NCBI GenBank assembly: GCA_963756875.1
Contig: CAVWPA010000003.1
Span: 960,001-1,024,000 of the forward strand
DNA: 64,000 nt
Reading direction: 5' to 3'
Origin: an uncultured Verrucomicrobiae bacterium
GTDB taxonomy: Bacteria; Verrucomicrobiota; Verrucomicrobiia; Chthoniobacterales; UBA10450
In this document: positions 1-64,000 of the stretch, one piece after another
How the letters are laid out: each line of letters opens with the position of its first letter
Numbering within the stretch: the first letter of the stretch is position 1
Notes under the pieces: model-generated
What the model saw: the letters and a program-made list of their open reading frames with translations, nothing else
Databases searched by the model: none
What the model was told of the DNA's origin: nothing
Program-made: the position numbers and the translations under genes

Positions 1-2
1 AC

Positions 3-377
3 GATTCCGGTTTTGCCGGAAAAGAAGTCGAACGCGAGACGCTCAACACAATCGTTCACCTGCGCGTTCGCGAAATCCTCGAGCTCCTGAAGCGGCAGCT
101 CGAGGAGGAATCGTTCATTAACTATATCGGGGCGGGCATTTTCATCACTGGCGGGTGCAGCCTGCTCAATGGCATTCAACATCTCGCTCAGGAAGTTTTT
201 GAAATGCCGGCCCACGTCGCGCATGCCCAGACCATGTCCGGGCTGACCAGCGCCTTTGAGAATCCTCAGTTTTCAACCGCGATTGGCCTTATCAAATACG
301 CGCAGGCGGTCCAGGCGGACCGGCCACGACGAGGGCTGGGCCGGTTATTCGGCAGATTTTTTAGCGGCATGCGATGA
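3..377 (+). CDS. ftsA: Cell division protein FtsA, C-terminal part (5' end outside window)
   Basis: Frame from nt 3 reads ...IVHLRVREILELLK...GIFITGGCSLL...NPQFSTAIGLIKY...GLGRLFGRFFSGMR* (amphipathic tail). It lies directly upstream of ftsZ. Confidence 0.93.
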   Translation, partial: DSGFAGKEVERETLNTIVHLRVREILELLKRQLEEESFINYIGAGIFITGGCSLLNGIQHLAQEVFEMPAHVAHAQTMSGLTSAFENPQFSTAIGLIKYAQAVQADRPRRGLGRLFGRFFSGMR

Positions 378-426
378 CAAAAAGCGGCCGCGATGACAGG
401 AACCAACATCGACAAGGAAGTGATAA

Positions 427-1884
427 ATGATTCAGCTTAGTCACAACTACACTTTGCCGGAACGCCACGAAGAAAATATTCCCATCAAAGTCGTCGGCGT
501 TGGCGGCGCGGGAATTAACGCGCTGGATCGGGTCGTGCTGGACGGTATGGACAAGGGGGACCTCATCGCCATCAACACCGATGTGCAGTCGCTCGCCAGC
601 TCGGTCGCGGCGCGCAAGGTGCAGCTTGGGCGTTCCATTAGCCGCGGTCTCGGCGCGGGCGGCGACCCCGAATTGGGCTACCAGGCCGCTCTGGAGTCGG
701 CCGAGGAGATCCGGCAGGCTTTGACCGGTGCGCGCATGATTTTTATCTGCGTCGGACTCGGAGGAGGCACCGGTTCGGGCGCCGCATCCGTGGTCGCGCA
801 GCTCGCCCGCGAGCATGGCGGCCTGGTCATCGCATTCGCCACACTTCCTTTTTCGTTCGAGGGCAAACGTCGGGCCGCTCAGGCGCAGGAGGCGCTCGCG
901 CGACTGAACGAAGTTGCAAACGCGGTCATTTGTTTTGAAAACGATCGCATGGGCGACATGGTTGCGCCGAAAGCAGGGATCCATCAGGCGTTTGCCGTCG
1001 CCGACATGACGATCAGCCAAAGCGTGCGCTCAATCGTCAATTTGATCCAGCGGCCGGGCCTGATCCGAGTCGGGTTCGACGATTTGCTCGCAACATTGCG
1101 CGGCCATTCCGGGCGTTGCGTGTTTGGTTTCGGCGAATCCGATTCGGATAATCGCGCCCACGACGCGCTGAAACAGGCGCTGAAGAATCCTTTGATGGAT
1201 AAAGGGAAAATGCTGGGAGAGGCGGCAAATGTTCTTGTTCAGGTGGCCGGCGGCCCTGGCATGACATTGTCCGAAGTCGAGATCCTGATGCAGGAACTGG
1301 GACGCCACGTCCGCGATCACACTCAGATTCTTTTTGGAACAGCCGTCGATGGACGGATGGGAAATCGCCTTAGCGTCACAATCATCAGCTCGCTCGGTGA
1401 GGAGGGCGAAATCCTCGCGGAAGCGGCTTCTTCGGTGGCGAGCGAGCCGTTTTTGCCGCCGCCTCCGCCGATTTCGGAGGAACCTCAGGAAATCTCGCCG
1501 CCCGAGGTCAAGCTCGCATCTGATAGCTCCGGCGAGACCGGCTCCTCCAATGGCGGGCCGGAGCCTGCAAACGTCGAAACGATTCCAATTTCGGAGGATT
1601 TGATTCCGCCAGACGAGCCAGCACCTATTGAATCGGCGCCTCCGAAACCAAAACAGGAGATGAAAAAGCCTGTTCCGGCGGCCCGGCTGATTCCGCCGAA
1701 GAAAAGGCCGCTCCCGATAAAGGAGCCGAAACCGCCGGCAGAAAAATATGTGCAGGCCAAACAGGAGATCCTCCAATTTGAGCCGGTTACTCGGGGCCGC
1801 TTTGAAAAAAGCGAACCGACCATCGTCGAAGGTCAGGATCTTGATATCCCGACTTTCTTGCGGAAGAACATCAAGGTGAAGTAA
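427..1884 (+). CDS. ftsZ: Cell division protein FtsZ
   Basis: IKVVGVGGAG, NTD, GLGAGGDP and GGGTGSG tubulin signature, Pro-rich linker, C-terminal DLDIPTFLRK. Confidence 0.97.
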   Translation: MIQLSHNYTLPERHEENIPIKVVGVGGAGINALDRVVLDGMDKGDLIAINTDVQSLASSVAARKVQLGRSISRGLGAGGDPELGYQAALESAEEIRQALTGARMIFICVGLGGGTGSGAASVVAQLAREHGGLVIAFATLPFSFEGKRRAAQAQEALARLNEVANAVICFENDRMGDMVAPKAGIHQAFAVADMTISQSVRSIVNLIQRPGLIRVGFDDLLATLRGHSGRCVFGFGESDSDNRAHDALKQALKNPLMDKGKMLGEAANVLVQVAGGPGMTLSEVEILMQELGRHVRDHTQILFGTAVDGRMGNRLSVTIISSLGEEGEILAEAASSVASEPFLPPPPPISEEPQEISPPEVKLASDSSGETGSSNGGPEPANVETIPISEDLIPPDEPAPIESAPPKPKQEMKKPVPAARLIPPKKRPLPIKEPKPPAEKYVQAKQEILQFEPVTRGRFEKSEPTIVEGQDLDIPTFLRKNIKVK

Positions 1885-2031
1885 AGAGGCGTCGACCCCG
1901 CGGCGACGTTCTCGACGAGTCTTACTCAAGATCCTGAGCTTCAGCGATTTAGGCGACAGCGTGTTCTCGGCATTGGATTACAAACCGCGCCGCATAACCC
2001 TTCTCTTTGGCATGTTTCATGATGTGTTGTT

Positions 2032-2499
2032 ATGGAAATTATGCGCCGCACCTCTGCGTTCACACTGGTTGAGATCATGATCGTTGTCGCGATCATTGCT
2101 TTGCTTGCTGCGATGGCCCTTCCATCGTTTCTCCGCGCCCGGGAGCGAGCGAAGGACGCCAAATTCATGAATGCGCTGCGGATCGCAACAGATGCCTTCC
2201 AGATGTATGCCATGGAGAACAACACCTATCCGGCCGATGCGAATCGCGCTGTCGTGCCGGCCGGGATGGCCTTGTATTTTGGACCGACCCTCGACTGGAC
2301 AAAGCCCACTCCAATTGGTGGCGATTGGGACTGGGACTATCACGTTTTTGGTTTCACTGCTGGCGTTTCCGTCATTGCCTCGCCGGTGGACGCGACACAA
2401 CTGACGGAGGTCGATGCAAAAATTGACGACGGCGACCTGTCCAGCGGCGCTTTCAAAAGCACAGCTGGAGACCGCTACACCTCTATCATTGAGCAATAG
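2032..2499 (+). CDS. Type IV pilin / pseudopilin (prepilin N-methylation domain)
   Basis: RRTSA|FTLVEIMIVVAIIALLAAMALP prepilin cleavage motif with Glu at +5. Confidence 0.9.
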   Translation: MEIMRRTSAFTLVEIMIVVAIIALLAAMALPSFLRARERAKDAKFMNALRIATDAFQMYAMENNTYPADANRAVVPAGMALYFGPTLDWTKPTPIGGDWDWDYHVFGFTAGVSVIASPVDATQLTEVDAKIDDGDLSSGAFKSTAGDRYTSIIEQ

Positions 2500-2511
2500 G
2501 CGCAGAGCAGC

Positions 2512-3864
2512 CTATCCCTGTTTCTTCAACAGCTCGAGCACTGCGCTCGTCATTCCGACAATGCCAATGCGGATAGTCGGTTCAGGCACGGGAGCAAATT
2601 TGCTCGAATGCAGACTGGGCAACTCTTTCCCCTCTTTTTTAAACCTGGCAATTTTTGCCGGATCGACTGCACCCAGCCAGAAGTCGCACGCCGGAATGGA
2701 ATGGTCGGGCAAACTGTATTCGGAAAAATCTTCGGCAGCCATCGTCGGCTGGGTTGCTTCCACGTTGTCCGGGCCGAGTTGCTTTTTCCACACGCCCACC
2801 AGCCGCTTTGTTAACTCCGGGTTGTTATAGGTAGCGGGCGTAAACTCCTCTTTCAACTCATTGACGATCGGTGCGAGGTCGGGGGGGATTCCCGCCGCCA
2901 CCGCGCAACCTTTCGCGATCCGATCGATCGCCGCCAGCACACGATCGCGCACATCCGGTTTGTAAGTGCGTACCGTGAGCTGCATTTTAACCTCGTCGGG
3001 GATAATATTGCGCTTGGTCCCGCCTTGAATCGATCCCACCGTTACCACGATTGGATCGACCGGATTAATCTCACGACTGGCGATGGTTTGCAGTGTGTTG
3101 ATGATTTCGGCCGAGAGGACAATCGGATCCTTCGTCTTATGCGGATAGGCGCCGTGGCCCCCGATTCCGCGCACCGTGATGTCGACGGAGTCGACGCTTG
3201 CGTAAGTGTAACCTTGGCAGACGCCGATGTGGCCGGTGGGCATTTGCGCGTTGTCATGATATCCCAGCGCGAAGTTGGGTTTGCCGAACCGATTGTAAAG
3301 GCCGCCCTTGAGCAGGGCACGCGCGCCGCCGACAGTCTCTTCCGCCGGTTGCGCGACAAACATAACGGTGCCCTGCCATTGGTCTTTCAGGCGCTGTAAC
3401 GCCCGCGCGGTTCCGATAAACGCGGCCATGTGTGCGTCGTGCCCGCATGCGTGCATGACATGCACTTCTTTCCGTTCGTCATTCTTCGTCACTACTGTGC
3501 TGGCGTAAGGCAGCCCGGTTTCTTCCTCTACCGGCAGCGCATCCATGTCGGTGCGCACGAGCACGGTCGGGCCGTCGCCGTTCTTCATGATCCCGATCAC
3601 GCCATAACATTTGAGCTTCGGATTGTCGTACTTGCCGAAATTCTCGGTTACGTCGCAGCCGACCGCGCGCAATTCCTTCGCAATCAGCGCCGAAGTCCGC
3701 TGTTCGTGTGCGGACAATTCAGGGTGGCTGTGGATGTCTTTGTAGATCGCCAGCAGCGAGGGAAGTTCACTGTCAGCAGTGTTTTCAACCGCTGATTGCT
3801 GCGCGACGGCCGGCGCCGCGCAGAAGATCGAAAACCAAAGGATCGACAAGAGGCAGGTTCTCAT
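2512..3864 (-). CDS. Secreted M20 family amidohydrolase (hippurate hydrolase-like)
   Basis: Signal peptide, HPELS, RTDMDALP, MHACGHD, QPAEE, GGHGAYPH. Confidence 0.92.
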   Translation of the reverse strand: MRTCLLSILWFSIFCAAPAVAQQSAVENTADSELPSLLAIYKDIHSHPELSAHEQRTSALIAKELRAVGCDVTENFGKYDNPKLKCYGVIGIMKNGDGPTVLVRTDMDALPVEEETGLPYASTVVTKNDERKEVHVMHACGHDAHMAAFIGTARALQRLKDQWQGTVMFVAQPAEETVGGARALLKGGLYNRFGKPNFALGYHDNAQMPTGHIGVCQGYTYASVDSVDITVRGIGGHGAYPHKTKDPIVLSAEIINTLQTIASREINPVDPIVVTVGSIQGGTKRNIIPDEVKMQLTVRTYKPDVRDRVLAAIDRIAKGCAVAAGIPPDLAPIVNELKEEFTPATYNNPELTKRLVGVWKKQLGPDNVEATQPTMAAEDFSEYSLPDHSIPACDFWLGAVDPAKIARFKKEGKELPSLHSSKFAPVPEPTIRIGIVGMTSAVLELLKKQG

Positions 3865-3994
3865 TCGCTAGTTATAACAGATAGTTTCGTGAAGCGCACG
3901 TGCGCTACCACATCATTTATCACTTCTCGCAAAGTCGCTCGCGCGCGTTGTCGCACCGCGGTTGAAATGCGAAGATCAGGAGGATCCTGTTACC

Positions 3995-6262
3995 GTGGAA
4001 TTCGAAAAAAATACCATTCTTTTTGGCGCTGATGCCACGGCGTGCATTGTCGCAGTTGAACTCGGCGAGACGGGCACCGTGAAGGTTCATCGCCGCGAAG
4101 AGGATGGATCGACCATTGCCGAGGTTGAGCCGTTTCATCCATTTGTCTGGGTCGATTCCGATGCGGCCGATCTTGGCTATGAAAATGCGCAAAAACTCGA
4201 AGGCGATCTGAGATATGACTGGTTGATTACCGTTGATAGCTGGAAGGAACTGATCGCGCTGCGCAATGGACTAAAGAAAGCCGGTCGCGCTTTTTTTGCC
4301 TTCTCCGATCCAATCCAGCATTATCTCACCGCAACTGGGCGGACGTTGTTCAAAGGCCTGCCGTTCGAAAAGCTCAAGCGAATGCAGCTTGAGGTGCTTT
4401 CGCGTGAACCCGGGACCATCGGTCCCGATGACGCCGACCATCTTATGGGGATCGCGCTTTCCGATAATACGGGCTGGGAGGAGCTGATCCGCGTCGATCT
4501 CAAAAATGTCGAAGAATCGGAGCACGCGGCGATCAAGCGGCTGACGAGTCTTATCAAGGAGCGCGACCCGGACGTGATCGAGGGGCACAATTTGTTTCGG
4601 TCTACTCTGCCATATCTGGTTTTGCGCGCCAAAAGGTTGAAAACAAAGCTCGATTGGGGACGAAGCGGAGGTTTCCTGCGATCGCGCCCTTCGCGGCTGC
4701 AAATTGCCGAAAAGACCATTGATTATCCGAAGTTCGCGATCGACGGGCGCCACTTCGTCGACACGTTTCTGCTCGCGCAATTTTACGATATCGGCATGCG
4801 TTCGCTTGCCGGCTTCGAGCGGATCGATGTCGCGCGTCATTTTGGGTTTTGCGAGAGCGAAGAGCTTTCCATGCTTGCGGGCAAGGAATTAGAGCGGGCC
4901 TACAGGAGTGGGGACGATCGCTTTTGCAAGCGTGCGCTGTGCGCGGCGCGCGAAACCCGGGCCATCGCGGATCTGCTCAGTCCAAGCTACTTCATCCAGG
5001 CGCAGATTTTCCCGTACAATTACCAGGACGTGATCGTTCGCGGCAACGCCACGCGTATTAATGCTCTCTTTCTGCGGGAATACTTTCGGCAACGGCATTC
5101 GATCCCTGAGATGCCGATGGTGCGCGCGTTCGAAGGTGGTTATACAGACATATTCTTTACCGGCGTCGCGCACAACGTCTGGCATTGCGACGTCGCCTCT
5201 CTTTATCCGTCGATTATGCTGCAGTTCGATTGTTTTCCCGCAACCGACCAGCTGCAAATCTTCCGGCATTTGCTTACCGATCTCCGCACGTTTCGATTGG
5301 AAACAAAGAACGAAATGCGGAATGCGGAGAAGGAAAGCAACCAGTGGCATCATCTCCAGGCGCTGCAGAACACATTCAAGATCCTGATCAACAGCTTCTA
5401 CGGCTATCTTGGCTTCGCTCAGGGACATTTCGCCGATTTCGATGCGGCCGCCCGCGTCACGCAAATCGGACGGGAATTGTTGAAGAAGATGATCGACTGG
5501 CTCGATGCCGAGGGCGCGAGGGTAATTGAGGTCGATACCGACGGAATTTATTTTGTCCCACCTTCTTCGGCGTCTTCTGTAAAGGCAGGCGTGTCGCCTG
5601 CAAAGACCCAAACCAAAGCAGCCGACACGGCTGCCGCTACAGCAGAGGAGATCGACGCGTTGCATGCGGGCCTGGCGAGGGAATTGCCGCCCGGGATCGA
5701 GGTCGAATTTGATGAGCAATTCGAGGCGATGTTCAGCTACAAGGCGAAAAATTACGCTCTCCTGACGAAAGATGGCGAAGTCGTCATTAAAGGCGGCGCA
5801 CTAAAATCGCGTGGACTGGAGAAGTTCCAGCGCGTTTTTCTTGAGGAGATGATCAAGCTGATTATGGAAGGCAAACCCGGCGCAATTGCCGATCTACGGG
5901 ACCGGTTCGACCAAAAAATCCGCGGCCGCGAATGGAGCATCGACATGTTGATGAAGACCGACACGCTGCAGGATTCGCTGGAGAAGTATCGCGCGAAAAT
6001 TGCCGGTTCGGCTCGAAACCGCGCGGCGGCTTATGAACTAGCGCTTGCTAGCGGCCGCGATTACAAGCCCGGGGATCAGGTGAGTTATTACATCAAGGCG
6101 ACGCCAAAAAAGGTGGCGGCGTACGAGGCCGCCAAACTCGCGGGAGAGTTCGATCCGCAAAATCGCGACGAAAATATCGATTATTACGTCGCCAAGCTGG
6201 ATGAACTCGTAAAAAAATTCGCGTCGACGATTCCCACAGATACCCAGGCGGAACTGTTATAG
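3995..6262 (+). CDS. polB: Family B DNA polymerase (Pol II-like) with degenerate 3'-5' exonuclease motifs
   Basis: Motif A DVASLYPS, motif B KILINSFYG, motif C DTDG. GTG start follows GGAGG. C-terminal QAELL resembles a clamp-binding motif. Confidence 0.88.
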   Translation: MEFEKNTILFGADATACIVAVELGETGTVKVHRREEDGSTIAEVEPFHPFVWVDSDAADLGYENAQKLEGDLRYDWLITVDSWKELIALRNGLKKAGRAFFAFSDPIQHYLTATGRTLFKGLPFEKLKRMQLEVLSREPGTIGPDDADHLMGIALSDNTGWEELIRVDLKNVEESEHAAIKRLTSLIKERDPDVIEGHNLFRSTLPYLVLRAKRLKTKLDWGRSGGFLRSRPSRLQIAEKTIDYPKFAIDGRHFVDTFLLAQFYDIGMRSLAGFERIDVARHFGFCESEELSMLAGKELERAYRSGDDRFCKRALCAARETRAIADLLSPSYFIQAQIFPYNYQDVIVRGNATRINALFLREYFRQRHSIPEMPMVRAFEGGYTDIFFTGVAHNVWHCDVASLYPSIMLQFDCFPATDQLQIFRHLLTDLRTFRLETKNEMRNAEKESNQWHHLQALQNTFKILINSFYGYLGFAQGHFADFDAAARVTQIGRELLKKMIDWLDAEGARVIEVDTDGIYFVPPSSASSVKAGVSPAKTQTKAADTAAATAEEIDALHAGLARELPPGIEVEFDEQFEAMFSYKAKNYALLTKDGEVVIKGGALKSRGLEKFQRVFLEEMIKLIMEGKPGAIADLRDRFDQKIRGREWSIDMLMKTDTLQDSLEKYRAKIAGSARNRAAAYELALASGRDYKPGDQVSYYIKATPKKVAAYEAAKLAGEFDPQNRDENIDYYVAKLDELVKKFASTIPTDTQAELL
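5578..5641. repeat. REP-like double hairpin inserted in-frame in polB
   Basis: TGTAAAGGCAGGCGTGTCGCCTGC-spacer-GCAGCCGACACGGCTGCCGCTACA has the same TGTA(G)...CTACA architecture as the intergenic copies. Confidence 0.8.
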
Positions 6263-6302
6263 CGATTATGCGGACGTGTTCTCTTGGCTCCTACGGCGTG
6301 CG

Positions 6303-7643
6303 TTAGGCGGGTTCTGGGCCGGCGACGCCACCGAGCAATGCCGTTTCTTCATCGCGACGGACCTGTGCGAGAACCCGTTGTTTGCGACCTAACCAGAGGC
6401 TGAGCGCGCACCAGATCGCCGCCAGCGGCGCGGCCACGAATGAGATCCCGGTCAGCCCGAGACCGAACCACTGCAGCAACGGATACGACCAGGCGCCGAT
6501 CTGATCGCCTGTGCGATACACAAACGTGTCGATGAAACTCTTGGCCTTGTACTTATCCTCACGGCGCAACACCGTGAAGAGGACTTCGCGCGCGGGGCGC
6601 GTAATCGCGAAATTCCCGGCGCGGCGGAGGATCTGGAACGCGGCGAGAAACCCCAGCACCGGCACGAAACCCATGCCGAGGAATCCCAGCACGCTGAGCA
6701 AAGGTAAAAACGCGAGCGTGACGCCAACGCCGAACCATTTCAACAGACGGCCGGTAATAAGCAATTGCGCGATAATCGTGAGCGTGTTCACCGAAAGGTC
6801 GAGTTGGGCGAAAAACGCAGTCCGCGAGGCGCGATCGTGAAAATGATGGCCCGTGATGTCGGCCTGCTGAAAATAAACAAGCGTCGAGGTGATGGCGTGA
6901 AACAACATGAACGCGCAAATCCCCAGCAGGTAAGGCGAACGAACGATGTGCGAGACCCCGGCAAGAATTCCGCCCCCGATCGGTTTTTCCGCTCCTGGTT
7001 CCCGACGGTTTTCCGGGCGTTTCTGCGAACTGCCGGACTGTTTGAAATCGACCGGAAAGAATTTCACGCACCAGGGGCCGAGTTCCAGCATGGCGGCGGT
7101 GATCAGGATCAGGTTGGCTGAGCCTAGCTTGCGCACAAGCGAGGCCGTGATAATCGGACCGACGATCGCACCGACCGAACCACCGACACTGATAAATGCG
7201 AACAAGCGTTTGGCCTGCTCGCTATTAAAGACATCGGTCATGAACGCCCAGAAAAGGGTAACGACGAACAGATTGAAGACGCTGACCCAAACGTAGAAGG
7301 CCCGACCAACCCACACGTTTTCCGCCGGGGAAAGAGTGCGCATGAGAACGTAGAAAATCACGAGGTTCGCCATGAAAAAGCGATAGGCGATCGGGATGAA
7401 TTTTCGCCGGGACATGCGCGCGACGATTGCCGAGAAGAGCGCATTCGCGATCAACATCGCCGTCAACGTGCCGGTAAACATCCACGACAGACTTTTGATG
7501 CTGCCTGATGCAGCGATGTCGTCGCGGATGGGACGAATGACGTAATAGCTTCCGAGGATGACGAAATTAAAAACGCAGGCGAGACCGAGCGCGCGGATCT
7601 CTTCGGGTCGAACATCGACGATTTTGGCAAAAAGCTTTTTCAC
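6303..7643 (-). CDS. MFS transporter, NTP/NDP exchanger (TLC)-like
   Basis: About 12 TM segments, YYVIRPIRD, FWAFMTDVF...QAKRLFAFI, KYKAKSFIDTFVYRTGD. Confidence 0.8.
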   Translation of the reverse strand: MKKLFAKIVDVRPEEIRALGLACVFNFVILGSYYVIRPIRDDIAASGSIKSLSWMFTGTLTAMLIANALFSAIVARMSRRKFIPIAYRFFMANLVIFYVLMRTLSPAENVWVGRAFYVWVSVFNLFVVTLFWAFMTDVFNSEQAKRLFAFISVGGSVGAIVGPIITASLVRKLGSANLILITAAMLELGPWCVKFFPVDFKQSGSSQKRPENRREPGAEKPIGGGILAGVSHIVRSPYLLGICAFMLFHAITSTLVYFQQADITGHHFHDRASRTAFFAQLDLSVNTLTIIAQLLITGRLLKWFGVGVTLAFLPLLSVLGFLGMGFVPVLGFLAAFQILRRAGNFAITRPAREVLFTVLRREDKYKAKSFIDTFVYRTGDQIGAWSYPLLQWFGLGLTGISFVAAPLAAIWCALSLWLGRKQRVLAQVRRDEETALLGGVAGPEPA

Positions 7644-7645
7644 GT

Positions 7646-7703
7646 TGTAGCAACGGCGCTCTGTCGCCGTTAAGTAACGCCCCGGCAGAGCGGGGCGACT
7701 ACA
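7646..7703. repeat. REP-like doublet (TGTAG...CTACA) filling the intergenic space
   Basis: TGTAGCAACGGCGCTCTGTCGCCGTT...CGCCCCGGCAGAGCGGGGCGACTACA. It supplies the TAG stop of the upstream minus-strand gene. Confidence 0.8.
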
Positions 7704-8823
7704 TTTTCTTTTTCCACGCGGCGAGAACGTCGGCTTCGCGTTCCGGTGTGAGACCGGCGCGCAGCTTTAATTGCCGATCTTGTGGTTGGGATTTAAACCA
7801 GGCGAGCGTCTCTTGAGCCGTCTCTCCGAGCGGACGAAACGTCAGACCTTTTCCCAGCGCCCGGCTGATGCTCGTACGCGCCATCCCCAGTTCGTCGCCT
7901 GCCCACACCGGCATGTCGGACCACGCCTCGACCTTTTGCTGTTTCAGAAAATCGGCTGGCACCCAGACAAATTTTGAATCTGAATTCAGCGCGACTTTGA
8001 TTTCGCGCAACATTTCGCCGATCACGAGGGGCCTGGCCGGTCCGGTGGCATTGTAGATCCCGGTTTCCCGATTTTCGACCATGCGGATCGTCCACTCGGC
8101 AAGATCTCGCGCATCGATGAATTGCACCGGGTCGTCGGGAGTTCCGGGCGCGAGCACCTCGCCTCCACGATCGATGCGCACCGGCCAATACGTGAACCGG
8201 TCGGTCTCGTCGCGTGGGCCCACAATCAATCCGGGCCGAATAATCAGCGTCTTTCCGGGAAACCATTTCCCGGCCTCTTTCTCCGACATCGCTTTGAGCG
8301 GGCCGTAAGTTTTGAATCCCGACGCTTTCATTGCCGCGAGTGTTTCCTTGAAAGCATCCGGCCCATCATATTGCGCAAGGGGCGAATTCTCGTCGACGCC
8401 TTTGCTGGTATCGGCGTAAACGGAAATCGTGGAGATGAACACGTAGCGATCGACGTTGCCCTTCAAAATCTGCGCCGCGTCGCGCACCCAGGCCGGCAGG
8501 GTGGTGGGATTATCGATCGCGACGTCCCATCGCCGGTTTTTAAGAGCCTCGAGCTGGCCGTTGCGATCGCCGATCAACTGTTCGACTTCCTTCGGCAACT
8601 CGTGCGGATGGGTCTTACCGCGATTAAAGACCGTGACTTTGTGGCCGCGGCTTAGCGCGTAACGAACCTGAAATGGCCCGGTGAAACCTGTACCGCCGAG
8701 GATGAGGATGCGCATCGGTTTCACGGTTTTCTGTGCGAATAGACTTTTCGATTTTAAACCAAATGTCCCGCCCGCGGCGACGGCAGAGGATACCTTGATG
8801 AAGCGACGCCGGGTAATGTTCAT
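7699..8823 (-). CDS. Tat-exported NAD-dependent epimerase / isoflavone reductase-like SDR
   Basis: TRRRFIK twin-arginine signal, ILILGGTGFTG Rossmann motif, YGPLK catalytic motif. Confidence 0.88.
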   Translation of the reverse strand: MNITRRRFIKVSSAVAAGGTFGLKSKSLFAQKTVKPMRILILGGTGFTGPFQVRYALSRGHKVTVFNRGKTHPHELPKEVEQLIGDRNGQLEALKNRRWDVAIDNPTTLPAWVRDAAQILKGNVDRYVFISTISVYADTSKGVDENSPLAQYDGPDAFKETLAAMKASGFKTYGPLKAMSEKEAGKWFPGKTLIIRPGLIVGPRDETDRFTYWPVRIDRGGEVLAPGTPDDPVQFIDARDLAEWTIRMVENRETGIYNATGPARPLVIGEMLREIKVALNSDSKFVWVPADFLKQQKVEAWSDMPVWAGDELGMARTSISRALGKGLTFRPLGETAQETLAWFKSQPQDRQLKLRAGLTPEREADVLAAWKKKM

Positions 8824-8831
8824 TTTGTTCT

Positions 8832-8912
8832 TGTCATGTTGATCGCCATCGAGACATCTCTAATTGTTTTCGGATAACAGCAAGAGATTCCTCTACTTCA
8901 GTCGGAATGAGA
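8832..8912. repeat. TGTCAT...ATGA(C)A family palindromic repeat (degenerate copy)
   Basis: Ends and internal ATCTC/GAGAT arms resemble the copies at 20127-20244, 45387-45485 and the half copy at 32441-32454. Confidence 0.6.
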
Positions 8913-9055
8913 TCGTCGCAAACCCGGCGGTGACCAGCACAATTCCGGCGACCAACAATGTCCGCCATCTCCAGGATAATCTGGGAGCCGGCAAAGGACC
9001 CTTGCCGGACGAAAAAGCGCGGCAGCGAATGGTTGAATTTATTTCCGCTTTATAG
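8913..9055 (+). pseudogene. C-terminal remnant of an aldo/keto reductase
   Basis: IVANPAVTSTIPATNNVRHLQDNLGAGKGPLPDEKARQRM matches the AKR C-terminal IPxT...HL.DN pattern. The 5' part is absent. Confidence 0.7.
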
Positions 9056-9203
9056 GCCAGGCGCCGCGACTAAAGACCGTATTTGGAAGGCGCTCGCATG
9101 TGATGTTTAGACTTTTTGTGCTCTTCGCGGAGTTAAAAAAATCCGGGATTTTCGAAAAAACCAGTTGCGAAGGCAGCCGTCCTGCTTGATAAGTCGCGAC
9201 TTT

Positions 9204-9755
9204 ATGAGGAATCACCCCCATGCTTCCATCGGTGTTGCTGCTTCGATCCTGTTTGTTGCCAGCGCAATTCAAATCCATGCCGCTTCGTCAAAGTCGATCT
9301 TTGTATTCAAAGACCGACGGGGAAGGGCGCAGTCGGCAGAGGTTATAACAAAATATCAGCCGCGGAAGCTCCTTCACCCGTTCGCGAAGATCGACCCGAA
9401 GATCGACCCGAAGTTGCGTCGCGCAGCCACGATCGCCCAGGAACGCGCGCACGCGCATTCGCGTTCGCAATGCTGGCGCGCGGTGAAAGAGGCGCTGGTC
9501 GCTTCGGGAGTGATCCGTTCGTATCCGAAAACGGTTTACGCAAAGCAGGCCGGGCAAGAGCTCGTGCACAATTACGGATTCAGGAGATTGGCGGTGCATG
9601 ATCCGTTCAAGGCCCCGGTCGGTGCGGTCATCGTTTACGGGGCAAGCCGTGCAGCAGGTCACGTAGAGATCCGGACGAGAGACGGATTCGTGAGCGATTT
9701 CCGCTCAAAGACGCCTTCGCCGCGGCCCTTGCTCGGCGTTTACGCAAAATCGTAA
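9204..9755 (+). CDS. Secreted Cys-His (CHAP/NlpC-P60-like) putative peptidoglycan hydrolase, paralog 1
   Basis: Signal peptide, SQCWRAVKEAL, GAVIVYG...GHVEIRT...FVSDF. Confidence 0.6.
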   Translation: MRNHPHASIGVAASILFVASAIQIHAASSKSIFVFKDRRGRAQSAEVITKYQPRKLLHPFAKIDPKIDPKLRRAATIAQERAHAHSRSQCWRAVKEALVASGVIRSYPKTVYAKQAGQELVHNYGFRRLAVHDPFKAPVGAVIVYGASRAAGHVEIRTRDGFVSDFRSKTPSPRPLLGVYAKS

Positions 9756-9806
9756 ACGCAAAAGAGACTTGTCAGACTGGCACAGTCTCTGCGATAAAAA
9801 GCAGGC

Positions 9807-10364
9807 GTGCGACGGTTTGCTGTCTTGAGTTTCTGTTGTGGGGCGTGGCTTGCGCTTTTAACGACGCAAGCTTGGGCGCAGGGCGTCAACAAGTCCGGAT
9901 CGCGTTTTTACTATAAGAGTTCCTTCGGGAAAACCGTATCCGTCAGCGTTATCCATCATTACTGGCTGCGACCGATCGTTCATCCGCTGGCACACGTGGA
10001 TCCCAGACTCGACCCGAAGCTGCGACGCGCAGCAACCATTGCCGAAGAACGCGCCAGCGCGCATTCCAAGGCGCGGTGCTGGCATTTTGTAAAGGCGGCG
10101 CTGGTTGCCGCCGGCGTGATTAAATCTTACCCCAAAACCGCGTACGCGGCCGATGCTGGCAGGGAGCTGGTTCGGGACTACGGCTTCAGGCGATTGCCTA
10201 TTCATGATCCTTACGCTGCTCCCGTGGGTGCCGTGCTGGTCTACGGAAACCGAAATCGCGGTCACGTCGAACTTCGCACCAGGGACGGGTTCGCCAGCGA
10301 TTATCACAGCAAGTACCGCTGTTTTTATCCGCTCGTAGCCGTTTACGGTAAATTCTCTTCCTAG
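9807..10364 (+). CDS. Secreted Cys-His putative peptidoglycan hydrolase, paralog 2
   Basis: Signal peptide, ARCWHFVKAAL, GAVLVYG...GHVELRT...FASDY. It is clearly homologous to the upstream ORF. Confidence 0.6.
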   Translation: MRRFAVLSFCCGAWLALLTTQAWAQGVNKSGSRFYYKSSFGKTVSVSVIHHYWLRPIVHPLAHVDPRLDPKLRRAATIAEERASAHSKARCWHFVKAALVAAGVIKSYPKTAYAADAGRELVRDYGFRRLPIHDPYAAPVGAVLVYGNRNRGHVELRTRDGFASDYHSKYRCFYPLVAVYGKFSS

Positions 10365-10380
10365 AGAACCAGACCGGCTC

Positions 10381-10541
10381 TGGAAGCCGTCTCATAAATA
10401 GGAAGGGGTGCGTTGCCAGAGACCTGACACTGCTGCAAGGCGCGAAGAGAGAGAATATCCTTTATGGATCTTCGACCGACGAGCAACCCAGGAGCAGCAT
10501 CAAGGATCGAGCACCAGTCCCTGTTTATGAGATGGGTTCTA
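10381..10541. mobile_element. MITE-like non-coding element with ~18 bp terminal inverted repeats
   Basis: Left end TGGAAGCCGTCTCATAAA pairs imperfectly with right end TTTATGAGATGGGTTCTA. A solo right end occurs at 13155-13172. Confidence 0.6.
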
Positions 10542-12365
10542 AGCGTAAACAAGCAGATCGATCTCCTCCGGCAAAAGAGTCGAGACTTCGCGGATAATGT
10601 TTCCCCGAAGCATTTTAATGATCGCGTTCCGTTGCGGAGCGCCCAGAACAACGCGAGAAGCGCCGACGGTGGCGGCTACATCGACGATTGTCTCTGCGGC
10701 TGAGGGGCTGACCGCGTAACAAAAAAGAGGGGCTGGCTGATCGCTGGACTTATCCTTGGCGATGGAAAAGACCGTGCGAGCATCGGGATCTTCCTGCCAT
10801 TTGCGTCTGCGATCTTGCTCCGTGATGAACAATTGCTCGCGCACGAACAGCAGATACAGACGCCGGCCGGTTTCACGCGCCTCGCGCAATGCGAAGTCCA
10901 GAGTGCGCCCGGGCCCGCGAACGGCGCAAAGAATTGCTTCGCCGGCAGTCGAATCGGCCGTTGCTTGGGAAAGCTCGGCGCCTGCCACCGCAACGGCCGA
11001 AGTTTGCGCTGGCGCCGGAGCCGGTTCCTTTCGCGCCCGACTCTCCTGAACCAGTGAACGTAAAATCAATCCAACCGTCAGGATGGTGAGAACGAAATAA
11101 CGGGCGTGCGGCTTGTCGACGACGAGTGACAGTTCAATTGCCACCATCACCAGAAACGTTGCAAACATGAGTGTTCGTTCCCAGCTGCGGATTGACAATT
11201 TTTTGTCGGTCGACGTGGCGCCGAGATTGGCGGCGATCGCGCCGACCACTCCGACGGCGTAAAGTTCCGCCAGTCCGGCTATGTCTTTAACAAAGAGCAC
11301 GAGCGCGATTGGTATGAGCGTGGCGCAACACATGCCGAAGCTCGGCACGCCCCATTTGTTGAGATGGTGAAAAACCGGCGGCAACTCACGGTCTCGCGCC
11401 ATTAGAAACTGGATCATGATCAGAGCCACGATGGCGGTGTTCACGGCCGAGAGGAGCAGCATGGCAAAAACGACACTAACGACGAAACCGAAGACGTTGC
11501 CGGCAAGCGGTCCGAGCGCGCCGCCGACGAAAACCTTGCCCATGTAGCGCAACATGTAATCGCGCACTCCGTGGCCACCAGGGGCGGTGACATCGCCGTT
11601 GACGACGTGGAGGCCGTTGAGCGCATGCATCGCCAGGCCGAGCAGGGCGGTGAAAACACAGACCTCGATCATCACCCACAGGATTGCCGGCGTGGATGTT
11701 TTGCTCACCGAAGGATTCTCATCGGTGCTGCCCGGATTCAGCCGCATTACGCCCGTCGCGTTGGCGATCGCCTCGACGCCGGACAACGCAAGCACGATTC
11801 CCACAAAGCCGGTCCAGTTGCGCCAGAATCCGCCGTGAAGCGGCTGCAAATGTCCAATTGCCTGACCCAGATGAGGCAAGCTGAACAAACCCAGCGTTAC
11901 GACGACCAGGACCGTTGGGATGGATATAAGAAACGCCAGACCGCCGGTATGTTTGGGGCCGAGCAGGTTCAATAGTCCAATTACGAGGATCGCCGCGGCA
12001 GCGAATTTTTCCGGATGCGGCACACCGAGATATTGGAAGGCGGAAAGGGCGCTGATAGCCGCGGTGACCAGGTAATCGGCGATGAGCAAAAAAGCGCCGA
12101 CAATCGAGATGACTTCACTCCGGTGGCGCACGCTGGCATAAACACCACCCCCATCGGGATAGAGGCGGCAGATGATCATGTAATTGATACCCACCAGCGC
12201 AGTAAGCACGCACATCGCTGCGATGAGCCAGAACGAGGAGTAGCCTCCAATGGCGAAAGCCAGGCCGATGACGTAAGCCTTGCTCGTGCCCCAGTCGCCG
12301 TAGAGAATCGCCGCCGCACGCGGCGTATTTACGTTACGTGGACGCCTGATATTTGTCGGTATCAA
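10539..12365 (-). CDS. APC family permease with C-terminal universal stress protein (USP) domain
   Basis: GDWGTSKAY, YPDGGGVY, SGVEAIANA, about 12 TMs, then a soluble domain ending AETIVDVA...VVLGA...LRGNIIREV...DLLVY. Confidence 0.85.
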   Translation of the reverse strand: MIPTNIRRPRNVNTPRAAAILYGDWGTSKAYVIGLAFAIGGYSSFWLIAAMCVLTALVGINYMIICRLYPDGGGVYASVRHRSEVISIVGAFLLIADYLVTAAISALSAFQYLGVPHPEKFAAAAILVIGLLNLLGPKHTGGLAFLISIPTVLVVVTLGLFSLPHLGQAIGHLQPLHGGFWRNWTGFVGIVLALSGVEAIANATGVMRLNPGSTDENPSVSKTSTPAILWVMIEVCVFTALLGLAMHALNGLHVVNGDVTAPGGHGVRDYMLRYMGKVFVGGALGPLAGNVFGFVVSVVFAMLLLSAVNTAIVALIMIQFLMARDRELPPVFHHLNKWGVPSFGMCCATLIPIALVLFVKDIAGLAELYAVGVVGAIAANLGATSTDKKLSIRSWERTLMFATFLVMVAIELSLVVDKPHARYFVLTILTVGLILRSLVQESRARKEPAPAPAQTSAVAVAGAELSQATADSTAGEAILCAVRGPGRTLDFALREARETGRRLYLLFVREQLFITEQDRRRKWQEDPDARTVFSIAKDKSSDQPAPLFCYAVSPSAAETIVDVAATVGASRVVLGAPQRNAIIKMLRGNIIREVSTLLPEEIDLLVYA

Positions 12366-12428
12366 TTGATTGAGTCAAACCAGCGGGCGAATCCACGTCA
12401 AGCCGCCCGGCCTTGCGAATAGATGTCC

Positions 12429-13151
12429 CTAGTGGCGCGGCTTGTTCGATGGCGCGCTTGGTTTCGGGGCCGGGGTGGCTGGACTCGGAGCCACCAAAAG
12501 GGGTGGCACGGTTGGTCCGGCGGGGGGCCGCGGGGACGGAGGCACTTTGAGGGAACGCAACTGCATCTCCGCTTGATTGGCCCAAAAGCTGTCGCGGTAA
12601 TCGGTCATCACTTTTTCGCAAACGCGACGCGCTTCTTCAATTTGGTTCTTTGCCTTCAGCAGGGACGCCTCGGAAACGAGCGCAAGCGGAGCGTTGAAAT
12701 TCGTGGGATACTTGGCGGCCACCAGTTGATAGATCGACAATGCCTCGTCTGTCTTGCCCATGGACTCCAAATTGGCCGCCATCGCGATGCGGGCGGTCGG
12801 CACCAGCTCATGATCCGGGTTTTTGTCGATGAACGTCTCTAAAGTGGCATTCGCATCCGCGAACTTCTTTTCCTTTCGCTGAGCCTCGGCAAGCAGAAGA
12901 AAAGCAGAAGCTCCGGCTGGGGTGTTCGGGTAACGAGTCGCCACCTGCTGATAATCTTGCTCGGTTTTGGCGCCGCTCAATAAAGCCGCAGCGACAGTGG
13001 CCTGCCGGTCCGTGTAGAGCCGGTATCCCGCGAAGCCGCCGAGGGCCAGAACTAAAATGGCTGCTGCTGCGATGATCTCATTCCGGAATCGTAACCAGAA
13101 AACTTGCGCGTCGATTGTAGTATTCCGAGACGGAGGCGAAGCGGTGGGCAT
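12429..13151 (-). CDS. Membrane-anchored TPR protein (YfgM-like)
   Basis: Single N-terminal TM, YPNTPAG and TPR-like helices, Pro-rich tail. Confidence 0.75.
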   Translation of the reverse strand: MPTASPPSRNTTIDAQVFWLRFRNEIIAAAAILVLALGGFAGYRLYTDRQATVAAALLSGAKTEQDYQQVATRYPNTPAGASAFLLLAEAQRKEKKFADANATLETFIDKNPDHELVPTARIAMAANLESMGKTDEALSIYQLVAAKYPTNFNAPLALVSEASLLKAKNQIEEARRVCEKVMTDYRDSFWANQAEMQLRSLKVPPSPRPPAGPTVPPLLVAPSPATPAPKPSAPSNKPRH

Positions 13152-13269
13152 GGATTTGTGAGATGGGTTCTATGCCATGCGAAACTTTCTCGTGCAAGCT
13201 CGGCAACGGCATCGTCGTCTGGGGTAGCAGTAGGGCATTCGGGCGACGCCTAACAAGAAAGGAGGAAAA

Positions 13270-13692
13270 TCAGGCGGTTCGCGACAAGAAGACCATATAT
13301 ACAATCAGTGCGACACCAGCCGCCAGAATAATGGCAGTGACGGCTGCAACCATGCTGGGATCCGCTTCAATCTCTCCGCGCTGGATCGAACGATGGACCA
13401 CATGATATCGCCACGCCGCGAAGGCTGTTAGCACGCCTCCGGCGGCGATCATGCATTCGCCAATTACTGCCGAGATTCCAGTGTGGCGTACGTGCACTGC
13501 CGGATTAAGGCCCATGGACATTTCCCGCATCCAAAGGCCGAACCGCGCGATGACGAAGCCGAGCGTCATCACTGCGATACTTGTCCGCACCCAGGCGAGA
13601 AAAGTGCGCTCGTTTGCAAGGATCTCCGCTTCGATCTTGTCCGGGGCGAGCTCTCTCTTTTTGGAGGCGGATTCCGGTCTCTCGTTAGCCAT
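13270..13692 (-). CDS. DUF202 / YidH family inner membrane protein
   Basis: LANERTFLAWVRT signature. Confidence 0.9.
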   Translation of the reverse strand: MANERPESASKKRELAPDKIEAEILANERTFLAWVRTSIAVMTLGFVIARFGLWMREMSMGLNPAVHVRHTGISAVIGECMIAAGGVLTAFAAWRYHVVHRSIQRGEIEADPSMVAAVTAIILAAGVALIVYMVFLSRTA

Positions 13693-13817
13693 GGATACTC
13701 ACTATAAATTCGATTTTCGAGAGTTTCACAAGCCTTGCGCATACTGCTGTAGGCCGTGTTAAATCAACCGCATGAACTTATGGCATCAATCCTGGACTCT
13801 GGCTTCCGAATTCAAGA

Positions 13818-13847
13818 TTGGACGTTCGACGTTGGACGTTCGACGTT
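13818..13847. repeat. Heptamer tandem repeat (TT[G/C]GACG)x4
   Basis: TTGGACG TTCGACG TTGGACG TTCGACG TT. Confidence 0.85.
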
Positions 13848-13854
13848 TGCTGCG

Positions 13855-14925
13855 GTGATTCCCCACGACAAGCTTTTTACTCCGGGCCCGGTCGAAGTCT
13901 CCCCGAAAACGCTGGCGGCCTTTTCTCGGCCGATGATCGGCCATCGAGGCGAGGATTTTAAGAATCTTTACCGCGACATTCACCCGAAGCTGCAAACGCT
14001 CTTCGGGACCCGGCAGCCGATTTTCCTATCCACCTCGTCGGCTTGGGGAGTAATGGAGGCGGCGCTTCATAATCTGGCCGATCGCGGCGTCCTCTGCTGC
14101 ATGTGTGGCGCGTTTTCGGACAAATGGCTCGATGTTGCGCGACGCTGCGGCAAAAACGCCGAGCCGCTCCGGGTCGATTGGGGAGAACACATCGATCACA
14201 AGGATGTCGATGCAAAACTGGCATCGGGAAAGTTCGATACCGTGACGCTGATTCATAACGAGACCTCGACCGGCGTCATGAATCCGCTGCCGGAAATCTG
14301 CTGCGTCCTCGCGAAATATCCCGAGATCGTGCTTATCGTCGATACGGTCTCCTCATTCTCCGCGATGAAGATCGAAATGGACGCGCTCGGGATCGATGTG
14401 ATGCTTACAGGCGCGCAAAAGGCGCTGGCTCTTCCCCCGGGCTTTTCGCTGTTTTCAGTCTCTGAAAAAGCGTTTGCGCGCGCCGAAAGGATTTCGAACC
14501 GCGGCTACTACTTCGATTTCCTTGAGTTTAAGAAGCAACAGGCCGAATGGATGACACCGACCACGCCGAGCATTGGCCACGTCTTTGCCCTGCAATCCAA
14601 GCTCGACGAAATTTCCGCGGAAAGCCTCGACGCGCGTTACGCCCGCCACGCTCGCACGAACGCGCTCGTTCACGACTGGGTCCGCCGCGCCGGCTTCGAT
14701 TTCTTCGCCCAGGAGGGCTATCGTTCAAAGACGCTCACCTGCGTAAAAAACAACAAAGGTGTCGATGTCCTGGCGTTTGCGAAGAAGCTTCGCGAAAAAC
14801 ATCATCTCGTGATCGATCCCGGCTACGGCAAACTCCGCGGGAAAACATTCCGTCTCTCCAATATGGGGGACGAAACCGAGGAAACCGTGTCGCAGTTGCT
14901 CGCGTCTTTGGACGATGTCCTGTAG
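13855..14925 (+). CDS. Class V PLP-dependent aminotransferase (alanine/serine-glyoxylate or SerC-like)
   Basis: LFTPGP, HNETSTG, VDTVSS, GAQKALALPPG. GTG start chosen downstream of the tandem repeat. Confidence 0.9.
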   Translation: MIPHDKLFTPGPVEVSPKTLAAFSRPMIGHRGEDFKNLYRDIHPKLQTLFGTRQPIFLSTSSAWGVMEAALHNLADRGVLCCMCGAFSDKWLDVARRCGKNAEPLRVDWGEHIDHKDVDAKLASGKFDTVTLIHNETSTGVMNPLPEICCVLAKYPEIVLIVDTVSSFSAMKIEMDALGIDVMLTGAQKALALPPGFSLFSVSEKAFARAERISNRGYYFDFLEFKKQQAEWMTPTTPSIGHVFALQSKLDEISAESLDARYARHARTNALVHDWVRRAGFDFFAQEGYRSKTLTCVKNNKGVDVLAFAKKLREKHHLVIDPGYGKLRGKTFRLSNMGDETEETVSQLLASLDDVL

Positions 14926-15004
14926 CGGCGGACCGTCGCAAAATTTCAGCGCCGATTTGCCCGTTGGGCCATAGCTGCGCGAAGAATCGTCGGTGGCTGT
15001 GGGC

Positions 15005-15967
15005 CTACTTTGCCTGCACTTCCGCCTGAGCGGCGCGAATTCTTTCCTCGGATGCCCGGCGGAGATTGCGCACGAGTCCAAGTTTCGCGAGAGACCAGAT
15101 GATCCATTTGGTTGGATCGATCTGCCACGGCCGGACGCCGTTGCGGTAATCGTATTGAAACTCGTGGTGATAGTTGTGATAGCCTTCGCCGAATGTGAAC
15201 ATCGCGAGCATCCACGAATCGCGCGCGCTGCATTTGGTCGAGTAAGGCTGTCGTCCCATCACGTGGCAGGCGCTGTTGATCAAAAACGTCGTGTGCTGGA
15301 CACAGACGACCCGGGCAATGCCGGCGATCAAAAACCCGCCAAGCGCGCCGGACCAGCCGTTCCAGATCCCGCCGAGGAGCGCTGGAAGAGCAAAACCCAT
15401 CAGCACCGCGAGGAGATGAATGTAACGATGTTGCAAGCGAATTAGCGGGTCTTTTTGCAGGTCCGCGACGTTGTCGAACGGCGGATCCGGTTTCAGTTTA
15501 AACAACAGCCAGCCGATGTGCGCGTACCAAAATCCCTTTGAGATGCTGTAAGGATCGGCTTCGTCGTGATCGACATATTTGTGGTGACGTCGATGTTCGC
15601 TCGCCCACATTACGACTGAGTTTTCAAACGCGGCGGCGCCGAAGAGCAAGGTAAAGAAACGAACGGGCCAGCTCGCCTGGAAGGTAATGTGCGAGAACAA
15701 ACGGTGATAGCCGAGAGTGATGCTAAACCCGGTGGCGGCCATCAGTGCGAAAAAGAGCGCAACCTGAAACCAGTCGAGTCCAAAGTACCAGAGATAAAGC
15801 GGCACTGCGGTCAGCGTTAGCGCGAGTGTTCCGATGAGAAATGCACTGGTCGTCCAGTTGACGCGATCGATCGGAAAACGACCAAGGAGTGATCGCGAGC
15901 GAACAGGGCCTGCGCTGTTCATCGCCGGCGTTGGATCTGTTGTGGGAACTGCAGTGGATGAATTCAA
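15005..15967 (-). CDS. Delta-9 acyl-CoA / fatty acid desaturase
   Basis: His boxes GYHRLFSH, HRRHH and YHNYHH, plus DPTKW. Confidence 0.93.
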   Translation of the reverse strand: MNSSTAVPTTDPTPAMNSAGPVRSRSLLGRFPIDRVNWTTSAFLIGTLALTLTAVPLYLWYFGLDWFQVALFFALMAATGFSITLGYHRLFSHITFQASWPVRFFTLLFGAAAFENSVVMWASEHRRHHKYVDHDEADPYSISKGFWYAHIGWLLFKLKPDPPFDNVADLQKDPLIRLQHRYIHLLAVLMGFALPALLGGIWNGWSGALGGFLIAGIARVVCVQHTTFLINSACHVMGRQPYSTKCSARDSWMLAMFTFGEGYHNYHHEFQYDYRNGVRPWQIDPTKWIIWSLAKLGLVRNLRRASEERIRAAQAEVQAK

Positions 15968-16102
15968 AATAAGTATTCGGTTCTGGAATTAACTTTAAGC
16001 ACAGGCGGTTCGAAACGATCCGCCGTGCGGAACTCTAAGACAGTGGACTATCGCATAGTCGTAAAAAATAACAGCATAAATTATTCTCGGAGTTAAGGAT
16101 CG

Positions 16103-16144
16103 AAACAAAAGAGAAGGGCGCCTTCGTTTCCGAAAGCGCCCTTC
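16103..16144 (-). terminator. Intrinsic terminator of rnpB
   Basis: On the minus strand, the hairpin GAAGGGCGCTTTCG-GAAA-CGAAGGCGCCCTTC is followed by TCTTTTGTTT. Confidence 0.75.
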
Positions 16145-16149
16145 ATATT

Positions 16150-16589
16150 AGATGGCGGTAAGCCGAATTCTGTTCCCGGGACTTTTCCAGAAAAGTGCCG
16201 GGTGACGATCATTTATCTCATCCGTCCCGCCGAGGCGGGACGAATGCCCAATGAGCCGTGTCCGGCGGTCAATGACCACCGCTACAGCCCATCGTGATGC
16301 GACGATACCCGAGGATCAAACGGGCCGGCTGCCCTCCCTCTGTTTTGTCTTGCACCGCATGGGGTTTTTCGTGCCTCGCGAATTACTCCGCGAGCGGTGA
16401 GCTCTTACCTCGCCTTTTCACCCTTGCCTGCGCTTCTTTCAAAGAACCGGCGGTCTCTTTTCTGTGACACTCTCCGTCACCGCGATCTTTCAACCGCGGC
16501 GCCCGCGTCTTTTACGCGGCATGCTGCCGTATGGTGTTCGGACTTTCCTCCAGCGAATCTTGCGATTCACCAGCGATCATCTGCCATCG
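16150..16589 (-). ncRNA. rnpB: RNase P RNA (bacterial type A-like)
   Basis: The minus strand contains GAGGAAAGTCCG, ACAGAAA, GGGTGAAA, GGTAAGAG, AAACCCC...GCAAG and AACAGAATTCGGCTTAC. The P1 ends GATGGC/GCCATC pair. Confidence 0.95.
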
Positions 16590-16661
16590 ACGCCTATTTT
16601 AGCACAACCAGGACCGCACGAAAGCGTGAAGACGCCCGGCAAGATCGACAACAGCCGCCGC

Positions 16662-16919
16662 TCAGGGCTTTTGCGCGTCCTGCGTCCGGGCGCGCGATTG
16701 TTCGGTCACGTCGCGGGCGCGGTCCAGGTCACGCTTCATGAAATTGTATTTGGACGCCTGACCACGCGGGGCCGGTGTCAACGGCGCAGGCGTGGCTTTT
16801 GTTCCAACCGATTCGGTTGCGACAGGCTTTGCTGGGGCCGATGCCGTCCCATTTTGCTTCTGCCACAAAAAGAGGAACCCCAAACCGGCAACGAGCAGAA
16901 AAATAATGAACCCACGCAT
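16662..16919 (-). CDS. Small membrane-anchored hypothetical protein
   Basis: N-terminal hydrophobic helix, Pro/Ala linker, C-terminal NFMKRDLDRARDV helix. Confidence 0.6.
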   Translation of the reverse strand: MRGFIIFLLVAGLGFLFLWQKQNGTASAPAKPVATESVGTKATPAPLTPAPRGQASKYNFMKRDLDRARDVTEQSRARTQDAQKP

Positions 16920-17030
16920 GCTTTGTTTTGCAGCAGTTGCCAAGCCACGGCTACCCGGATTGCGCTGCTCGAATCGTGCTATCCGGCAGCGGTGGATCTG
17001 CTGTCAGCGGACAATTTAGCGCAATCTGGA

Positions 17031-17891
17031 TTACGACCGAGCCTCGCCTGGCGTATGCGCGATTTCTCTTAGTCGCCTAAACACAGCATCCACCGTTTCG
17101 CGCATGGTTGAGGTCCCTGCGGTTAAGCCGACGATTTCGATGCCTTCAAACTCCTTCGAGGTGAGTTCTTCGGCGCGTTCTATATGGATCGCGCGTCGGC
17201 CGGCGGCGCGACAAGTCTCGACCAGTTGGCGGGTGTTATTGCTCTCGCGTCCGCCGACCACGACGATCAGCTCCGTTTTTGCGATCAACGCCAGCAGAGC
17301 TGATTGTCGATCCTTTGTCGGCTTGCACACCGTATCGACGAAGCGCACTTCGCTTCGCGGATTCAGCCGCTGAATCTCGCCGACCAAGCGGTGCGCATGG
17401 TCGATCGGCTGCGTAGTTTGCGATATGACCCCGTAGCGATCCCGCGCCGGCAGTTTTGCGATGTCGCCCGCAACATCGACTACACGCGCCTCAGGGAAAT
17501 CCTCCGTCAATCCGCGCACTTCGACATGGCCGGCCCTGCCGATGACAACGGGAAAGTAACCGGCGGCCACGAGCTGTTTCAGTTGTTCGTGCGCGTGGCG
17601 GACCAGCGGGCAGGTCGCATCGACGACATCGAAACCCGCCCTGTGCCACATCGCGCGCTTCTGATCCGACGCACCGTGCGCGCTGATCATGACACGCTCC
17701 GATGTCGCTCGCGTGTCGTCGAGGGAGCCTTCGATGGCGCCCTGAGCCCGAAGCCGTTCGCGAACCAGCGGATTGTGAACGAGCTCGCCGAGGATCGTGA
17801 GTGGCGCTTCGCGTGCGACCTTTTGGGCGTGAGCGATGGCGTCGCGGACGCCGAAACAAACACCGAAATGCTCAGCAAGCAGGATTTTCAT
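17031..17891 (-). CDS. ispH: 4-hydroxy-3-methylbut-2-enyl diphosphate reductase
   Basis: GVCFGV, VHN, AHG, DATCPLV, HVEV, QTT, TVC, SNN and TAGTST motifs. Confidence 0.95.
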   Translation of the reverse strand: MKILLAEHFGVCFGVRDAIAHAQKVAREAPLTILGELVHNPLVRERLRAQGAIEGSLDDTRATSERVMISAHGASDQKRAMWHRAGFDVVDATCPLVRHAHEQLKQLVAAGYFPVVIGRAGHVEVRGLTEDFPEARVVDVAGDIAKLPARDRYGVISQTTQPIDHAHRLVGEIQRLNPRSEVRFVDTVCKPTKDRQSALLALIAKTELIVVVGGRESNNTRQLVETCRAAGRRAIHIERAEELTSKEFEGIEIVGLTAGTSTMRETVDAVFRRLREIAHTPGEARS

Positions 17892-17914
17892 CGGATCAGC
17901 GATTTCTGAGGTGG

Positions 17915-17931
17915 ACTTTGTATCGCAAAGT
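17915..17931. promoter_or_regulatory. Palindromic operator ACTTTG-N5-CAAAGT upstream of ispH
   Basis: ACTTTGTATCGCAAAGT lies within a 25-bp block (17914-17938) identical to 18926-18950. Confidence 0.75.
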
Positions 17932-17948
17932 AAATGCGCAAAAAATTT

Positions 17949-18245
17949 TCATTGTTTCCCTGCTTTGATGATTTGCTCCAGCACGTGCAGGTAATCCTTG
18001 AATGCCGCACGACCCTTGGACGTCAGCGAATAGCTGGTCTGGGGCCGGCCGCGCATCTCCTTTGTGTAAGCAACCAGGCCGAGCCGATGCAACGTGCGAA
18101 GATGCGTAATTAAATTGCCGTCGCTCATTCCCAGCTCCTCTTTGAGGTCCTGGAAGGACCAGCGCAGACGCGTTGCCAGCAATGTCATAATCGCGAGACG
18201 CCCCTTCTCGTGAATCGCCTTGTCCAGTTTTTCGAAGTCCGGCAT
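17949..18245 (-). CDS. Winged-helix (ArsR/MarR-like) transcriptional regulator
   Basis: LDKAIHEKGRLAIM...FQDLKEELGMSDGNLITHLRTL...TSYSLTSKGR. Confidence 0.9.
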   Translation of the reverse strand: MPDFEKLDKAIHEKGRLAIMTLLATRLRWSFQDLKEELGMSDGNLITHLRTLHRLGLVAYTKEMRGRPQTSYSLTSKGRAAFKDYLHVLEQIIKAGKQ

Positions 18246-18248
18246 CGC

Positions 18249-18918
18249 TCATTCGACGGCGCCCTGCGCGGCTCGCGCCGCCTTTGTCGGCCGCCAGGTG
18301 AATGCGGCGTAAATCAGGTGGTACAGGCCAAACGTAACCGCCATGATCGCCAGAGGCAGGTTCGCCGAGAAATCCTCGTTTGCATTGAGAACCGCGGGCA
18401 CGCTGAGTCCGGTGAGCAGGAACGCCCAGCCGAGGATCGCCAGTGACCGAGGCGCGAATAATCCGGTGGAAAGCAGCGCCAACCCGTAAAAAAGGACCCA
18501 CACGACGACCAGGTCCAGTTCCGCTCCGCCCAGGTAACCGGTGGAGAAGAACCATAGGGTAAATGCGGTGGGAATGAGAAGGCACGGGCCAACAGCCTTT
18601 AAGGCCAGTTTCATTCCTGAAGAGGCGAATGGCCGGCCGTTCCGGCGCGCTTCGCGCCAGATAAAGAATGTGTTGGTCACAAGCGCCAGAATTCAGTACG
18701 GCGATCCAGATCAGGACGAACTCGCGGCCGCCGATAATGATGCTGCCCGGTGCCGAGTTGTATTCATTGTTCCAGTAAATTCCGCCTGCAGCGAGAAGCG
18801 AGAGCAGGCCGGCGACGACGGCGGAGGGGGCGGAGATGGCGCGATAAACGGTGGCTCGCTCCATCAAGCCGCGAATGACGCGAAGATCTTCCTCCGCCCT
18901 GGAGCGCTCATGGTTCAT
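18249..18918 (-). pseudogene. Polytopic membrane protein interrupted by a +1 frameshift near 18692 (real or sequencing error)
   Basis: MNHERSRAEEDLRVIRGLMERA...WIAVL continues as ILALVTNTFFIWREARR if one base is removed. Confidence 0.75.
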
Positions 18919-18926
18919 TTGAAATG

Positions 18927-18943
18927 ACTTTGTATCGCAAAGT
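18927..18943. promoter_or_regulatory. Second copy of the ACTTTG-N5-CAAAGT operator
   Basis: Identical palindrome 8 nt upstream of the membrane-protein ATG. It overlaps a minus-strand TTGCGC-N17-TACAAA promoter-like sequence. Confidence 0.75.
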
Positions 18944-19020
18944 AAATGCGGGCGCAATAACTTTTTCGCCGAGTCATCCCGAGTCATCCACGGAAGCGCC
19001 GGCCCATGGACGGCGCCAAA

Positions 19021-19509
19021 TCAAAATGGCGATGGGGCGTTCATGATGAAAATGATGATCATCGCAAGCGCGATCGTTAGTTTGCCGATCATTCCACCAA
19101 GGTTCCCCAGCAAACTTCCCCAACCGGCGCGCCCGGCATCGATCATTCTTTTCCCGGCTATGAATTCACCCGCGATGGCCCCAATCACCGGTCCGATAAA
19201 AAGCCCGGCGATGCCGAAGAACATTCCGACGAGAACTCCGAGGACGGCCCCGAACGTTCCCCATCTCGTGGCCCCGAAATATTTTGCCCCGAAATAGCTT
19301 CCCATAAAGTCGATCAGATAGCTGGCGAGCGTCAGCAGGACGAGAACAACGATGCTGATCCAGCCGATGCTTTTTTCCGGGCCGAGCATCATTCGATGGA
19401 TGACCGCGGCAGCGAGAATAATTGTCGTTCCGGGAAGCATCGGCAGGACCGTGCCGAGTAGCCCGATCGCAAAGAGCAGCATCGTAAATAGCCACCAGAA
19501 CAATTCCAT
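19021..19509 (-). CDS. DUF456 family membrane protein
   Basis: GLLGTVLPMLPG, GAKYFGATRWG, GPVIGAIAGE. Confidence 0.85.
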   Translation of the reverse strand: MELFWWLFTMLLFAIGLLGTVLPMLPGTTIILAAAVIHRMMLGPEKSIGWISIVVLVLLTLASYLIDFMGSYFGAKYFGATRWGTFGAVLGVLVGMFFGIAGLFIGPVIGAIAGEFIAGKRMIDAGRAGWGSLLGNLGGMIGKLTIALAMIIIFIMNAPSPF

Positions 19510-19610
19510 CGCAGTGCTTCAATTCTTCTAACAAGGCCTGATCTTCCTTTTGACCCCGCGGTTGCCGATCTTATACTGACTTCCCACAACATTAACTCAA
19601 ACCCGGAGGA

Positions 19611-20111
19611 TTGTTCATGTCATTAGCAGTTGGAACGAAAGCGCCAGATTTTACTCTGCCCACTAAAACCGCTGACGGGCCGAAACAGGTCATGCTTAGC
19701 GATAATTTCGGAAAGAAGAATACACTTCTACTTTTCTTTCCAATGGCTTTCACCGGCGTTTGTACCACCGAAATGTGCGACATCAGCAAAGGCTTAAACA
19801 CCTACAGCGATCTGAACGCAGCGGTCTATGGAATTAGTGGAGACAATCCTTTTGCGCAGGAAGCATGGGCGCAAAAGGAAAAGATCGGTGTGACGTTGCT
19901 GAGCGATTACGAGCACAAAGCTGCGAAGGCGTACGGCGTCGCCTACGATTCATTTCTGCCACAGGTTAATCTCGGCATGGGTGGCGTGGCCAAGCGCTCC
20001 GCGTTCATCGTCGATAAAAACGGCGTCATTCAATACGCGGAGAGCAGCGACGACCCGAAACAGCTGCCAAATTTCGAGAAAATAAAAGCCAAGCTCGCGG
20101 AACTGAAATGA
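19611..20111 (+). CDS. Peroxiredoxin (AhpC/TSA, AhpE-like)
   Basis: APDFTLP, FFPMAFTGVCTTEMC, RSAFIVDKNGVI. Confidence 0.92.
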   Translation: MFMSLAVGTKAPDFTLPTKTADGPKQVMLSDNFGKKNTLLLFFPMAFTGVCTTEMCDISKGLNTYSDLNAAVYGISGDNPFAQEAWAQKEKIGVTLLSDYEHKAAKAYGVAYDSFLPQVNLGMGGVAKRSAFIVDKNGVIQYAESSDDPKQLPNFEKIKAKLAELK

Positions 20112-20126
20112 AATCACGACCCGCGC

Positions 20127-20244
20127 TGTCATCCCGAGCTGCGAAGACAGAGAGGGACCTCTCGCCCGAAGCTCGGATCATCCAAAGTAGCTTGTGTCTT
20201 CTGATTGATCTGCGGGAGGTCCTTCGCTTGCGCTCAGGATGACA
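20127..20244. repeat. TGTCATCC...GGATGACA palindromic repeat
   Basis: Inverted ends TGTCATCCCGAGC / GCTCAGGATGACA with internal GGACCTC / GAGGTCC arms. Confidence 0.8.
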
Positions 20245-20253
20245 CAAGAAAAT

Positions 20254-23145
20254 ATGAACGACGAATTTAAGACGCTGAAGGAATTCGATGCCGGTAACGG
20301 TCGTGAGGGATTGTTTTATTCTCTGCCGTCACTGGAAGAGCAGGGAATCGGCAAAATTTCACGGTTGCCGGTCAGTATTCGTATTGTGCTCGAATCGGTG
20401 TTGCGCAATTGCGACGGAAAAAAAGTGCGACGCAAAGATGTCGAGACGCTGGCGAATTGGAACGCCAGGAAGCCGGCGAACGAAGAAATCCCATTCGTTG
20501 TCGCGAGGATTGTGCTCCAGGATTTCACTGGCGTGCCATTGGTGGTCGACCTTGCCGCGATGCGCAGCGCGGTGAAACGGGTCGGTGGCGACCCGAAGAT
20601 CATCGAGCCGCTCGTGCCGGTCGATTTGGTGGTCGATCACTCGGTCCAGGTCGATTTTTTTGGATCAGCCAAGGCGTTGCAACTCAACCTGGAAATGGAA
20701 TTCAAACGCAACCGCGAGCGTTACCAGTTTCTAAAGTGGGGACAACAGGCGTTCAAAACTTTCCAGCTGATTCCGCCGGGCATCGGCATCGTTCACCAGG
20801 TAAATCTCGAGTATCTCGCCAAGGGCGTTCTTTCGGCTCAATCAACCATCAACAATCAACCATCAACTGTCTTCTATCCCGACACGCTCGTCGGCACCGA
20901 TTCGCACACGACCATGATCAATGGGCTGGGCGTGGTCGGTTGGGGAGTCGGCGGGATCGAAGCGGAAGCGGGAATGCTCGGACAACCGGTTTATTTTTTA
21001 ACGCCGGAAGTGGTGGGAGTGCATTTGAGCGGCCAATTGCGCGAAGGCGTGACGGCGACCGATCTGGTATTGCACATCACGCAGATGCTGCGCGCGCAAA
21101 AGGTGGTCGGTAAATTTGTCGAGTTTTACGGCGAAGGCGCTGCGTCGTTGCCGGTGCCGGACCGCGCGACGATCGGCAACATGTCGCCCGAGTACGGCGC
21201 AACCATGGGATTTTTCCCGATCGACGCCGAATCTGTGACCTATTTGCGCGCCACGGGACGCAGCGACGAGCAGTGCGCGGCGTTCGAGAATTATTTTCGT
21301 GCCCAGAAAATGTTCGGCATGCCACGCAAAGGCGAGATCGATTACAGCGTCGACCTGGAATTGAATCTCGGCGATGTGCAGCCGGGGGTAGCTGGACCGA
21401 AGCGGCCGCAGGACCGGATTAATCTACCAGCTCTTGGCGAGACCTTTCGCTCGCTCCTCAAGAAACCGATCAAGGATGGCGGTTATGGAAAAAAAGATGT
21501 CGATCTTGCGGCGAAGCATCTGGTGCAGTTGAACGGCACGCCGCCGAACGATGAAAAGATGCCGTCAACCGACGGGCCCAATCAGGGCATCGAGACAGGC
21601 GAAGCGCGCAACAAGCTCGAGATGGTGGCAAACCGTCCCACGCCCGATTCCGCAAAAGAACTGGAGGAAGAAGACGGGGATCCGTTTCATCACGGGCAAA
21701 GCCGGATCGGTCACGGCAGCGTGCTCATCGCTGCAATCACCAGTTGCACGAACACCAGCAATCCGAGTGTGATGCTCGCGGCTGGGTTGCTCGCGAAGAA
21801 GGCGGTCGAACGCGGGTTGCACGTGGATCCGGCGGTAAAGACTTCACTTGCTCCGGGTTCACGAGTCGTCACCGATTATCTGGAAAAAACCGGGCTTCAA
21901 ACATATCTCGATCAGCTTGGCTTCAATCTCGTTGGATACGGGTGCACGACCTGCATCGGCAACTCCGGGCCGCTGCATCCGAAGATCGAGAAAGCGATCA
22001 ACGACTACGATCTGGTTGCCGCTTCGGTGCTTTCCGGGAATCGCAATTTCGAAGCGCGCGTGCACCAGAACATCAAGGCGAATTTTCTCATGTCGCCGCC
22101 GCTGGTGGTGGCATTTGCGCTGGCAGGCCGCGTCGATATCGATCTTTCGCGGGAGCCAATCGGCAAGGACAAAAACGGTAAAGAGACTTTTCTGCGGGAT
22201 CTCTGGCCGCCGTTAGGCGAAATTCGGGACGCGATGCGGTCGGCGTTGAAACCGGAAATATTCCGCAAACTTTACCGCGATTTTGCCGGACAAAATCCGA
22301 AGTGGAACGAGATCCCGTCGAGCACGGGTGAAGTGTATCAATGGGATGAGAAGAGCGATTACATCCAGGAGCCGCCTTTTTTCGAGAATTTCTCGATGGA
22401 GGCTGGGAAAATCGAGAACATCGCCGGCGCGCGTGCCCTTGGGATTTTTGGCGACTCGGTCACGACCGATCACATTTCGCCGGCCGGCGCGATCAAGGAG
22501 ACATCGCCGGCCGGGAAATATCTGGTATCGCGCGGAGTCCAACCGCGGGACTTCAACAGCTATGGCAGCCGGCGCGGGAACGACCAGGTAATGACGCGGG
22601 GCACGTTCGCCAATGTGCGGATCAAAAATCTGATGGTGCCGGGGACGGAGGGGGGGGTGACGAAATATTTCGCGAACGGGAATGCGGGAGAGCAGATGTC
22701 GATCTTCGACGCCGCAATGAAGTATGCGGAACGGAACACGCAGCTCGTGATTTTGGCGGGAACCGAATATGGGACCGGTTCGTCGCGGGATTGGGCGGCC
22801 AAGGGAACGCGCTTGTTAGGCGTAAAAGCAGTCGTTGCCGCCAGCTTCGAGCGGATCCATCGTTCGAACCTCGTCGGGATGGGTGTTCTGCCGTTGCAAT
22901 TTCCCGATGGGACGAGTGCCCAAACGCTCGGACTCGATGGTTCGGAGACTTTTTCGATTACCGGCTTGTCGGATTCGATTCAACCGGGCCAGCAACTGAC
23001 CCTGGAGATTCGAGGCAAAGACGGGAAATCGCGCTCGGTGCCGGTGAAGTTGCGGATCGATACACCCATTGAGATCGATTATTATCGGCATGGCGGGATT
23101 CTGCCGTTCGTGCTGCGTCAGTTGCTGGGATCTCACAAGATGTAG
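20254..23145 (+). CDS. acnA: Aconitate hydratase A
   Basis: [55 protein letters not shown]. Confidence 0.97.
20841..20868. repeat. Heptamer tandem repeat (ATCAACN)x4 inside acnA
   Basis: ATCAACC ATCAACA ATCAACC ATCAACT, translated as STINNQPST. Confidence 0.8.
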
Positions 23146-23442
23146 CCGCGGCGCTCTGTCGCCGTGTCTTTTTCGGAGCGCCTTCGATGGAGCAACACGG
23201 CTGCACCGCGCGGCGGCCCCCGCGCGGTAATGAAATTGCAGGGCGTTTGATTCGCTTTTTCCAAAAAAGCTCGCCCTCTCGGGCCTTCCCGTCTATGTCG
23301 CTCGCGGCCCCGCGGCTCCATTCTGCGAGACGCCTCTTTTTGGGGCTGGCGGCTGACACAGCCGCTCTACAAACCGATTAGTTTCGAGCGACGGTCATCC
23401 GCCTTCGCGCAGCTACGGCGCGACGAGTAGACCGCCGCTACA
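23141..23442. repeat. Cluster of REP-like elements between convergent acnA and DUF2071 genes
   Basis: TGTAGCCGCGGCGCTCTGTCGCCGTG, GCGGCTGACACAGCCGCTCTACA and CGACGGTCAT[insert]AGACCGCCGCTACA. Both flanking stop codons lie in the repeats. Confidence 0.8.
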
Positions 23443-24148
23443 GGAGGATGGATCTGCGCTCGACAGTGATCGACGAGCCATCCGCGATGAAGGCCGAGCG
23501 GGGGGGCGCGCTGAGCGTTTCGACGAATTGATCGCCGTAAAGACCGGCGATGTCCGCGCGAAGTTCGAAGGTTCCCGCTTCCCAGATTTTCCAGCGCGGA
23601 TGTTCCACCCGGTATTCACTGCAACCGCCGCGAACCGAGGTGTAGCCCCAATAGTGTTCCGTGATGAATTCGGCGTGAGAACCGGCCGGAATATTTTGCG
23701 CTTCGCCGGTCGCGCTCATTTTGAGCGACTCCCATTTCGAACCGCGGCGCCACGAGTACCCGACTTCCAGTTTGAGATCGACGTGTTCGATTTCGTGTTT
23801 CATCGGAACGGCGAGATACGGTTCGCCGTAGAACGTGCGTGCGATCAGCGCAATAGCGCGTTTTGGAACCAATTCGCGGACGAAGACAACGCCGCGCCTC
23901 CAGGTGTCGGCCGATTTTTTGCGCACATAAAAGCGCAGGTTCACCTCTTCAAAGTCGCGATGCAGTGGAACGGGAAGACCGAGAAGTCGCGTGTCGAGGA
24001 AAAGAAAACCGACGACGCTCAGAAATGTTTCCCCGTTTTCATAATCGATTTCGGTGCCTGGCGGAACCAGGTGTGCGACGATTGCGGGGTCGACAGCGAA
24101 ATTGAGGATGGCGAGATAACGCCAGTTGGCGGTGAGAAATGCGTTCAC
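23438..24148 (-). CDS. DUF2071 / YqjF family protein
   Basis: FLTANWRYL, FEEVNLRFYV, FITEHYWGY, YRVEHPRW. Confidence 0.88.
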   Translation of the reverse strand: MNAFLTANWRYLAILNFAVDPAIVAHLVPPGTEIDYENGETFLSVVGFLFLDTRLLGLPVPLHRDFEEVNLRFYVRKKSADTWRRGVVFVRELVPKRAIALIARTFYGEPYLAVPMKHEIEHVDLKLEVGYSWRRGSKWESLKMSATGEAQNIPAGSHAEFITEHYWGYTSVRGGCSEYRVEHPRWKIWEAGTFELRADIAGLYGDQFVETLSAPPRSAFIADGSSITVERRSILL

Positions 24149-24249
24149 GGAATGCGCGAATTATCGGAGCAATGAAACTCTTCTCAACTTTCGGTCGCCG
24201 TGGCGAGGAGATCTACTCGCAATTGGCGAAACCGCGCGCCAGACAAAAT

Positions 24250-24351
24250 TGTAGGGCATCTCTGTGAGACGCCCGTCTTAGATTGGCGTCCGCCGCGGCG
24301 GACGCCCTGCGCAGCGATTCATTTAAGCGACGGTCATAGACCGCCGCTACA
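24250..24351. repeat. REP-like cluster
   Basis: TGTAGGGCATCTCTGTGAGACGCCC...GGCGTCCGCCGCGGCGGACGCCC...CGACGGTCATAGACCGCCGCTACA. Confidence 0.8.
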
Positions 24352-24372
24352 GAAGAACTCCTCTGCCGGAAA

Positions 24373-26553
24373 TCAGTGCAGCAATCTTTCCAGAGACGGA
24401 TCGGGCGCCGAGCCGAGTTCCTCGGCTCTGGCGTAATGGCGTTTGGCCAGTTCCTTCGCCGGAGGCTGCGCGGTAGCGTAGATGACAGCCAGATTAAAAT
24501 GCGCGTCGGCGTAGTTGGGATTGTCGGCCACTGCCTGGAGCATTTCCTTTTCGGCGGCTTCCTGCCAGCCCTTCTGGCTGGCCGTGATGCCGAGATAATT
24601 GTGCGCCGTGGCGCTCTTTGGATTAATGGCGAGCGCTTTGGTCAATTCGGTCAGGGCGCTGTCGTATTTGGCTTCGCGATAAAAAACAATTCCAAGGGTC
24701 GTGCGCGCGAATTCGTCCTTCGGCGCAATTGCCACCGCCTTCTTTAGAGTCAGTTCGGCAGCCTTGAGTTTTCCGGTGCGAAAGTAAACAACCCCAAGGT
24801 TGGAAAGCGAATACAGATTATTGGGACTCTTGGTCAGAATTTCCTGATAAGTTCTTTCGGCAGATCGATACTTCCCGTGATCGAAGTTTTCTTTTGCCCG
24901 TCTGGCGAGATCCACGACGTCGTCGGGGACATTCGGCCTGAACCCGTTGTCGGGGCCGATTTGTCCGGAAGACGCGGAATTTTCAGCGATCCCCGATTTC
25001 GCTATGTCGCCTGGCGCCCCCGTTTTTTTTGCGAATGTGAAGCTGGCCTGGACCGCTCCCGGGTTGTCATCAGAGATGGCGACAACTGGTTCCCGCAACA
25101 GAGCGAGCTCATCGGGGGTCAATCTGGTGATCGGCTGTGCAAGCAATTCGATCTGCTTGGTCAGGGTCTCCGACTTGATATCCAGCTTGTCGAATTCAGC
25201 CAGCATGAGCTTCTTCGCCTGCTCGCGTCGCGCTTCCTCCTGGCGTTCGCGCACAATGATGGCGCGCAGCATTTCGTTTTCCTTGGTCAGCTTGGCGGTT
25301 TCTTCGGGAGTCGCGCCGGTCAGCTTGACCTTTTCAAGCTGCTTCGCTGCTTCGTCGAGTTGTGAATGGAGGCTGGCAACGGTCACCTCGTAATCCTTGT
25401 TTTGCTTCTGGCTGGCAGCGAGTTGCTGTCGAAGTTGATCGATCTGCTTCTTCACGTCCGCGAGCTCTTTTTCTCTTTTCGGTTTGTCCTCGCTGATCTC
25501 CTGGACGGTCTTTTCGGCGTCGGCCAATTTCTGTTTCAAATTCGAGTTCTCGGCCACCAATTCTTCCACGCGCTGTTCGCTCCCCTTCATGGTCTTCAAC
25601 TGAGCGAGTGCCTGATCGCGCTCTTTCGTAGCGCCCGCGACCTTCTTATCGGCTTCGGACGCTCTCGCGTTGGCTTGATCTCGCTCTTTCTCGGCGGCGA
25701 CACGGCCCTGCTCAGCCTCCGTGCGTCCCTTTTCAACGGAAGCCAGGGCGTTCTTGAGGTTGGTGATCTCGGCGCGCAAAGCCTGCTGCGCTTTGGCGTC
25801 GCCGCCAGTGGTCGATTGAATCTTCTTTAGCGTTCCCTGCGCGGTGACTAACTGGTCGCGGACTTTCTCCTCGGCCTGCTTTGATTGCTGCAGCCCGGTT
25901 CGGGCCTTTTCCAGCTTCGAAGTGGTGTCCTTCAAGCGACTGTTCAAGGTGTCCTTCTCCTTTTCAGCGTTACCGAACTGGTTGCGAGCCTTCTGCAATT
26001 CGGCCTCCAGTTGGTCGACCTTGCTCTGCAATTGTTTGGTGGCCGCCTGAATGGCAGCTTGATTTGGCGTTTGAGCCGGCGCCGGCGCGGGCGGGACCTG
26101 CACCTGCGGCGGTGGTTGCTCAGCGGGAATGTCGGTTTTGTGCTGGGCAGCGACCTCGACAGCCGGTTGTCCGGCTGGGCTCGGATTCTCGAGGACCGTG
26201 GGCGGATTTTCCGGAACTGGCGCCTGTGCCGGTGCCGTGGTCAGCTCCTTTTGGGTCGAGGCCTTGTCCTGCACCCGCAAAATACTTTCGCCGATTTTTC
26301 GGCCGCGATAATCCACGATCGCGGGTTGCCAATCGGGATTCGATTTGTGCAGCTGCTCGATCAAGCTGCCGGCGAAGCGATATTTTGCGAGCGCCTCTTT
26401 AAGTTCGCCTTCGCGCTCCAACTTTTCGCCCTGCTGGGCCGTCATGTAAGCCTTGAGAAAAACGTCGCTCGGATCCTCGGATTGGGCCGTGAGTTGAGAA
26501 AGAGGAATAAACAGGAAGAAAACGGCGAGCGAAATCAGACCGATCTTCTTCAT
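24373..26553 (-). CDS. Exported long coiled-coil protein with C-terminal TPR repeats
   Basis: Signal peptide, heptad-rich central region, SNLGVVY/TTLGIVF/HNYLGI/HFNLAVIY TPR motifs. Confidence 0.8.
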   Translation of the reverse strand: MKKIGLISLAVFFLFIPLSQLTAQSEDPSDVFLKAYMTAQQGEKLEREGELKEALAKYRFAGSLIEQLHKSNPDWQPAIVDYRGRKIGESILRVQDKASTQKELTTAPAQAPVPENPPTVLENPSPAGQPAVEVAAQHKTDIPAEQPPPQVQVPPAPAPAQTPNQAAIQAATKQLQSKVDQLEAELQKARNQFGNAEKEKDTLNSRLKDTTSKLEKARTGLQQSKQAEEKVRDQLVTAQGTLKKIQSTTGGDAKAQQALRAEITNLKNALASVEKGRTEAEQGRVAAEKERDQANARASEADKKVAGATKERDQALAQLKTMKGSEQRVEELVAENSNLKQKLADAEKTVQEISEDKPKREKELADVKKQIDQLRQQLAASQKQNKDYEVTVASLHSQLDEAAKQLEKVKLTGATPEETAKLTKENEMLRAIIVRERQEEARREQAKKLMLAEFDKLDIKSETLTKQIELLAQPITRLTPDELALLREPVVAISDDNPGAVQASFTFAKKTGAPGDIAKSGIAENSASSGQIGPDNGFRPNVPDDVVDLARRAKENFDHGKYRSAERTYQEILTKSPNNLYSLSNLGVVYFRTGKLKAAELTLKKAVAIAPKDEFARTTLGIVFYREAKYDSALTELTKALAINPKSATAHNYLGITASQKGWQEAAEKEMLQAVADNPNYADAHFNLAVIYATAQPPAKELAKRHYARAEELGSAPDPSLERLLH

Positions 26554-26698
26554 CACAGCGGTGACGGGGAGAATAGCAAAGCCAGGCTGAGTTGCAACGG
26601 TGGGGTGCTGCACGGTTAGTGATAGAGCGCTCTGCGTGCCATTTAGCGCTGTGACGTTGCAATCGGCAATCTAAAATCTAGAATCTAGCCGTTCGGAT

Positions 26699-26774
26699 GG
26701 TGGCTGTAGCTCAATGGTAGAGCCCCAGATTGTGGTTCTGGTTGTTGCGGGTTCGAGTCCCGTCAGCCACCCCA
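26699..26774 (+). tRNA. tRNA-His (GTG)
   Basis: G-1, acceptor GTGGCTG/CAGCCAC, anticodon arm CCAGA-TTGTGGT-TCTGG, GGTTCGAGTCC, encoded CCA. Confidence 0.97.
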
Positions 26775-26782
26775 GCTAACGC

Positions 26783-26982
26783 AAGCTCCAGTTTCCAATA
26801 CCCAAGCTCCAAAGAGATTACGGGCAAATTTGGGTATTGGGTTTTTGGATTTCCGCCGAAGGGTTGTGCAGTTCGGAAAATTCAAGGCTCGCGGACTGAG
26901 ATTTGGACCTTTCGTTTTCGCAAGCCCCGCCGTATTTGAGTCTCCTTTGGAGTTTGGTGCTTGGAACTTGGAACTTGGAACT
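26783..26982. repeat. Inverted arrays of degenerate heptamers (CAAGCTC-type / TTGGAAC-type)
   Basis: CAAGCTCCAGTTTCCAATACCCAAGCTCCAAAG ... TTTGGAGTTTGGTGCTTGGAACTTGGAACTTGGAACTT. Confidence 0.7.
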
Positions 26983-27347
26983 TCCGCCGCCGGAGGCGGA
27001 GGTGGCATGGCCGGTGCTTTAGGACGAGCTGTGAGCGATATCGTTGACTTTTTTGGTCAATCCGAATTTCGAGTCGTCGGTCCGACCCTTTGGGAGCGGA
27101 TCTTGTCCGCCGAAGAATTGCGCGATCGCGACAATCTTGAAAAACTGCTCGCGGGCTGCGAGATCATCGCCGTGCTGGACGGCAGGGATCTTCTCGCGGC
27201 CTGACGAGCAGCGCTGTTTTCGCCCTGCAATTTTTTGGAGGCGGCTTTCCAGGATCTCGATTCGGCTCTGACTTACATTTTACGGACGGACCACGCGTTT
27301 CGTTCTTTTATTCGCAAATCGGCGATCACAAATCTAAAATGGGTTGA

Positions 27348-27421
27348 GTGTCTGTAGCTCAACCGGATAGAGCATCTGACTTCGGATCAGAAGGTTGTGG
27401 GTTCGAGTCCCTCCAGGCACG
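27348..27421 (+). tRNA. tRNA-Arg (TCG)
   Basis: Acceptor GTGTCTG/CAGGCAC, anticodon arm TCTGA-CTTCGGA-TCAGA, T-loop TTCGAGT. CCA is not encoded. Confidence 0.92.
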
Positions 27422-27539
27422 GTGATATGCACTGCTGCGCAGTTGATTTCCTCTGGGCGTCCCGATTACAATTAGCGGTTCCGCACGAATAAGCTGCCTG
27501 CCGGGCAAAATATCTGTTAAGCGGCTTTCCGGAATTGAA

Positions 27540-28460
27540 ATGAAGACGATCACCCAATCACGGATCCATGGCTTGTCGATGCATCCGTCCGTGATCGATC
27601 AGGTCATGGTCGAAGAACGGGCAGGCGCGTTTGCCAAGCGCAGCATTAAAACTTCCGCCAAGCTTGCCGGACTTAAACTCGCCATTTCAATGGTGGATTT
27701 GACCACGCTTGAGGGCAAGGACACGCCGGGCAAGATCGCGTTTCTCTGCCGCAAGGCGATGCAACCGCTCGATCCGCGATACGAGGTGCCGCACTGCGCG
27801 GCCGTGTGCGTCTATTCAAAGCTGGTGCGCGTGGCGAAGAAATTTCTCGGGCATTCCGGTGTGAAAGTCGCCTCGGTCGCGACCGCTTTTCCGACCGGGC
27901 TGATGCCGTTGCGATTGAAGATTGCCGAAGTGCGCAGCGCGGCGCGCGATGGCGCGGACGAAATCGACATGGTGATCGATCGCGGCCTGTTCCTGGCCGG
28001 AGATCACGGTCGGGTGTTCGACGAAATTGCGGCGGTAAAGGAAGCTTGCGGCGACGCGCACCTGAAGGTGATTCTGGAAACCGGCGAGCTGCAAACCTAC
28101 GACAACGTGCGATTGGCCAGTGAGATCGCCATGCGCGCCGGTGCGGATTTCATCAAGACATCGACCGGAAAAATCTCGCCGGCCGCAACGATGCCCGTCA
28201 CGCTGGTGATGTTGGAAGCGATTCGCGACTACTTTTATGAGACTGGCATGCGCATTGGCATGAAGCCGGCAGGAGGCATTCGCACAGCAAAACAGGCGCT
28301 CGCTTATCTGGTGATGGTGAAGGAAACCCTCGGCGACGATTGGCTCACGCCCGATCTGTTCCGGTTCGGCGCCAGCACGCTGGTCAACGATGTGTTGATG
28401 CAAATCGTGAAAACGGTGGACGGAAACTACCAGGGAGCGGACTATTTTTCATTGCCATGA
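27540..28460 (+). CDS. deoC: Deoxyribose-phosphate aldolase
   Basis: DLTTL, AAVCVY, GADEIDMVI, LKVILETGEL, GADFIKTSTGK, KPAGGIRT, RFGAS. Confidence 0.96.
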   Translation: MKTITQSRIHGLSMHPSVIDQVMVEERAGAFAKRSIKTSAKLAGLKLAISMVDLTTLEGKDTPGKIAFLCRKAMQPLDPRYEVPHCAAVCVYSKLVRVAKKFLGHSGVKVASVATAFPTGLMPLRLKIAEVRSAARDGADEIDMVIDRGLFLAGDHGRVFDEIAAVKEACGDAHLKVILETGELQTYDNVRLASEIAMRAGADFIKTSTGKISPAATMPVTLVMLEAIRDYFYETGMRIGMKPAGGIRTAKQALAYLVMVKETLGDDWLTPDLFRFGASTLVNDVLMQIVKTVDGNYQGADYFSLP

Positions 28461-30052
28461 AAGCGCCTCGTCCACGTCGTCCGAAGACAAAGAGAAAAAT
28501 TGGCGCCCGGAAAAATTTGCAGCGGTCGCGCGCTCTCGTTGTCCGCGAGGAAAAACCGCAGAATTATCGCGTGGCACTTCCGCCGGCCGCGAGGCGGCTT
28601 AGCTTCGGCGATCGATGGAGCTACGCGCCCGCACCGGAGGCGAGCGATTATATTAAGATCCGGCCGCGCTACCAGTTGTTCATTGGCGGAAAGTTTGTCG
28701 CGCCGCGCTCGGGTAAATATTTCGATTCCATCAATCCGGCGACCGAAGGAAAACTGGCCGAGATCGCCGAAGCGAACAGTCGCGATGTCGATCTGGCCGT
28801 GAAATCCGCGCGGCGCGCCTACCAGAATGTATGGGGCAAAATGCCGGGCCGTGAGCGGGGCAAATATCTTTATCGCATCGCGCGGTTGATCCAGGAGAAA
28901 TCGCGCGAGCTGGCCGTGCTGGAAACGATGGACGGCGGCAAGACCATCAAGGAATCGCGGGACATCGATCTTCCACTCGTCGCCGCGCACTTCTTCTATT
29001 ATGCGGGCTGGGCCGACAAGCTGGAGTATGCGTTCCCCGGCCGGTCGCCGCATCCGCTGGGCGTGGCCGGCCAGATTATTCCGTGGAATTTCCCGTTGCT
29101 CATGGCGGCGTGGAAGCTTGCGCCCGCGTTGGCCTGCGGAAACACCTGTGTTCTAAAACCCGCCGAGACGACCAGCATTACCGCAATGCATCTGGCGGAA
29201 ATTTTCCAGCAAGCCGAGTTGCCCGACGGCGTCGTCAACGTGATCACGGGCGCGGGCGCGACCGGCAAAGCGCTTGTCGATCACCCGAATATCGACAAGA
29301 TCGCGTTCACAGGATCGACCGAAGTCGGCAAACGCATCTTGAAATCGGTTGCCGGCACGAAGAAGAAACTCACGCTCGAACTCGGCGGCAAAGCGGCCAA
29401 CATTATCTTCGAGGACGCACCGATCGATCAGGCAGTCGAAGGCATCATCTCAGGCATCTATTTCAATCAAGGCCACGTTTGCTGTGCCGGCTCGCGTTTG
29501 TTCGTGCAGGAAGGAATTTTCGCTCCGGTCATTCGAAAACTGCGGGACCGTATCGCGACGCTGCGCGTCGGCAATCCACTCGACAAGAACAGCGACATCG
29601 GTGCGATCAATTCACGGATGCAACTCGACAAGATTTGCGAGCTCGTGGACAGCGGCTTGAAACAAGGCGCGAAACTTTACCAGCCCCGGGCGCTGTCGAC
29701 ATTGCCGTCGAAGGGTTACTGGTATCCGCCGAGCTTCTTCACCGGCGTCACGGCGTCGCACCGGATCGCGCAGGAAGAAATTTTCGGACCGGTCTTGAGC
29801 GTTATGACATTTCGCACACCCGAGGAAGCGATCGAGCGCGCAAACAATACGCCTTATGGATTAAGCGCCGGCGTTTGGACGGACAAAGGGAGCAAGATCT
29901 TCAAGATCGTGAACAAACTGCGTGCCGGCGTGGTGTGGGCCAACACTTACAACAAATTCGATCCGACCAGTCCCTTTGGCGGATATAAAGAGAGCGGCTT
30001 CGGCCGCGAAGGCGGATTGCACGGGTTGCTTCCCTATCTCAGGCTCAACTGA
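28457..30052 (+). CDS. Aldehyde dehydrogenase (deoC-coupled)
   Basis: IPWNFP, FTGSTEVG, LELGGK, GHVCCAGS, EEIFGPV. ATGA overlap with the deoC stop. Confidence 0.93.
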   Translation: MKAPRPRRPKTKRKIGARKNLQRSRALVVREEKPQNYRVALPPAARRLSFGDRWSYAPAPEASDYIKIRPRYQLFIGGKFVAPRSGKYFDSINPATEGKLAEIAEANSRDVDLAVKSARRAYQNVWGKMPGRERGKYLYRIARLIQEKSRELAVLETMDGGKTIKESRDIDLPLVAAHFFYYAGWADKLEYAFPGRSPHPLGVAGQIIPWNFPLLMAAWKLAPALACGNTCVLKPAETTSITAMHLAEIFQQAELPDGVVNVITGAGATGKALVDHPNIDKIAFTGSTEVGKRILKSVAGTKKKLTLELGGKAANIIFEDAPIDQAVEGIISGIYFNQGHVCCAGSRLFVQEGIFAPVIRKLRDRIATLRVGNPLDKNSDIGAINSRMQLDKICELVDSGLKQGAKLYQPRALSTLPSKGYWYPPSFFTGVTASHRIAQEEIFGPVLSVMTFRTPEEAIERANNTPYGLSAGVWTDKGSKIFKIVNKLRAGVVWANTYNKFDPTSPFGGYKESGFGREGGLHGLLPYLRLN

Positions 30053-30058
30053 GTCCGA

Positions 30059-31204
30059 TTAGCTGTCCGACGAGTCCGTGCCACTCTGGCCACCGGACCT
30101 GCTGTCAAAGTACAGCACCACAAACGCGATCCCGAGCAGCGGTCGAAGAATCCTTTGCAAAATTGCGAACCCAAAGCTGGAAAGCTGAAAGCCATGGACT
30201 TGGGAAGTGGCGTTGAGTTTTTGCAAAAGAGCCGGTAGGTCCTGCGGTGGTGTCTTGGAAAACTCATTAAAATAATGGCTCAGGGTCGACCACTCCGGGC
30301 CAAGCGTGATTGCCAGCACAATAACGGCCCAGATTGATGCAATTAATGCTCCGCGCCAGGACGGCCGTTGAAACCGCGGCAGACCGCGTCCACTGCGCGC
30401 GAGGTCCCTGCTTTCGCGCAATGAATCGACCACGCCCGCGCCTTCGATTACGGCAAATTGCTGCCAGAAGAGAACGTTGACGAAGAAACGACTAAACATC
30501 CACACTTGAACCCCCAGCAGCAGAAGCGCGAAAAGGATCAGGGGTATGGAAGAAGCGCTCACCACGCTTATCCCTGCGATAAAGAGGCCAAGCAGGGTCA
30601 GGAGCAAGAAGACGCCGTAGACGAAAACGCACAGCACCGCGACGCGCGGCCAAAATTTCACAGCTTCATTGAGCGCAGCCAGAAAACCCATCCGGCGTCC
30701 GGCGAGTGTTTCGGCGCTAAGAATTTGGATGGCCGCGATATAGATCGGCCACAGGACCATCGCGAGCACCAGCATGCAAAACGCGAACGCGCTCGCCAAA
30801 ACGCTGCGCAGGTCAACATCCACGTTCGGCGTTGTTTCGATCAATGTGCTGGCAAGCTGGCCGCACGCGGAAGGGAGAATCACGAGGAGCGCGAGGCAAA
30901 GAAACTGAAAGAATCTTTGTCGATAAATGCGAAACGTCTCGCCAAGAATTTGGAAGAGACTGCGCCGCTTCCAAGGTAACTCGAACGAATAAGCACTGGG
31001 ATGCGCAGGCTCGGACTGGATCGGCGGCGGTATTACCTCAAAGAGACCGGGAATGTCGGCTGCCGTGCTCCACTGATCGATGTTCGCCGGTCGCGCTTCA
31101 TTGGCCGGCAAGACGCGGCCTTCGGCTTTCCATTCGCGTAAAGTGGGCAGATCGGCCGGCCCGAAATCGCGCCCTTCCACTCGAATGATCCATTCCTCTA
31201 TCAT
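30059..31204 (-). CDS. GYF_2 (DUF4339) domain membrane protein
   Basis: N-terminal W...EGRDFGP...LREW..EGRV...W followed by several TM segments. Start is uncertain (31204 or 31219). Confidence 0.7.
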   Translation of the reverse strand: MIEEWIIRVEGRDFGPADLPTLREWKAEGRVLPANEARPANIDQWSTAADIPGLFEVIPPPIQSEPAHPSAYSFELPWKRRSLFQILGETFRIYRQRFFQFLCLALLVILPSACGQLASTLIETTPNVDVDLRSVLASAFAFCMLVLAMVLWPIYIAAIQILSAETLAGRRMGFLAALNEAVKFWPRVAVLCVFVYGVFLLLTLLGLFIAGISVVSASSIPLILFALLLLGVQVWMFSRFFVNVLFWQQFAVIEGAGVVDSLRESRDLARSGRGLPRFQRPSWRGALIASIWAVIVLAITLGPEWSTLSHYFNEFSKTPPQDLPALLQKLNATSQVHGFQLSSFGFAILQRILRPLLGIAFVVLYFDSRSGGQSGTDSSDS

Positions 31205-31301
31205 GTATGGATCGATCATCCTGCAATCAGTAGCCGGAATCCAGTGCTGGATTTTGGACCAACAGCTTTGAAATCGCGGCAATCCGGTTCATCCTGTCTT
31301 A

Positions 31302-32207
31302 ATGAAACTGCTTTTGATCGACGGCCATTATTATGTCTATCGATCGTTCTTTGCGATCCCGAATCTGTCGAACTCCAAAGGCGAGCCAACCAATGCGATT
31401 TTCGGATTCACGAAAACGCTGCGCCTCATGATCAAACATCTCCAGCCGGATCTCGGCGCCGTTTTATGGGATCAGGGCATGCCGCAGCGGCGCGTGGAGT
31501 TGCAGCCCGCCTATAAAGAGACGCGCAAAGAAATGCCGACGCCGATGGTCCCGCAGCTTGAGTTCATCCAGAAAACCCTGACGCGTCTGATTGGTTTTAA
31601 GAATATCGCGCTGCCGAACACGGAAGCGGACGATTTAATGGGCTGCTACGCGGTTGAGGCGTGCAAGCACAACATCGACGTGTTGCTTGCGACCAATGAC
31701 AAGGATTTATTCCAACTCGTTGGGCCTTGCGTTAAGGTTTATACGACCGCGAAGGCCGATCTTGCGTCCCCGAAGAACGCATTCGCTTTGCTCGGCCAGC
31801 CCGAGGTAACGACGAAATGGGGTGTTGCGCCGGAATTCATCGGCGATGTTCTGGCAATTAGCGGCGATCCGGTGGACAACATTCCCGGTGTGGGGATCGG
31901 CCGCAAAACGGCGGCGGCGTTGATCGCGGAATTTGGCGGCTTGGAGCCTTTGCTTGCCAATATCGACAAGGTGAAAAGTGAGAGGAACCGCGAAAAACTT
32001 ACCGCCGGCAGGGAGCAGATTCTGCAAAATCGTAAAATGGTTGCCCTCGATTGCCATCTGGACCTGCCCGTTCCCATCGACGATTTGCGGATCGAGCCGG
32101 ATTATCCCGCGCTGATCTCCGCTCTGGAAAAATGCGAGTTTAAGTCGCTTCTCCAGGAAGTGCGAGACGAAGCCGCGGCCAGATCGCAGCCTCAACTGGG
32201 CGTTTGA
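31302..32207 (+). CDS. Stand-alone 5'-3' exonuclease / flap endonuclease (Pol I N-terminal domain)
   Basis: LLLIDGH, YKETR, EADDLM, TNDKDLFQL, GDPVDNIPGVGIGRKTA. No polymerase domain follows. Confidence 0.92.
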   Translation: MKLLLIDGHYYVYRSFFAIPNLSNSKGEPTNAIFGFTKTLRLMIKHLQPDLGAVLWDQGMPQRRVELQPAYKETRKEMPTPMVPQLEFIQKTLTRLIGFKNIALPNTEADDLMGCYAVEACKHNIDVLLATNDKDLFQLVGPCVKVYTTAKADLASPKNAFALLGQPEVTTKWGVAPEFIGDVLAISGDPVDNIPGVGIGRKTAAALIAEFGGLEPLLANIDKVKSERNREKLTAGREQILQNRKMVALDCHLDLPVPIDDLRIEPDYPALISALEKCEFKSLLQEVRDEAAARSQPQLGV

Positions 32208-32219
32208 GCGGCGCCTTCC

Positions 32220-32401
32220 GGCGCGTGCCTTAATTAGCTCTCTCTCTGGGACTAACGTCGATACGAAAATTTCGCAAATAATTCGAACGTGCGCCACCCC
32301 CCGTTGTCAAACTCAACAGGTTAAGGCGATTCGGGTGGTGGCACGTTTCTGGTATTTGCTGTTTCTCCTCGGCGTGCGCCGCCCGAATCTTTTTTCTTTT
32401 T
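32220..32401 (+). promoter_or_regulatory. Candidate transcription attenuator (alternative antiterminator/terminator hairpins)
   Basis: 32325-32348 can pair with 32285-32308 or with 32373-32389, and the latter is followed by a T-tract. Confidence 0.5.
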
Positions 32402-32542
32402 GAGTCGCCTTCATAAAATAAGGCGTGCGCCTGGCTGTGGCGCTCGGAATGACATGCAATTCCTGGCTGGCGGCTGGCGATAGATCGAAACTACGGGGTT
32501 GCGACTCGCCCCCTGGAGGTGTTTTCATAGGCTCAAGACATT

Positions 32543-33883
32543 ATGGAAGGCGCCGGTAACTTGCTTGGAGTCCGAGGTTTCCTCATCGACACGCCGGACT
32601 TCGGCACGCTGAGGGGCCGGTCCAACGGTGCGCTAATCGTCGATAAGGGCCGAATTCTGGATGTCGGCGATTACGACGATCTTCGGCGAATTCACCAATC
32701 GGCGCAGGTCCAATGGATCGATCGCGGGCCGGTCGCCATTTTCCCGGGGTTGATCGATTGCCACACGCATTTGCCGCAGTATTCGGCGGTTGCGCGCGGT
32801 GAGAGCGAGCTGCTCCCCTGGTTGCGCCAACACATTTTTCCCGTGGAACGCGAGTTTACCGGACCAAAAGCGCGGGAAGAGGCGCCCCAGTTTTTTCATG
32901 AGCTGGCGCGCCATGGCACGACGACCTCCATGGTCTACGCCGCGATTTACGAAGACAGTTGCGAGGTTGGTTTTGAGGCCGCCCAAGCGAGCGGTTTGCG
33001 CGTGATTCTCGGTAAAATGATGATGGATGTTGCTTCGTACGGCCAGTTCCAGCCGAAAAAGATCCTTTCGGTTTCATTAACGGAGAGCGAGCGGCTTTGC
33101 CGAAAATGGCACGGCGCGGACAATGGCCGGTTGGAGTATGCGTTCAGCCCGCGTTTTGCGGTGACCTGCTCTGAAAGGCTCATGCGGGGGGCGGCGGAAC
33201 TGGCGACGCGGCTGGGAGCATACATCCAAACGCATCTCGCCGAAAACCGCGAGGAGATCGAAAAGGTGCACCATCTTTTTATGGGCGCGCGCGATTACAC
33301 CCACGTGTACGAGAAGTGCGGATTGCTGACGTCGAAGAGCATGCTCGGTCATTGTATTCATCTCAATCCGCGCGAAATCGCCGCGATCGCCGCCGCGCAC
33401 TCGAGCGTTGCCCATTGTCCGAGCTCGAATCTTTTCCTCGGCAGCGGCTTGATCAAACTGGATCAGTTATTGAAGGCAGGTATCGTTGTGGGACTCGGCT
33501 CCGACGTCGCGGCCGGACCGGAGCTGAACATGTGGCAGGTGATGCGCGCGGCAATCGAAGTGCAAAAAGCGCGCGCAGTGTATGAACCAAATCTGCGTCC
33601 GCTTCGGCCGGGAGAGGCGTTCTATCTTGCGACCCATGGCGGCGCGCGCGCGCTCGGCAAATCCTCCATTATTGGAACGCTGGATGCCGGTAAAGAGGCG
33701 GATTTTATCGTTGTCGATCTGGCGTCCCTTTTACCCTATCCCAAAAACCGCGACGCCGTCCGCGCGCTTTCTACAGAAGACGCGCTCGCTCTTTGCATTT
33801 ATCGAGGCACGCCGTATGCCAATCTGGAAACCTACGTTCGCGGTAAATGCGTTTACCAGGCGCCTGGGTTGTCCAATACATGA
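32543..33883 (+). CDS. guaD: Guanine deaminase
   Basis: PGLIDCHTHLPQ, SPRFAVTCS, QTHLAEN, HCPSSNLFLGSG, GLGSDVAAG. Confidence 0.92.
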   Translation: MEGAGNLLGVRGFLIDTPDFGTLRGRSNGALIVDKGRILDVGDYDDLRRIHQSAQVQWIDRGPVAIFPGLIDCHTHLPQYSAVARGESELLPWLRQHIFPVEREFTGPKAREEAPQFFHELARHGTTTSMVYAAIYEDSCEVGFEAAQASGLRVILGKMMMDVASYGQFQPKKILSVSLTESERLCRKWHGADNGRLEYAFSPRFAVTCSERLMRGAAELATRLGAYIQTHLAENREEIEKVHHLFMGARDYTHVYEKCGLLTSKSMLGHCIHLNPREIAAIAAAHSSVAHCPSSNLFLGSGLIKLDQLLKAGIVVGLGSDVAAGPELNMWQVMRAAIEVQKARAVYEPNLRPLRPGEAFYLATHGGARALGKSSIIGTLDAGKEADFIVVDLASLLPYPKNRDAVRALSTEDALALCIYRGTPYANLETYVRGKCVYQAPGLSNT

Positions 33884-34728
33884 GTAAAGATCGGGCCGAT
33901 CCAATCGATATCGCAATCCGGGAGGACATCGGCGAGGGCGACGTCACCACGGAGTTTTTTGTGCCGGCGAACGGGAACGCTCTGGGGCGCATCCTGGTCC
34001 ACGAGAAAGCGGTTGTGGCCGGAACGGAGACCGCTGTGGAAGTTTTTCGACGCATCGATCCGGAATTGAACATTCAAGTAATGGAAGCCGATGGTTCCAT
34101 GGTCAACTCCGGTGACGTGATTATCGAGATCCGCGGAAGAGCGCGTTCGATTCTGACGGCGGAGCGAGTTGCGTTGAATTTCTTGCAGCGGCTTTCCGGG
34201 ATTGCCACGATGACTCGAAAGTTCGTCGATGCGGCGGGGAACGATCGGGTCCGGATTCTCGATACCCGAAAAACAACGCCCGGTCTTCGCGCGTTGGAGA
34301 AGTCCGCTGTTCGCGCGGGCGGCGGTGCCAATCATCGCTTCGGTTTGTTCGATATGGTGCTGGTGAAGGATAATCACATCGCCTCGTGTCAGGGATTTGC
34401 GGCGTTTGCCGAAAGCGTTCGGAGACTTCGCCAGGAGCGTCCCGACCTCAGGATCGAAGTAGAAGCCGATCAGCTCGAACAAGTGCACGCTTTCCTTCAG
34501 ATCGACGGAATAGACACGATTCTGCTCGATAACATGGAGCCCGCCGAGATTCGCGAGGCTGTGGCGCTGGGGAAGAAGAAGGTCAAATTCGAGGCGAGCG
34601 GCGGGATAACGCTGAAAAATATCCATCAAATCGCGGCCACAGGCGTCGATGCCATCTCGATCGGTGCCCTCACTCATTCGCCGCGCGCGATCGATTTTTC
34701 ATTGGAATTGACGCCGCTGGCATCGTGA
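33880..34728 (+). CDS. nadC: Nicotinate-nucleotide diphosphorylase (carboxylating)
   Basis: EDIGEGDVTT, ERVALNFLQRLSGIAT, DTRKTTPGLR, KDNH, EASGGI. Confidence 0.96.
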   Translation: MSKDRADPIDIAIREDIGEGDVTTEFFVPANGNALGRILVHEKAVVAGTETAVEVFRRIDPELNIQVMEADGSMVNSGDVIIEIRGRARSILTAERVALNFLQRLSGIATMTRKFVDAAGNDRVRILDTRKTTPGLRALEKSAVRAGGGANHRFGLFDMVLVKDNHIASCQGFAAFAESVRRLRQERPDLRIEVEADQLEQVHAFLQIDGIDTILLDNMEPAEIREAVALGKKKVKFEASGGITLKNIHQIAATGVDAISIGALTHSPRAIDFSLELTPLAS

Positions 34729-35336
34729 AGTCGCTCGATCGGTTGAACGCCGATAAACTGCGTGCAGAGCTTGGCGAAGCCGTAATCGGTCGCCAGATTG
34801 TGGTGCTCGATAGGACCACATCGACGAATGATGTTGTTTTACAGATGGCGGGCGGCGAATCGAATGAAGGGCTGGCGGTCTTCGCCGAGCATCAAACTGC
34901 CGGCCGTGGCCAGCGCGGGAAAGAGTGGGAGTCGACCGCCGGTAAAGGACTTTGGTTTTCCGTTCTGTTGCAGCCGAAAATCGAGCTGGCCGAATCGGCC
35001 CGTCTGACTGCCTGGGCGGCGCAAAGCGTTGCACAGACAATTGCGGAACAACTTGCGCTGCGCGCTACGATCAAGCTGCCCAATGACATCTATATAGATC
35101 GAAAAAAAGTGGCGGGCGTGCTTGTGGAAATGCGCGCCCGGAAAAATGCGCCGCACCTCGCCATTCTCGGTGTCGGTATTAACGTCAATCAATCCGCAGA
35201 GGATTTTTCCGAGGAATTGCGTGAGCGTGCTACTTCCCTGGCAATGATTCTGGGCCGGCCCGTTTTTCGGCCCGAATTTGCCGTCGCGCTCTTGCGCAAA
35301 TTGGACCGGACTTACCGTGTTTTCCGCGGCTTGTAG
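34725..35336 (+). CDS. birA: Biotin-protein ligase, catalytic domain only
   Basis: STND, QTAGRGQRG, KLPND, KVAGVLVE, GVGINV. No HTH and no C-terminal domain. Confidence 0.88.
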   Translation: MKSLDRLNADKLRAELGEAVIGRQIVVLDRTTSTNDVVLQMAGGESNEGLAVFAEHQTAGRGQRGKEWESTAGKGLWFSVLLQPKIELAESARLTAWAAQSVAQTIAEQLALRATIKLPNDIYIDRKKVAGVLVEMRARKNAPHLAILGVGINVNQSAEDFSEELRERATSLAMILGRPVFRPEFAVALLRKLDRTYRVFRGL

Positions 35337-36364
35337 CTTTGCAAAGCACGCAGTTTTTCGAGTGCGCGTCCACTTTCGATCTGCTCACGCGCCAGTTTGA
35401 TTCCGTCCTTCAAATCATACGCCAGCCCGGCAACGACAAATCCCGCGCCGGCATTGGCAACGGCCATGTCCCGCTTCGCGTCAGTAATCTTCCCCGCGAG
35501 AATCCCTTCCAGGGTCGCCGCGCTTTCGTGCGCGTCGCCTCCCTGCAGTTCGGCAATGCCCGCGCGGGGGATGCCAAGCCAGTTCACATCCAGGACAGCC
35601 GACGTGATTTTGTTGTCAACCAGTTCGGCAATGGTGGTTGCTCCGCTGACGGAGATGTCGTCGATACCCGCGCCCTCTTCGCCGAGACCGTGCACGACCC
35701 AGGCACGCTCGCGTCCAAGCTGGCCCAATACTTCCGCGAAAACGGTCGTCAAATTTGGGGCGAATACACCGACGAGTTGCCGCGATGGCCGGGCCGGGTT
35801 CAAAAGAGGGCCCAGCAGATTGAAAATCGTGGGCGTGTTTTGTCGGGCGAGTCGGGCTCGCATTTCGGCCACGGCGCGGAAAGCCGGGTGATATTGTCTT
35901 GCGAAAACAAACCCGAGGCCATTCGTTTCCACGCATCTCTTCAGATCATCGGGCGACAAATCAATGGCCACGCCCAGTTCTTCGAGCACGTCCGCGCTGC
36001 CGCAACGCGAGGTCACCGCGCGATTGCCATGTTTGACCACGACCGCGCCGCCGGCCGCGAGAATAAACATGATCGTGGTAGAAACATTGAACAGATCCAG
36101 ACCGTCGCCGCCGGTCCCGCAAACGTCGATCATCGGCCCGGCGATTTTCTCCATGTCCAAAGCCGGATCGATCGCAAGGTCGATCAGTTGTCGGGCGAAT
36201 CCGGCGATTTCCTCCGCGCTCTCGCCTTTGTCATGCAGCGCGCCGAGAAATTGCGTCTTGGTCTCATCCGGGGCGGCGGATGAAAGAAGAAGTGTGACGG
36301 CGGAATGAATGTCATCGGACGAGAGGTCCATCCCGGCGCGCAATTTTTCGACGAGCCCGTTCAT
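35312..36364 (-). CDS. trpD: Anthranilate phosphoribosyltransferase
   Basis: DVCGTGGDG, FNVST, KHGNR, GSADVLE, FNLLGPLLNPA. Confidence 0.96.
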   Translation of the reverse strand: MNGLVEKLRAGMDLSSDDIHSAVTLLLSSAAPDETKTQFLGALHDKGESAEEIAGFARQLIDLAIDPALDMEKIAGPMIDVCGTGGDGLDLFNVSTTIMFILAAGGAVVVKHGNRAVTSRCGSADVLEELGVAIDLSPDDLKRCVETNGLGFVFARQYHPAFRAVAEMRARLARQNTPTIFNLLGPLLNPARPSRQLVGVFAPNLTTVFAEVLGQLGRERAWVVHGLGEEGAGIDDISVSGATTIAELVDNKITSAVLDVNWLGIPRAGIAELQGGDAHESAATLEGILAGKITDAKRDMAVANAGAGFVVAGLAYDLKDGIKLAREQIESGRALEKLRALQSYKPRKTR

Positions 36365-36373
36365 CGCGTGAAT

Positions 36374-36451
36374 AGTTAAAAAGTTAAATGAGTTACAAAG
36401 TTACAATGGTTCTGGTCCTGTTTAACCTTGCAACTCTGTAACCTTTTAACC
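36374..36451. repeat. AT-rich inverted arrays of ~8-mers (GTTA[A/C]A.. / ..T[G/T]TAAC)
   Basis: AGTTAAAAAGTTAAATGAGTTACAAAGTTACAA ... TTTAACCTTGCAACTCTGTAACCTTTTAACC. Confidence 0.65.
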
Positions 36452-37549
36452 TGATAACGTTGCCAGCCAATCCCGATAAACTCGCGGCGAGATTTCCGAA
36501 GGCTTGATCTCGCTGCGCCCTCCCCAGAAAACGTTTGTGTATGAAGTCGGGATGCCGCTCGCTTGAAGATGTCGGTCGATCGCCGCTTTGTGCGCAAGCA
36601 GCAGTTGTTTGTCGGTGCCGTGTGCCACGGCCATGATGTTGACATTCTTGAACTCCGGACCGGCTTCACGCCAGTAGCAATGGGTCAGAATGTGGTGGCG
36701 GCCGACTTCGCCGCCGGTTTCAATTTCGCGTCCCGCAGGCACCGCCCAATGGAACAGCGCGTTGAATCGCGTAACCCGCACGCCGCCAGCCGAAGGTTTC
36801 ACATGCTCGAGAAAAGTTGAGAAACGGCCAATGACCTTGCGTGAGGTCAACCCTTCCGCTACGCGGTAAAATTCGTCGAGAGAAACGCCAGCTTCCTTTG
36901 CGCGGATAGCCCACGGCGTCTGGCGAATTTCTTCCGGCGCAAATTCGCGTTTTAATGCGAGCAGGACGTTCCATTCCTCCTCGGTAAGCTCGGCGGCCTG
37001 CACCACAATCATTTTGGCCGGCACATCCGCTTTGCTTCCGGGCTCAATCGTTTTGCGGCGAACATGGCCGACGCCGAGCGTGAAAATTCCTTTTGCCGGC
37101 ATCAATCGAAATTTCTCCGCGCCCACTTTTTGAGCGAGCAATTCGCAGTGTCGCTGAAGCGAAAACCCGTGCGGTGCCTTTACGGTTGTCCAAAGTTTGT
37201 AGTCCGAACCGGCCGTGACGGTGTCGGTCGAGCGCAGGACGACGTGACCTGAGAATGGATCCTTCTGAAACATCCAGTCAAACGCGCTGTCGATCCGCTC
37301 TTCCGGAACCTTCCAGGCCACCAGCGCGCCGTCGGCCAGATTGGTTGCAAGCAGCGTCTGCCGCACACGCCGAATCGTCCCGGCGCGCAGCATCGCGCCG
37401 ATCCGCGCCATCACCACATCGATATCGACGCCGGAGCGGCTTGCGATTTCCTGGAATGGTTCGCGCACGAAGCCTTCGATTTTATCCTCGGAAATCGCCA
37501 GGATCTTTGCATTGGTGGGATCGTCGTGCTCGACTGGAAGCATATACAA
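36446..37549 (-). CDS. Tandem Lrp/AsnC-fold protein, fused siroheme decarboxylase AhbA/AhbB (NirDL-like)
   Basis: Two HTH+RAM halves with GALVAWKVP and HCYWR motifs. Confidence 0.7.
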   Translation of the reverse strand: MYMLPVEHDDPTNAKILAISEDKIEGFVREPFQEIASRSGVDIDVVMARIGAMLRAGTIRRVRQTLLATNLADGALVAWKVPEERIDSAFDWMFQKDPFSGHVVLRSTDTVTAGSDYKLWTTVKAPHGFSLQRHCELLAQKVGAEKFRLMPAKGIFTLGVGHVRRKTIEPGSKADVPAKMIVVQAAELTEEEWNVLLALKREFAPEEIRQTPWAIRAKEAGVSLDEFYRVAEGLTSRKVIGRFSTFLEHVKPSAGGVRVTRFNALFHWAVPAGREIETGGEVGRHHILTHCYWREAGPEFKNVNIMAVAHGTDKQLLLAHKAAIDRHLQASGIPTSYTNVFWGGRSEIKPSEISPRVYRDWLATLSG

Positions 37550-37622
37550 TTAATCCGCTGTTCGCGCTTGCTTGTCCAACGTCGGCATCCGCGGTCCGGA
37601 GAATTTACGAGGTTGCGCCCGT

Positions 37623-38291
37623 TCAGGTCGCGCAAAGGAAAATGGCAGTGAAATGGCAGGCCGTTCCCGCGAGCACAAAGAGATGCCAGACAAAGTGAGC
37701 ATAACGCAGGCGCCGGTTCGCGTAGAACAACACGCCCGCTGTGTACACTATGCCGCCGGACACAAGCCAGATTAGAGCGGAAACAGGAATGGCATTCGCC
37801 AAAGGCCGGATCGCGATCAGTGCCAGCCAGCCCATCCCAAGATATAGTGTCATCGATAGTTTCGGATGGCGCTCCGGTCCACGTGTCGCTTTCATGACCA
37901 CACCGAAAATCGCGCCCCCCCAGATCAGCGCGAACATGGTCGCACCCCAGACTCCGCGAAGCGGCCCCAACGCGAACGGAGTGTACGTACCGGCGATTAG
38001 CAAAAAAATCGCGGAATGGTCGAATGTCCGCAAAAGAGACTTGGCGCGGGTCTGCGGCCAGGCGTGGTAAAGCATCGACCCGAAATACAGCAGAATCATC
38101 GTGAGCGTGAAAACAACCGTCCCGATGAAAAACCCGGCACCGGTGCGATTCGACGCCGTTAAAAGAAGAATCGGCGTCCCGATCAACGCGCCGGCAAATC
38201 CGATTCCGTGACTGATGCTGTTCGCCAGCTCTTCGCGGGGCGATTGCATCCACTTCGGGGAGAGGCGCGATTCATGATCGGTAATGATCAT
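37623..38291 (-). CDS. Hemolysin III / PAQR family membrane protein
   Basis: EELANSISHG, SMLYH, DHSAIFLLIAGTYTP, HFVWHLFV. Confidence 0.92.
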   Translation of the reverse strand: MIITDHESRLSPKWMQSPREELANSISHGIGFAGALIGTPILLLTASNRTGAGFFIGTVVFTLTMILLYFGSMLYHAWPQTRAKSLLRTFDHSAIFLLIAGTYTPFALGPLRGVWGATMFALIWGGAIFGVVMKATRGPERHPKLSMTLYLGMGWLALIAIRPLANAIPVSALIWLVSGGIVYTAGVLFYANRRLRYAHFVWHLFVLAGTACHFTAIFLCAT

Positions 38292-38420
38292 CCCGTAACA
38301 GACAAAACCGATCAGCTGACTTTGCAAAGCAAAAATCGCGATGTCCCCAGATCCATTCCGGCATTCTTGCAACAGAGATTGCAATGAACGCCAAAACGAC
38401 TTTCCATCGAGTCAGCACGC

Positions 38421-39110
38421 ATGCACGACAAAGAAAAAAAAGGAAATTTCAAAGCGATTTTCTTCGATGCGGCCGGCACGCTTTTTTACCTGCCCAAGGG
38501 AGTCGGTTATCATTATGCCCTTGTTGGAAGGGAAATCGGGCTCGATCTCGATCCGGCGGCGGCCGATCGCGCGTTCAACGCCGCCTGGGATTCCATGCCG
38601 CCGCGTCAACCGATCGACGGACCACGCGAAGATGACGATAAAGATTGGTGGCGACAATTGGTCGATCTTGTTCTGAATCAGGTCGCGCCCACGGCGAACG
38701 AATTCGACCGCGATAATTTTTTTGAAATCGCCTACGAACACTTCGCAGAGGCCGGCGTATGGGAACTTTATCCGGAAGTCGTTGATGTTTTGGAGAAACT
38801 GCGACCGCAGTATCAGCTCGCGGTCGTTTCCAATTTTGACGGACGATTGCGCTTCACGCTCGAACATCTGGGCATTTCGAAATTTTTCGTGCACGTTTTC
38901 GTGTCCAGCGAACTGGGCGTGGACAAACCCGATCCGGAGATTTTTCGCCGAGCCTTAAAGCTGATCGGTTTGAGTCCGGGCGACGCCTTGCATGTTGGCG
39001 ACGATTCGGAGCGCGACTGGAATGCAGCTACCGCGGCCGGATTGTCGGTTTTTCGCCTGGACCGGCGGCGAAACTCGCTGCGGGACCTGCTTTCCTTTCT
39101 GAATCTGTAG
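38421..39110 (+). CDS. HAD-superfamily hydrolase (subfamily IA)
   Basis: FFDAAGTL, VSNFD, KPDPEIF, HVGDD..RD. Confidence 0.92.
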   Translation: MHDKEKKGNFKAIFFDAAGTLFYLPKGVGYHYALVGREIGLDLDPAAADRAFNAAWDSMPPRQPIDGPREDDDKDWWRQLVDLVLNQVAPTANEFDRDNFFEIAYEHFAEAGVWELYPEVVDVLEKLRPQYQLAVVSNFDGRLRFTLEHLGISKFFVHVFVSSELGVDKPDPEIFRRALKLIGLSPGDALHVGDDSERDWNAATAAGLSVFRLDRRRNSLRDLLSFLNL

Positions 39111-39163
39111 CGGCGGCTTGCCGGCTTGAACAATTATTTGGCAGGCGACGGGCCTGCCCTACA
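39106..39163. repeat. REP-like doublet supplying the HAD stop codon
   Basis: TGTAGCGGCGGCTTGCCGGC...GCAGGCGACGGGCCTGCCCTACA. Confidence 0.7.
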
Positions 39164-39210
39164 ATGTTGCGGCGTCACGGGAAGTGCATTAGAAACTTTT
39201 CCCGGCTCGC

Positions 39211-39283
39211 GGGTCGGTAGCTCAATCGGTAGAGCAGCGCCCTTTTAAGGCGTTGGTTCCGGGTTCGAGTCCCGGCCGACCCA
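39211..39283 (+). tRNA. tRNA-Lys (TTT)
   Basis: Acceptor GGGTCGG/CCGACCC, anticodon arm GCGCC-CTTTTAA-GGCGT, GGTTCGAGTCC. Confidence 0.96.
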
Positions 39284-39293
39284 TCATACGCCT

Positions 39294-39376
39294 TGTAGCC
39301 GTCGCTTTCTTGAGCGACGCAAAGCACGCGAGCCGTATTCATACATGGGAGCGCTTCGCAGAGCGAAGCGACTACA
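39294..39376. repeat. REP-like doublet
   Basis: TGTAGCCGTCGCTTTCTTGAGCGACG...CGCTTCGCAGAGCGAAGCGACTACA. Confidence 0.75.
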
Positions 39377-39627
39377 GGATGCAACCGCTGCAACGCGCGC
39401 CAGGCAATTCTGCATGTGAGGCGGCGTTTCGCAGGGCAAACCGGCCGCAATCCGAAGCTGCGCGTTGCAAGAAAAGCTGCAGTTGCATTGCGTCCCGGAA
39501 GGGGTAAATAACCGCCCGAAACTTTGGGCGTTGGCGCTGGTTCAAGTCCTGTCGATCCATGCCAATGAGATCGATAATTGAACCACGTTTTTAGGAAAGA
39601 GAACCAAAACCTGCTCTCTATTAGCCG

Positions 39628-40887
39628 ATGCCCCTGATCTCTTTCCCCCCACGTTCTTCCTCCCGTTCAGCCGTGACTAGGGCTGGCAATGTCGGTCGCC
39701 GGGACACGACGCCAGTGCCGAAAAGCTCGCCCGAAGGCTATCAGCCGCAATTTGACGGACTGCGCGCTCTCGCCGTGCTCACGGTTATGCTGGATCATTT
39801 CAGCGCGGGCGTTCCGAATTTTCCGTTGCCGGATTCCATCCGTCTTGGAGCAACGGGCGTGCGACTGTTTCTCGTCTTGAGCGGCTACTTCATCACCATG
39901 TCGTTGCGCCGTGCTCGCGGCCGGATCGAGGCCGGCGGCTTGTCGGCTCGCCAGGCCCTTGGCTCATTTTATTGGCGGCGATTTCTCCGAATTTTGCCCG
40001 CCTACGGACTGTTTACCATCGTCGGGTTGGTCTTGAATCTGGGCACGATCCGCCAGCACTGGGGCTGGATACTGACCGGCACGGTCAACTGGCTGATCGC
40101 ATGGAGCAACGCATGGCCACCGGCGATTTCGCATCTCTGGTCAATTTGTGTGCAGGAACAATTTTACCTGTTCTGGCCGTTGCTGATCCTGATCCTTCCC
40201 CGCAGATGGATGCTGGGTGCGATCCTCGCGGTCGCGTTGACTGGAGTGGCCTTCCGAATCGGCTGCGTGATGTTCTCGGTGCCGATGATTGCGCGGTGGG
40301 TTTTGCCTTTTGGCAGCCTCGATTCTCTTGCCGCGGGTGCGGCTCTCGGTTGGTACGGCGGCCGGTTGAAGGCGAGCCGCGCGAGTTGGCTGGTCGGCGC
40401 CGTTTGCGTGTCAATGCTCGTCCTGGCTGCAATCTTGCGCGACGGCGATCCCGCCCGGATGAGATCCGTCCTGGTCGAGCCGCTCGAAGCAATCGCGTTC
40501 GTTGTTTTGGTTGCGCGAACGGCCACCGGTTTTCATGGCTGGGTTGCCCGGTTCTTGACGCTGCCCGGCCTGGTCTTTGCGGGACGAATCAGCTACGGGC
40601 TGTACATTTACCACGTATTGGTAGCGGTGCTCTTTGATCTTTGGATGCCGGCGCCGCTGCGATGGTTGCTGGTGGTGCCGGCGGCGCGACTGACGATGTT
40701 CGGCATCGTCACGCTTCTGGTCGCAGCGGTATCCTGGCGGTTGCTTGAAGAACCGATAAACCGCTTTCGCGGCGGCAAGAAACGGCCAGCAATTACTCCG
40801 GCTCCGGGCGCGGATTCGGAACCCGCTCTCGTATCTTCGCCGCAGCCGGTTGCGCCGCTTGCTGTTCTGGCCGTACGGCCCGAATAA
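39628..40887 (+). CDS. Acyltransferase family 3 (OafA-like O-acetyltransferase)
   Basis: DGLRALAV, FLVLSGYFI, FYWRRFLRILP, HLWS...EQFY, GRISYGLYIYH. Confidence 0.9.
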   Translation: MPLISFPPRSSSRSAVTRAGNVGRRDTTPVPKSSPEGYQPQFDGLRALAVLTVMLDHFSAGVPNFPLPDSIRLGATGVRLFLVLSGYFITMSLRRARGRIEAGGLSARQALGSFYWRRFLRILPAYGLFTIVGLVLNLGTIRQHWGWILTGTVNWLIAWSNAWPPAISHLWSICVQEQFYLFWPLLILILPRRWMLGAILAVALTGVAFRIGCVMFSVPMIARWVLPFGSLDSLAAGAALGWYGGRLKASRASWLVGAVCVSMLVLAAILRDGDPARMRSVLVEPLEAIAFVVLVARTATGFHGWVARFLTLPGLVFAGRISYGLYIYHVLVAVLFDLWMPAPLRWLLVVPAARLTMFGIVTLLVAAVSWRLLEEPINRFRGGKKRPAITPAPGADSEPALVSSPQPVAPLAVLAVRPE

Positions 40888-40914
40888 GTCGGTGTCGGCC
40901 ACCAGCCGACGGCT

Positions 40915-42177
40915 ATGCTCCGACAATCTGCCGTTCTGCTCATAATCCTTTTAGGAGCGACTTTCGCGAACGCTGCGGAATTCGATCTCGCGGCGGGCGC
41001 AACGAATCAGCTCGGCGTCGACCTCTATCGGCAACTGGCCGTAAACGATGAAAACCTCTGCATCTCGCCTTACTCCATCCAAACTGCGCTGGTCATGACC
41101 TTTGCCGGCGCCGCGGGCGAGACGCGCACGGAAATGGCGCGCATTCTTCACTTCCCAAACGGAGGCGACGCGGTTCATTCGTCATTCGCATCGTTGCAAC
41201 GTTCGCTTGAGGAGATTACGCAGAAGACTGAGAAAATCGCCGAGCGATCGCAAAAACGAGGCGGCCCGAGCGAGCCGATCACATTAGCGATGGCCAATCG
41301 GTTGTTCGCTCAAACCGGATACGATTTTCGGGATTCGTTCCGCGAACTGGTAAAAAAATTCTACGGCGCGCCGTTCGAGACGATGGATTTTCGCAAAGAC
41401 GCCGCGGGCGCAAGACAGCGCATCAACCAATGGGTCGCTGATCAGACGCGAGACAGGATTCGCGACTTGATCCCGCCGAACGGACTTAACGAGACGACAC
41501 GCCTTGTCCTGGCGAACGCGATCTATCTCAAGGCGCAGTGGGCGGCGCAATTTTCTGACGCTGCGACAAAACCGCAGCCGTTTCACGTTCGCGGTGGCGC
41601 GAGTGTTGATGTGCCGATGATGCAAAAAGAAGATCGGCACTTCGGTTACGCGAAGCGCGATGGATTTACTGCAGTCGCTCTTCCTTACACCGGCAGCGAA
41701 CTGCAATTTCTTGTTTTGCTGCCGGACAAGACAGACGGGTTGCGCGATCTCGAATCGAAACTGACTGGCGATGTGTTGAACCAATGCGCAAAACTTGGGA
41801 AGCAAGAGGTCGATCTGTATTTGCCGAAGTTTAAGCTGGAACCACCGACGATCGCCCTGGCCCAGGCATTGCAGGCTCTTGGGATGAAAAGCGCGTTCGA
41901 TCGGCCGCCAGGCAGCGCGAATTTCGATGGGATCGCTCCGCGAAAACCGAACGATTATCTTTATCTTTCACAAGTCTTTCACAAAACATTCATCGCGGTG
42001 GATGAAAAGGGAACCGAAGCTGCCGCGGCGACGGCTGTCACGATGCTGGCCACATCCGCCATGAGGCCCAGACCCCAGCCGATCGAAGTGAAAGTTGATC
42101 GCCCCTTCCTTTATGCGATTCAGCACGTGCCCAGCGGTGCGTGTTTGTTCATTGGCCGCGTAACCAATCCACGCTAA
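40915..42177 (+). CDS. Secreted serpin (serine protease inhibitor)
   Basis: Signal peptide, SPYSI, LANAIYLKAQW, LPKFK, hinge VDEKGTEAAAAT, VDRPFLYAI...LFIGRVTNP. Confidence 0.95.
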   Translation: MLRQSAVLLIILLGATFANAAEFDLAAGATNQLGVDLYRQLAVNDENLCISPYSIQTALVMTFAGAAGETRTEMARILHFPNGGDAVHSSFASLQRSLEEITQKTEKIAERSQKRGGPSEPITLAMANRLFAQTGYDFRDSFRELVKKFYGAPFETMDFRKDAAGARQRINQWVADQTRDRIRDLIPPNGLNETTRLVLANAIYLKAQWAAQFSDAATKPQPFHVRGGASVDVPMMQKEDRHFGYAKRDGFTAVALPYTGSELQFLVLLPDKTDGLRDLESKLTGDVLNQCAKLGKQEVDLYLPKFKLEPPTIALAQALQALGMKSAFDRPPGSANFDGIAPRKPNDYLYLSQVFHKTFIAVDEKGTEAAAATAVTMLATSAMRPRPQPIEVKVDRPFLYAIQHVPSGACLFIGRVTNPR

Positions 42178-42710
42178 TGGACTTTTCAACGCTGGCCAAT
42201 CTGATCAATGCGGTTGCGGTCACTGCCGGTGTTCTTTTCGCCGCTGCACAGATTAGCTACTATCGGAGGCGACGCCGGCGGGAGGCAATGTTGGACCTGG
42301 TCCGCTCGTTCCAAAGTCCGACGTTTGCAAAAGCGCTGCGCCGAATCGTCGAACTGCCGGAAGGCGCCACTGCCGAAGCACTTGTAGAAATCCTTGGCGC
42401 GGATGGTGAAGACCTGCTGGCCCATCTGACCGCTACCTGGGAAACGCTCGGCGTCTTGCTTTATCATAAGGAGATATCGCTGGAGATGATCGACGATTTC
42501 TTTAGCGGCCCGATTTTGATTTGCTGGCGAAAACTGCAGTCCTATATCAAAGAGATGCGCCGGCGGTACGATCGCGAAACATGGTTTGAATGGTTTCAAT
42601 GGCTTGCCGAACGGATGCATGAGCGCGAATCGGCGACGCCGGCCGTGCCCGCCTACATCGCTCACGCCCGCGGCACGAAATCTTACGATCAGTGGCTGCG
42701 AAGAAAATAG
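42177..42710 (+). CDS. Hypothetical protein with N-terminal TM (DUF4760-like)
   Basis: TM helix, WETLGVLL...IDDFF...FEWFQWLAER. The start overlaps the serpin stop (TAATG). Confidence 0.65.
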   Translation: MDFSTLANLINAVAVTAGVLFAAAQISYYRRRRRREAMLDLVRSFQSPTFAKALRRIVELPEGATAEALVEILGADGEDLLAHLTATWETLGVLLYHKEISLEMIDDFFSGPILICWRKLQSYIKEMRRRYDRETWFEWFQWLAERMHERESATPAVPAYIAHARGTKSYDQWLRRK

Positions 42711-43216
42711 TTTAACCGGCCGTCGATGATCGCGGCCGCCGACGTGAATGGGTGTGGCTTGGTTTTGTTCGCGTCCAGAATGTGTGTGACGTCAACGCCG
42801 CGCGCTTTCAGGTAATCGGAAATTAGTGAACGATGGCAGCGCCACCAGACCGCCTCCGCGCATAGGATTGTTGTGGGCCCGGTTTTTTCCGCCAGGCGAA
42901 GAAGCCGTTCCACGCCTTCGCGAAACGGCTCCGTCTCCATGTAATCGGCATATCCGCGGAACGAAGCGTTGCGCCAGGCCATGTTACGCGAATCCTTTTT
43001 CGGTTTCCTTCGTCCGCCCAACTCCGGGAGATGCTCGTATTGAATGCCGGAGTTCCCTAACGACTCTGCAAGCGACTCCTTGTTAAACTGCGGATAACGC
43101 TTGGATCCCGGCAGGGTTCGCACGTCGACGACTAATTTGATTCCATTCGCTTTCAGCGCGGAAACGAAATCGTTGATATCTCGCGTTGAATGACCAATCG
43201 TCCAAATTTGAGTCAT
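42689..43216 (-). CDS. DUF488 family protein
   Basis: IWTIGHSTR, DVRTLPGS, LGGRR, CAEAVWWRCHR. Confidence 0.9.
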   Translation of the reverse strand: MTQIWTIGHSTRDINDFVSALKANGIKLVVDVRTLPGSKRYPQFNKESLAESLGNSGIQYEHLPELGGRRKPKKDSRNMAWRNASFRGYADYMETEPFREGVERLLRLAEKTGPTTILCAEAVWWRCHRSLISDYLKARGVDVTHILDANKTKPHPFTSAAAIIDGRLNYFLRSH

Positions 43217-43290
43217 GTTTTCCAAGATGCTTTTGCGATGGGCGTCGATAGGAGAGCGACTGATTGTCTTTCTAATCCGACAATCCTGCT

Positions 43291-44415
43291 TCACTCGATC
43301 TTTTTACGAAATCTGAGCGCGCAAAGGACGAAGAGCAGGATCGACATTGCGATCAGGATGATCAGGTCCGGCCAGTATTCCCAAAGATGCGCGCCGCGCA
43401 GAATGATCGCGCGCATGAGCGAGATGAAATAGGTCGTCGGGAAAAGCGCGCCGAGCGCGTAAAAGATCCACGGCATCGTTTCCCGTGGGAAAATGAAACC
43501 GGAGAAGAAGACACTTGGAAGCATGAAAACCATCGACATCTGCAGAGCTTGCATCTGATTTGTGGCTTTGGTTCCCACGAGCAGGCCGAGGCTGAGCAGC
43601 GCGAATACGTAGACCAACGTGGAAAACAGCATGGCGGTGACGCTGCCGACGATCGGCACGCTGAAGAGAAAACGCATGATCAAAAACAGCGTGATCGCCA
43701 TGGCCATCCCGATGCAAAGATAAGGAACCAGTTTGCCAAGCATGAGGCCCGCGCGGCTTAACGGACTAACAAGTAATTGTTCCAGCGTGCCCCGTTCCCG
43801 CTCCCGCACGAGCGCCATGGCCGTCGCGACGACCGTGCCGATTTGCAGCACCACGCCAATTACACCGGGGACGAAAAAATTCGGCGCGCGCATTGCCGGG
43901 TTGTAAAGCATCTGCGGACGAAGATCGATCGGAGGAGCGCGCCGGCCCGTCTCGCGCAGGAGCGTTTCCAGGGATTGGGTCAAAGTCACACCGAGTCCGG
44001 TATTGAGCGCCTGCAGCGCGGTAGTGGAATTTGATCCATCCACAATTAATTGGACCTGCGCGGAATGGCCCGCGCGCAGTTCTCGAGTGAAATTCGGCGG
44101 GATATCCAACGCGGCATAAGCGCGCCCCCTGCGCATTTCGCTTTTCAACTCTGCTATGCTTTGGACTTCGCCCACCACGCGAAAAGTCTCGGTGTTTACA
44201 AATCGATCGATGAGCTGGCGGCTTTCCACGGTGCGGTCCTCATTCAGAACAAGCATCGCCATATGTTTTACGTCGTTGTCGAGGGCATAGCCGAACGCAA
44301 TCATTTCAATCAGCGGTGGAAAAAACATGAAGAACAGCGTCATCGGATCGCGCCAGACGACGATGAATTCCTTGAACAAGATTGCGCCGAGCCCGCGGAA
44401 GAGCTTGCTTCTCAT
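43291..44415 (-). CDS. ABC-2 type transporter permease (YbhR/YbhS-like)
   Basis: KEF...RDP, VDGSNS, YNP, VRERERGTLEQLLVSP, SGFIFPRETMP. Confidence 0.92.
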   Translation of the reverse strand: MRSKLFRGLGAILFKEFIVVWRDPMTLFFMFFPPLIEMIAFGYALDNDVKHMAMLVLNEDRTVESRQLIDRFVNTETFRVVGEVQSIAELKSEMRRGRAYAALDIPPNFTRELRAGHSAQVQLIVDGSNSTTALQALNTGLGVTLTQSLETLLRETGRRAPPIDLRPQMLYNPAMRAPNFFVPGVIGVVLQIGTVVATAMALVRERERGTLEQLLVSPLSRAGLMLGKLVPYLCIGMAMAITLFLIMRFLFSVPIVGSVTAMLFSTLVYVFALLSLGLLVGTKATNQMQALQMSMVFMLPSVFFSGFIFPRETMPWIFYALGALFPTTYFISLMRAIILRGAHLWEYWPDLIILIAMSILLFVLCALRFRKKIE

Positions 44416-44417
44416 AT

Positions 44418-45392
44418 TTACGCCGCCTTCTGCTTCGGCTCCGCTTTTGCGTACTTCGCGCTCAAGGTAACGAAAACATCTTCAAGAGAAGGGCCGATCT
44501 CGTGGATCTCCGCATGCGAAATCGCGACCTGACGCAATTTCTCCTCGATCTTCGCGCTGGTGAGATTTTCGTCCACCAGGAGGTGCATTGATTGACCGAA
44601 CACGGTCGCGCTTCGCACCCCGGGCATCTGGTGCATAGCTTGCAGTGCGGTCGTGACGTGATCGCACGTGACATCAAGCCGGCGCGTGCCGCGCGGGTTT
44701 ACTTCCGGCATGCGCTTTAGCTCGTCCGGCTCTCCGCACACGATCAATTTCGACATGTAAATGTAACCGACATGATCGCACCGCTCGGCTTCGTCCATGT
44801 AATGCGTTGTGACAAAAAGCGTCATGCCCTCGCCGGCGAATTGGAAAAGCAAATCCCAAAGCTCCCGCCGAGCGACGGGATCGATGCCGGCCGTCGGTTC
44901 GTCCAGGAACAGGACGATCGGTTTGTGCATGAGCGAACAGGCCATGGCAAGCCGTTGCCGCCAGCCGCCGGAAAGCTGCGCCGCGCGCCTGCCGAGGTAC
45001 GGTTCCAGGTGGGTCGTTGCGATCATCTCATCGCGCCGCTGAGTCAATCCACGATCGCTCAAACCGTAAAGTTTTCCGGCGAAGATGAGGTTCTCGTTCA
45101 CGGTCAGCTCGTCATAGAGCGAGAACTGTTGCGACATGTAACCGATGATGTCCTTGATCGATTCGGTGTCGCGAATGACATCGTGCCCGTTGATGCGCGC
45201 GGTGCCTTCGGTCGGTTCGAGAATCCCGCAGAGCATTCGAATGATCGTCGATTTGCCGGAACCGTTCGGTCCGAGAAACCCGAAGATCGACCCTTTCCCG
45301 ACAGAAAACGAAACGTGATCGACGGCGGTGAAATTGCCGAACCGTTTGGTCAGACCCTCGCACTCGATCATGGGTTCCACGTTTGTTGTCAT
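44418..45392 (-). CDS. ABC transporter ATP-binding protein
   Basis: GPNGSGKST, LSGGWRQR, FLDEPT, TTHYMDEA. Start is uncertain (45371-45392). Confidence 0.93.
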   Translation of the reverse strand: MTTNVEPMIECEGLTKRFGNFTAVDHVSFSVGKGSIFGFLGPNGSGKSTIIRMLCGILEPTEGTARINGHDVIRDTESIKDIIGYMSQQFSLYDELTVNENLIFAGKLYGLSDRGLTQRRDEMIATTHLEPYLGRRAAQLSGGWRQRLAMACSLMHKPIVLFLDEPTAGIDPVARRELWDLLFQFAGEGMTLFVTTHYMDEAERCDHVGYIYMSKLIVCGEPDELKRMPEVNPRGTRRLDVTCDHVTTALQAMHQMPGVRSATVFGQSMHLLVDENLTSAKIEEKLRQVAISHAEIHEIGPSLEDVFVTLSAKYAKAEPKQKAA

Positions 45393-45485
45393 CTCGAGCG
45401 AAGCGGGTTGGAGTGCAGCGCAGTCAAAGTAATTGATGTACCCATGGCATTTCCGCGAGGTCCCTTGCATTCGTTAGGCATGCCA
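45387..45485. repeat. Degenerate TGTCAT-family palindromic repeat within the ABC operon
   Basis: TGTCATCTCGAGCGAAGCG...GAGGTCCCTTGCATTCGTTAGGCATGCCA. Confidence 0.55.
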
Positions 45486-45486
45486 T

Positions 45487-46347
45487 TCATTTTATGTTCG
45501 CGAAATAAGCGTCCGCTGCCATGCCGGCGCGCAGACGGTCGTCATTGTTTGGCAAACGAATCTTCACGCCGAAGACCTGATGAATGCGATCTGCGACGGT
45601 CTGCACATTGCGCGGCGTGAATTCGGCTTGACGATTGATCTGCTCGACCACGCCGGGGAAATCGGTATGCGGAAACGAATCAGTCCGGATGCGCACACGC
45701 TCGCCCAGCTTAATCAAGCCCAGCCACGTTTCAGGCACGTAAACGCGCACCCAGAGGTGCTGCGGCAACAGCAGCGTGGCCACCTCACCGTTCGGCGGCA
45801 GAACGTCGCCTACCTTCACGCTTAACACTTCCAGAATCGAGTCGGTCGGCGCGACAACCTGCATCTCCGCCAGTTGCGCGTCGATGTCGGCCAACTGCGC
45901 ACGCGCCTGAATAATCCGCATCTGTGCCGCTTCCACGCTTTTTGCCTGCGCTTTCGCAGCGCTCTCCGCGCGCTCGGCGTCATTCGGCGAAACGACTTTG
46001 TGTTTTAAAAGGTCCTCCTGTCGCTTTGCATCGGCGCGCAAAAATTCGAGCTGCGCGGCCTGTGCGCCGGCATCGCGGATCGCAGTGTCGATTTGAGCTG
46101 CGGCCAGGTTGCGGCGCGCCCGCAACTCGGACGCTTCCAATTGCGCGATTAATTGACCTTGATGCAGTCGATCGCCTTCCCGCGCGAAAATCTTCTCCAC
46201 GCGTCCGCTTGAGCGCGGACCGACGTGTGCTTCATCCACTTCAATCGTTCCGGAAACAGCGTTCTTCCGATTTTGGCAGCCGCAGGCCAGGATCAACAAT
46301 GCAAGCAAAGCCAGGGTGGGAGGCAGGTTTTTGATGTTTGGTCGCAC
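45487..46347 (-). CDS. HlyD family membrane-fusion protein
   Basis: Lipoprotein-like signal, SGTIE, alpha-hairpin, AEFTPRNVQT, LRAGM. Confidence 0.9.
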   Translation of the reverse strand: MRPNIKNLPPTLALLALLILACGCQNRKNAVSGTIEVDEAHVGPRSSGRVEKIFAREGDRLHQGQLIAQLEASELRARRNLAAAQIDTAIRDAGAQAAQLEFLRADAKRQEDLLKHKVVSPNDAERAESAAKAQAKSVEAAQMRIIQARAQLADIDAQLAEMQVVAPTDSILEVLSVKVGDVLPPNGEVATLLLPQHLWVRVYVPETWLGLIKLGERVRIRTDSFPHTDFPGVVEQINRQAEFTPRNVQTVADRIHQVFGVKIRLPNNDDRLRAGMAADAYFANIK

Positions 46348-46452
46348 GTTGATTCTTGCTATGAAACGAGATTTCGCTCGCTTCCGCAAGCGGCGCCAAT
46401 TGTCACAAGCGCGCCTTGCCAGCAGCCCGCTTATTCGATAAGTAAAACAGCA

Positions 46453-46866
46453 ATGGCCGGTTACTCAGGAACGCCGCTTGCCCAGAAGCTCGGCATCAAG
46501 CCAGAAAGCTCGGTAATTGTCGTTAATGAACCATCAAACTACCGAAAATTGCTCGGTAAAGGCGCGAAGGATGTGAATTTTTCCGGGCGCACAAGAGACG
46601 GCTCCGATTTCGTTCACTTTTTCACCACACGTCGCAGCGAGTTGCAAAAGCAATTGAAGAAGTTACGCGGGAAAATCGCCGACACCGGAATTGTCTGGGT
46701 GTCGTGGCCGAAAAAATCGGCGGGTGTACCGACCGATGTAACCGAAGACGTGATTCGTTCCGTGGCATTGCCGCTTGGATTTGTCGATGTGAAAGTGTGC
46801 GCTGTGGATGAGACCTGGTCTGGATTGAAGTTGATGATTCGGCGAGAGAACCGAAGATGTAATTGA
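46453..46866 (+). CDS. DUF3052 family protein
   Basis: MAGYSGTPLAQKLGIK, WVSWPKK, DVKVCAVDETWSGLK. Confidence 0.85.
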   Translation: MAGYSGTPLAQKLGIKPESSVIVVNEPSNYRKLLGKGAKDVNFSGRTRDGSDFVHFFTTRRSELQKQLKKLRGKIADTGIVWVSWPKKSAGVPTDVTEDVIRSVALPLGFVDVKVCAVDETWSGLKLMIRRENRRCN

Positions 46867-46955
46867 CTCTCACCAGGCCCTTTCATGTCCTCCTGTCCAT
46901 GGGGGGAGAGGATTGCCTGCCGCGCCGTAGCAAGGTGTAGACGGGAGGTGAGGGC
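46867..46955. repeat. CTCACC...GGAGAGG...GGTGAG palindromic repeat with nested insert
   Basis: Same family as the insertion in imuB (62773-62846). Confidence 0.55.
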
Positions 46956-46976
46956 GCACGTTAATTAGAAATAAAA

Positions 46977-47375
46977 ATGCGACGCTTGGATCACATTGAT
47001 TTGCGAGTGAAAGATTTCCAGCAGGCGATGAAGTTTTATCAAAAACTTCTGCCTGAGCTTGGATTTGGTTGCGATCATTCCGATGAGACGTGGGGGACGT
47101 TTTACTCGGCCGGGAAGGATAAGCCGGCTGAGTTTTTTGGTTTCACGGAAGACAAGCATCATCGACCCAACGGAACGCGCATTGCATTCTGGGCGACTAG
47201 TCGGGGCGAGGTCGATCGGATTGCGAAACTGGTCCGCGAAATCGGTGGCCAGAATTTGGAAGGCCCGGAGATTTGTGCCGGTTACAGCCCGGGCTATTAC
47301 GCCTTCTTTTTTGAGGACCCGGATGGCAACAAGCTGGAAATTTGCTGCCGCGAGAATCCAATCGTTGCGGAGTGA
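46977..47375 (+). CDS. VOC / glyoxalase family protein
   Basis: LDHIDLRV, IAF, YYAFFFEDPDGNKLEI. Confidence 0.9.
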   Translation: MRRLDHIDLRVKDFQQAMKFYQKLLPELGFGCDHSDETWGTFYSAGKDKPAEFFGFTEDKHHRPNGTRIAFWATSRGEVDRIAKLVREIGGQNLEGPEICAGYSPGYYAFFFEDPDGNKLEICCRENPIVAE

Positions 47376-47400
47376 AAAGAGTTCGGCGAAGAGTTGATAA

Positions 47401-47937
47401 ATGACCGAACACGCGCATGAGCTTGCCCTTTTGCAGGGGCAGCGGCGCGTTCGCTATCTCAAGATCATCGCGCTTTTCAAGATCGCGAAGGCGGTGCTCC
47501 TGTTCATTCTCGGATTTTCGCTGCTCTTCGTAAATGCGCGAGACACCTGGATGGATGCAATCTCCAACTGGGCCGCCGACGAAATTCTCCTCGAACATAG
47601 CCGGGCGGTGATCTATTTACTGAACAAGCTGCAAGCGGGGCTGGCCGGAGGAGCTTTGCGCGCGACGGGGCTCCTGGCGTTATTTTATTGCGCTGTTCTC
47701 TTCACGGAAGGATTCGGCGTCTATATGCAACAACGCTGGGCGGAGTTTCTCATGATTTTTGCAACATCGGCGTTTATTCCAATTGAGATTCGCCACCTTT
47801 GGCATCGCCCGAGCCTGATTGCGCTGCTCATTCTGCTGGCGAACCTTTTCATCGTTTGGTTTTTGTATCTCGTCCTCAAACGCGGCAAAACAGAGGCACA
47901 CGCCAAATCGCGCCGCGAACTGGTGGAGACTCGTTAG
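47401..47937 (+). CDS. DUF2127 family membrane protein
   Basis: IIALFK..K, EGFGVY..RWAE, FIPIEI, ANLFIVWFL. Confidence 0.8.
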   Translation: MTEHAHELALLQGQRRVRYLKIIALFKIAKAVLLFILGFSLLFVNARDTWMDAISNWAADEILLEHSRAVIYLLNKLQAGLAGGALRATGLLALFYCAVLFTEGFGVYMQQRWAEFLMIFATSAFIPIEIRHLWHRPSLIALLILLANLFIVWFLYLVLKRGKTEAHAKSRRELVETR

Positions 47938-47957
47938 GTCCGGCGCCGGACTGGCCT

Positions 47958-48540
47958 TTACGTTTTCGGCTCAATGCCGAACTCAGCGAGGGCGGCGATC
48001 GTTTTCTCCATCGGCAAACCGACGACATTCGTGTAGGAGCCCTCGATTTTCCCGATAATTTCCGCGCCTGCTCCCTGTGCCGCATAGGCGCCGGCCTTGT
48101 CCAGCGGGTTTACTTTGTCGAGGTATGCCAGAATGGCAACGTCGTTCAACCGGCGAAAGTAAACGCGGGAGATTTCCCGAAAACTGGTCGATCTCGCCCT
48201 CGCGAGGTGACAAACAAATGCCGAGGTGCAGACTTCATGCGCGCGTCCGCTCAACCGCCGCAGAATGGCGATGGCTTCGTCACGATTCGCTGGTTTGCCG
48301 ATGATCTGATCGTCTAAAGCAACCAGCGTATCGGCAGCCAGTACCGACTTTGTCCGGATAGGCGCGCGCCACCGACATCGCTTTTCGTATCGCATTAAAG
48401 GCGGTCAGTTCGCTCAGCGTAAAATGACCGCTGAATTGTTCGGCGAGGCTGGGTGCCACGCTGGTGAAATCAAATCCAGCCTCGGCGAGCAGCGTATGAC
48501 GTCGTGACGAGCTTGATGCAAGTAATAACAAGGACCCCAT
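47958..48540 (-). pseudogene. maf: Maf family nucleoside triphosphate pyrophosphatase with a +1 frameshift near 48345 (real or sequencing error)
   Basis: The N-part LLLASSSSRRHTLL...KA and C-part VLAADTLV...IGKP...DKAGAYAAQG...YTNVVGLP join if one base is removed. Confidence 0.85.
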
Positions 48541-48565
48541 CCAATCCCAATGCCCCGCGTCGAAA

Positions 48566-49276
48566 CTACGGGGTAGGCGCCGCCTTTACGGCCGGTTTCT
48601 CTTCGTGTTCCCGCGGAGACACACTCATCTCCGGCACTTTCAGTTCTCGATAATCCTTCGGAACAGCAAATTCCGAATCGCTTAACGGATCCTGTTTGAT
48701 GGTCCTCAGCGTGGTGGTGATTTCGTGTCCGCCGATCGATACGACAGTTTTGATCGGCAACCCGGGAAAGTCGCTATAGTCGGGCATCCCTTTGTTAGCC
48801 GGTTTCCAGGTTTGTGCATTGAGCACCTGCAATTGTTTAAGAATGGCCGCGCCACCGGGGTATTTTGGCGCGATCCAGTAGCTCGCCTTGAATTTGGGCG
48901 TTTCTAAAACGTATTCCTCCGTCTGGTAACCATTGATTGTTTCTTTTTTCCCTGTTGGCGTGAGCTTTGGCTTTTCGGTCGTTGCGCTTTTCCCGCTGAA
49001 CTGACTCATCATGTGGGCGGCCGCTTTCATTGTCTCTGCCGAGATCCGGACAACCGCCTTTTGGTCGTTCATCAGGTTGATGACCTCGCCGGTTTTGCGA
49101 TCGACAATGGTGGTGAGCTTCGGTGTCGCTTCAATGCGCGCCTTATCCCCTTTGATTTTAATCGTTACATCACCGCTCTGGCCGCCGCCTTCGATTTTCT
49201 GCACGATGGTGAGATCGGCGCGCGCACTGACGACGAGGCAAACACTGAGTAGAAAGGAGGCGCCTGCGATTTTCAT
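48566..49276 (-). CDS. Secreted DUF4412-like protein
   Basis: Signal peptide ending ARA-D, TGKKETINGY, FAVPKDY. Confidence 0.7.
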   Translation of the reverse strand: MKIAGASFLLSVCLVVSARADLTIVQKIEGGGQSGDVTIKIKGDKARIEATPKLTTIVDRKTGEVINLMNDQKAVVRISAETMKAAAHMMSQFSGKSATTEKPKLTPTGKKETINGYQTEEYVLETPKFKASYWIAPKYPGGAAILKQLQVLNAQTWKPANKGMPDYSDFPGLPIKTVVSIGGHEITTTLRTIKQDPLSDSEFAVPKDYRELKVPEMSVSPREHEEKPAVKAAPTP

Positions 49277-49439
49277 CGTTCGAGTTAGCTAGACACCGTC
49301 CGCTGAAATAGCAAGTGCTTCAATCCGTATGCCGCATTGATCAGGATCATGATCAGGATTCCGATTAAGGGTGAGAATCGGAACGCGGTTCCAAAAAGCA
49401 CTTGGCAGCGACCCGGCTGCGCGGCACTGTTTTGGCAGC

Positions 49440-49510
49440 GCGGGCATAGCTTAATGGTAAAGTTCCAGCCTTCCAAGCTGGCCATGCGGGTTCGATTCCC
49501 GTTGCCCGCT
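49440..49510 (+). tRNA. tRNA-Gly (TCC)
   Basis: Acceptor GCGGGCA/TGCCCGC, anticodon arm CCAGC-CTTCCAA-GCTGG, GGTTCGATTCC. Confidence 0.95.
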
Positions 49511-49624
49511 TTCCTCCATCTTCCCTGTCTCGAGTCTCGCCTGCTGCGCTGAAATCGCGAGATTTCTATTGACCCTAAATGAACGCAGGTAGGATACTTG
49601 GAGCTCGTTCAACAAAAAGGGCTT

Positions 49625-50350
49625 ATGAAGAGGTTGCTAGCGTCATTTCGCACTAAACGCGTTCCGGGAATTCTTAACTTGGCGCTCGTTGTTTGTCCGG
49701 GCTGCGCATTGGCGCTCTTTTTTTGGGCGGCGACCGCGCCCCAGGTCGGAGCGAACGAGATTACACCCGCGGAGATGATTCAATCAAAGCTCCCACAAAA
49801 CAAAACTCTGGCGACCGCGAGCAAGTCCGAAGTTCTTTCCGCCATTTGCGGCGCAGTTCGGAAATGGCAAAACGATGTTCCACAAATTGTGCGAACGGCG
49901 GCTGGCGCACGCCGGGAAATTGCCGTCGATATCGTAAAGACGGGCATCCGTTGTCTGGATCCGGAGTCTGACGCGAAGTCGGTTGCTGTGGATCCTGATT
50001 GCGACCTGGTCGGGCAGACTGTGGCGGTCGGACTGGCGGTAGATCCGGAGCACGCGTCGAACATTATGGAACTGGCGCTGCAACTGGTTCCGGATTGCCG
50101 CGGAGCAATCGAGACCGTGGGTACGCCCGCCGAAGGGCCCGCAGATATTGCAAACGGCCCGACAAATATAAATCCGATCCCGGGCTCCGCCGGCGGCGCG
50201 GGCGGATTTGACCCGCAACAAAGCAGGATAGTTATTTGCGATAACGGCCAGAACGTTCAGATATCGACATCACGGAAAAACGCTTATCTGGGCTCCCACC
50301 CTGGCGCGCGCCTGGGGGTCTGCCAGGCATCACCGGACGTGAATCGGTAA
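49625..50350 (+). CDS. Exported helical hypothetical protein with paired cysteines
   Basis: Signal-like N-terminus, Ala-rich helical repeats, Gly/Pro linker. First gene of the polysaccharide locus. Confidence 0.6.
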   Translation: MKRLLASFRTKRVPGILNLALVVCPGCALALFFWAATAPQVGANEITPAEMIQSKLPQNKTLATASKSEVLSAICGAVRKWQNDVPQIVRTAAGARREIAVDIVKTGIRCLDPESDAKSVAVDPDCDLVGQTVAVGLAVDPEHASNIMELALQLVPDCRGAIETVGTPAEGPADIANGPTNINPIPGSAGGAGGFDPQQSRIVICDNGQNVQISTSRKNAYLGSHPGARLGVCQASPDVNR

Positions 50351-50471
50351 CGGCTTGGTTTGTTAAGAATCCTGGGGAATGCCGTCGGCACTTAGACTGC
50401 AACGGCTTTCCTGTCGGCAAGTTTCCGACTCGTCCGGCGGCGCCTCGTCAGCAAACTCTATTTTCCGCCGC

Positions 50472-52280
50472 ATGAATAATTCCGCCGCGATCAGCCGGGG
50501 CGCAGAAATCGTCGCGGCAATTCTTTTAGTCACATCGTTCGCGCTGACCCAAGCGTTGATCGGCGGGATGCGTCTCCTGTTCAGTTTGCCCGCCTATGGT
50601 CTTCTCGCTCTGGTTGCCTTTCTTTCAGTTTTTTCGCTGCGTCGAATAAAGCCGCTGCCCGACCAGCTCTGTCTTTTAGGCGCAGCCGCCTTCTTTTCCT
50701 ACGTTCTCATTCGTGCCTTGCTGTCGCCGGTGCCGTACCTGGCGCGCGCCGACATCTATTCAATTCTTGGCGGGCTGATTGTTTATCTGTTCGTCGCATG
50801 CGTTCTGGTTAACACGAGAGCGAGAATGGCTGTGGCGGTTTTTCTCCTGATCTTCGCGCTGGCGCACGTCGTCGTCGGCGCGATCCAGTTCCGGGAAGCG
50901 AACAACTTCATGCCGATCTCGTTCCTGCAGCGGTTCGATTATGGCCAGCGCGCGAGCGGTTTTTATATTTGCCCAAACCATCTGGCCGGCTTGCTGGAGG
51001 TGGTCGGTCTTTTTGGCCTGAGCCTTGTCTGCTGGAGCCGATGGCCGGTCTGGGGAAAGATTCTGGTCGGCTATATGGCGGCCATCTGTTATGCCGGTCT
51101 GGTTTTGACCGGCAGTCGTGGCGGCTATCTGAGCGGGGCGGGGAGTCTTCTTGTTTTTGCCGCATTGAGTTTGCTCATGTTGCGCCATGCCGGTTCGGAG
51201 TTATTCCGGCGCGTGGTGATTGCGGGATCTCTCGCAGCAGTGGTCATCGCCGGCTCTTGTTTCTTTTTTATCCATAAGAGCGATTATCTCAGCGGGCGCG
51301 CAGGGAATGTTGTCGACACCACCAACATTCGGCTCGATTTCTGGCAGGCCGCGCTCAAACAATGGCGGCTCCAGCCTGTCGCAGGCACGGGCGCCGGCAC
51401 CTATCTCTTCTTTGGACGCCAGTTTCGAACCGATCGCGTTCAGATCGATCCCGTGGAAGTGCATAACGATTACCTCCATCTTCTGGCTGAATATGGAATT
51501 CTGGGCGCGGTTGGCTGTGCGATTTTCCTGGCTGCACATGCGCGCCGGGGTTGGAAGAGTTTTCAAAGGCTTGGGCCGTGGCGCATAGCTGCCTCCGGAC
51601 GGCTTTTTAGTAACGCCCTGGCGCTGAACCTGGCCGCGCTTTGTTCGGTCGCCGCGATTGCGATCCACTCGGCTGTCGATTTCAACATGCACATCCCGGC
51701 GAACGTTCTTCTTCTTGCCTTCGTCTTCGGCTTGCTTGCCAATCCCGGGATAGAACGAAATGGCGCGCCCGAGCGCGTTTCTTTTTCCACGGTTTCATGG
51801 CGGCTCGCCTTGCCGGCGCTCGGTGTCATTGTGGCCATCCAATGCGTCCGCCTGTTGCCAGGCGAGTACTTCAGCGAGCGGTCCCGGACTGCGTTGCGAG
51901 ACTTTAAGCCCGCGGAATCGATCCTCTTTGCGTTGCGCGGACTTTCCTACGAACGGCAGAATCCCGATTTGTACAACTATCTTGGGAGGGCCCGTCTCGC
52001 GCAGGGTTATAAGATGAGCGATCCGGCAGCCCGGCACTCCTTTTATCAGGCAGCGCTCGATGCATTTTGGAAGGGACGGGCGCTCGTCCCGCGTGATGAA
52101 AACTTCGCTCTTGAACTCGGGCTTACCTACGACGCCCTGGACCGGTATTCAGAAGCGGAATGGATGTTTGCAGAAGCGCGCGCATTGGATCCCCGGTCCA
52201 AGTCCATAAAGGAAGCGTATAAGGCGCATCTTGATCGCTGGCGTAAGGCCTATTCTCGGCCGACGGCAAACAACGAATGA
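50472..52280 (+). CDS. O-antigen ligase / Wzy-like polymerase with C-terminal TPR
   Basis: RASG..CPNHLAG, TGSRGG, R...W...P..GTGAGTY, VHNDYL, HSAVDFNMHIPAN. Confidence 0.88.
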   Translation: MNNSAAISRGAEIVAAILLVTSFALTQALIGGMRLLFSLPAYGLLALVAFLSVFSLRRIKPLPDQLCLLGAAAFFSYVLIRALLSPVPYLARADIYSILGGLIVYLFVACVLVNTRARMAVAVFLLIFALAHVVVGAIQFREANNFMPISFLQRFDYGQRASGFYICPNHLAGLLEVVGLFGLSLVCWSRWPVWGKILVGYMAAICYAGLVLTGSRGGYLSGAGSLLVFAALSLLMLRHAGSELFRRVVIAGSLAAVVIAGSCFFFIHKSDYLSGRAGNVVDTTNIRLDFWQAALKQWRLQPVAGTGAGTYLFFGRQFRTDRVQIDPVEVHNDYLHLLAEYGILGAVGCAIFLAAHARRGWKSFQRLGPWRIAASGRLFSNALALNLAALCSVAAIAIHSAVDFNMHIPANVLLLAFVFGLLANPGIERNGAPERVSFSTVSWRLALPALGVIVAIQCVRLLPGEYFSERSRTALRDFKPAESILFALRGLSYERQNPDLYNYLGRARLAQGYKMSDPAARHSFYQAALDAFWKGRALVPRDENFALELGLTYDALDRYSEAEWMFAEARALDPRSKSIKEAYKAHLDRWRKAYSRPTANNE

Positions 52281-52415
52281 GTCGTAATCGGAGAAGCGTT
52301 GTAACAAATGAAAGACGGAGCGAGAAATTCATTGCTGAAATTCAGGCAGCCGCTTACCCTCGGAACTCGGCTTGGTATCTGGAATTCGCGTTTTTTTGTG
52401 GCGTGGCGTGACGAT

Positions 52416-53672
52416 ATGACAAATTTGAAAAGTCTCGGGGGCTTGGCAATTGTAGCCCTCGCTCTCGCCGCTTGCTTGTGCTGCTTTTCCTTCAACGCAG
52501 CCTACGGAGCTGGAGAGTTTGCGACCGCCTCGGGATCGGACGTTTCCGGATCGGGCGAGCCCTCTGGGTTGGGTATTTTTTCCAAGATTCCGTTCAAGCT
52601 TACTCTGACAGTCCGGGAAGGGTACGACGATAACGCAAACAACGCCGCGTCTGCTCAGCAGGGTTCCTGGTTTACGAATGGCGAACTCGATCTGGCATAC
52701 GATTTCGGTAGCCCTCGAACAAAGCTGACTCTTGGGGCCGGCTTTGGTGGCACTTACTACTACGAACGTGTCGCTTTTCAGAATTACGACATCGACATCC
52801 ACGCAGGGCTTAACATTACCCATAAAGCAACGCCGCGGCTTACGCTCAGTTCGAGTCTTTATGGCGCATATCTGACGGAGCCCAATTTCAGTTTTGGATA
52901 TGGACTGAATCGGCGAAGCGGAAATTATTTCTACACTGGCGACAAATTCACGGCCACGTACGAATGGGTTCCGCGTTTCGCTACCGCAACCAGCTACACA
53001 TTAAACGCGCTTAATTACGATAGTAATTCGCTGGGGACTTTCGAAGACCGGGTTGACAACACCTTTGGCAACGAATTCCGATTCCTGGCGTGGCCCACGA
53101 CTGTGTTAGTGGCCGAATACCGCTACGAAATCGTCAGTTATTTCCATATTGCGCGTGATTCCACAACGCACTTCGCGCTTGGCGGAATCGATCACACCTT
53201 TACACCGCGCTTTAAAGCTTCGTTGCGGGCCGGCGCGGAATTTCGCGATTACGAAGGTGGCGCTCGCAAGACCGGGCCGTACGTTGAATCGACGGTAAAT
53301 TATGCCGCTGGGAAACGCACGACAATCAGTTGGACAAATCGTTACGGAATCGAGGAACCCGATGTGGTGACGACGCCGAGCCGAACGACTTTCCGAACCG
53401 GCGTGCAGGCCAAGGAACAGATCTTTCCGCGGATTACTACCGTGCTCGGATTTTATTATGAGCACGACGGTAACCAGAGCGTCAATGCGTTCCCGGTTAT
53501 CTCCCCCGCCTTTTCAGAAAATGCTTTTGACGTCGCAGTTTCCGCCCATTACGCCCTCACTCGCTACTTCAGCGTTGACGCTGGTTACAACCATACCCAG
53601 GTGTTATCCGACATCGCGTTCCGCGAATATTCGCGTAATCGTTTCTACGGTGGCTTGAGCTTTGCTTTTTAA
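52416..53672 (+). CDS. Outer-membrane beta-barrel protein of polysaccharide export locus
   Basis: Signal peptide, GYDDN, alternating beta-strands, C-terminal YSRNR...FAF. Confidence 0.82.
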   Translation: MTNLKSLGGLAIVALALAACLCCFSFNAAYGAGEFATASGSDVSGSGEPSGLGIFSKIPFKLTLTVREGYDDNANNAASAQQGSWFTNGELDLAYDFGSPRTKLTLGAGFGGTYYYERVAFQNYDIDIHAGLNITHKATPRLTLSSSLYGAYLTEPNFSFGYGLNRRSGNYFYTGDKFTATYEWVPRFATATSYTLNALNYDSNSLGTFEDRVDNTFGNEFRFLAWPTTVLVAEYRYEIVSYFHIARDSTTHFALGGIDHTFTPRFKASLRAGAEFRDYEGGARKTGPYVESTVNYAAGKRTTISWTNRYGIEEPDVVTTPSRTTFRTGVQAKEQIFPRITTVLGFYYEHDGNQSVNAFPVISPAFSENAFDVAVSAHYALTRYFSVDAGYNHTQVLSDIAFREYSRNRFYGGLSFAF

Positions 53673-53742
53673 GGGCGCGGCCGGAGTTTACTCCAGCCGT
53701 TTTTAAGCTAGGTTGTCCGCCGCTCGACGCGGGGGGGATCAT

Positions 53743-55890
53743 ATGGCATCTGAGGACGAAGTTAAGCTGCATTTTCTTGATTATTGGCGGGTGGTCCGAA
53801 TCCGCTGGCGGCTTGTTTTGCTCGCGTTCCTTCTGGTGCTAATCACCGCTGCCGTAGTCACTTATTTCCAGCCGCGCCAATATCAATCCTCGGTTTTCAT
53901 GGAGGTAAAATCCACAGCCGAGAATCCGAGAATTTTCGGCGTGAACGATCCCAATCTGCCGATCCATGATCCGCAGCTGGCGCCCACCGTCTTTCAGGTG
54001 ATTCAGCGCACCGGCGTTCTCTATCCGGTGATCGATCAGCTAAAATTGCAGGAAAAATGGGGCCGGGGCGGGGCCTATCTGTCGCGCGAACAAGCATATC
54101 AGAAATTGCGCAACGAGTTGGAAGTGGACGAGGTGCGCAATACCGATCTTTTGCAAATTAGCGTCTTCGACACAAACCCGAAACTGGCGGCGGAAGTAGC
54201 GAATAAAATCGTTGCCGTTTATGAGGACGAGCGCGTGGACGAGGAAAAGGAAATCATGAATCGCGCCGTTGCGACCATGGACGAAGAAGTGACCAAGCAG
54301 CAAAAGCTGGTGGATGAGGCCGCGACGGAAATGGCCCGCATCCGGGACAAGGAACACATCGTCGATCTCAATCCCGAAGGCACCGAAGACACTCAGGCAC
54401 CGGTCAACACCATCATCCTAAAACAGGAAGAAGCGGTAAACGATGCCGAGGCGAAAGTGGCGGTTCTCTCGAGCAGGTTGAATGAGATCCAGAAACTCAG
54501 CGGAGAGGACCTCATGCGGATGCTTCCCACGCTCGACATACAGGACCCGACGCTGCAGAAAATCCTCCCGAACTATCAGGATGCGGTTGCACAGGAGGCG
54601 CTGCTTCTTCATTCCGGTCTGGGCGAAAACCATCCAAAGGTAAAAGCGGTTCGCGCGCAAGAGAGGGTCTATACCAAGCAGCTCGAACAGCAGGTCGGCA
54701 GCGTCCGCGCGGCCCTGCAGGACAATCTCAAGAGCGCAGAGGCAACGCGTGATAACCTCAAGAAGCGCCTGGACGAAATCAACGCAAAACAACTTTCGTC
54801 GAAGAACTTGAGCGCAAATTATACGCGGGCCAAAAACAAATACATCAAAGAGAGGTTACTGCTCGATGGTGTGCGAACCCGCGCGCAAAGCCAGACCATG
54901 GAGTTGGCCATGCCGCGCGTCGCTGTCAGTGTGAAACAGGTCGCCGAGCCCTCCTCTTTCCCGGCGCGGCCGCGGGTTGCGCTGAATCTGATGTTGGGCG
55001 CGCTGGTTGGTCTCGCCGTCGGGCTCGGTCTGGCGTTTTTTATCGAGTATCTGGATACCAGCGTTAAAACCATGGAAGACGTGGAAAATCTTCTGGGAGT
55101 TCCGGTGCTGGCCGTGATTCCGCAGAACATCAAGCTGCTGCACAAGGAACTGGGCGATTCTCCGGACGCGGAGGCCTACCGCATTTTGCGAACGAACATC
55201 GAATTCAACCGGAAGACTCCCGATGCCAATACCGTTTCGCTGGTCAGCGGCGGGCCCGGCGAAGGCAAATCGACTACCCTGGCGAATCTCGCTTTTATCT
55301 GCGCGCAGGGCGGCTATTCCACGTTAATTGTCGACGCAGACTTGCGCCGGCCGATTCAGCACGAGTTGTTTGACGTCAGCAACAGCATTGGCCTGACCAA
55401 TTATCTCACCACGGAACTGCAGCTGAAGGACGTCCTTCAGCCCACCGGTGTCGAAAATCTTTCCATCCTGCCCAGTGGCGTTCTTCCTTCCGACGCCGTT
55501 GGAATTTTGAATTCGCAACGCATGTCCGATTTAATCAGCGAGCTCAAGGTTCGCTATGACATTATCTTCTTTGATTCCCCGCCCATGCTTGGCGTGAGTG
55601 ACGCCTCGGTTATAGCAAGCGAGGTCGATCAGACGATCATCGTTGTGCAACACCGCCGGTTCCCTCGTGCAATGCTGACACGCGTCAAGCAGGCCATTCT
55701 CGGCGTTGGTGGCACGGTTTTGGGCGTTGTGCTGAACAATGTCGATTTGAGGCACGACCAAAACTACTCTTACTACACGAACTACTACGGTTACTATCGG
55801 CCGCGCGATAAGGAGACCAGCAGTGAGCCAAGGCCGGGCGTGCCTGCCGGCAATGCGACCAACGGTTATTCCGAGCCCGATGATTACTAA
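53743..55890 (+). CDS. wzc: Polysaccharide co-polymerase / BY-kinase (Wzc/GumC)
   Basis: Two TMs around a coiled-coil, Walker A GPGEGKST, DADLRRP, FDSPP, Tyr cluster YSYYTNYYGYY. Confidence 0.92.
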   Translation: MASEDEVKLHFLDYWRVVRIRWRLVLLAFLLVLITAAVVTYFQPRQYQSSVFMEVKSTAENPRIFGVNDPNLPIHDPQLAPTVFQVIQRTGVLYPVIDQLKLQEKWGRGGAYLSREQAYQKLRNELEVDEVRNTDLLQISVFDTNPKLAAEVANKIVAVYEDERVDEEKEIMNRAVATMDEEVTKQQKLVDEAATEMARIRDKEHIVDLNPEGTEDTQAPVNTIILKQEEAVNDAEAKVAVLSSRLNEIQKLSGEDLMRMLPTLDIQDPTLQKILPNYQDAVAQEALLLHSGLGENHPKVKAVRAQERVYTKQLEQQVGSVRAALQDNLKSAEATRDNLKKRLDEINAKQLSSKNLSANYTRAKNKYIKERLLLDGVRTRAQSQTMELAMPRVAVSVKQVAEPSSFPARPRVALNLMLGALVGLAVGLGLAFFIEYLDTSVKTMEDVENLLGVPVLAVIPQNIKLLHKELGDSPDAEAYRILRTNIEFNRKTPDANTVSLVSGGPGEGKSTTLANLAFICAQGGYSTLIVDADLRRPIQHELFDVSNSIGLTNYLTTELQLKDVLQPTGVENLSILPSGVLPSDAVGILNSQRMSDLISELKVRYDIIFFDSPPMLGVSDASVIASEVDQTIIVVQHRRFPRAMLTRVKQAILGVGGTVLGVVLNNVDLRHDQNYSYYTNYYGYYRPRDKETSSEPRPGVPAGNATNGYSEPDDY

Positions 55891-55897
55891 TTCAACC

Positions 55898-56449
55898 ATG
55901 CGCGGGGCACTCGTTGTTTCGCTTTTCTGTTTCGGCTTGGCCACAGCGGTCTTTGGCCAGGCCACTCTGCGGGTGGGCGACCCGCTGGAGATAAGAATCG
56001 GCGGTGTGCCCTATGAAGAACAACAGCAGGTAAACAACACGTATACCGTCGATGCCAACGGCTCCATCAATCTCCCCTATATCAACAAGGTGAAAGCCGA
56101 GAGCTTAACGCCAGCCCAGCTGGCCCGCTCGATCGAAGAATCCTATCGCGCGAACAAGATTTACACCAACCCGAATATCACCATTCTGATTCAGCCAACC
56201 GCCCGCTTTGTGAATGTTGGCGGCTCCGTCCAGCGGCCGATGCGCGTTCCCTTCACCGAAGACATGACTCTGCTCGCGGCGATCAACGGTGCGGGTGGCT
56301 TCAACGATTTCGCCGATCAAAGACACGTCCGGGTGCTGCGCGGTAATGAAGTAAAAATTTACGATGTGCGCCAGTTTCGCAAAGAACCTTCCAAGGATGT
56401 GAAACTGCAGCCCGGCGACAAGGTCGAAGTTCCCCAAAGCTTCTTCTGA
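55898..56449 (+). CDS. Polysaccharide export protein (Wza/SLBB domain, short form)
   Basis: LRVGD, VDANGSINLPYI, VGGSV..P, AGGFNDFA, LQPGDKVEVP. Confidence 0.88.
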   Translation: MRGALVVSLFCFGLATAVFGQATLRVGDPLEIRIGGVPYEEQQQVNNTYTVDANGSINLPYINKVKAESLTPAQLARSIEESYRANKIYTNPNITILIQPTARFVNVGGSVQRPMRVPFTEDMTLLAAINGAGGFNDFADQRHVRVLRGNEVKIYDVRQFRKEPSKDVKLQPGDKVEVPQSFF

Positions 56450-56514
56450 TCCCGGCGCGCTAGCAGCCGGCGATCACCACGCCGTGGCTTCAGCGAAGGC
56501 GGGTCGAGTGGAAC

Positions 56515-57093
56515 CTACTTATCCGACGCGATAACTTCGCGGTGTCGCCACGTGTATCCCAGGCCGGAGTAAACGGTGAGCGCCACAGTGATCCAGACCA
56601 GAACCGGTCCAGCTTCGCGCCACGCGCGCAACCACCAGGTCGAGTTTTCGCCTGCGTAATGCAATTCGTCTATCGATAATAACAGCAGAAAAAAGATCAC
56701 CGTGATCACCTGCCACGAAGTTTTTTGTTTTCCCAACCGTTCCGCCGGCAGGACGCGGCCCTGTGCGCTGGCCATTAACCGCAAGCCGGTAATCAGGAAA
56801 TCGCGCGCGACCACGGTGGTTGCGGCCCAGGCGGGAATTGCTTTAAGCGGCACCAGCGAGATGAAGGCCGCGGCGATCATGATCTTGTCGACGAGTGGAT
56901 CCATCAACTTCCCGAAGTTGGTGACGATGGCGTAACGGCGCGCAATCTCGCCATCAATAAAGTCGGTCAAACCCGCGATCAGGAACATCACGAGCGCGCA
57001 GGTGCGGCCGTAATGCCAGGAAGAATTCAGCGCGATTACAAAAAGAATCGTTAGCAGCAGACGGCTGATCGTTAAACGGTTGGCCCAGTTCAT
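56515..57093 (-). CDS. pgsA: CDP-diacylglycerol--glycerol-3-phosphate 3-phosphatidyltransferase
   Basis: ANRLTISR and D..DG.IAR...TNFGKLMDPLVDK CDP-alcohol signature. Confidence 0.92.
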   Translation of the reverse strand: MNWANRLTISRLLLTILFVIALNSSWHYGRTCALVMFLIAGLTDFIDGEIARRYAIVTNFGKLMDPLVDKIMIAAAFISLVPLKAIPAWAATTVVARDFLITGLRLMASAQGRVLPAERLGKQKTSWQVITVIFFLLLLSIDELHYAGENSTWWLRAWREAGPVLVWITVALTVYSGLGYTWRHREVIASDK

Positions 57094-57545
57094 TTCACTG
57101 TCGCAGGGATGGGCTGTTCCTGCCAGTTGTCAGCATCTTTGGCGATGGAAGCGCCGGCCTGGAATTTCGGGTGCTTCCAAATCGGAACTCTTCTTTTTAA
57201 TTCATCAACAACCCACTGGCTTGCCTCGAATGCTTTCGCCCGATGACCGGCCGCTACCCGGAGAAACAACGATGCTTCTCCGGCAGGCACAAAACCGGTC
57301 CGATGATGAATGACGACTTTCTTGAGGCGGAAATTTTCCGCGGCTTCTTCAGCCACTAGTCGCAGTTGATGTTCGGCCATCTTCGGATGCGCTTCGTAAT
57401 CGATTCCTTCGATTTGTCGCCCTGCTTCGGATGCCCGGACGACGCCCCAAAAGTCGAGATGCGCTCCGGCGCCGGGATCAGAATACCGCCCGGGCGTTTC
57501 CAGCCGCGCCGCTGTCAGTAGGACTTCGCAAAGGGGATTTGCCAT
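57090..57545 (-). CDS. moaE: Molybdopterin synthase catalytic subunit
   Basis: GA...F.GVVR, YEAH..MA, HRTG, HR..AF, LK..VPIWK. Confidence 0.9.
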   Translation of the reverse strand: MANPLCEVLLTAARLETPGRYSDPGAGAHLDFWGVVRASEAGRQIEGIDYEAHPKMAEHQLRLVAEEAAENFRLKKVVIHHRTGFVPAGEASLFLRVAAGHRAKAFEASQWVVDELKRRVPIWKHPKFQAGASIAKDADNWQEQPIPATVK

Positions 57546-57609
57546 TCGCCTCGATTAATCGTTACAGTAAACTCGCGCTTGTCGCGCTGTTTATCAAAGG
57601 AGACCCAAA

Positions 57610-59094
57610 ATGAGCTCGAATCAATGTGATATCGGCCTGATCGGCCTCGCCGTAATGGGCGAAAATCTTGTCCTAAACCTCGAATCGAAGGGCTTTTCCG
57701 TGGCTGTTTTTAATCGCACGACTGAGGTCACTGAAAAGTTCGCGGCGAGTCGGGCCAAAGGGAAAAATATTCAACCTACGAAAACCATCGAGGAGTTCGT
57801 TGCCGCGCTCAAACGGCCGCGCAAAGCGATGATGATGATCAAAGCCGGTAAACCGGTCGATCAGGTCATCGGTGAGCTGACCCCGCTTTTAGAAAAAGGG
57901 GATGTGATTATCGACGGCGGAAATTCGTTGTTCACCGACACGCAGCGCCGCTGCAAGGATTTGGAAGGCCGCGGAATTCATTATGTCGGTTGCGGTGTTT
58001 CCGGCGGCGAAGAAGGGGCGCTCAAGGGTCCGTCGCTGATGCCAGGCGGCTCGCGCGCGTCGTGGGAAATCATCGCGCCCATCTTCCGCAAGATTGCGGC
58101 GCAAGTGGATGGCGAACCGTGTGTCCGGTACATGGGCCCGGATGGCGCCGGCCATTACGTCAAGATGGTGCACAACGGAATCGAGTACGGCGACATGCAG
58201 CTTATTTGCGAGGCCTACGCAATCATGAAGAGCGTCATCGGAATGGATGCATCCCAACTGGCAGACGTCTTTACGGAATGGAACAAGGGCGAGCTCGACA
58301 GCTATCTCATCGAAATTACTTCACAGATTTTTCGCAAGATCGATCCCGATACCGGGAAGCCACTGGTCGACGTGATCCTCGATAAAGCCGGTCAGAAAGG
58401 CACCGGCCTCTGGACGTTGCAATCCGCCATTCAACAGTCGGTCGTTATTTCCACGATCAATGCCGCGGTGGAAGCGCGGGTGATTTCATCCCGCAAAGAC
58501 GAGCGTGTTGCTTCCTCGAAAATTCTTCCGCAACCGAAACCGAGAAAGTATAAAGGTGACCCAAAACAGCTGATCGATGCGGTGCGCAATGCGCTTTATG
58601 CGTCCAAGATCGTTTCTTACGCGCAGGGGATGGAACTTCTTGGGGCCGCCAGCCATCAATACAACTGGAACCTGAACTTCGGCGACATCGCTACCATCTG
58701 GCGTGGCGGATGTATCATTCGCGCCAAATTTTTAAATCGCATCGTGGAAGCGTATCAGCGGAATCCCTCGCTTCATAATCTGCTTCTGGATTCCTATTTC
58801 ACGGACATCATCGCAAAAACGCAGGAGAACTGGCGCGTCGCCGTCTCCGCGGCGATCGAACATGGCGTCGCGGTTCCGGCGTTTTCCGCGTCGCTTGCCT
58901 ATTTCGACAGTTATCGGCAGGCGCGGTTGCCGGCGAATTTGCTGCAGGCGCAACGCGACTTTTTCGGCGCGCATACCTACGAACGGGTCGATAAACCGGG
59001 CGTGTTTCATACCGAATGGCTGGAATCCGATCAAAAATCGTCGCAGAAATCCGCGTCGCCAAAGGAACCATCGCAGCGGCACGCCGCCGAATGA
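57610..59094 (+). CDS. gnd: 6-phosphogluconate dehydrogenase, NADP-dependent, decarboxylating
   Basis: GLAVMG, DGGN, VSGGEEGA, KMVHNGIEYG, QKGTG, QAQRDFFGAH. Confidence 0.97.
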   Translation: MSSNQCDIGLIGLAVMGENLVLNLESKGFSVAVFNRTTEVTEKFAASRAKGKNIQPTKTIEEFVAALKRPRKAMMMIKAGKPVDQVIGELTPLLEKGDVIIDGGNSLFTDTQRRCKDLEGRGIHYVGCGVSGGEEGALKGPSLMPGGSRASWEIIAPIFRKIAAQVDGEPCVRYMGPDGAGHYVKMVHNGIEYGDMQLICEAYAIMKSVIGMDASQLADVFTEWNKGELDSYLIEITSQIFRKIDPDTGKPLVDVILDKAGQKGTGLWTLQSAIQQSVVISTINAAVEARVISSRKDERVASSKILPQPKPRKYKGDPKQLIDAVRNALYASKIVSYAQGMELLGAASHQYNWNLNFGDIATIWRGGCIIRAKFLNRIVEAYQRNPSLHNLLLDSYFTDIIAKTQENWRVAVSAAIEHGVAVPAFSASLAYFDSYRQARLPANLLQAQRDFFGAHTYERVDKPGVFHTEWLESDQKSSQKSASPKEPSQRHAAE

Positions 59095-59158
59095 GGTAGG
59101 GACGCCTTTCCGAGGCGTCCGTGGAATTCGTCGGACATCTCGGAGAGATGTCCCTACC
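59095..59158. repeat. REP-like doublet (GGTAG...CTACC) between convergent gnd and dnaE2
   Basis: GGTAGGGACGCCTTTCCGAGGCGTCC...GGACATCTCGGAGAGATGTCCCTACC. It supplies the dnaE2 stop. Confidence 0.85.
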
Positions 59159-62100
59159 TGAAATCGTGCGACTCGCTCCCAATGAGCCGCTCGTCCAATA
59201 GCGGTTTGATGTCGCGCGTTTTGATCAGCACGACGCCGTCGGAATTTTGCACTTCGCCTGTAATGAGCAAAAAAGCTTCCTCGGTAATGACCAGACGGAA
59301 TCGTTCGAACAAATCCGGATCAACAATGGCATTGGAAACACCGGTCTCGTCTTCGAGGCTGATGAAAACAAATCCTTTCGCGGTCCCGGGGCGTTGACGG
59401 CAAATTACATTTCCAGCGATCTGAACAGTTACGCCATGTTTCGCATGCGTGAGATCGGTCGCGCGCCAGATGTTGGACAACTTCTCGCGCAGCAATTTCA
59501 TCGGATGCGGCCCGGTCGTCAGGTTCATCGTTTCGTAATCCGCGCGCACACGTTCCGGGAGCGTCATCGGAAGAAGCGGCAATTTTCGCGTCCTGGGAGC
59601 GCACGCGCCCTCGCGTGCCACATTCGGCGCCTCGCCGAATGTACAACGAACATCCGAAAAGTCGTCCAAAGCTGAAGAGTTTCCGGCGAGGGCGCCGGAA
59701 ACAGCACGCGAGGCGCGTGCGCTCCCCGGACGATCCAGCAAATCGTCGTGCAGCGTCTTCTCCACTTTCCACATCGCCGCGCGGCGATGATCCGCAAAAC
59801 AATTGAGCGCGCCGAGTTCCGCGAGCGTTCGCAATTCTTCTCTTGAAAATCGAACGCGCCGCTTGAAATCTTCGAGCGAATCGAATCGCCGCTCCTCCCG
59901 TTGTCGAACAAGTTCATCGGCGCGGGCCTGATGCAATCCGTTTACCACGCAAAATCCGAGGCGGACGGTATCGTCGGAAACAACCGAGCAGCGCCATGCC
60001 GATTGTTGCACGCATACCGGCTGCACCTTGATTCCATGCCGGCGCGCATCCTTTACGATCGTGGCAGGTGTATAAAAACCCATCGGCTGATTATTGAGCA
60101 GGCTGACGTAAAACTCCGGGGCGCGATGCACTTTCAAATAGGCGCTCCCATAGGCCAGAATCGCGAAACTGATGGCGTGCGATTCCGGAAACCCGTAAAG
60201 GGCAAACGAGCTGATCGATTGAATAATCTTGTCGATCTTGTCGGGCGCGACCTCTTTCCGCTCCATCGCGGCGCGCAGTTTCAGGCTCACTTTGTTCATC
60301 CGCTCCTCCGATCGGTGAAAACTGAGCGCGCGCCGCAATTCTTCCGCTTCGTTTCCGGAGAAATCGGCCATGATCATGGCGATTTTCAGCATTTGTTCCT
60401 GGAATAACGGAACACCAAGGGTGCGGCCTAAGATCGGCTCCAATCGCGGATCGAAATAAGTCACCGGTTCGCGGCCGGCGCGCCGTGCCAGATAGGGATG
60501 CACCATGTCGCCCTGGATCGGTCCCGGCCGGATGATCGCCACTTCAATTACGACATCGTAAAAACATTTCGGTTTCATCCGTGGCAGCGTGGCCATTTGC
60601 GCGCGGCTCTCGATTTGAAAAACTCCGATCGTGTCGGCCTTCTGCATGATCCGGAATGTGGCTGCGTCGTCCTTGGGAATGTGAGCAAGGTCGAGAGGTC
60701 GCCCACGCTCGCGGCAAAGCTCAAATGCATCCTGCATGACCGACATCATGCCGAGGCCTAACAAATCGACTTTCACGATGCCCAGATCCTCGCAATCGTC
60801 CTTGTCCCATTGCGCAACCACGCGGCCAGGCATCGAGGCATTTTCCAGCGGCACGAACGAGCTCAATTTATTCTGGCAGATGATCATTCCGCCGGAATGC
60901 TGACCGAGATGCCGCGGCAATCCGTAAATGGAGCGATAGAGCCTGGCGAAAGCGGGCATGCGCGGATGCCCTTTTGGCAAACCGGCTTGTTCGATTTGCG
61001 ATTGGAGATCGAGCGTGTGGGGGAAATCGCCGTTTGCGAACAAATGCGAGAAGCGATCGAGAATGCCCGGCGAAAAATTCAGCGCCTTGCCGATTTCACG
61101 AGCGGCGCTTCGCCCGCGATAAGTGATTACGTTCGCCGTCATGGCCGCGCCATGTTTGCCGTAGCGGCGATAAATCTCCTGAATAACGCTTTCACGCCGG
61201 TCGCCGCTGGGAAGATCGAGATCGATATCGGGCCAGCCTTTGCGGCTCTCGTTTAAAAAACGTTCGAAAACGAGATGATTGCTCACCGGATCGACCGGCG
61301 TGATGCCGAGACAATAACAAACAGCGCTGTTCGCGGCGCTGCCACGGCCCTGCACCATGACGTTATGCTCGCGACAAAAATTGATGATGTCCCAGACAAT
61401 CAAAAAATATCCCGAGAAGCCGAGTTTCTGAATCAGTGCCAGTTCCTCTTCGATCTGGCGTTTCACCGCGGCACTAACCGCGGCGTACCGTTGCTGCGCG
61501 CCAAACCAGACGATCGTGCGCAGGAACGAATCCATGCTGTGACCCGCGGGCACGGGAAAATCGGGAAACTCGTAACCGATATTTTCGAGCGAAAATGTGA
61601 GCCGCTCGGCCACGCGCGCCGTGTTTTCGATCGCTTCCGGCAAATCGCGAAAGAGTTCTCGCATTTCGCGATCGCTCTTCAAATAGCGCTCGGCGTTTTG
61701 GGTCAATAGTTTGCCGGCGGCATCCAGGTGCGTGTGCTCGCGAATGCAGGTAAATACGTCGACCACTTCGCGTCCGGATGGCTTGGCATATTCCACGCCG
61801 TTCGTAGCCAGGATCGGCAATCGATGTGCACGGGCGAGATCGACCAGTTCGCGGTTTGCGCGTTCTTCGCCACGCACAAAATGCCGCTGGATTTCCACGA
61901 AAACATTTTCACGGCCAAAGGTGTCGATAAGAAGTTTGGCACCATCTGCGGATTTGTAGGGCGTTTCTGTGAAACGCCGCTCAAGGTTGGTGTCTGACAC
62001 AGACGCCCTACAATTTGCAAGCGATGCGTTGAAAAATGCGACCAGCCCTTCCGCGAATTGCGGCAGCTCCTTCCATTGCACGGCGCATTTTCCTTTCTCG

Positions 62101-62396
62101 CTCCGCAGATGCGCCTGGGTGAGCAGTTCGCACAAATTTTTGTAACCGGCGCGATTTTCGACCAGCACCGGCAAAACAGCGCCATCATCCATCGACAATT
62201 CGCAACCGATGATTGGCCGGACATTGCTCTCGCGCGCGGCGACCGAAAAACGTTGCAACCCGTAAACGCCATTGCGATCGAGCAAAGCCATCGCCGGCAT
62301 CTCCAGTCTGGCTGCGGTCTCGGCCAATTGTTCCGGAAACGAACCGCCGCGCAAAAAACTAAACGCGCTGCAGGCATGTAACTCGATGTAAGACAT
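59154..62396 (-). CDS. dnaE2: Error-prone DNA polymerase III alpha (DnaE2/ImuC)
   Basis: YIELH..SAFSFL PHP start, GRGSAANS, PDIDLD, PRHLGQHSGG, YGFPESH, RQRPGTAKG, C-terminal SHDFR. Confidence 0.95.
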   Translation of the reverse strand: MSYIELHACSAFSFLRGGSFPEQLAETAARLEMPAMALLDRNGVYGLQRFSVAARESNVRPIIGCELSMDDGAVLPVLVENRAGYKNLCELLTQAHLRSEKGKCAVQWKELPQFAEGLVAFFNASLANCRASVSDTNLERRFTETPYKSADGAKLLIDTFGRENVFVEIQRHFVRGEERANRELVDLARAHRLPILATNGVEYAKPSGREVVDVFTCIREHTHLDAAGKLLTQNAERYLKSDREMRELFRDLPEAIENTARVAERLTFSLENIGYEFPDFPVPAGHSMDSFLRTIVWFGAQQRYAAVSAAVKRQIEEELALIQKLGFSGYFLIVWDIINFCREHNVMVQGRGSAANSAVCYCLGITPVDPVSNHLVFERFLNESRKGWPDIDLDLPSGDRRESVIQEIYRRYGKHGAAMTANVITYRGRSAAREIGKALNFSPGILDRFSHLFANGDFPHTLDLQSQIEQAGLPKGHPRMPAFARLYRSIYGLPRHLGQHSGGMIICQNKLSSFVPLENASMPGRVVAQWDKDDCEDLGIVKVDLLGLGMMSVMQDAFELCRERGRPLDLAHIPKDDAATFRIMQKADTIGVFQIESRAQMATLPRMKPKCFYDVVIEVAIIRPGPIQGDMVHPYLARRAGREPVTYFDPRLEPILGRTLGVPLFQEQMLKIAMIMADFSGNEAEELRRALSFHRSEERMNKVSLKLRAAMERKEVAPDKIDKIIQSISSFALYGFPESHAISFAILAYGSAYLKVHRAPEFYVSLLNNQPMGFYTPATIVKDARRHGIKVQPVCVQQSAWRCSVVSDDTVRLGFCVVNGLHQARADELVRQREERRFDSLEDFKRRVRFSREELRTLAELGALNCFADHRRAAMWKVEKTLHDDLLDRPGSARASRAVSGALAGNSSALDDFSDVRCTFGEAPNVAREGACAPRTRKLPLLPMTLPERVRADYETMNLTTGPHPMKLLREKLSNIWRATDLTHAKHGVTVQIAGNVICRQRPGTAKGFVFISLEDETGVSNAIVDPDLFERFRLVITEEAFLLITGEVQNSDGVVLIKTRDIKPLLDERLIGSESHDFR
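59595..59726. repeat. GGGAGCGCACGCG-family palindromic element inserted in-frame in dnaE2
   Basis: GGGAGCGCACGCGCCCTCGCGTGC..TTCGGCGCCTCGCCGAA-spacer-TTCCGGCGAGGGCGCCGGAA..GCACGCGAGGCGCGTGCGCTCCC. Confidence 0.85.
61955..62012. repeat. REP-like doublet inserted in-frame in the dnaE2 PHP domain
   Basis: TGTAGGGCGTTTCTGTGAAACGCC...GGTGTCTGACACAGACGCCCTACA, the same family as 24250. Confidence 0.85.
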
Positions 62397-62403
62397 GGGA
62401 GGC

Positions 62404-62473
62404 TGTAGCGGCGGTCTATGATCGTCGCTCGATATCAATGGTTGCGACCCCGAAAGCATTCGGGGCCGCTACA
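62404..62473. repeat. REP-like doublet between imuB and dnaE2
   Basis: TGTAGCGGCGGTCTATGATCGTCGC...CCCCGAAAGCATTCGGGGCCGCTACA. Confidence 0.75.
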
Positions 62474-62482
62474 GGTGGCTGG

Positions 62483-63607
62483 CTAATCATAAATCCCGTC
62501 GACCTTCCACGTTCCGTCGCTTTCATGAGCGCGAATCACTTCGCCATCCTCCAGTTGCAGGTCCCACTCGGCGCGCGCCCACGATTTTTCGTCCCACCAA
62601 TTGCCGGAAAGCGAATAAGGGCCTCGCTGGTTCGCGATGTTGCCGTTGACTTTCGCGCTCTGAAGAAAAGCGGGAATATTTTCCGAAATAAAAACCGACG
62701 CAGGGGCGGCTGATCGAAATCGGCGCAACGCTGCACCTTCCCTCACCGCCGTGCCACAGGACGTTCGCTTCTCCCTCTCTCCCGCTGGGAGAGACGGACG
62801 CGAAGCGCCAGTGAGGGTAAATGAGCGGGGTGGGGAGAGGGGAGGGTAAGGGCCATCAGTTCCATTCGCGTTCGCGCTCAAATTCCACATAAACGGTTCT
62901 ATCCGGAACGCGTCCGGCCGATGTGTTTCTTCCAAAACAGGCGTGCCCACCCGGTCCGCGCCAAGCAACGCGCTCAAACGCGCAAGTGTTTCATAGAGTC
63001 GATGTGGATTGCGCAACGACGTCTCGAACAATCCAAATTGCCGCGAGGCGGGCCGGATTGGCTGCGCGATTAACGCGACAGCAACGATCGGATGGTTCGC
63101 TTTGAAATTTTCCAGATGCGTCTGGAGCATTCGGAAAAGAAGATCGACATCATTGGTCGGCTCCGGAATTTTAAAAACGCGTTCGTAAATCTGCTTGTCC
63201 GTGAAAGCGATCCGCAGGGTCAGTTCCTTGCTGACGAGATAGATGCTGCTTAACCGCAACGCGAGCTGTTCCAAAAACCGCCGCAGCATAAAAAAGAGCG
63301 GCTCCGCCGTTTCGATCTCGTTTTCGAATTCGAAACTTTCCTCGAACGACTCCGGCGGTTGGACAAATTGAAGTAATCGAGTGGAGTGGCCATTGGCGCG
63401 TTCCCAAAGCCGGGCCGCTTCGGGGCCAAGTCGCGCACGAAGCTCCTCTTTATCCAGCGCAGCAAACTGGCCGAGCGTGTGAATCCCCCACTTGTGCAGG
63501 ATGCCGAGGATCTCTTCTGTAATTGCGCGTTGGCCTCCGGCTCGGAGAGCCATACGGTTCGGAAAGGCGTTGTCCCTTCTGGCCCTTCTTAAATTAGAGC
63601 GCTCCAT
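62483..63607 (-). CDS. imuB: ImuB-like inactive Y-family polymerase, N-terminally truncated
   Basis: LHKWGIHTLGQF thumb, little-finger region, QFGLF clamp motif, THRPDAF, GP...SGNWW...GIYD C-terminus. It lies directly upstream of dnaE2. Confidence 0.8.
   Translation of the reverse strand: MERSNLRRARRDNAFPNRMALRAGGQRAITEEILGILHKWGIHTLGQFAALDKEELRARLGPEAARLWERANGHSTRLLQFVQPPESFEESFEFENEIETAEPLFFMLRRFLEQLALRLSSIYLVSKELTLRIAFTDKQIYERVFKIPEPTNDVDLLFRMLQTHLENFKANHPIVAVALIAQPIRPASRQFGLFETSLRNPHRLYETLARLSALLGADRVGTPVLEETHRPDAFRIEPFMWNLSANANGTDGPYPPLSPPRSFTLTGASRPSLPAGEREKRTSCGTAVREGAALRRFRSAAPASVFISENIPAFLQSAKVNGNIANQRGPYSLSGNWWDEKSWARAEWDLQLEDGEVIRAHESDGTWKVDGIYD
62773..62846. repeat. CCCTCTC...GGGAGAG...GTGAGGG repeat in-frame in imuB
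   Basis: CTCTCCCGCTGGGAGAG hairpin plus GTGAGGG and GGGGAGAGGG, resembling 46867-46955. Confidence 0.6.
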
Positions 63608-63636
63608 GCGCCCAAATTAAGCAAAGCAAGGAAATA

Positions 63637-63650
63637 TGTTCAAGCGAACA
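63637..63650. promoter_or_regulatory. LexA (SOS) box, Verrucomicrobia type TGTTC-N4-GAACA
   Basis: TGTTC-AAGC-GAACA lies about 30 nt upstream of the imuB ATG. Confidence 0.85.
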
Positions 63651-63685
63651 TTTCGGCCAGGGCAGCCGGAAATCTGGTTCCGCCG

Positions 63686-64000
63686 TTATTTTTGGCCAAG
63701 CAGCCTCGCTTTCACGTCGTCCGGGAGCGACGAGTTAGCGACCCAGGTTCTCGCGGCGTTCGAATCGGTGTTCAACCAGTTGCGAACGACGGCTTCGACC
63801 TGGCTATTGCGCATTCCTTCATTGCCAATGCTCTCTGCCCATTGCACCGCACTGGATGGATCGGACCTGGCGATGCGGCGCGCATACGCCGTGACTGCCG
63901 CGTCTCGCGAATCGCTTTGCGGCAATTCGCTTAACCAGGTGCCGGCGCCGTAAGTGTCGATTTCCGACCAGCGATTGATCAGGCTCTCAAAGGCGCGCTG
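63686..64000 (-). CDS. Helical-repeat hypothetical protein, C-terminal part (5' end outside window)
   Basis: Open frame from the window end: QRAFESLINRWSEID...DPSSAVQWAESI...WLNTDSNAARTWV. Confidence 0.7.
   Translation of the reverse strand, partial: QRAFESLINRWSEIDTYGAGTWLSELPQSDSRDAAVTAYARRIARSDPSSAVQWAESIGNEGMRNSQVEAVVRNWLNTDSNAARTWVANSSLPDDVKARLLGQK

Follow-up and report, generated by a model that had tools for sequence, protein, structure and literature searches.

In the present study we propose that four segments lying within the polB, dnaE2 and imuB genes of the stretch of DNA analysed (64,000 nucleotides in full, hereafter the window) are copies of non-autonomous, hairpin-forming mobile elements. 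These would be of two kinds, namely GTAG-tagged REP dimers (REPIN-like), represented by family C within polB and by family D within the PHP domain of dnaE2, and a TIR-type MITE before the OB fold of dnaE2, together with a composite repeat in imuB. The Y1/HUH transposases of the genome itself, both RAYTs and TIR-flanked RAYT-like genes, would move the elements as single-stranded DNA, and genic copies would persist only where the frame is kept, a stop codon is absent and the site is a tolerant loop or an interdomain linker. The inserts would be translated as loops of 20-45 residues rich in Ala, Gly, Ser, Pro and Arg, and in the course of evolution different families would fill, vacate and refill one or two fixed sites in each gene, with an excess in replication and repair genes. 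To this account as a whole we assign a probability of about 0.8. The features are collected in Table 1.

Table 1. Genes, repeat elements and related features of the window.
Feature	Position	Strand	Basis
polB (family-B DNA polymerase) ORF, 766 aa, host of insert 1	3962..6262	+	ORF list, Pfam, orthologues
Family C GTAG REP dimer (REPIN-like), in frame in polB	5578..5642	+	sequence, folding, copy number
Intergenic cluster: family D dimer (24246-24305) and family B unit	24246..24352	.	self-comparison, sequence
dnaE2 (error-prone Pol III alpha paralogue) ORF, 1101 aa as longest frame	59154..62459	-	ORF list, Pfam
Family A TIR-type MITE, ~44 codons, in frame between HHH_6 and OB fold of dnaE2	59595..59730	-	folding, alignment
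Family D GTAG REP dimer, 60 nt (20 codons), in frame in dnaE2 PHP domain	61954..62013	-	folding, copies
Family B REP unit in imuB-dnaE2 spacer	62403..62429	.	self-comparison pairs; 69 family units
imuB ORF, 374 aa, short form typical of the bacterial family	62483..63607	-	Pfam, orthologues
Composite repeat-derived linker in imuB	62766..62852	-	DNA alignment with L034 and L046; copies
14-nt inverted repeat, LexA-box-like, 30 nt upstream of imuB	63637..63650	.	match to putative LexA-box pattern

The frames of polB, dnaE2 and imuB contain zero stop codons and all four segments are in frame, the boundaries of insert and repeat agreeing to within about one codon. The original prediction described all four as palindromes. 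Comparison of DNA folding with 200 shuffles confirms this for the elements in polB (z -6.7), in the PHP domain of dnaE2 (z -4.3) and before its OB fold (z -10.4), with 0/200 shuffles equal in each case; the imuB segment has no significant palindrome (z -0.78; 42/200 shuffles equal) and is a repeat with only a short hairpin inside. The further genomic copies that were expected exist for every element (blastn-short, E<=1, self included), with 135, 47, 206 and 14 matches for the polB, PHP, pre-OB and imuB elements, respectively, and best non-self matches spanning 31 nt (97%), 28 nt (100%), 50 nt (100%) and 47 nt (96%). They represent four families and not three, as had been supposed. The likeness proposed between the PHP element and an intergenic copy near 24250 is borne out by the family D dimer found there, in a cluster formed by extragenic relatives of the dnaE2 elements; a second one, between the imuB repeat and position 46867, found no match at that place either by blastn-short or on inspection of the sequence. 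The sequencing runs listed for the locus are seven DNA runs, with 5-7% of the words, and no RNA run; translation of the inserts is inferred only from the intact frames.

The polB frame matches DNA_pol_B and DNA_pol_B_exo1 in Pfam, and its orthologues in relatives are 76-83% identical. The insert is located ~7 codons downstream of the catalytic DTDG motif, at residues ~537-562, and is spanned by the DNA_pol_B match (residues 433-752). Its letters, TGTAA(G)...CTACAG, carry the tag of GTAG REPs and would encode a peptide that reads roughly ...SSVKAGVSPAKTQTKAADTAAATAE...; in this element, as in that of the PHP domain, folding reveals two inverted units forming a larger hairpin. The AF2 model of PolB (36-row alignment) is poor, with a mean pLDDT of 59.5 and a pTM of 0.52, so that the low pLDDT (<50) of residues 537-557 suggests only weakly that the insert is a disordered loop.

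The real start of dnaE2 is probably the Met at about 62396; matches of relatives start at query residues 10-22, and the family B unit of the spacer falls inside the first 19 codons of the longest frame. The PHP domain occupies residues 26-193 and spans the first insert (about 150-169), which also bears the GTAG tag (TTGTAGGG...CCCTACAA). The second insert, at about 912-956, is flanked by HHH_6 (809-894) and the OB fold (1012-1087). The open frames of imuB orthologues run to 261-393 aa in one bacterial family (f1) and to 492-549 aa in other families of the order. The imuB linker measures 54 aa in the window and 17-22 aa in 9 of 13 orthologues. DNA alignment resolves it into an older hairpin module, common to two relatives (L034 and L046), and an additional 53-54 nt (18 codons) present in the window alone; its copies elsewhere in the genome are 92-96% identical over 42-54 nt. 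Another relative (G017) has a family C unit in the same linker.

The source is a soil bacterium with a genome of 2.7 Mb. It contains at least 12 repeat families and 733 units, 95 of them in frame in ORFs, which upholds the proposal that a multi-family repeat system adds in-frame peptide segments. Gene calls came from a crude hexamer caller, and repeats were mapped with 15-mers of at least 6 copies; a map of 12-mers with at least 8 copies was dropped, its 3386 intervals being mostly compositional. Every family has copies in ORFs, amounting to 6-27% of its units. Family C comprises 136 units (18, or 13%, in ORFs) and family D 49 (8% in ORFs), both being, like GTAG REPs, numerous and mostly extragenic, and family A contributes 128 TIR units. 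After merging, 49 of 433 elements lie in frame with coding flanks, in 38 ORFs, versus 1639 of 3000 random 60-nt intervals (55%). Elements are thus ~five-fold depleted in ORFs and, therefore, selection clearly acts on them.

As predicted, the genome encodes HUH/RAYT transposases, with six Y1/HUH (RAYT-type) genes matching PF01797. Arrays of the polB-type repeat (5 and 3 family C dimers) border the RAYT at C3:12137 on either side, and these flanking REPs identify it as the cognate RAYT of family C. The transposase at C2:136900 shows family G on both sides, and two transposases carry family A TIRs in inverted orientation. For family D a cognate RAYT was sought and not established, as one D-like unit was found beside the RAYT at C1:672335, itself flanked by other hairpins; a search for the cognate transposase of the imuB repeat was equally without result. 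The family A units delimit an element of 573 nt, being inverted at both ends of both of its copies, as in TIRtrons with dispersed TIRs. Alignment of window positions 59580-59745 with both full-length elements shows ~55 nt in common with the dnaE2 MITE on the left and ~50 nt on the right, the arrangement of a TIRtron and its MITE in which a short element shares both ends with a long one. Judged by this alignment, the dnaE2 insert is an internal-deletion derivative of the 573-nt Y1-transposase element.

In this genome the transposase of the 573-nt element occupies an in-frame position within metH; relatives carry it within AlaRS, ThrRS and RecG. PDHVH and Y-I-x-R-N-P-W stretches, conserved in 30 copies, provide the HUH motif and the catalytic Tyr. 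Pfam analysis of 21 host ORFs with the embedded element recovered the host domains, plus Y1_Tnp in 5; no intein family, Hint or splicing domain was detected in those 21 ORFs, Y1_Tnp being the only match from the element, and no ribozyme was found. The element seems to be simply read through by the host frame. In the limited collection of literature that we searched, no account was found of a transposase lying in frame within housekeeping genes.

Among the 38 host ORFs are MutS, MutL, UvrA, UvrB, FtsK, SMC, DnaX and a HhH-GPD glycosylase, and also MetH, ThiC, AlaRS, TGT, TrpA, RNase R and others; UvrA alone holds six elements, yet its frame stays open over 1488 aa. The inserts are flanked by Pfam domains on both sides or lie in variable loops. 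DNA replication and repair genes represent 10 of the 38 hosts versus 8 of 135 length-weighted controls (Fisher p=0.001, odds ratio 5.7), with Pfam cut-offs of 1e-5 for hosts and 1e-12 for controls, 20 of the 135 controls matching no family and long genes being slightly under-sampled, as control ORFs crossing the edge of a 20-kb block were dropped. Counted by elements the figures are 17/49 versus 10/163, and polymerase subunits alone give 3/38 versus 0/135 (p=0.01). The excess of inserts in DNA replication and repair genes over their share of coding sequence is real. The polymerase bias of the original prediction stands within the window, where in-ORF copies occur only in polymerase genes, and gives way genome-wide to this wider class.

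In order to follow the insertion sites we compared MAGs titled Chthoniobacterales or Candidatus Udaeobacter. Among 93 polB loci, 90 had both anchors, and the site was empty in 46 of these (an empty site of 21 aa), extended by +2 to +4 aa in 4 and by +15 to +42 aa in 40. The larger inserts fall into five recurring types and other, unclassified ones, and most of those examined at the DNA level are TGTAG...CTACA dimers in the same reading phase. On a tree of 78 PolB sequences (FastTree only) the site underwent at least 22 empty/filled changes, or 26 counting insert types, and two sister taxa (L133 and L145) have different families there. It is the one hot spot of PolB, filled in 35 of the 78 sequences versus at most 3 at any other internal site. 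Depending on the genus, both DnaE2 sites harbour either GTAG dimers or TIR MITEs, with other repeat families at the PHP-domain site in other relatives, and MutS has one hot spot, filled in 8 of 26 sequences by several hairpin families. The refilling of one or two fixed sites in each gene by different families points to an insertion site preference on top of the selection filter. No shared target motif was found. The 8-mer with the top observed/expected ratio (1.32), AGATCGAC, occurs at the empty polB and dnaE2 sites, yet it is not enriched beside elements (2/433 versus 43/5000 random intervals) and was rejected; GATCGA is, if anything, depleted there (17/433 versus 443/5000). Hot spots could alternatively reflect a very narrow protein tolerance and not targeting.

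If the four segments were old, vertically inherited linkers that merely look palindromic, one might expect the sharing seen in some relatives: the peptide of the polB segment has similar counterparts in L020-L022 and in some ten further loci, the older imuB module is common to two relatives as described above, and TIR-type inserts occupy exactly the same pre-OB position of dnaE2 in L003-L006. However, homologues with empty sites are known for all four inserts (L008 lacks the insert at both DnaE2 sites). Furthermore, tens of copies of the sequences are present elsewhere in the genome, for the most part extragenic, and close sister taxa have unrelated families at the polB site. This explanation is largely refuted and we give it next to no weight. 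A stronger competitor holds that insertion is random along genes, and that the hot spots and the repair excess come from selection only, through few tolerant sites, low expression and long modular proteins. The depletion in ORFs and the position of inserts between Pfam domains or in variable loops agree with it, and modular proteins and linkers are discussed as an explanation by Di Nocera et al. (PMC3733652). Against it stand the concentration of PolB inserts at one site, the number of state changes there and the odds ratio that persists under length-weighted control; in our judgement one site per ~800-aa protein also seems too few if any surface loop sufficed. We regard purely random insertion as rather unlikely, and site-preferring insertion under a frame filter as the better reading.

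Inserts kept for a function, either tuning or weakening repair and translesion proteins towards mutator-like states, a speculation of Di Nocera et al. (PMC3733652), or acting as mRNA hairpins, might explain the enrichment in replication and repair genes, the excess across phyla given in the same source and the intact frame of UvrA with its six elements. Yet inserts at a given site are unconserved, replaced by unrelated families and often absent, and many hosts are unrelated to repair, which makes a maintained function improbable. Insertion could also be coupled to SOS, as originally suggested, with elements entering genes transcribed when single-stranded DNA and transposase are abundant. The imuB-dnaE2 operon, which carries three of the four inserts, is preceded by the only perfect match in the window to a putative LexA-box pattern of Verrucomicrobia (1.95 expected at <=1 mismatch), and uvrA and uvrB belong to the SOS genes in many bacteria. 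Nevertheless, the genome holds just three perfect matches, the other two being one intragenic and one that closely follows lexA and precedes the next gene by 23 nt; none lies near or upstream of polB even with 2 mismatches. Most hosts are non-SOS, and none of MutS, MutL, DnaX, FtsK, SMC or the metabolic hosts is known to be an SOS gene. A SOS link beyond the imuB-dnaE2 operon is not supported and the coupling is very improbable. We retain frame-filtered mobile elements as the favoured explanation.

The in-frame habit is already published. Di Nocera, De Gregorio and Rocco (2013, BMC Genomics 14:522; PMC3733652) describe intragenic GTAG/CGTC REPs in DnaE2, uvrA, uvrB, Pol I and recBCD, raise the question of non-random targeting, give the highest GTAG count to Opitutus terrae, a verrucomicrobium, and report RAYT genes flanked by REPs or TIRs ("TIRtrons"), which weakens any claim of novelty. 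Like those REPs, the GTAG hairpins found here are mostly inverted dimers encoding 20-30 aa, in frame and many in replication and repair genes; the lineage is different, the relatives being Chthoniobacterales or Candidatus Udaeobacter. With respect to that paper, the present analysis adds the length-weighted enrichment test, single hot spots re-hit by different families over ~90 genomes, polB and imuB as hosts, and the link between an insert and a transposase itself living in frame. Rickettsia palindromic elements (RPE) are likewise palindromic and in frame, leave the ORF intact and add a peptide segment. They occur in an obligate intracellular alphaproteobacterium and, according to PMC3733652, have CGTC ends and no dedicated transposase. 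The present elements are marked by GTAG tags or by TIRs of GGGGAGCG type, and have neither the CGTC tag nor the RPE consensus; having no sequence relation, they are not RPE members, though they work alike.

The REPIN-RAYT systems of Bertels and Rainey (2011; PMC3116915) consist of inverted REP doublets forming a within-genome population and a Y1 transposase that is present once and has these REPs on its flanks, a pattern fitted by family C and the RAYT at C3:12137. REPINs are described there as extragenic, in contrast to the proportion of units in ORFs found here, and six transposase genes and several families coexist in the present genome. The 573-nt element resembles inteins and IStrons (the latter surveyed in PMC4227781) in being selfish and residing inside essential genes without destroying them; in contrast to them, neither a Hint or splicing domain nor a ribozyme was found. 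Tentatively, and at somewhat less than even odds, these elements may form a guild of "coding-compatible" single-strand DNA transposons homing to particular sites in housekeeping and repair genes. Its autonomous member would be the 573-nt (191-codon) element, which would contain no start codon, form an internal domain when read through in MetH, AlaRS, ThrRS or RecG and be under purifying selection in its hosts, and its derivatives, such as the dnaE2 insert, would share landing sites with the GTAG dimers.

The case described here is a clean and well-sampled one of mobile hairpin DNA remodelling essential proteins, and it replicates under a length-weighted control the excess of inserts in replication and repair genes noted in 2013. 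Because particular sites, such as that 7 codons after the DTDG motif of PolB, are re-used by unrelated families, the question of chance or targeting is now testable, and the empty and filled alleles of one site in ~90 genomes are ready substrates for insertion assays. For annotation, a long "odd" UvrA, MetH, DnaE2 or AlaRS in these genomes is neither a misassembly nor a pseudogene. If the guild exists, mobile DNA would turn over a few loops in polymerases and in repair proteins much as happens at intein sites, each hot spot would have a defined DNA target, and chimeric host-transposase proteins would be present in the cell.

The four segments that the original prediction placed inside open reading frames were re-read from the DNA and have the sequence described there (see the table). 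When each was folded against 200 shuffles, the polB segment (z -6.7), the dnaE2 segment in the PHP domain (z -4.3) and that before the OB fold (z -10.4) performed far better than the shuffled sequences, but the imuB segment did not (z -0.78; 42 of 200 shuffles fold equally well), and the palindromic character claimed for all four thus holds for three of them. Further copies exist for every one, with 135, 47, 206 and 14 hits for polB, dnaE2 PHP, dnaE2 pre-OB and imuB, respectively, in a blastn-short search of the source genome (2.69 Mb in three contigs, GC 0.57) at E<=1, self included. Many repeat families can be delimited by over-represented 14- and 15-mers, and twelve families counted with fuzzy signatures comprise 733 units in this genome. 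The polB element is a family C dimer and the dnaE2 PHP element a family D dimer, both GTAG-tagged; family A sequences form the ends of the large dnaE2 element, and the relatives of the imuB element are a family of short CCTCTCCCT/AGGGAGAGG hairpins.

Positions of the features discussed (window coordinates unless a contig is named; C1-C3 are contigs of the source genome, G000, in which the window occupies C3:960001-1024000)
Feature	Position	Strand	Remarks
polB ORF	3962-6262	+	open; expected Pfam domains either side of insert
polB segment	5578-5642
53-nt direct repeats	26718-26770, 27368-27420, 39230-39282		common GGTTCGAGTCC core
dnaE2 ORF	59154-62459	-	open; expected Pfam domains either side of inserts
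dnaE2 segment before OB fold	59595-59730
dnaE2 segment in PHP domain	61954-62013
Family B REP unit	62403-62429		within first 19 codons of longest dnaE2 frame
imuB ORF	62483-63607	-	open; expected Pfam domains either side of insert
imuB linker segment	62766-62852
Candidate LexA box near imuB	63637-63650		30 nt upstream of imuB
ORF upstream of imuB	63686-65632
Short tandem arrays, examples	G000:C1:687878-687951; C2:167252-167339
metH ORF	C2:23186-27811		1542 aa
Complete 573-nt family A element	G000:C2:26122-26694		outside window; Y1/HUH transposase, in frame in metH
Y1 transposase	C2:136900		family G flanks
RAYT	C3:12137		arrays of family C dimers both sides
uvrA	G000:C3:700928-705391		single 1488-aa open frame
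Candidate LexA box near lexA	C3:941085-941098		directly 3' of lexA, 23 nt upstream of next gene, same strand
lexA	C3:941603-941791
RecJ-like/RecG ORF, locus L231	G075:C4, 1570-5961		1464-aa open frame

Whole genomes belonging to the same family and order supplied orthologues, and for each segment some of these lack it. The close relatives reached through PolB carry the titles Chthoniobacterales, Candidatus Udaeobacter or Verrucomicrobiota MAGs, and the unpublished genomes G002, G007 and G014 (rows L026, L030, L032, L040 and L041) count in the tallies for the three proteins. Across 12 DnaE2 loci the only large indel regions are the two insert sites, both of them empty in one relative (L008), and the window's extra residues at about 150-169 and about 912-956 match the repeats to about one codon. 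In a first set of PolB proteins a stretch of 21 aa in 7 of 13 relatives corresponds to 46 aa in the window; after enlargement by 79 loci both anchors were present in 90 of 93, of which 46 are empty, L025 and L090 among them, four have +2 to +4 aa and 40 have +15 to +42 aa. The ImuB linker measures 17-22 aa between anchors in 9 of 13 orthologues, 36 aa in L034 and L046 and 54 aa in the window, and the DNA alignment reveals a hairpin module common to the window and those two loci, with an extra 53-54 nt in the window alone; in L035 this linker holds a unit of the polB type. Open ImuB frames are short (261-393 aa) in all genomes of the family (loci L034-L046); in three further families of the order they measure 492-549 aa, and the polymerase-like N-terminal part seems absent throughout the former family. 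In reality dnaE2 probably starts at the Met near 62396; the family B unit would then lie in the imuB-dnaE2 spacer.

Elements inside genes are the exception. The genome having no annotation, we called 2349 genes (84% coding) with our own trained hexamer caller, and regarded an element as lying in a gene when one stop-free frame crosses it and extends 150 nt or more to either side, and both flanks score as coding. Of 433 merged elements 49 qualify, compared with 1639 of 3000 intervals of 60 nt drawn at random, which amounts to a depletion of roughly five-fold. These 49 elements are distributed over 38 host ORFs, three of them without a Pfam family. Ten hosts serve replication or repair (polB, dnaE2, MutS, MutL, UvrA, UvrB, FtsK, SMC, DnaX and a HhH-GPD glycosylase); the others include MetH (four elements), ThiC, AlaRS, TGT, TilS, TsaD, TrpA, ArgJ, Dxr, IspG, RNase R and an E2 acyltransferase. 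These Pfam identities demonstrate that in-frame inserts reach beyond polymerases. Six repeat elements, from three or more families, lie in the uvrA frame; UvrA is ordinarily about 950 aa long.

As a control, random intervals were placed under the same in-gene criterion in 40 random 20-kb blocks, giving 163 hits in 135 ORFs once those crossing a block edge were dropped; all 135 were annotated with Pfam, 20 having no family. Eight are involved in replication, repair or chromosome handling (DnaB, SMC, LigA, a UvrA paralogue, a UvrD-like helicase, DnaG, RmuC and a Xer-like integrase), against 10 of the 38 hosts (Fisher p 0.001, odds ratio 5.7), a comparison made with unequal Pfam cut-offs (hosts 1e-5, controls 1e-12). 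Enrichment persists without SMC and FtsK (8/38 versus 7/135, p 0.005), and by elements it is 17/49 versus 10/163, where the six elements of UvrA inflate the p of 2e-6. Polymerase subunits themselves account for 3/38 and 0/135 (p 0.01); the suspected bias is therefore supported for the replication/repair class, but a polymerase-only reading is too narrow. Di Nocera et al. 2013 (PMC3733652) describe the same bias across phyla, with DnaE2, uvrA (both copies in Opitutus terrae), uvrB, Pol I and recBCD as hosts, and doubt a fortuitous origin.

The proposal that insertion is coupled to the SOS response was considered by means of an inverted repeat of the type TGTTC-N4-GAACA, a putative LexA-box pattern of Verrucomicrobia. 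The genome has three perfect matches, two of which, near imuB and lexA, are possible LexA boxes as judged by this pattern; near polB there is no match even with two mismatches allowed. Hosts such as MutS, DnaX and metabolic enzymes make SOS coupling insufficient as a cause, and the proposal is too narrow.

The same sites are used again and again. At the polB site five recurring insert types occur, together with unclassified others, and of those inspected as DNA most are TGTAG...CTACA dimers in the same reading phase. A FastTree phylogeny of 78 PolB proteins, with insert columns left out, demands a minimum of 22 changes between empty and filled, or 26 counting insert types; the close sisters L133 and L145 carry different families, and next to an empty L089 two other families occupy the site in L088 and L091. 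This hot spot is filled in 35 of 78 proteins, compared with at most 3 of 78 at any other internal site. In MutS, too, there is a single site, where 8 of 26 sequences (L249 and L256 from unpublished genomes included) carry inserts of several hairpin families, and the occupants of both DnaE2 sites vary by genus between GTAG dimers and TIR-type MITEs. On balance we favour a site preference acting on top of selection. A shared target motif at insertion sites was looked for in the source genome and not found. The genome's top over-represented 8-mer, AGATCGAC with its complement (297 and 299 copies, observed/expected 1.25-1.32 under a Markov-6 expectation), shows no link to repeat flanks there. Short tandem arrays with units of 7-8 nt (AGAGGAC, GATTGCG, AGTTGAG and AAGCACC types) are also numerous, often beside hairpin elements and at ORF starts, and the three 53-nt direct repeats in the window look like 3' halves of tRNA genes.

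Six hits to Y1_Tnp (PF01797) were found in the genome. Besides the two genes flanked by families C and G, two have family A ends in inverted orientation; among the six there is no clear cognate transposase gene for family D. Both ends of the large dnaE2 insert align with two 573-nt family A elements whose middle is absent from it, so that the insert is a deletion derivative of such an element. One of the two lies in metH, where it separates the homocysteine domain from the pterin domain, with the frame open through both terminal repeats and the HUH and Tyr motifs present. Its 192-aa translation has matches in 74 of 121 genomes, and stop-free frames of 425-1663 aa surround 98 of 121 matches with E<=1e-15, one row being from unpublished G007. 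The hosts were identified for 21 copies, of which 20 were chosen by frame length and one was taken from the top hits: the first MetH site (1), a second MetH site (3), AlaRS (9), ThrRS (1) and RecG (7); in relatives, the copies in these four genes are in frame. In five MetH-embedded copies dN/dS is 0.066 for the transposase core and 0.07-0.11 for the MetH flanks, ratios that are rough since dS is saturated. The L231 frame combines RecJ-like domains (DHH, DHHA1, RecJ_OB) with RecG and holds an embedded transposase in the RecG part; it may be a genuine gene fusion or a pair of neighbouring genes sharing one open frame. A literature search of limited coverage found no published description of an in-frame transposase living inside host genes.

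The original observation is correct, and so is its general reading, that mobile hairpin repeats add putative loops to proteins; at its core the phenomenon was already published in 2013. The present case contributes a quantification of the enrichment, evidence that hot spots are re-used, two host genes (polB and imuB) and the derivation of one insert from a transposase element that lives in frame.
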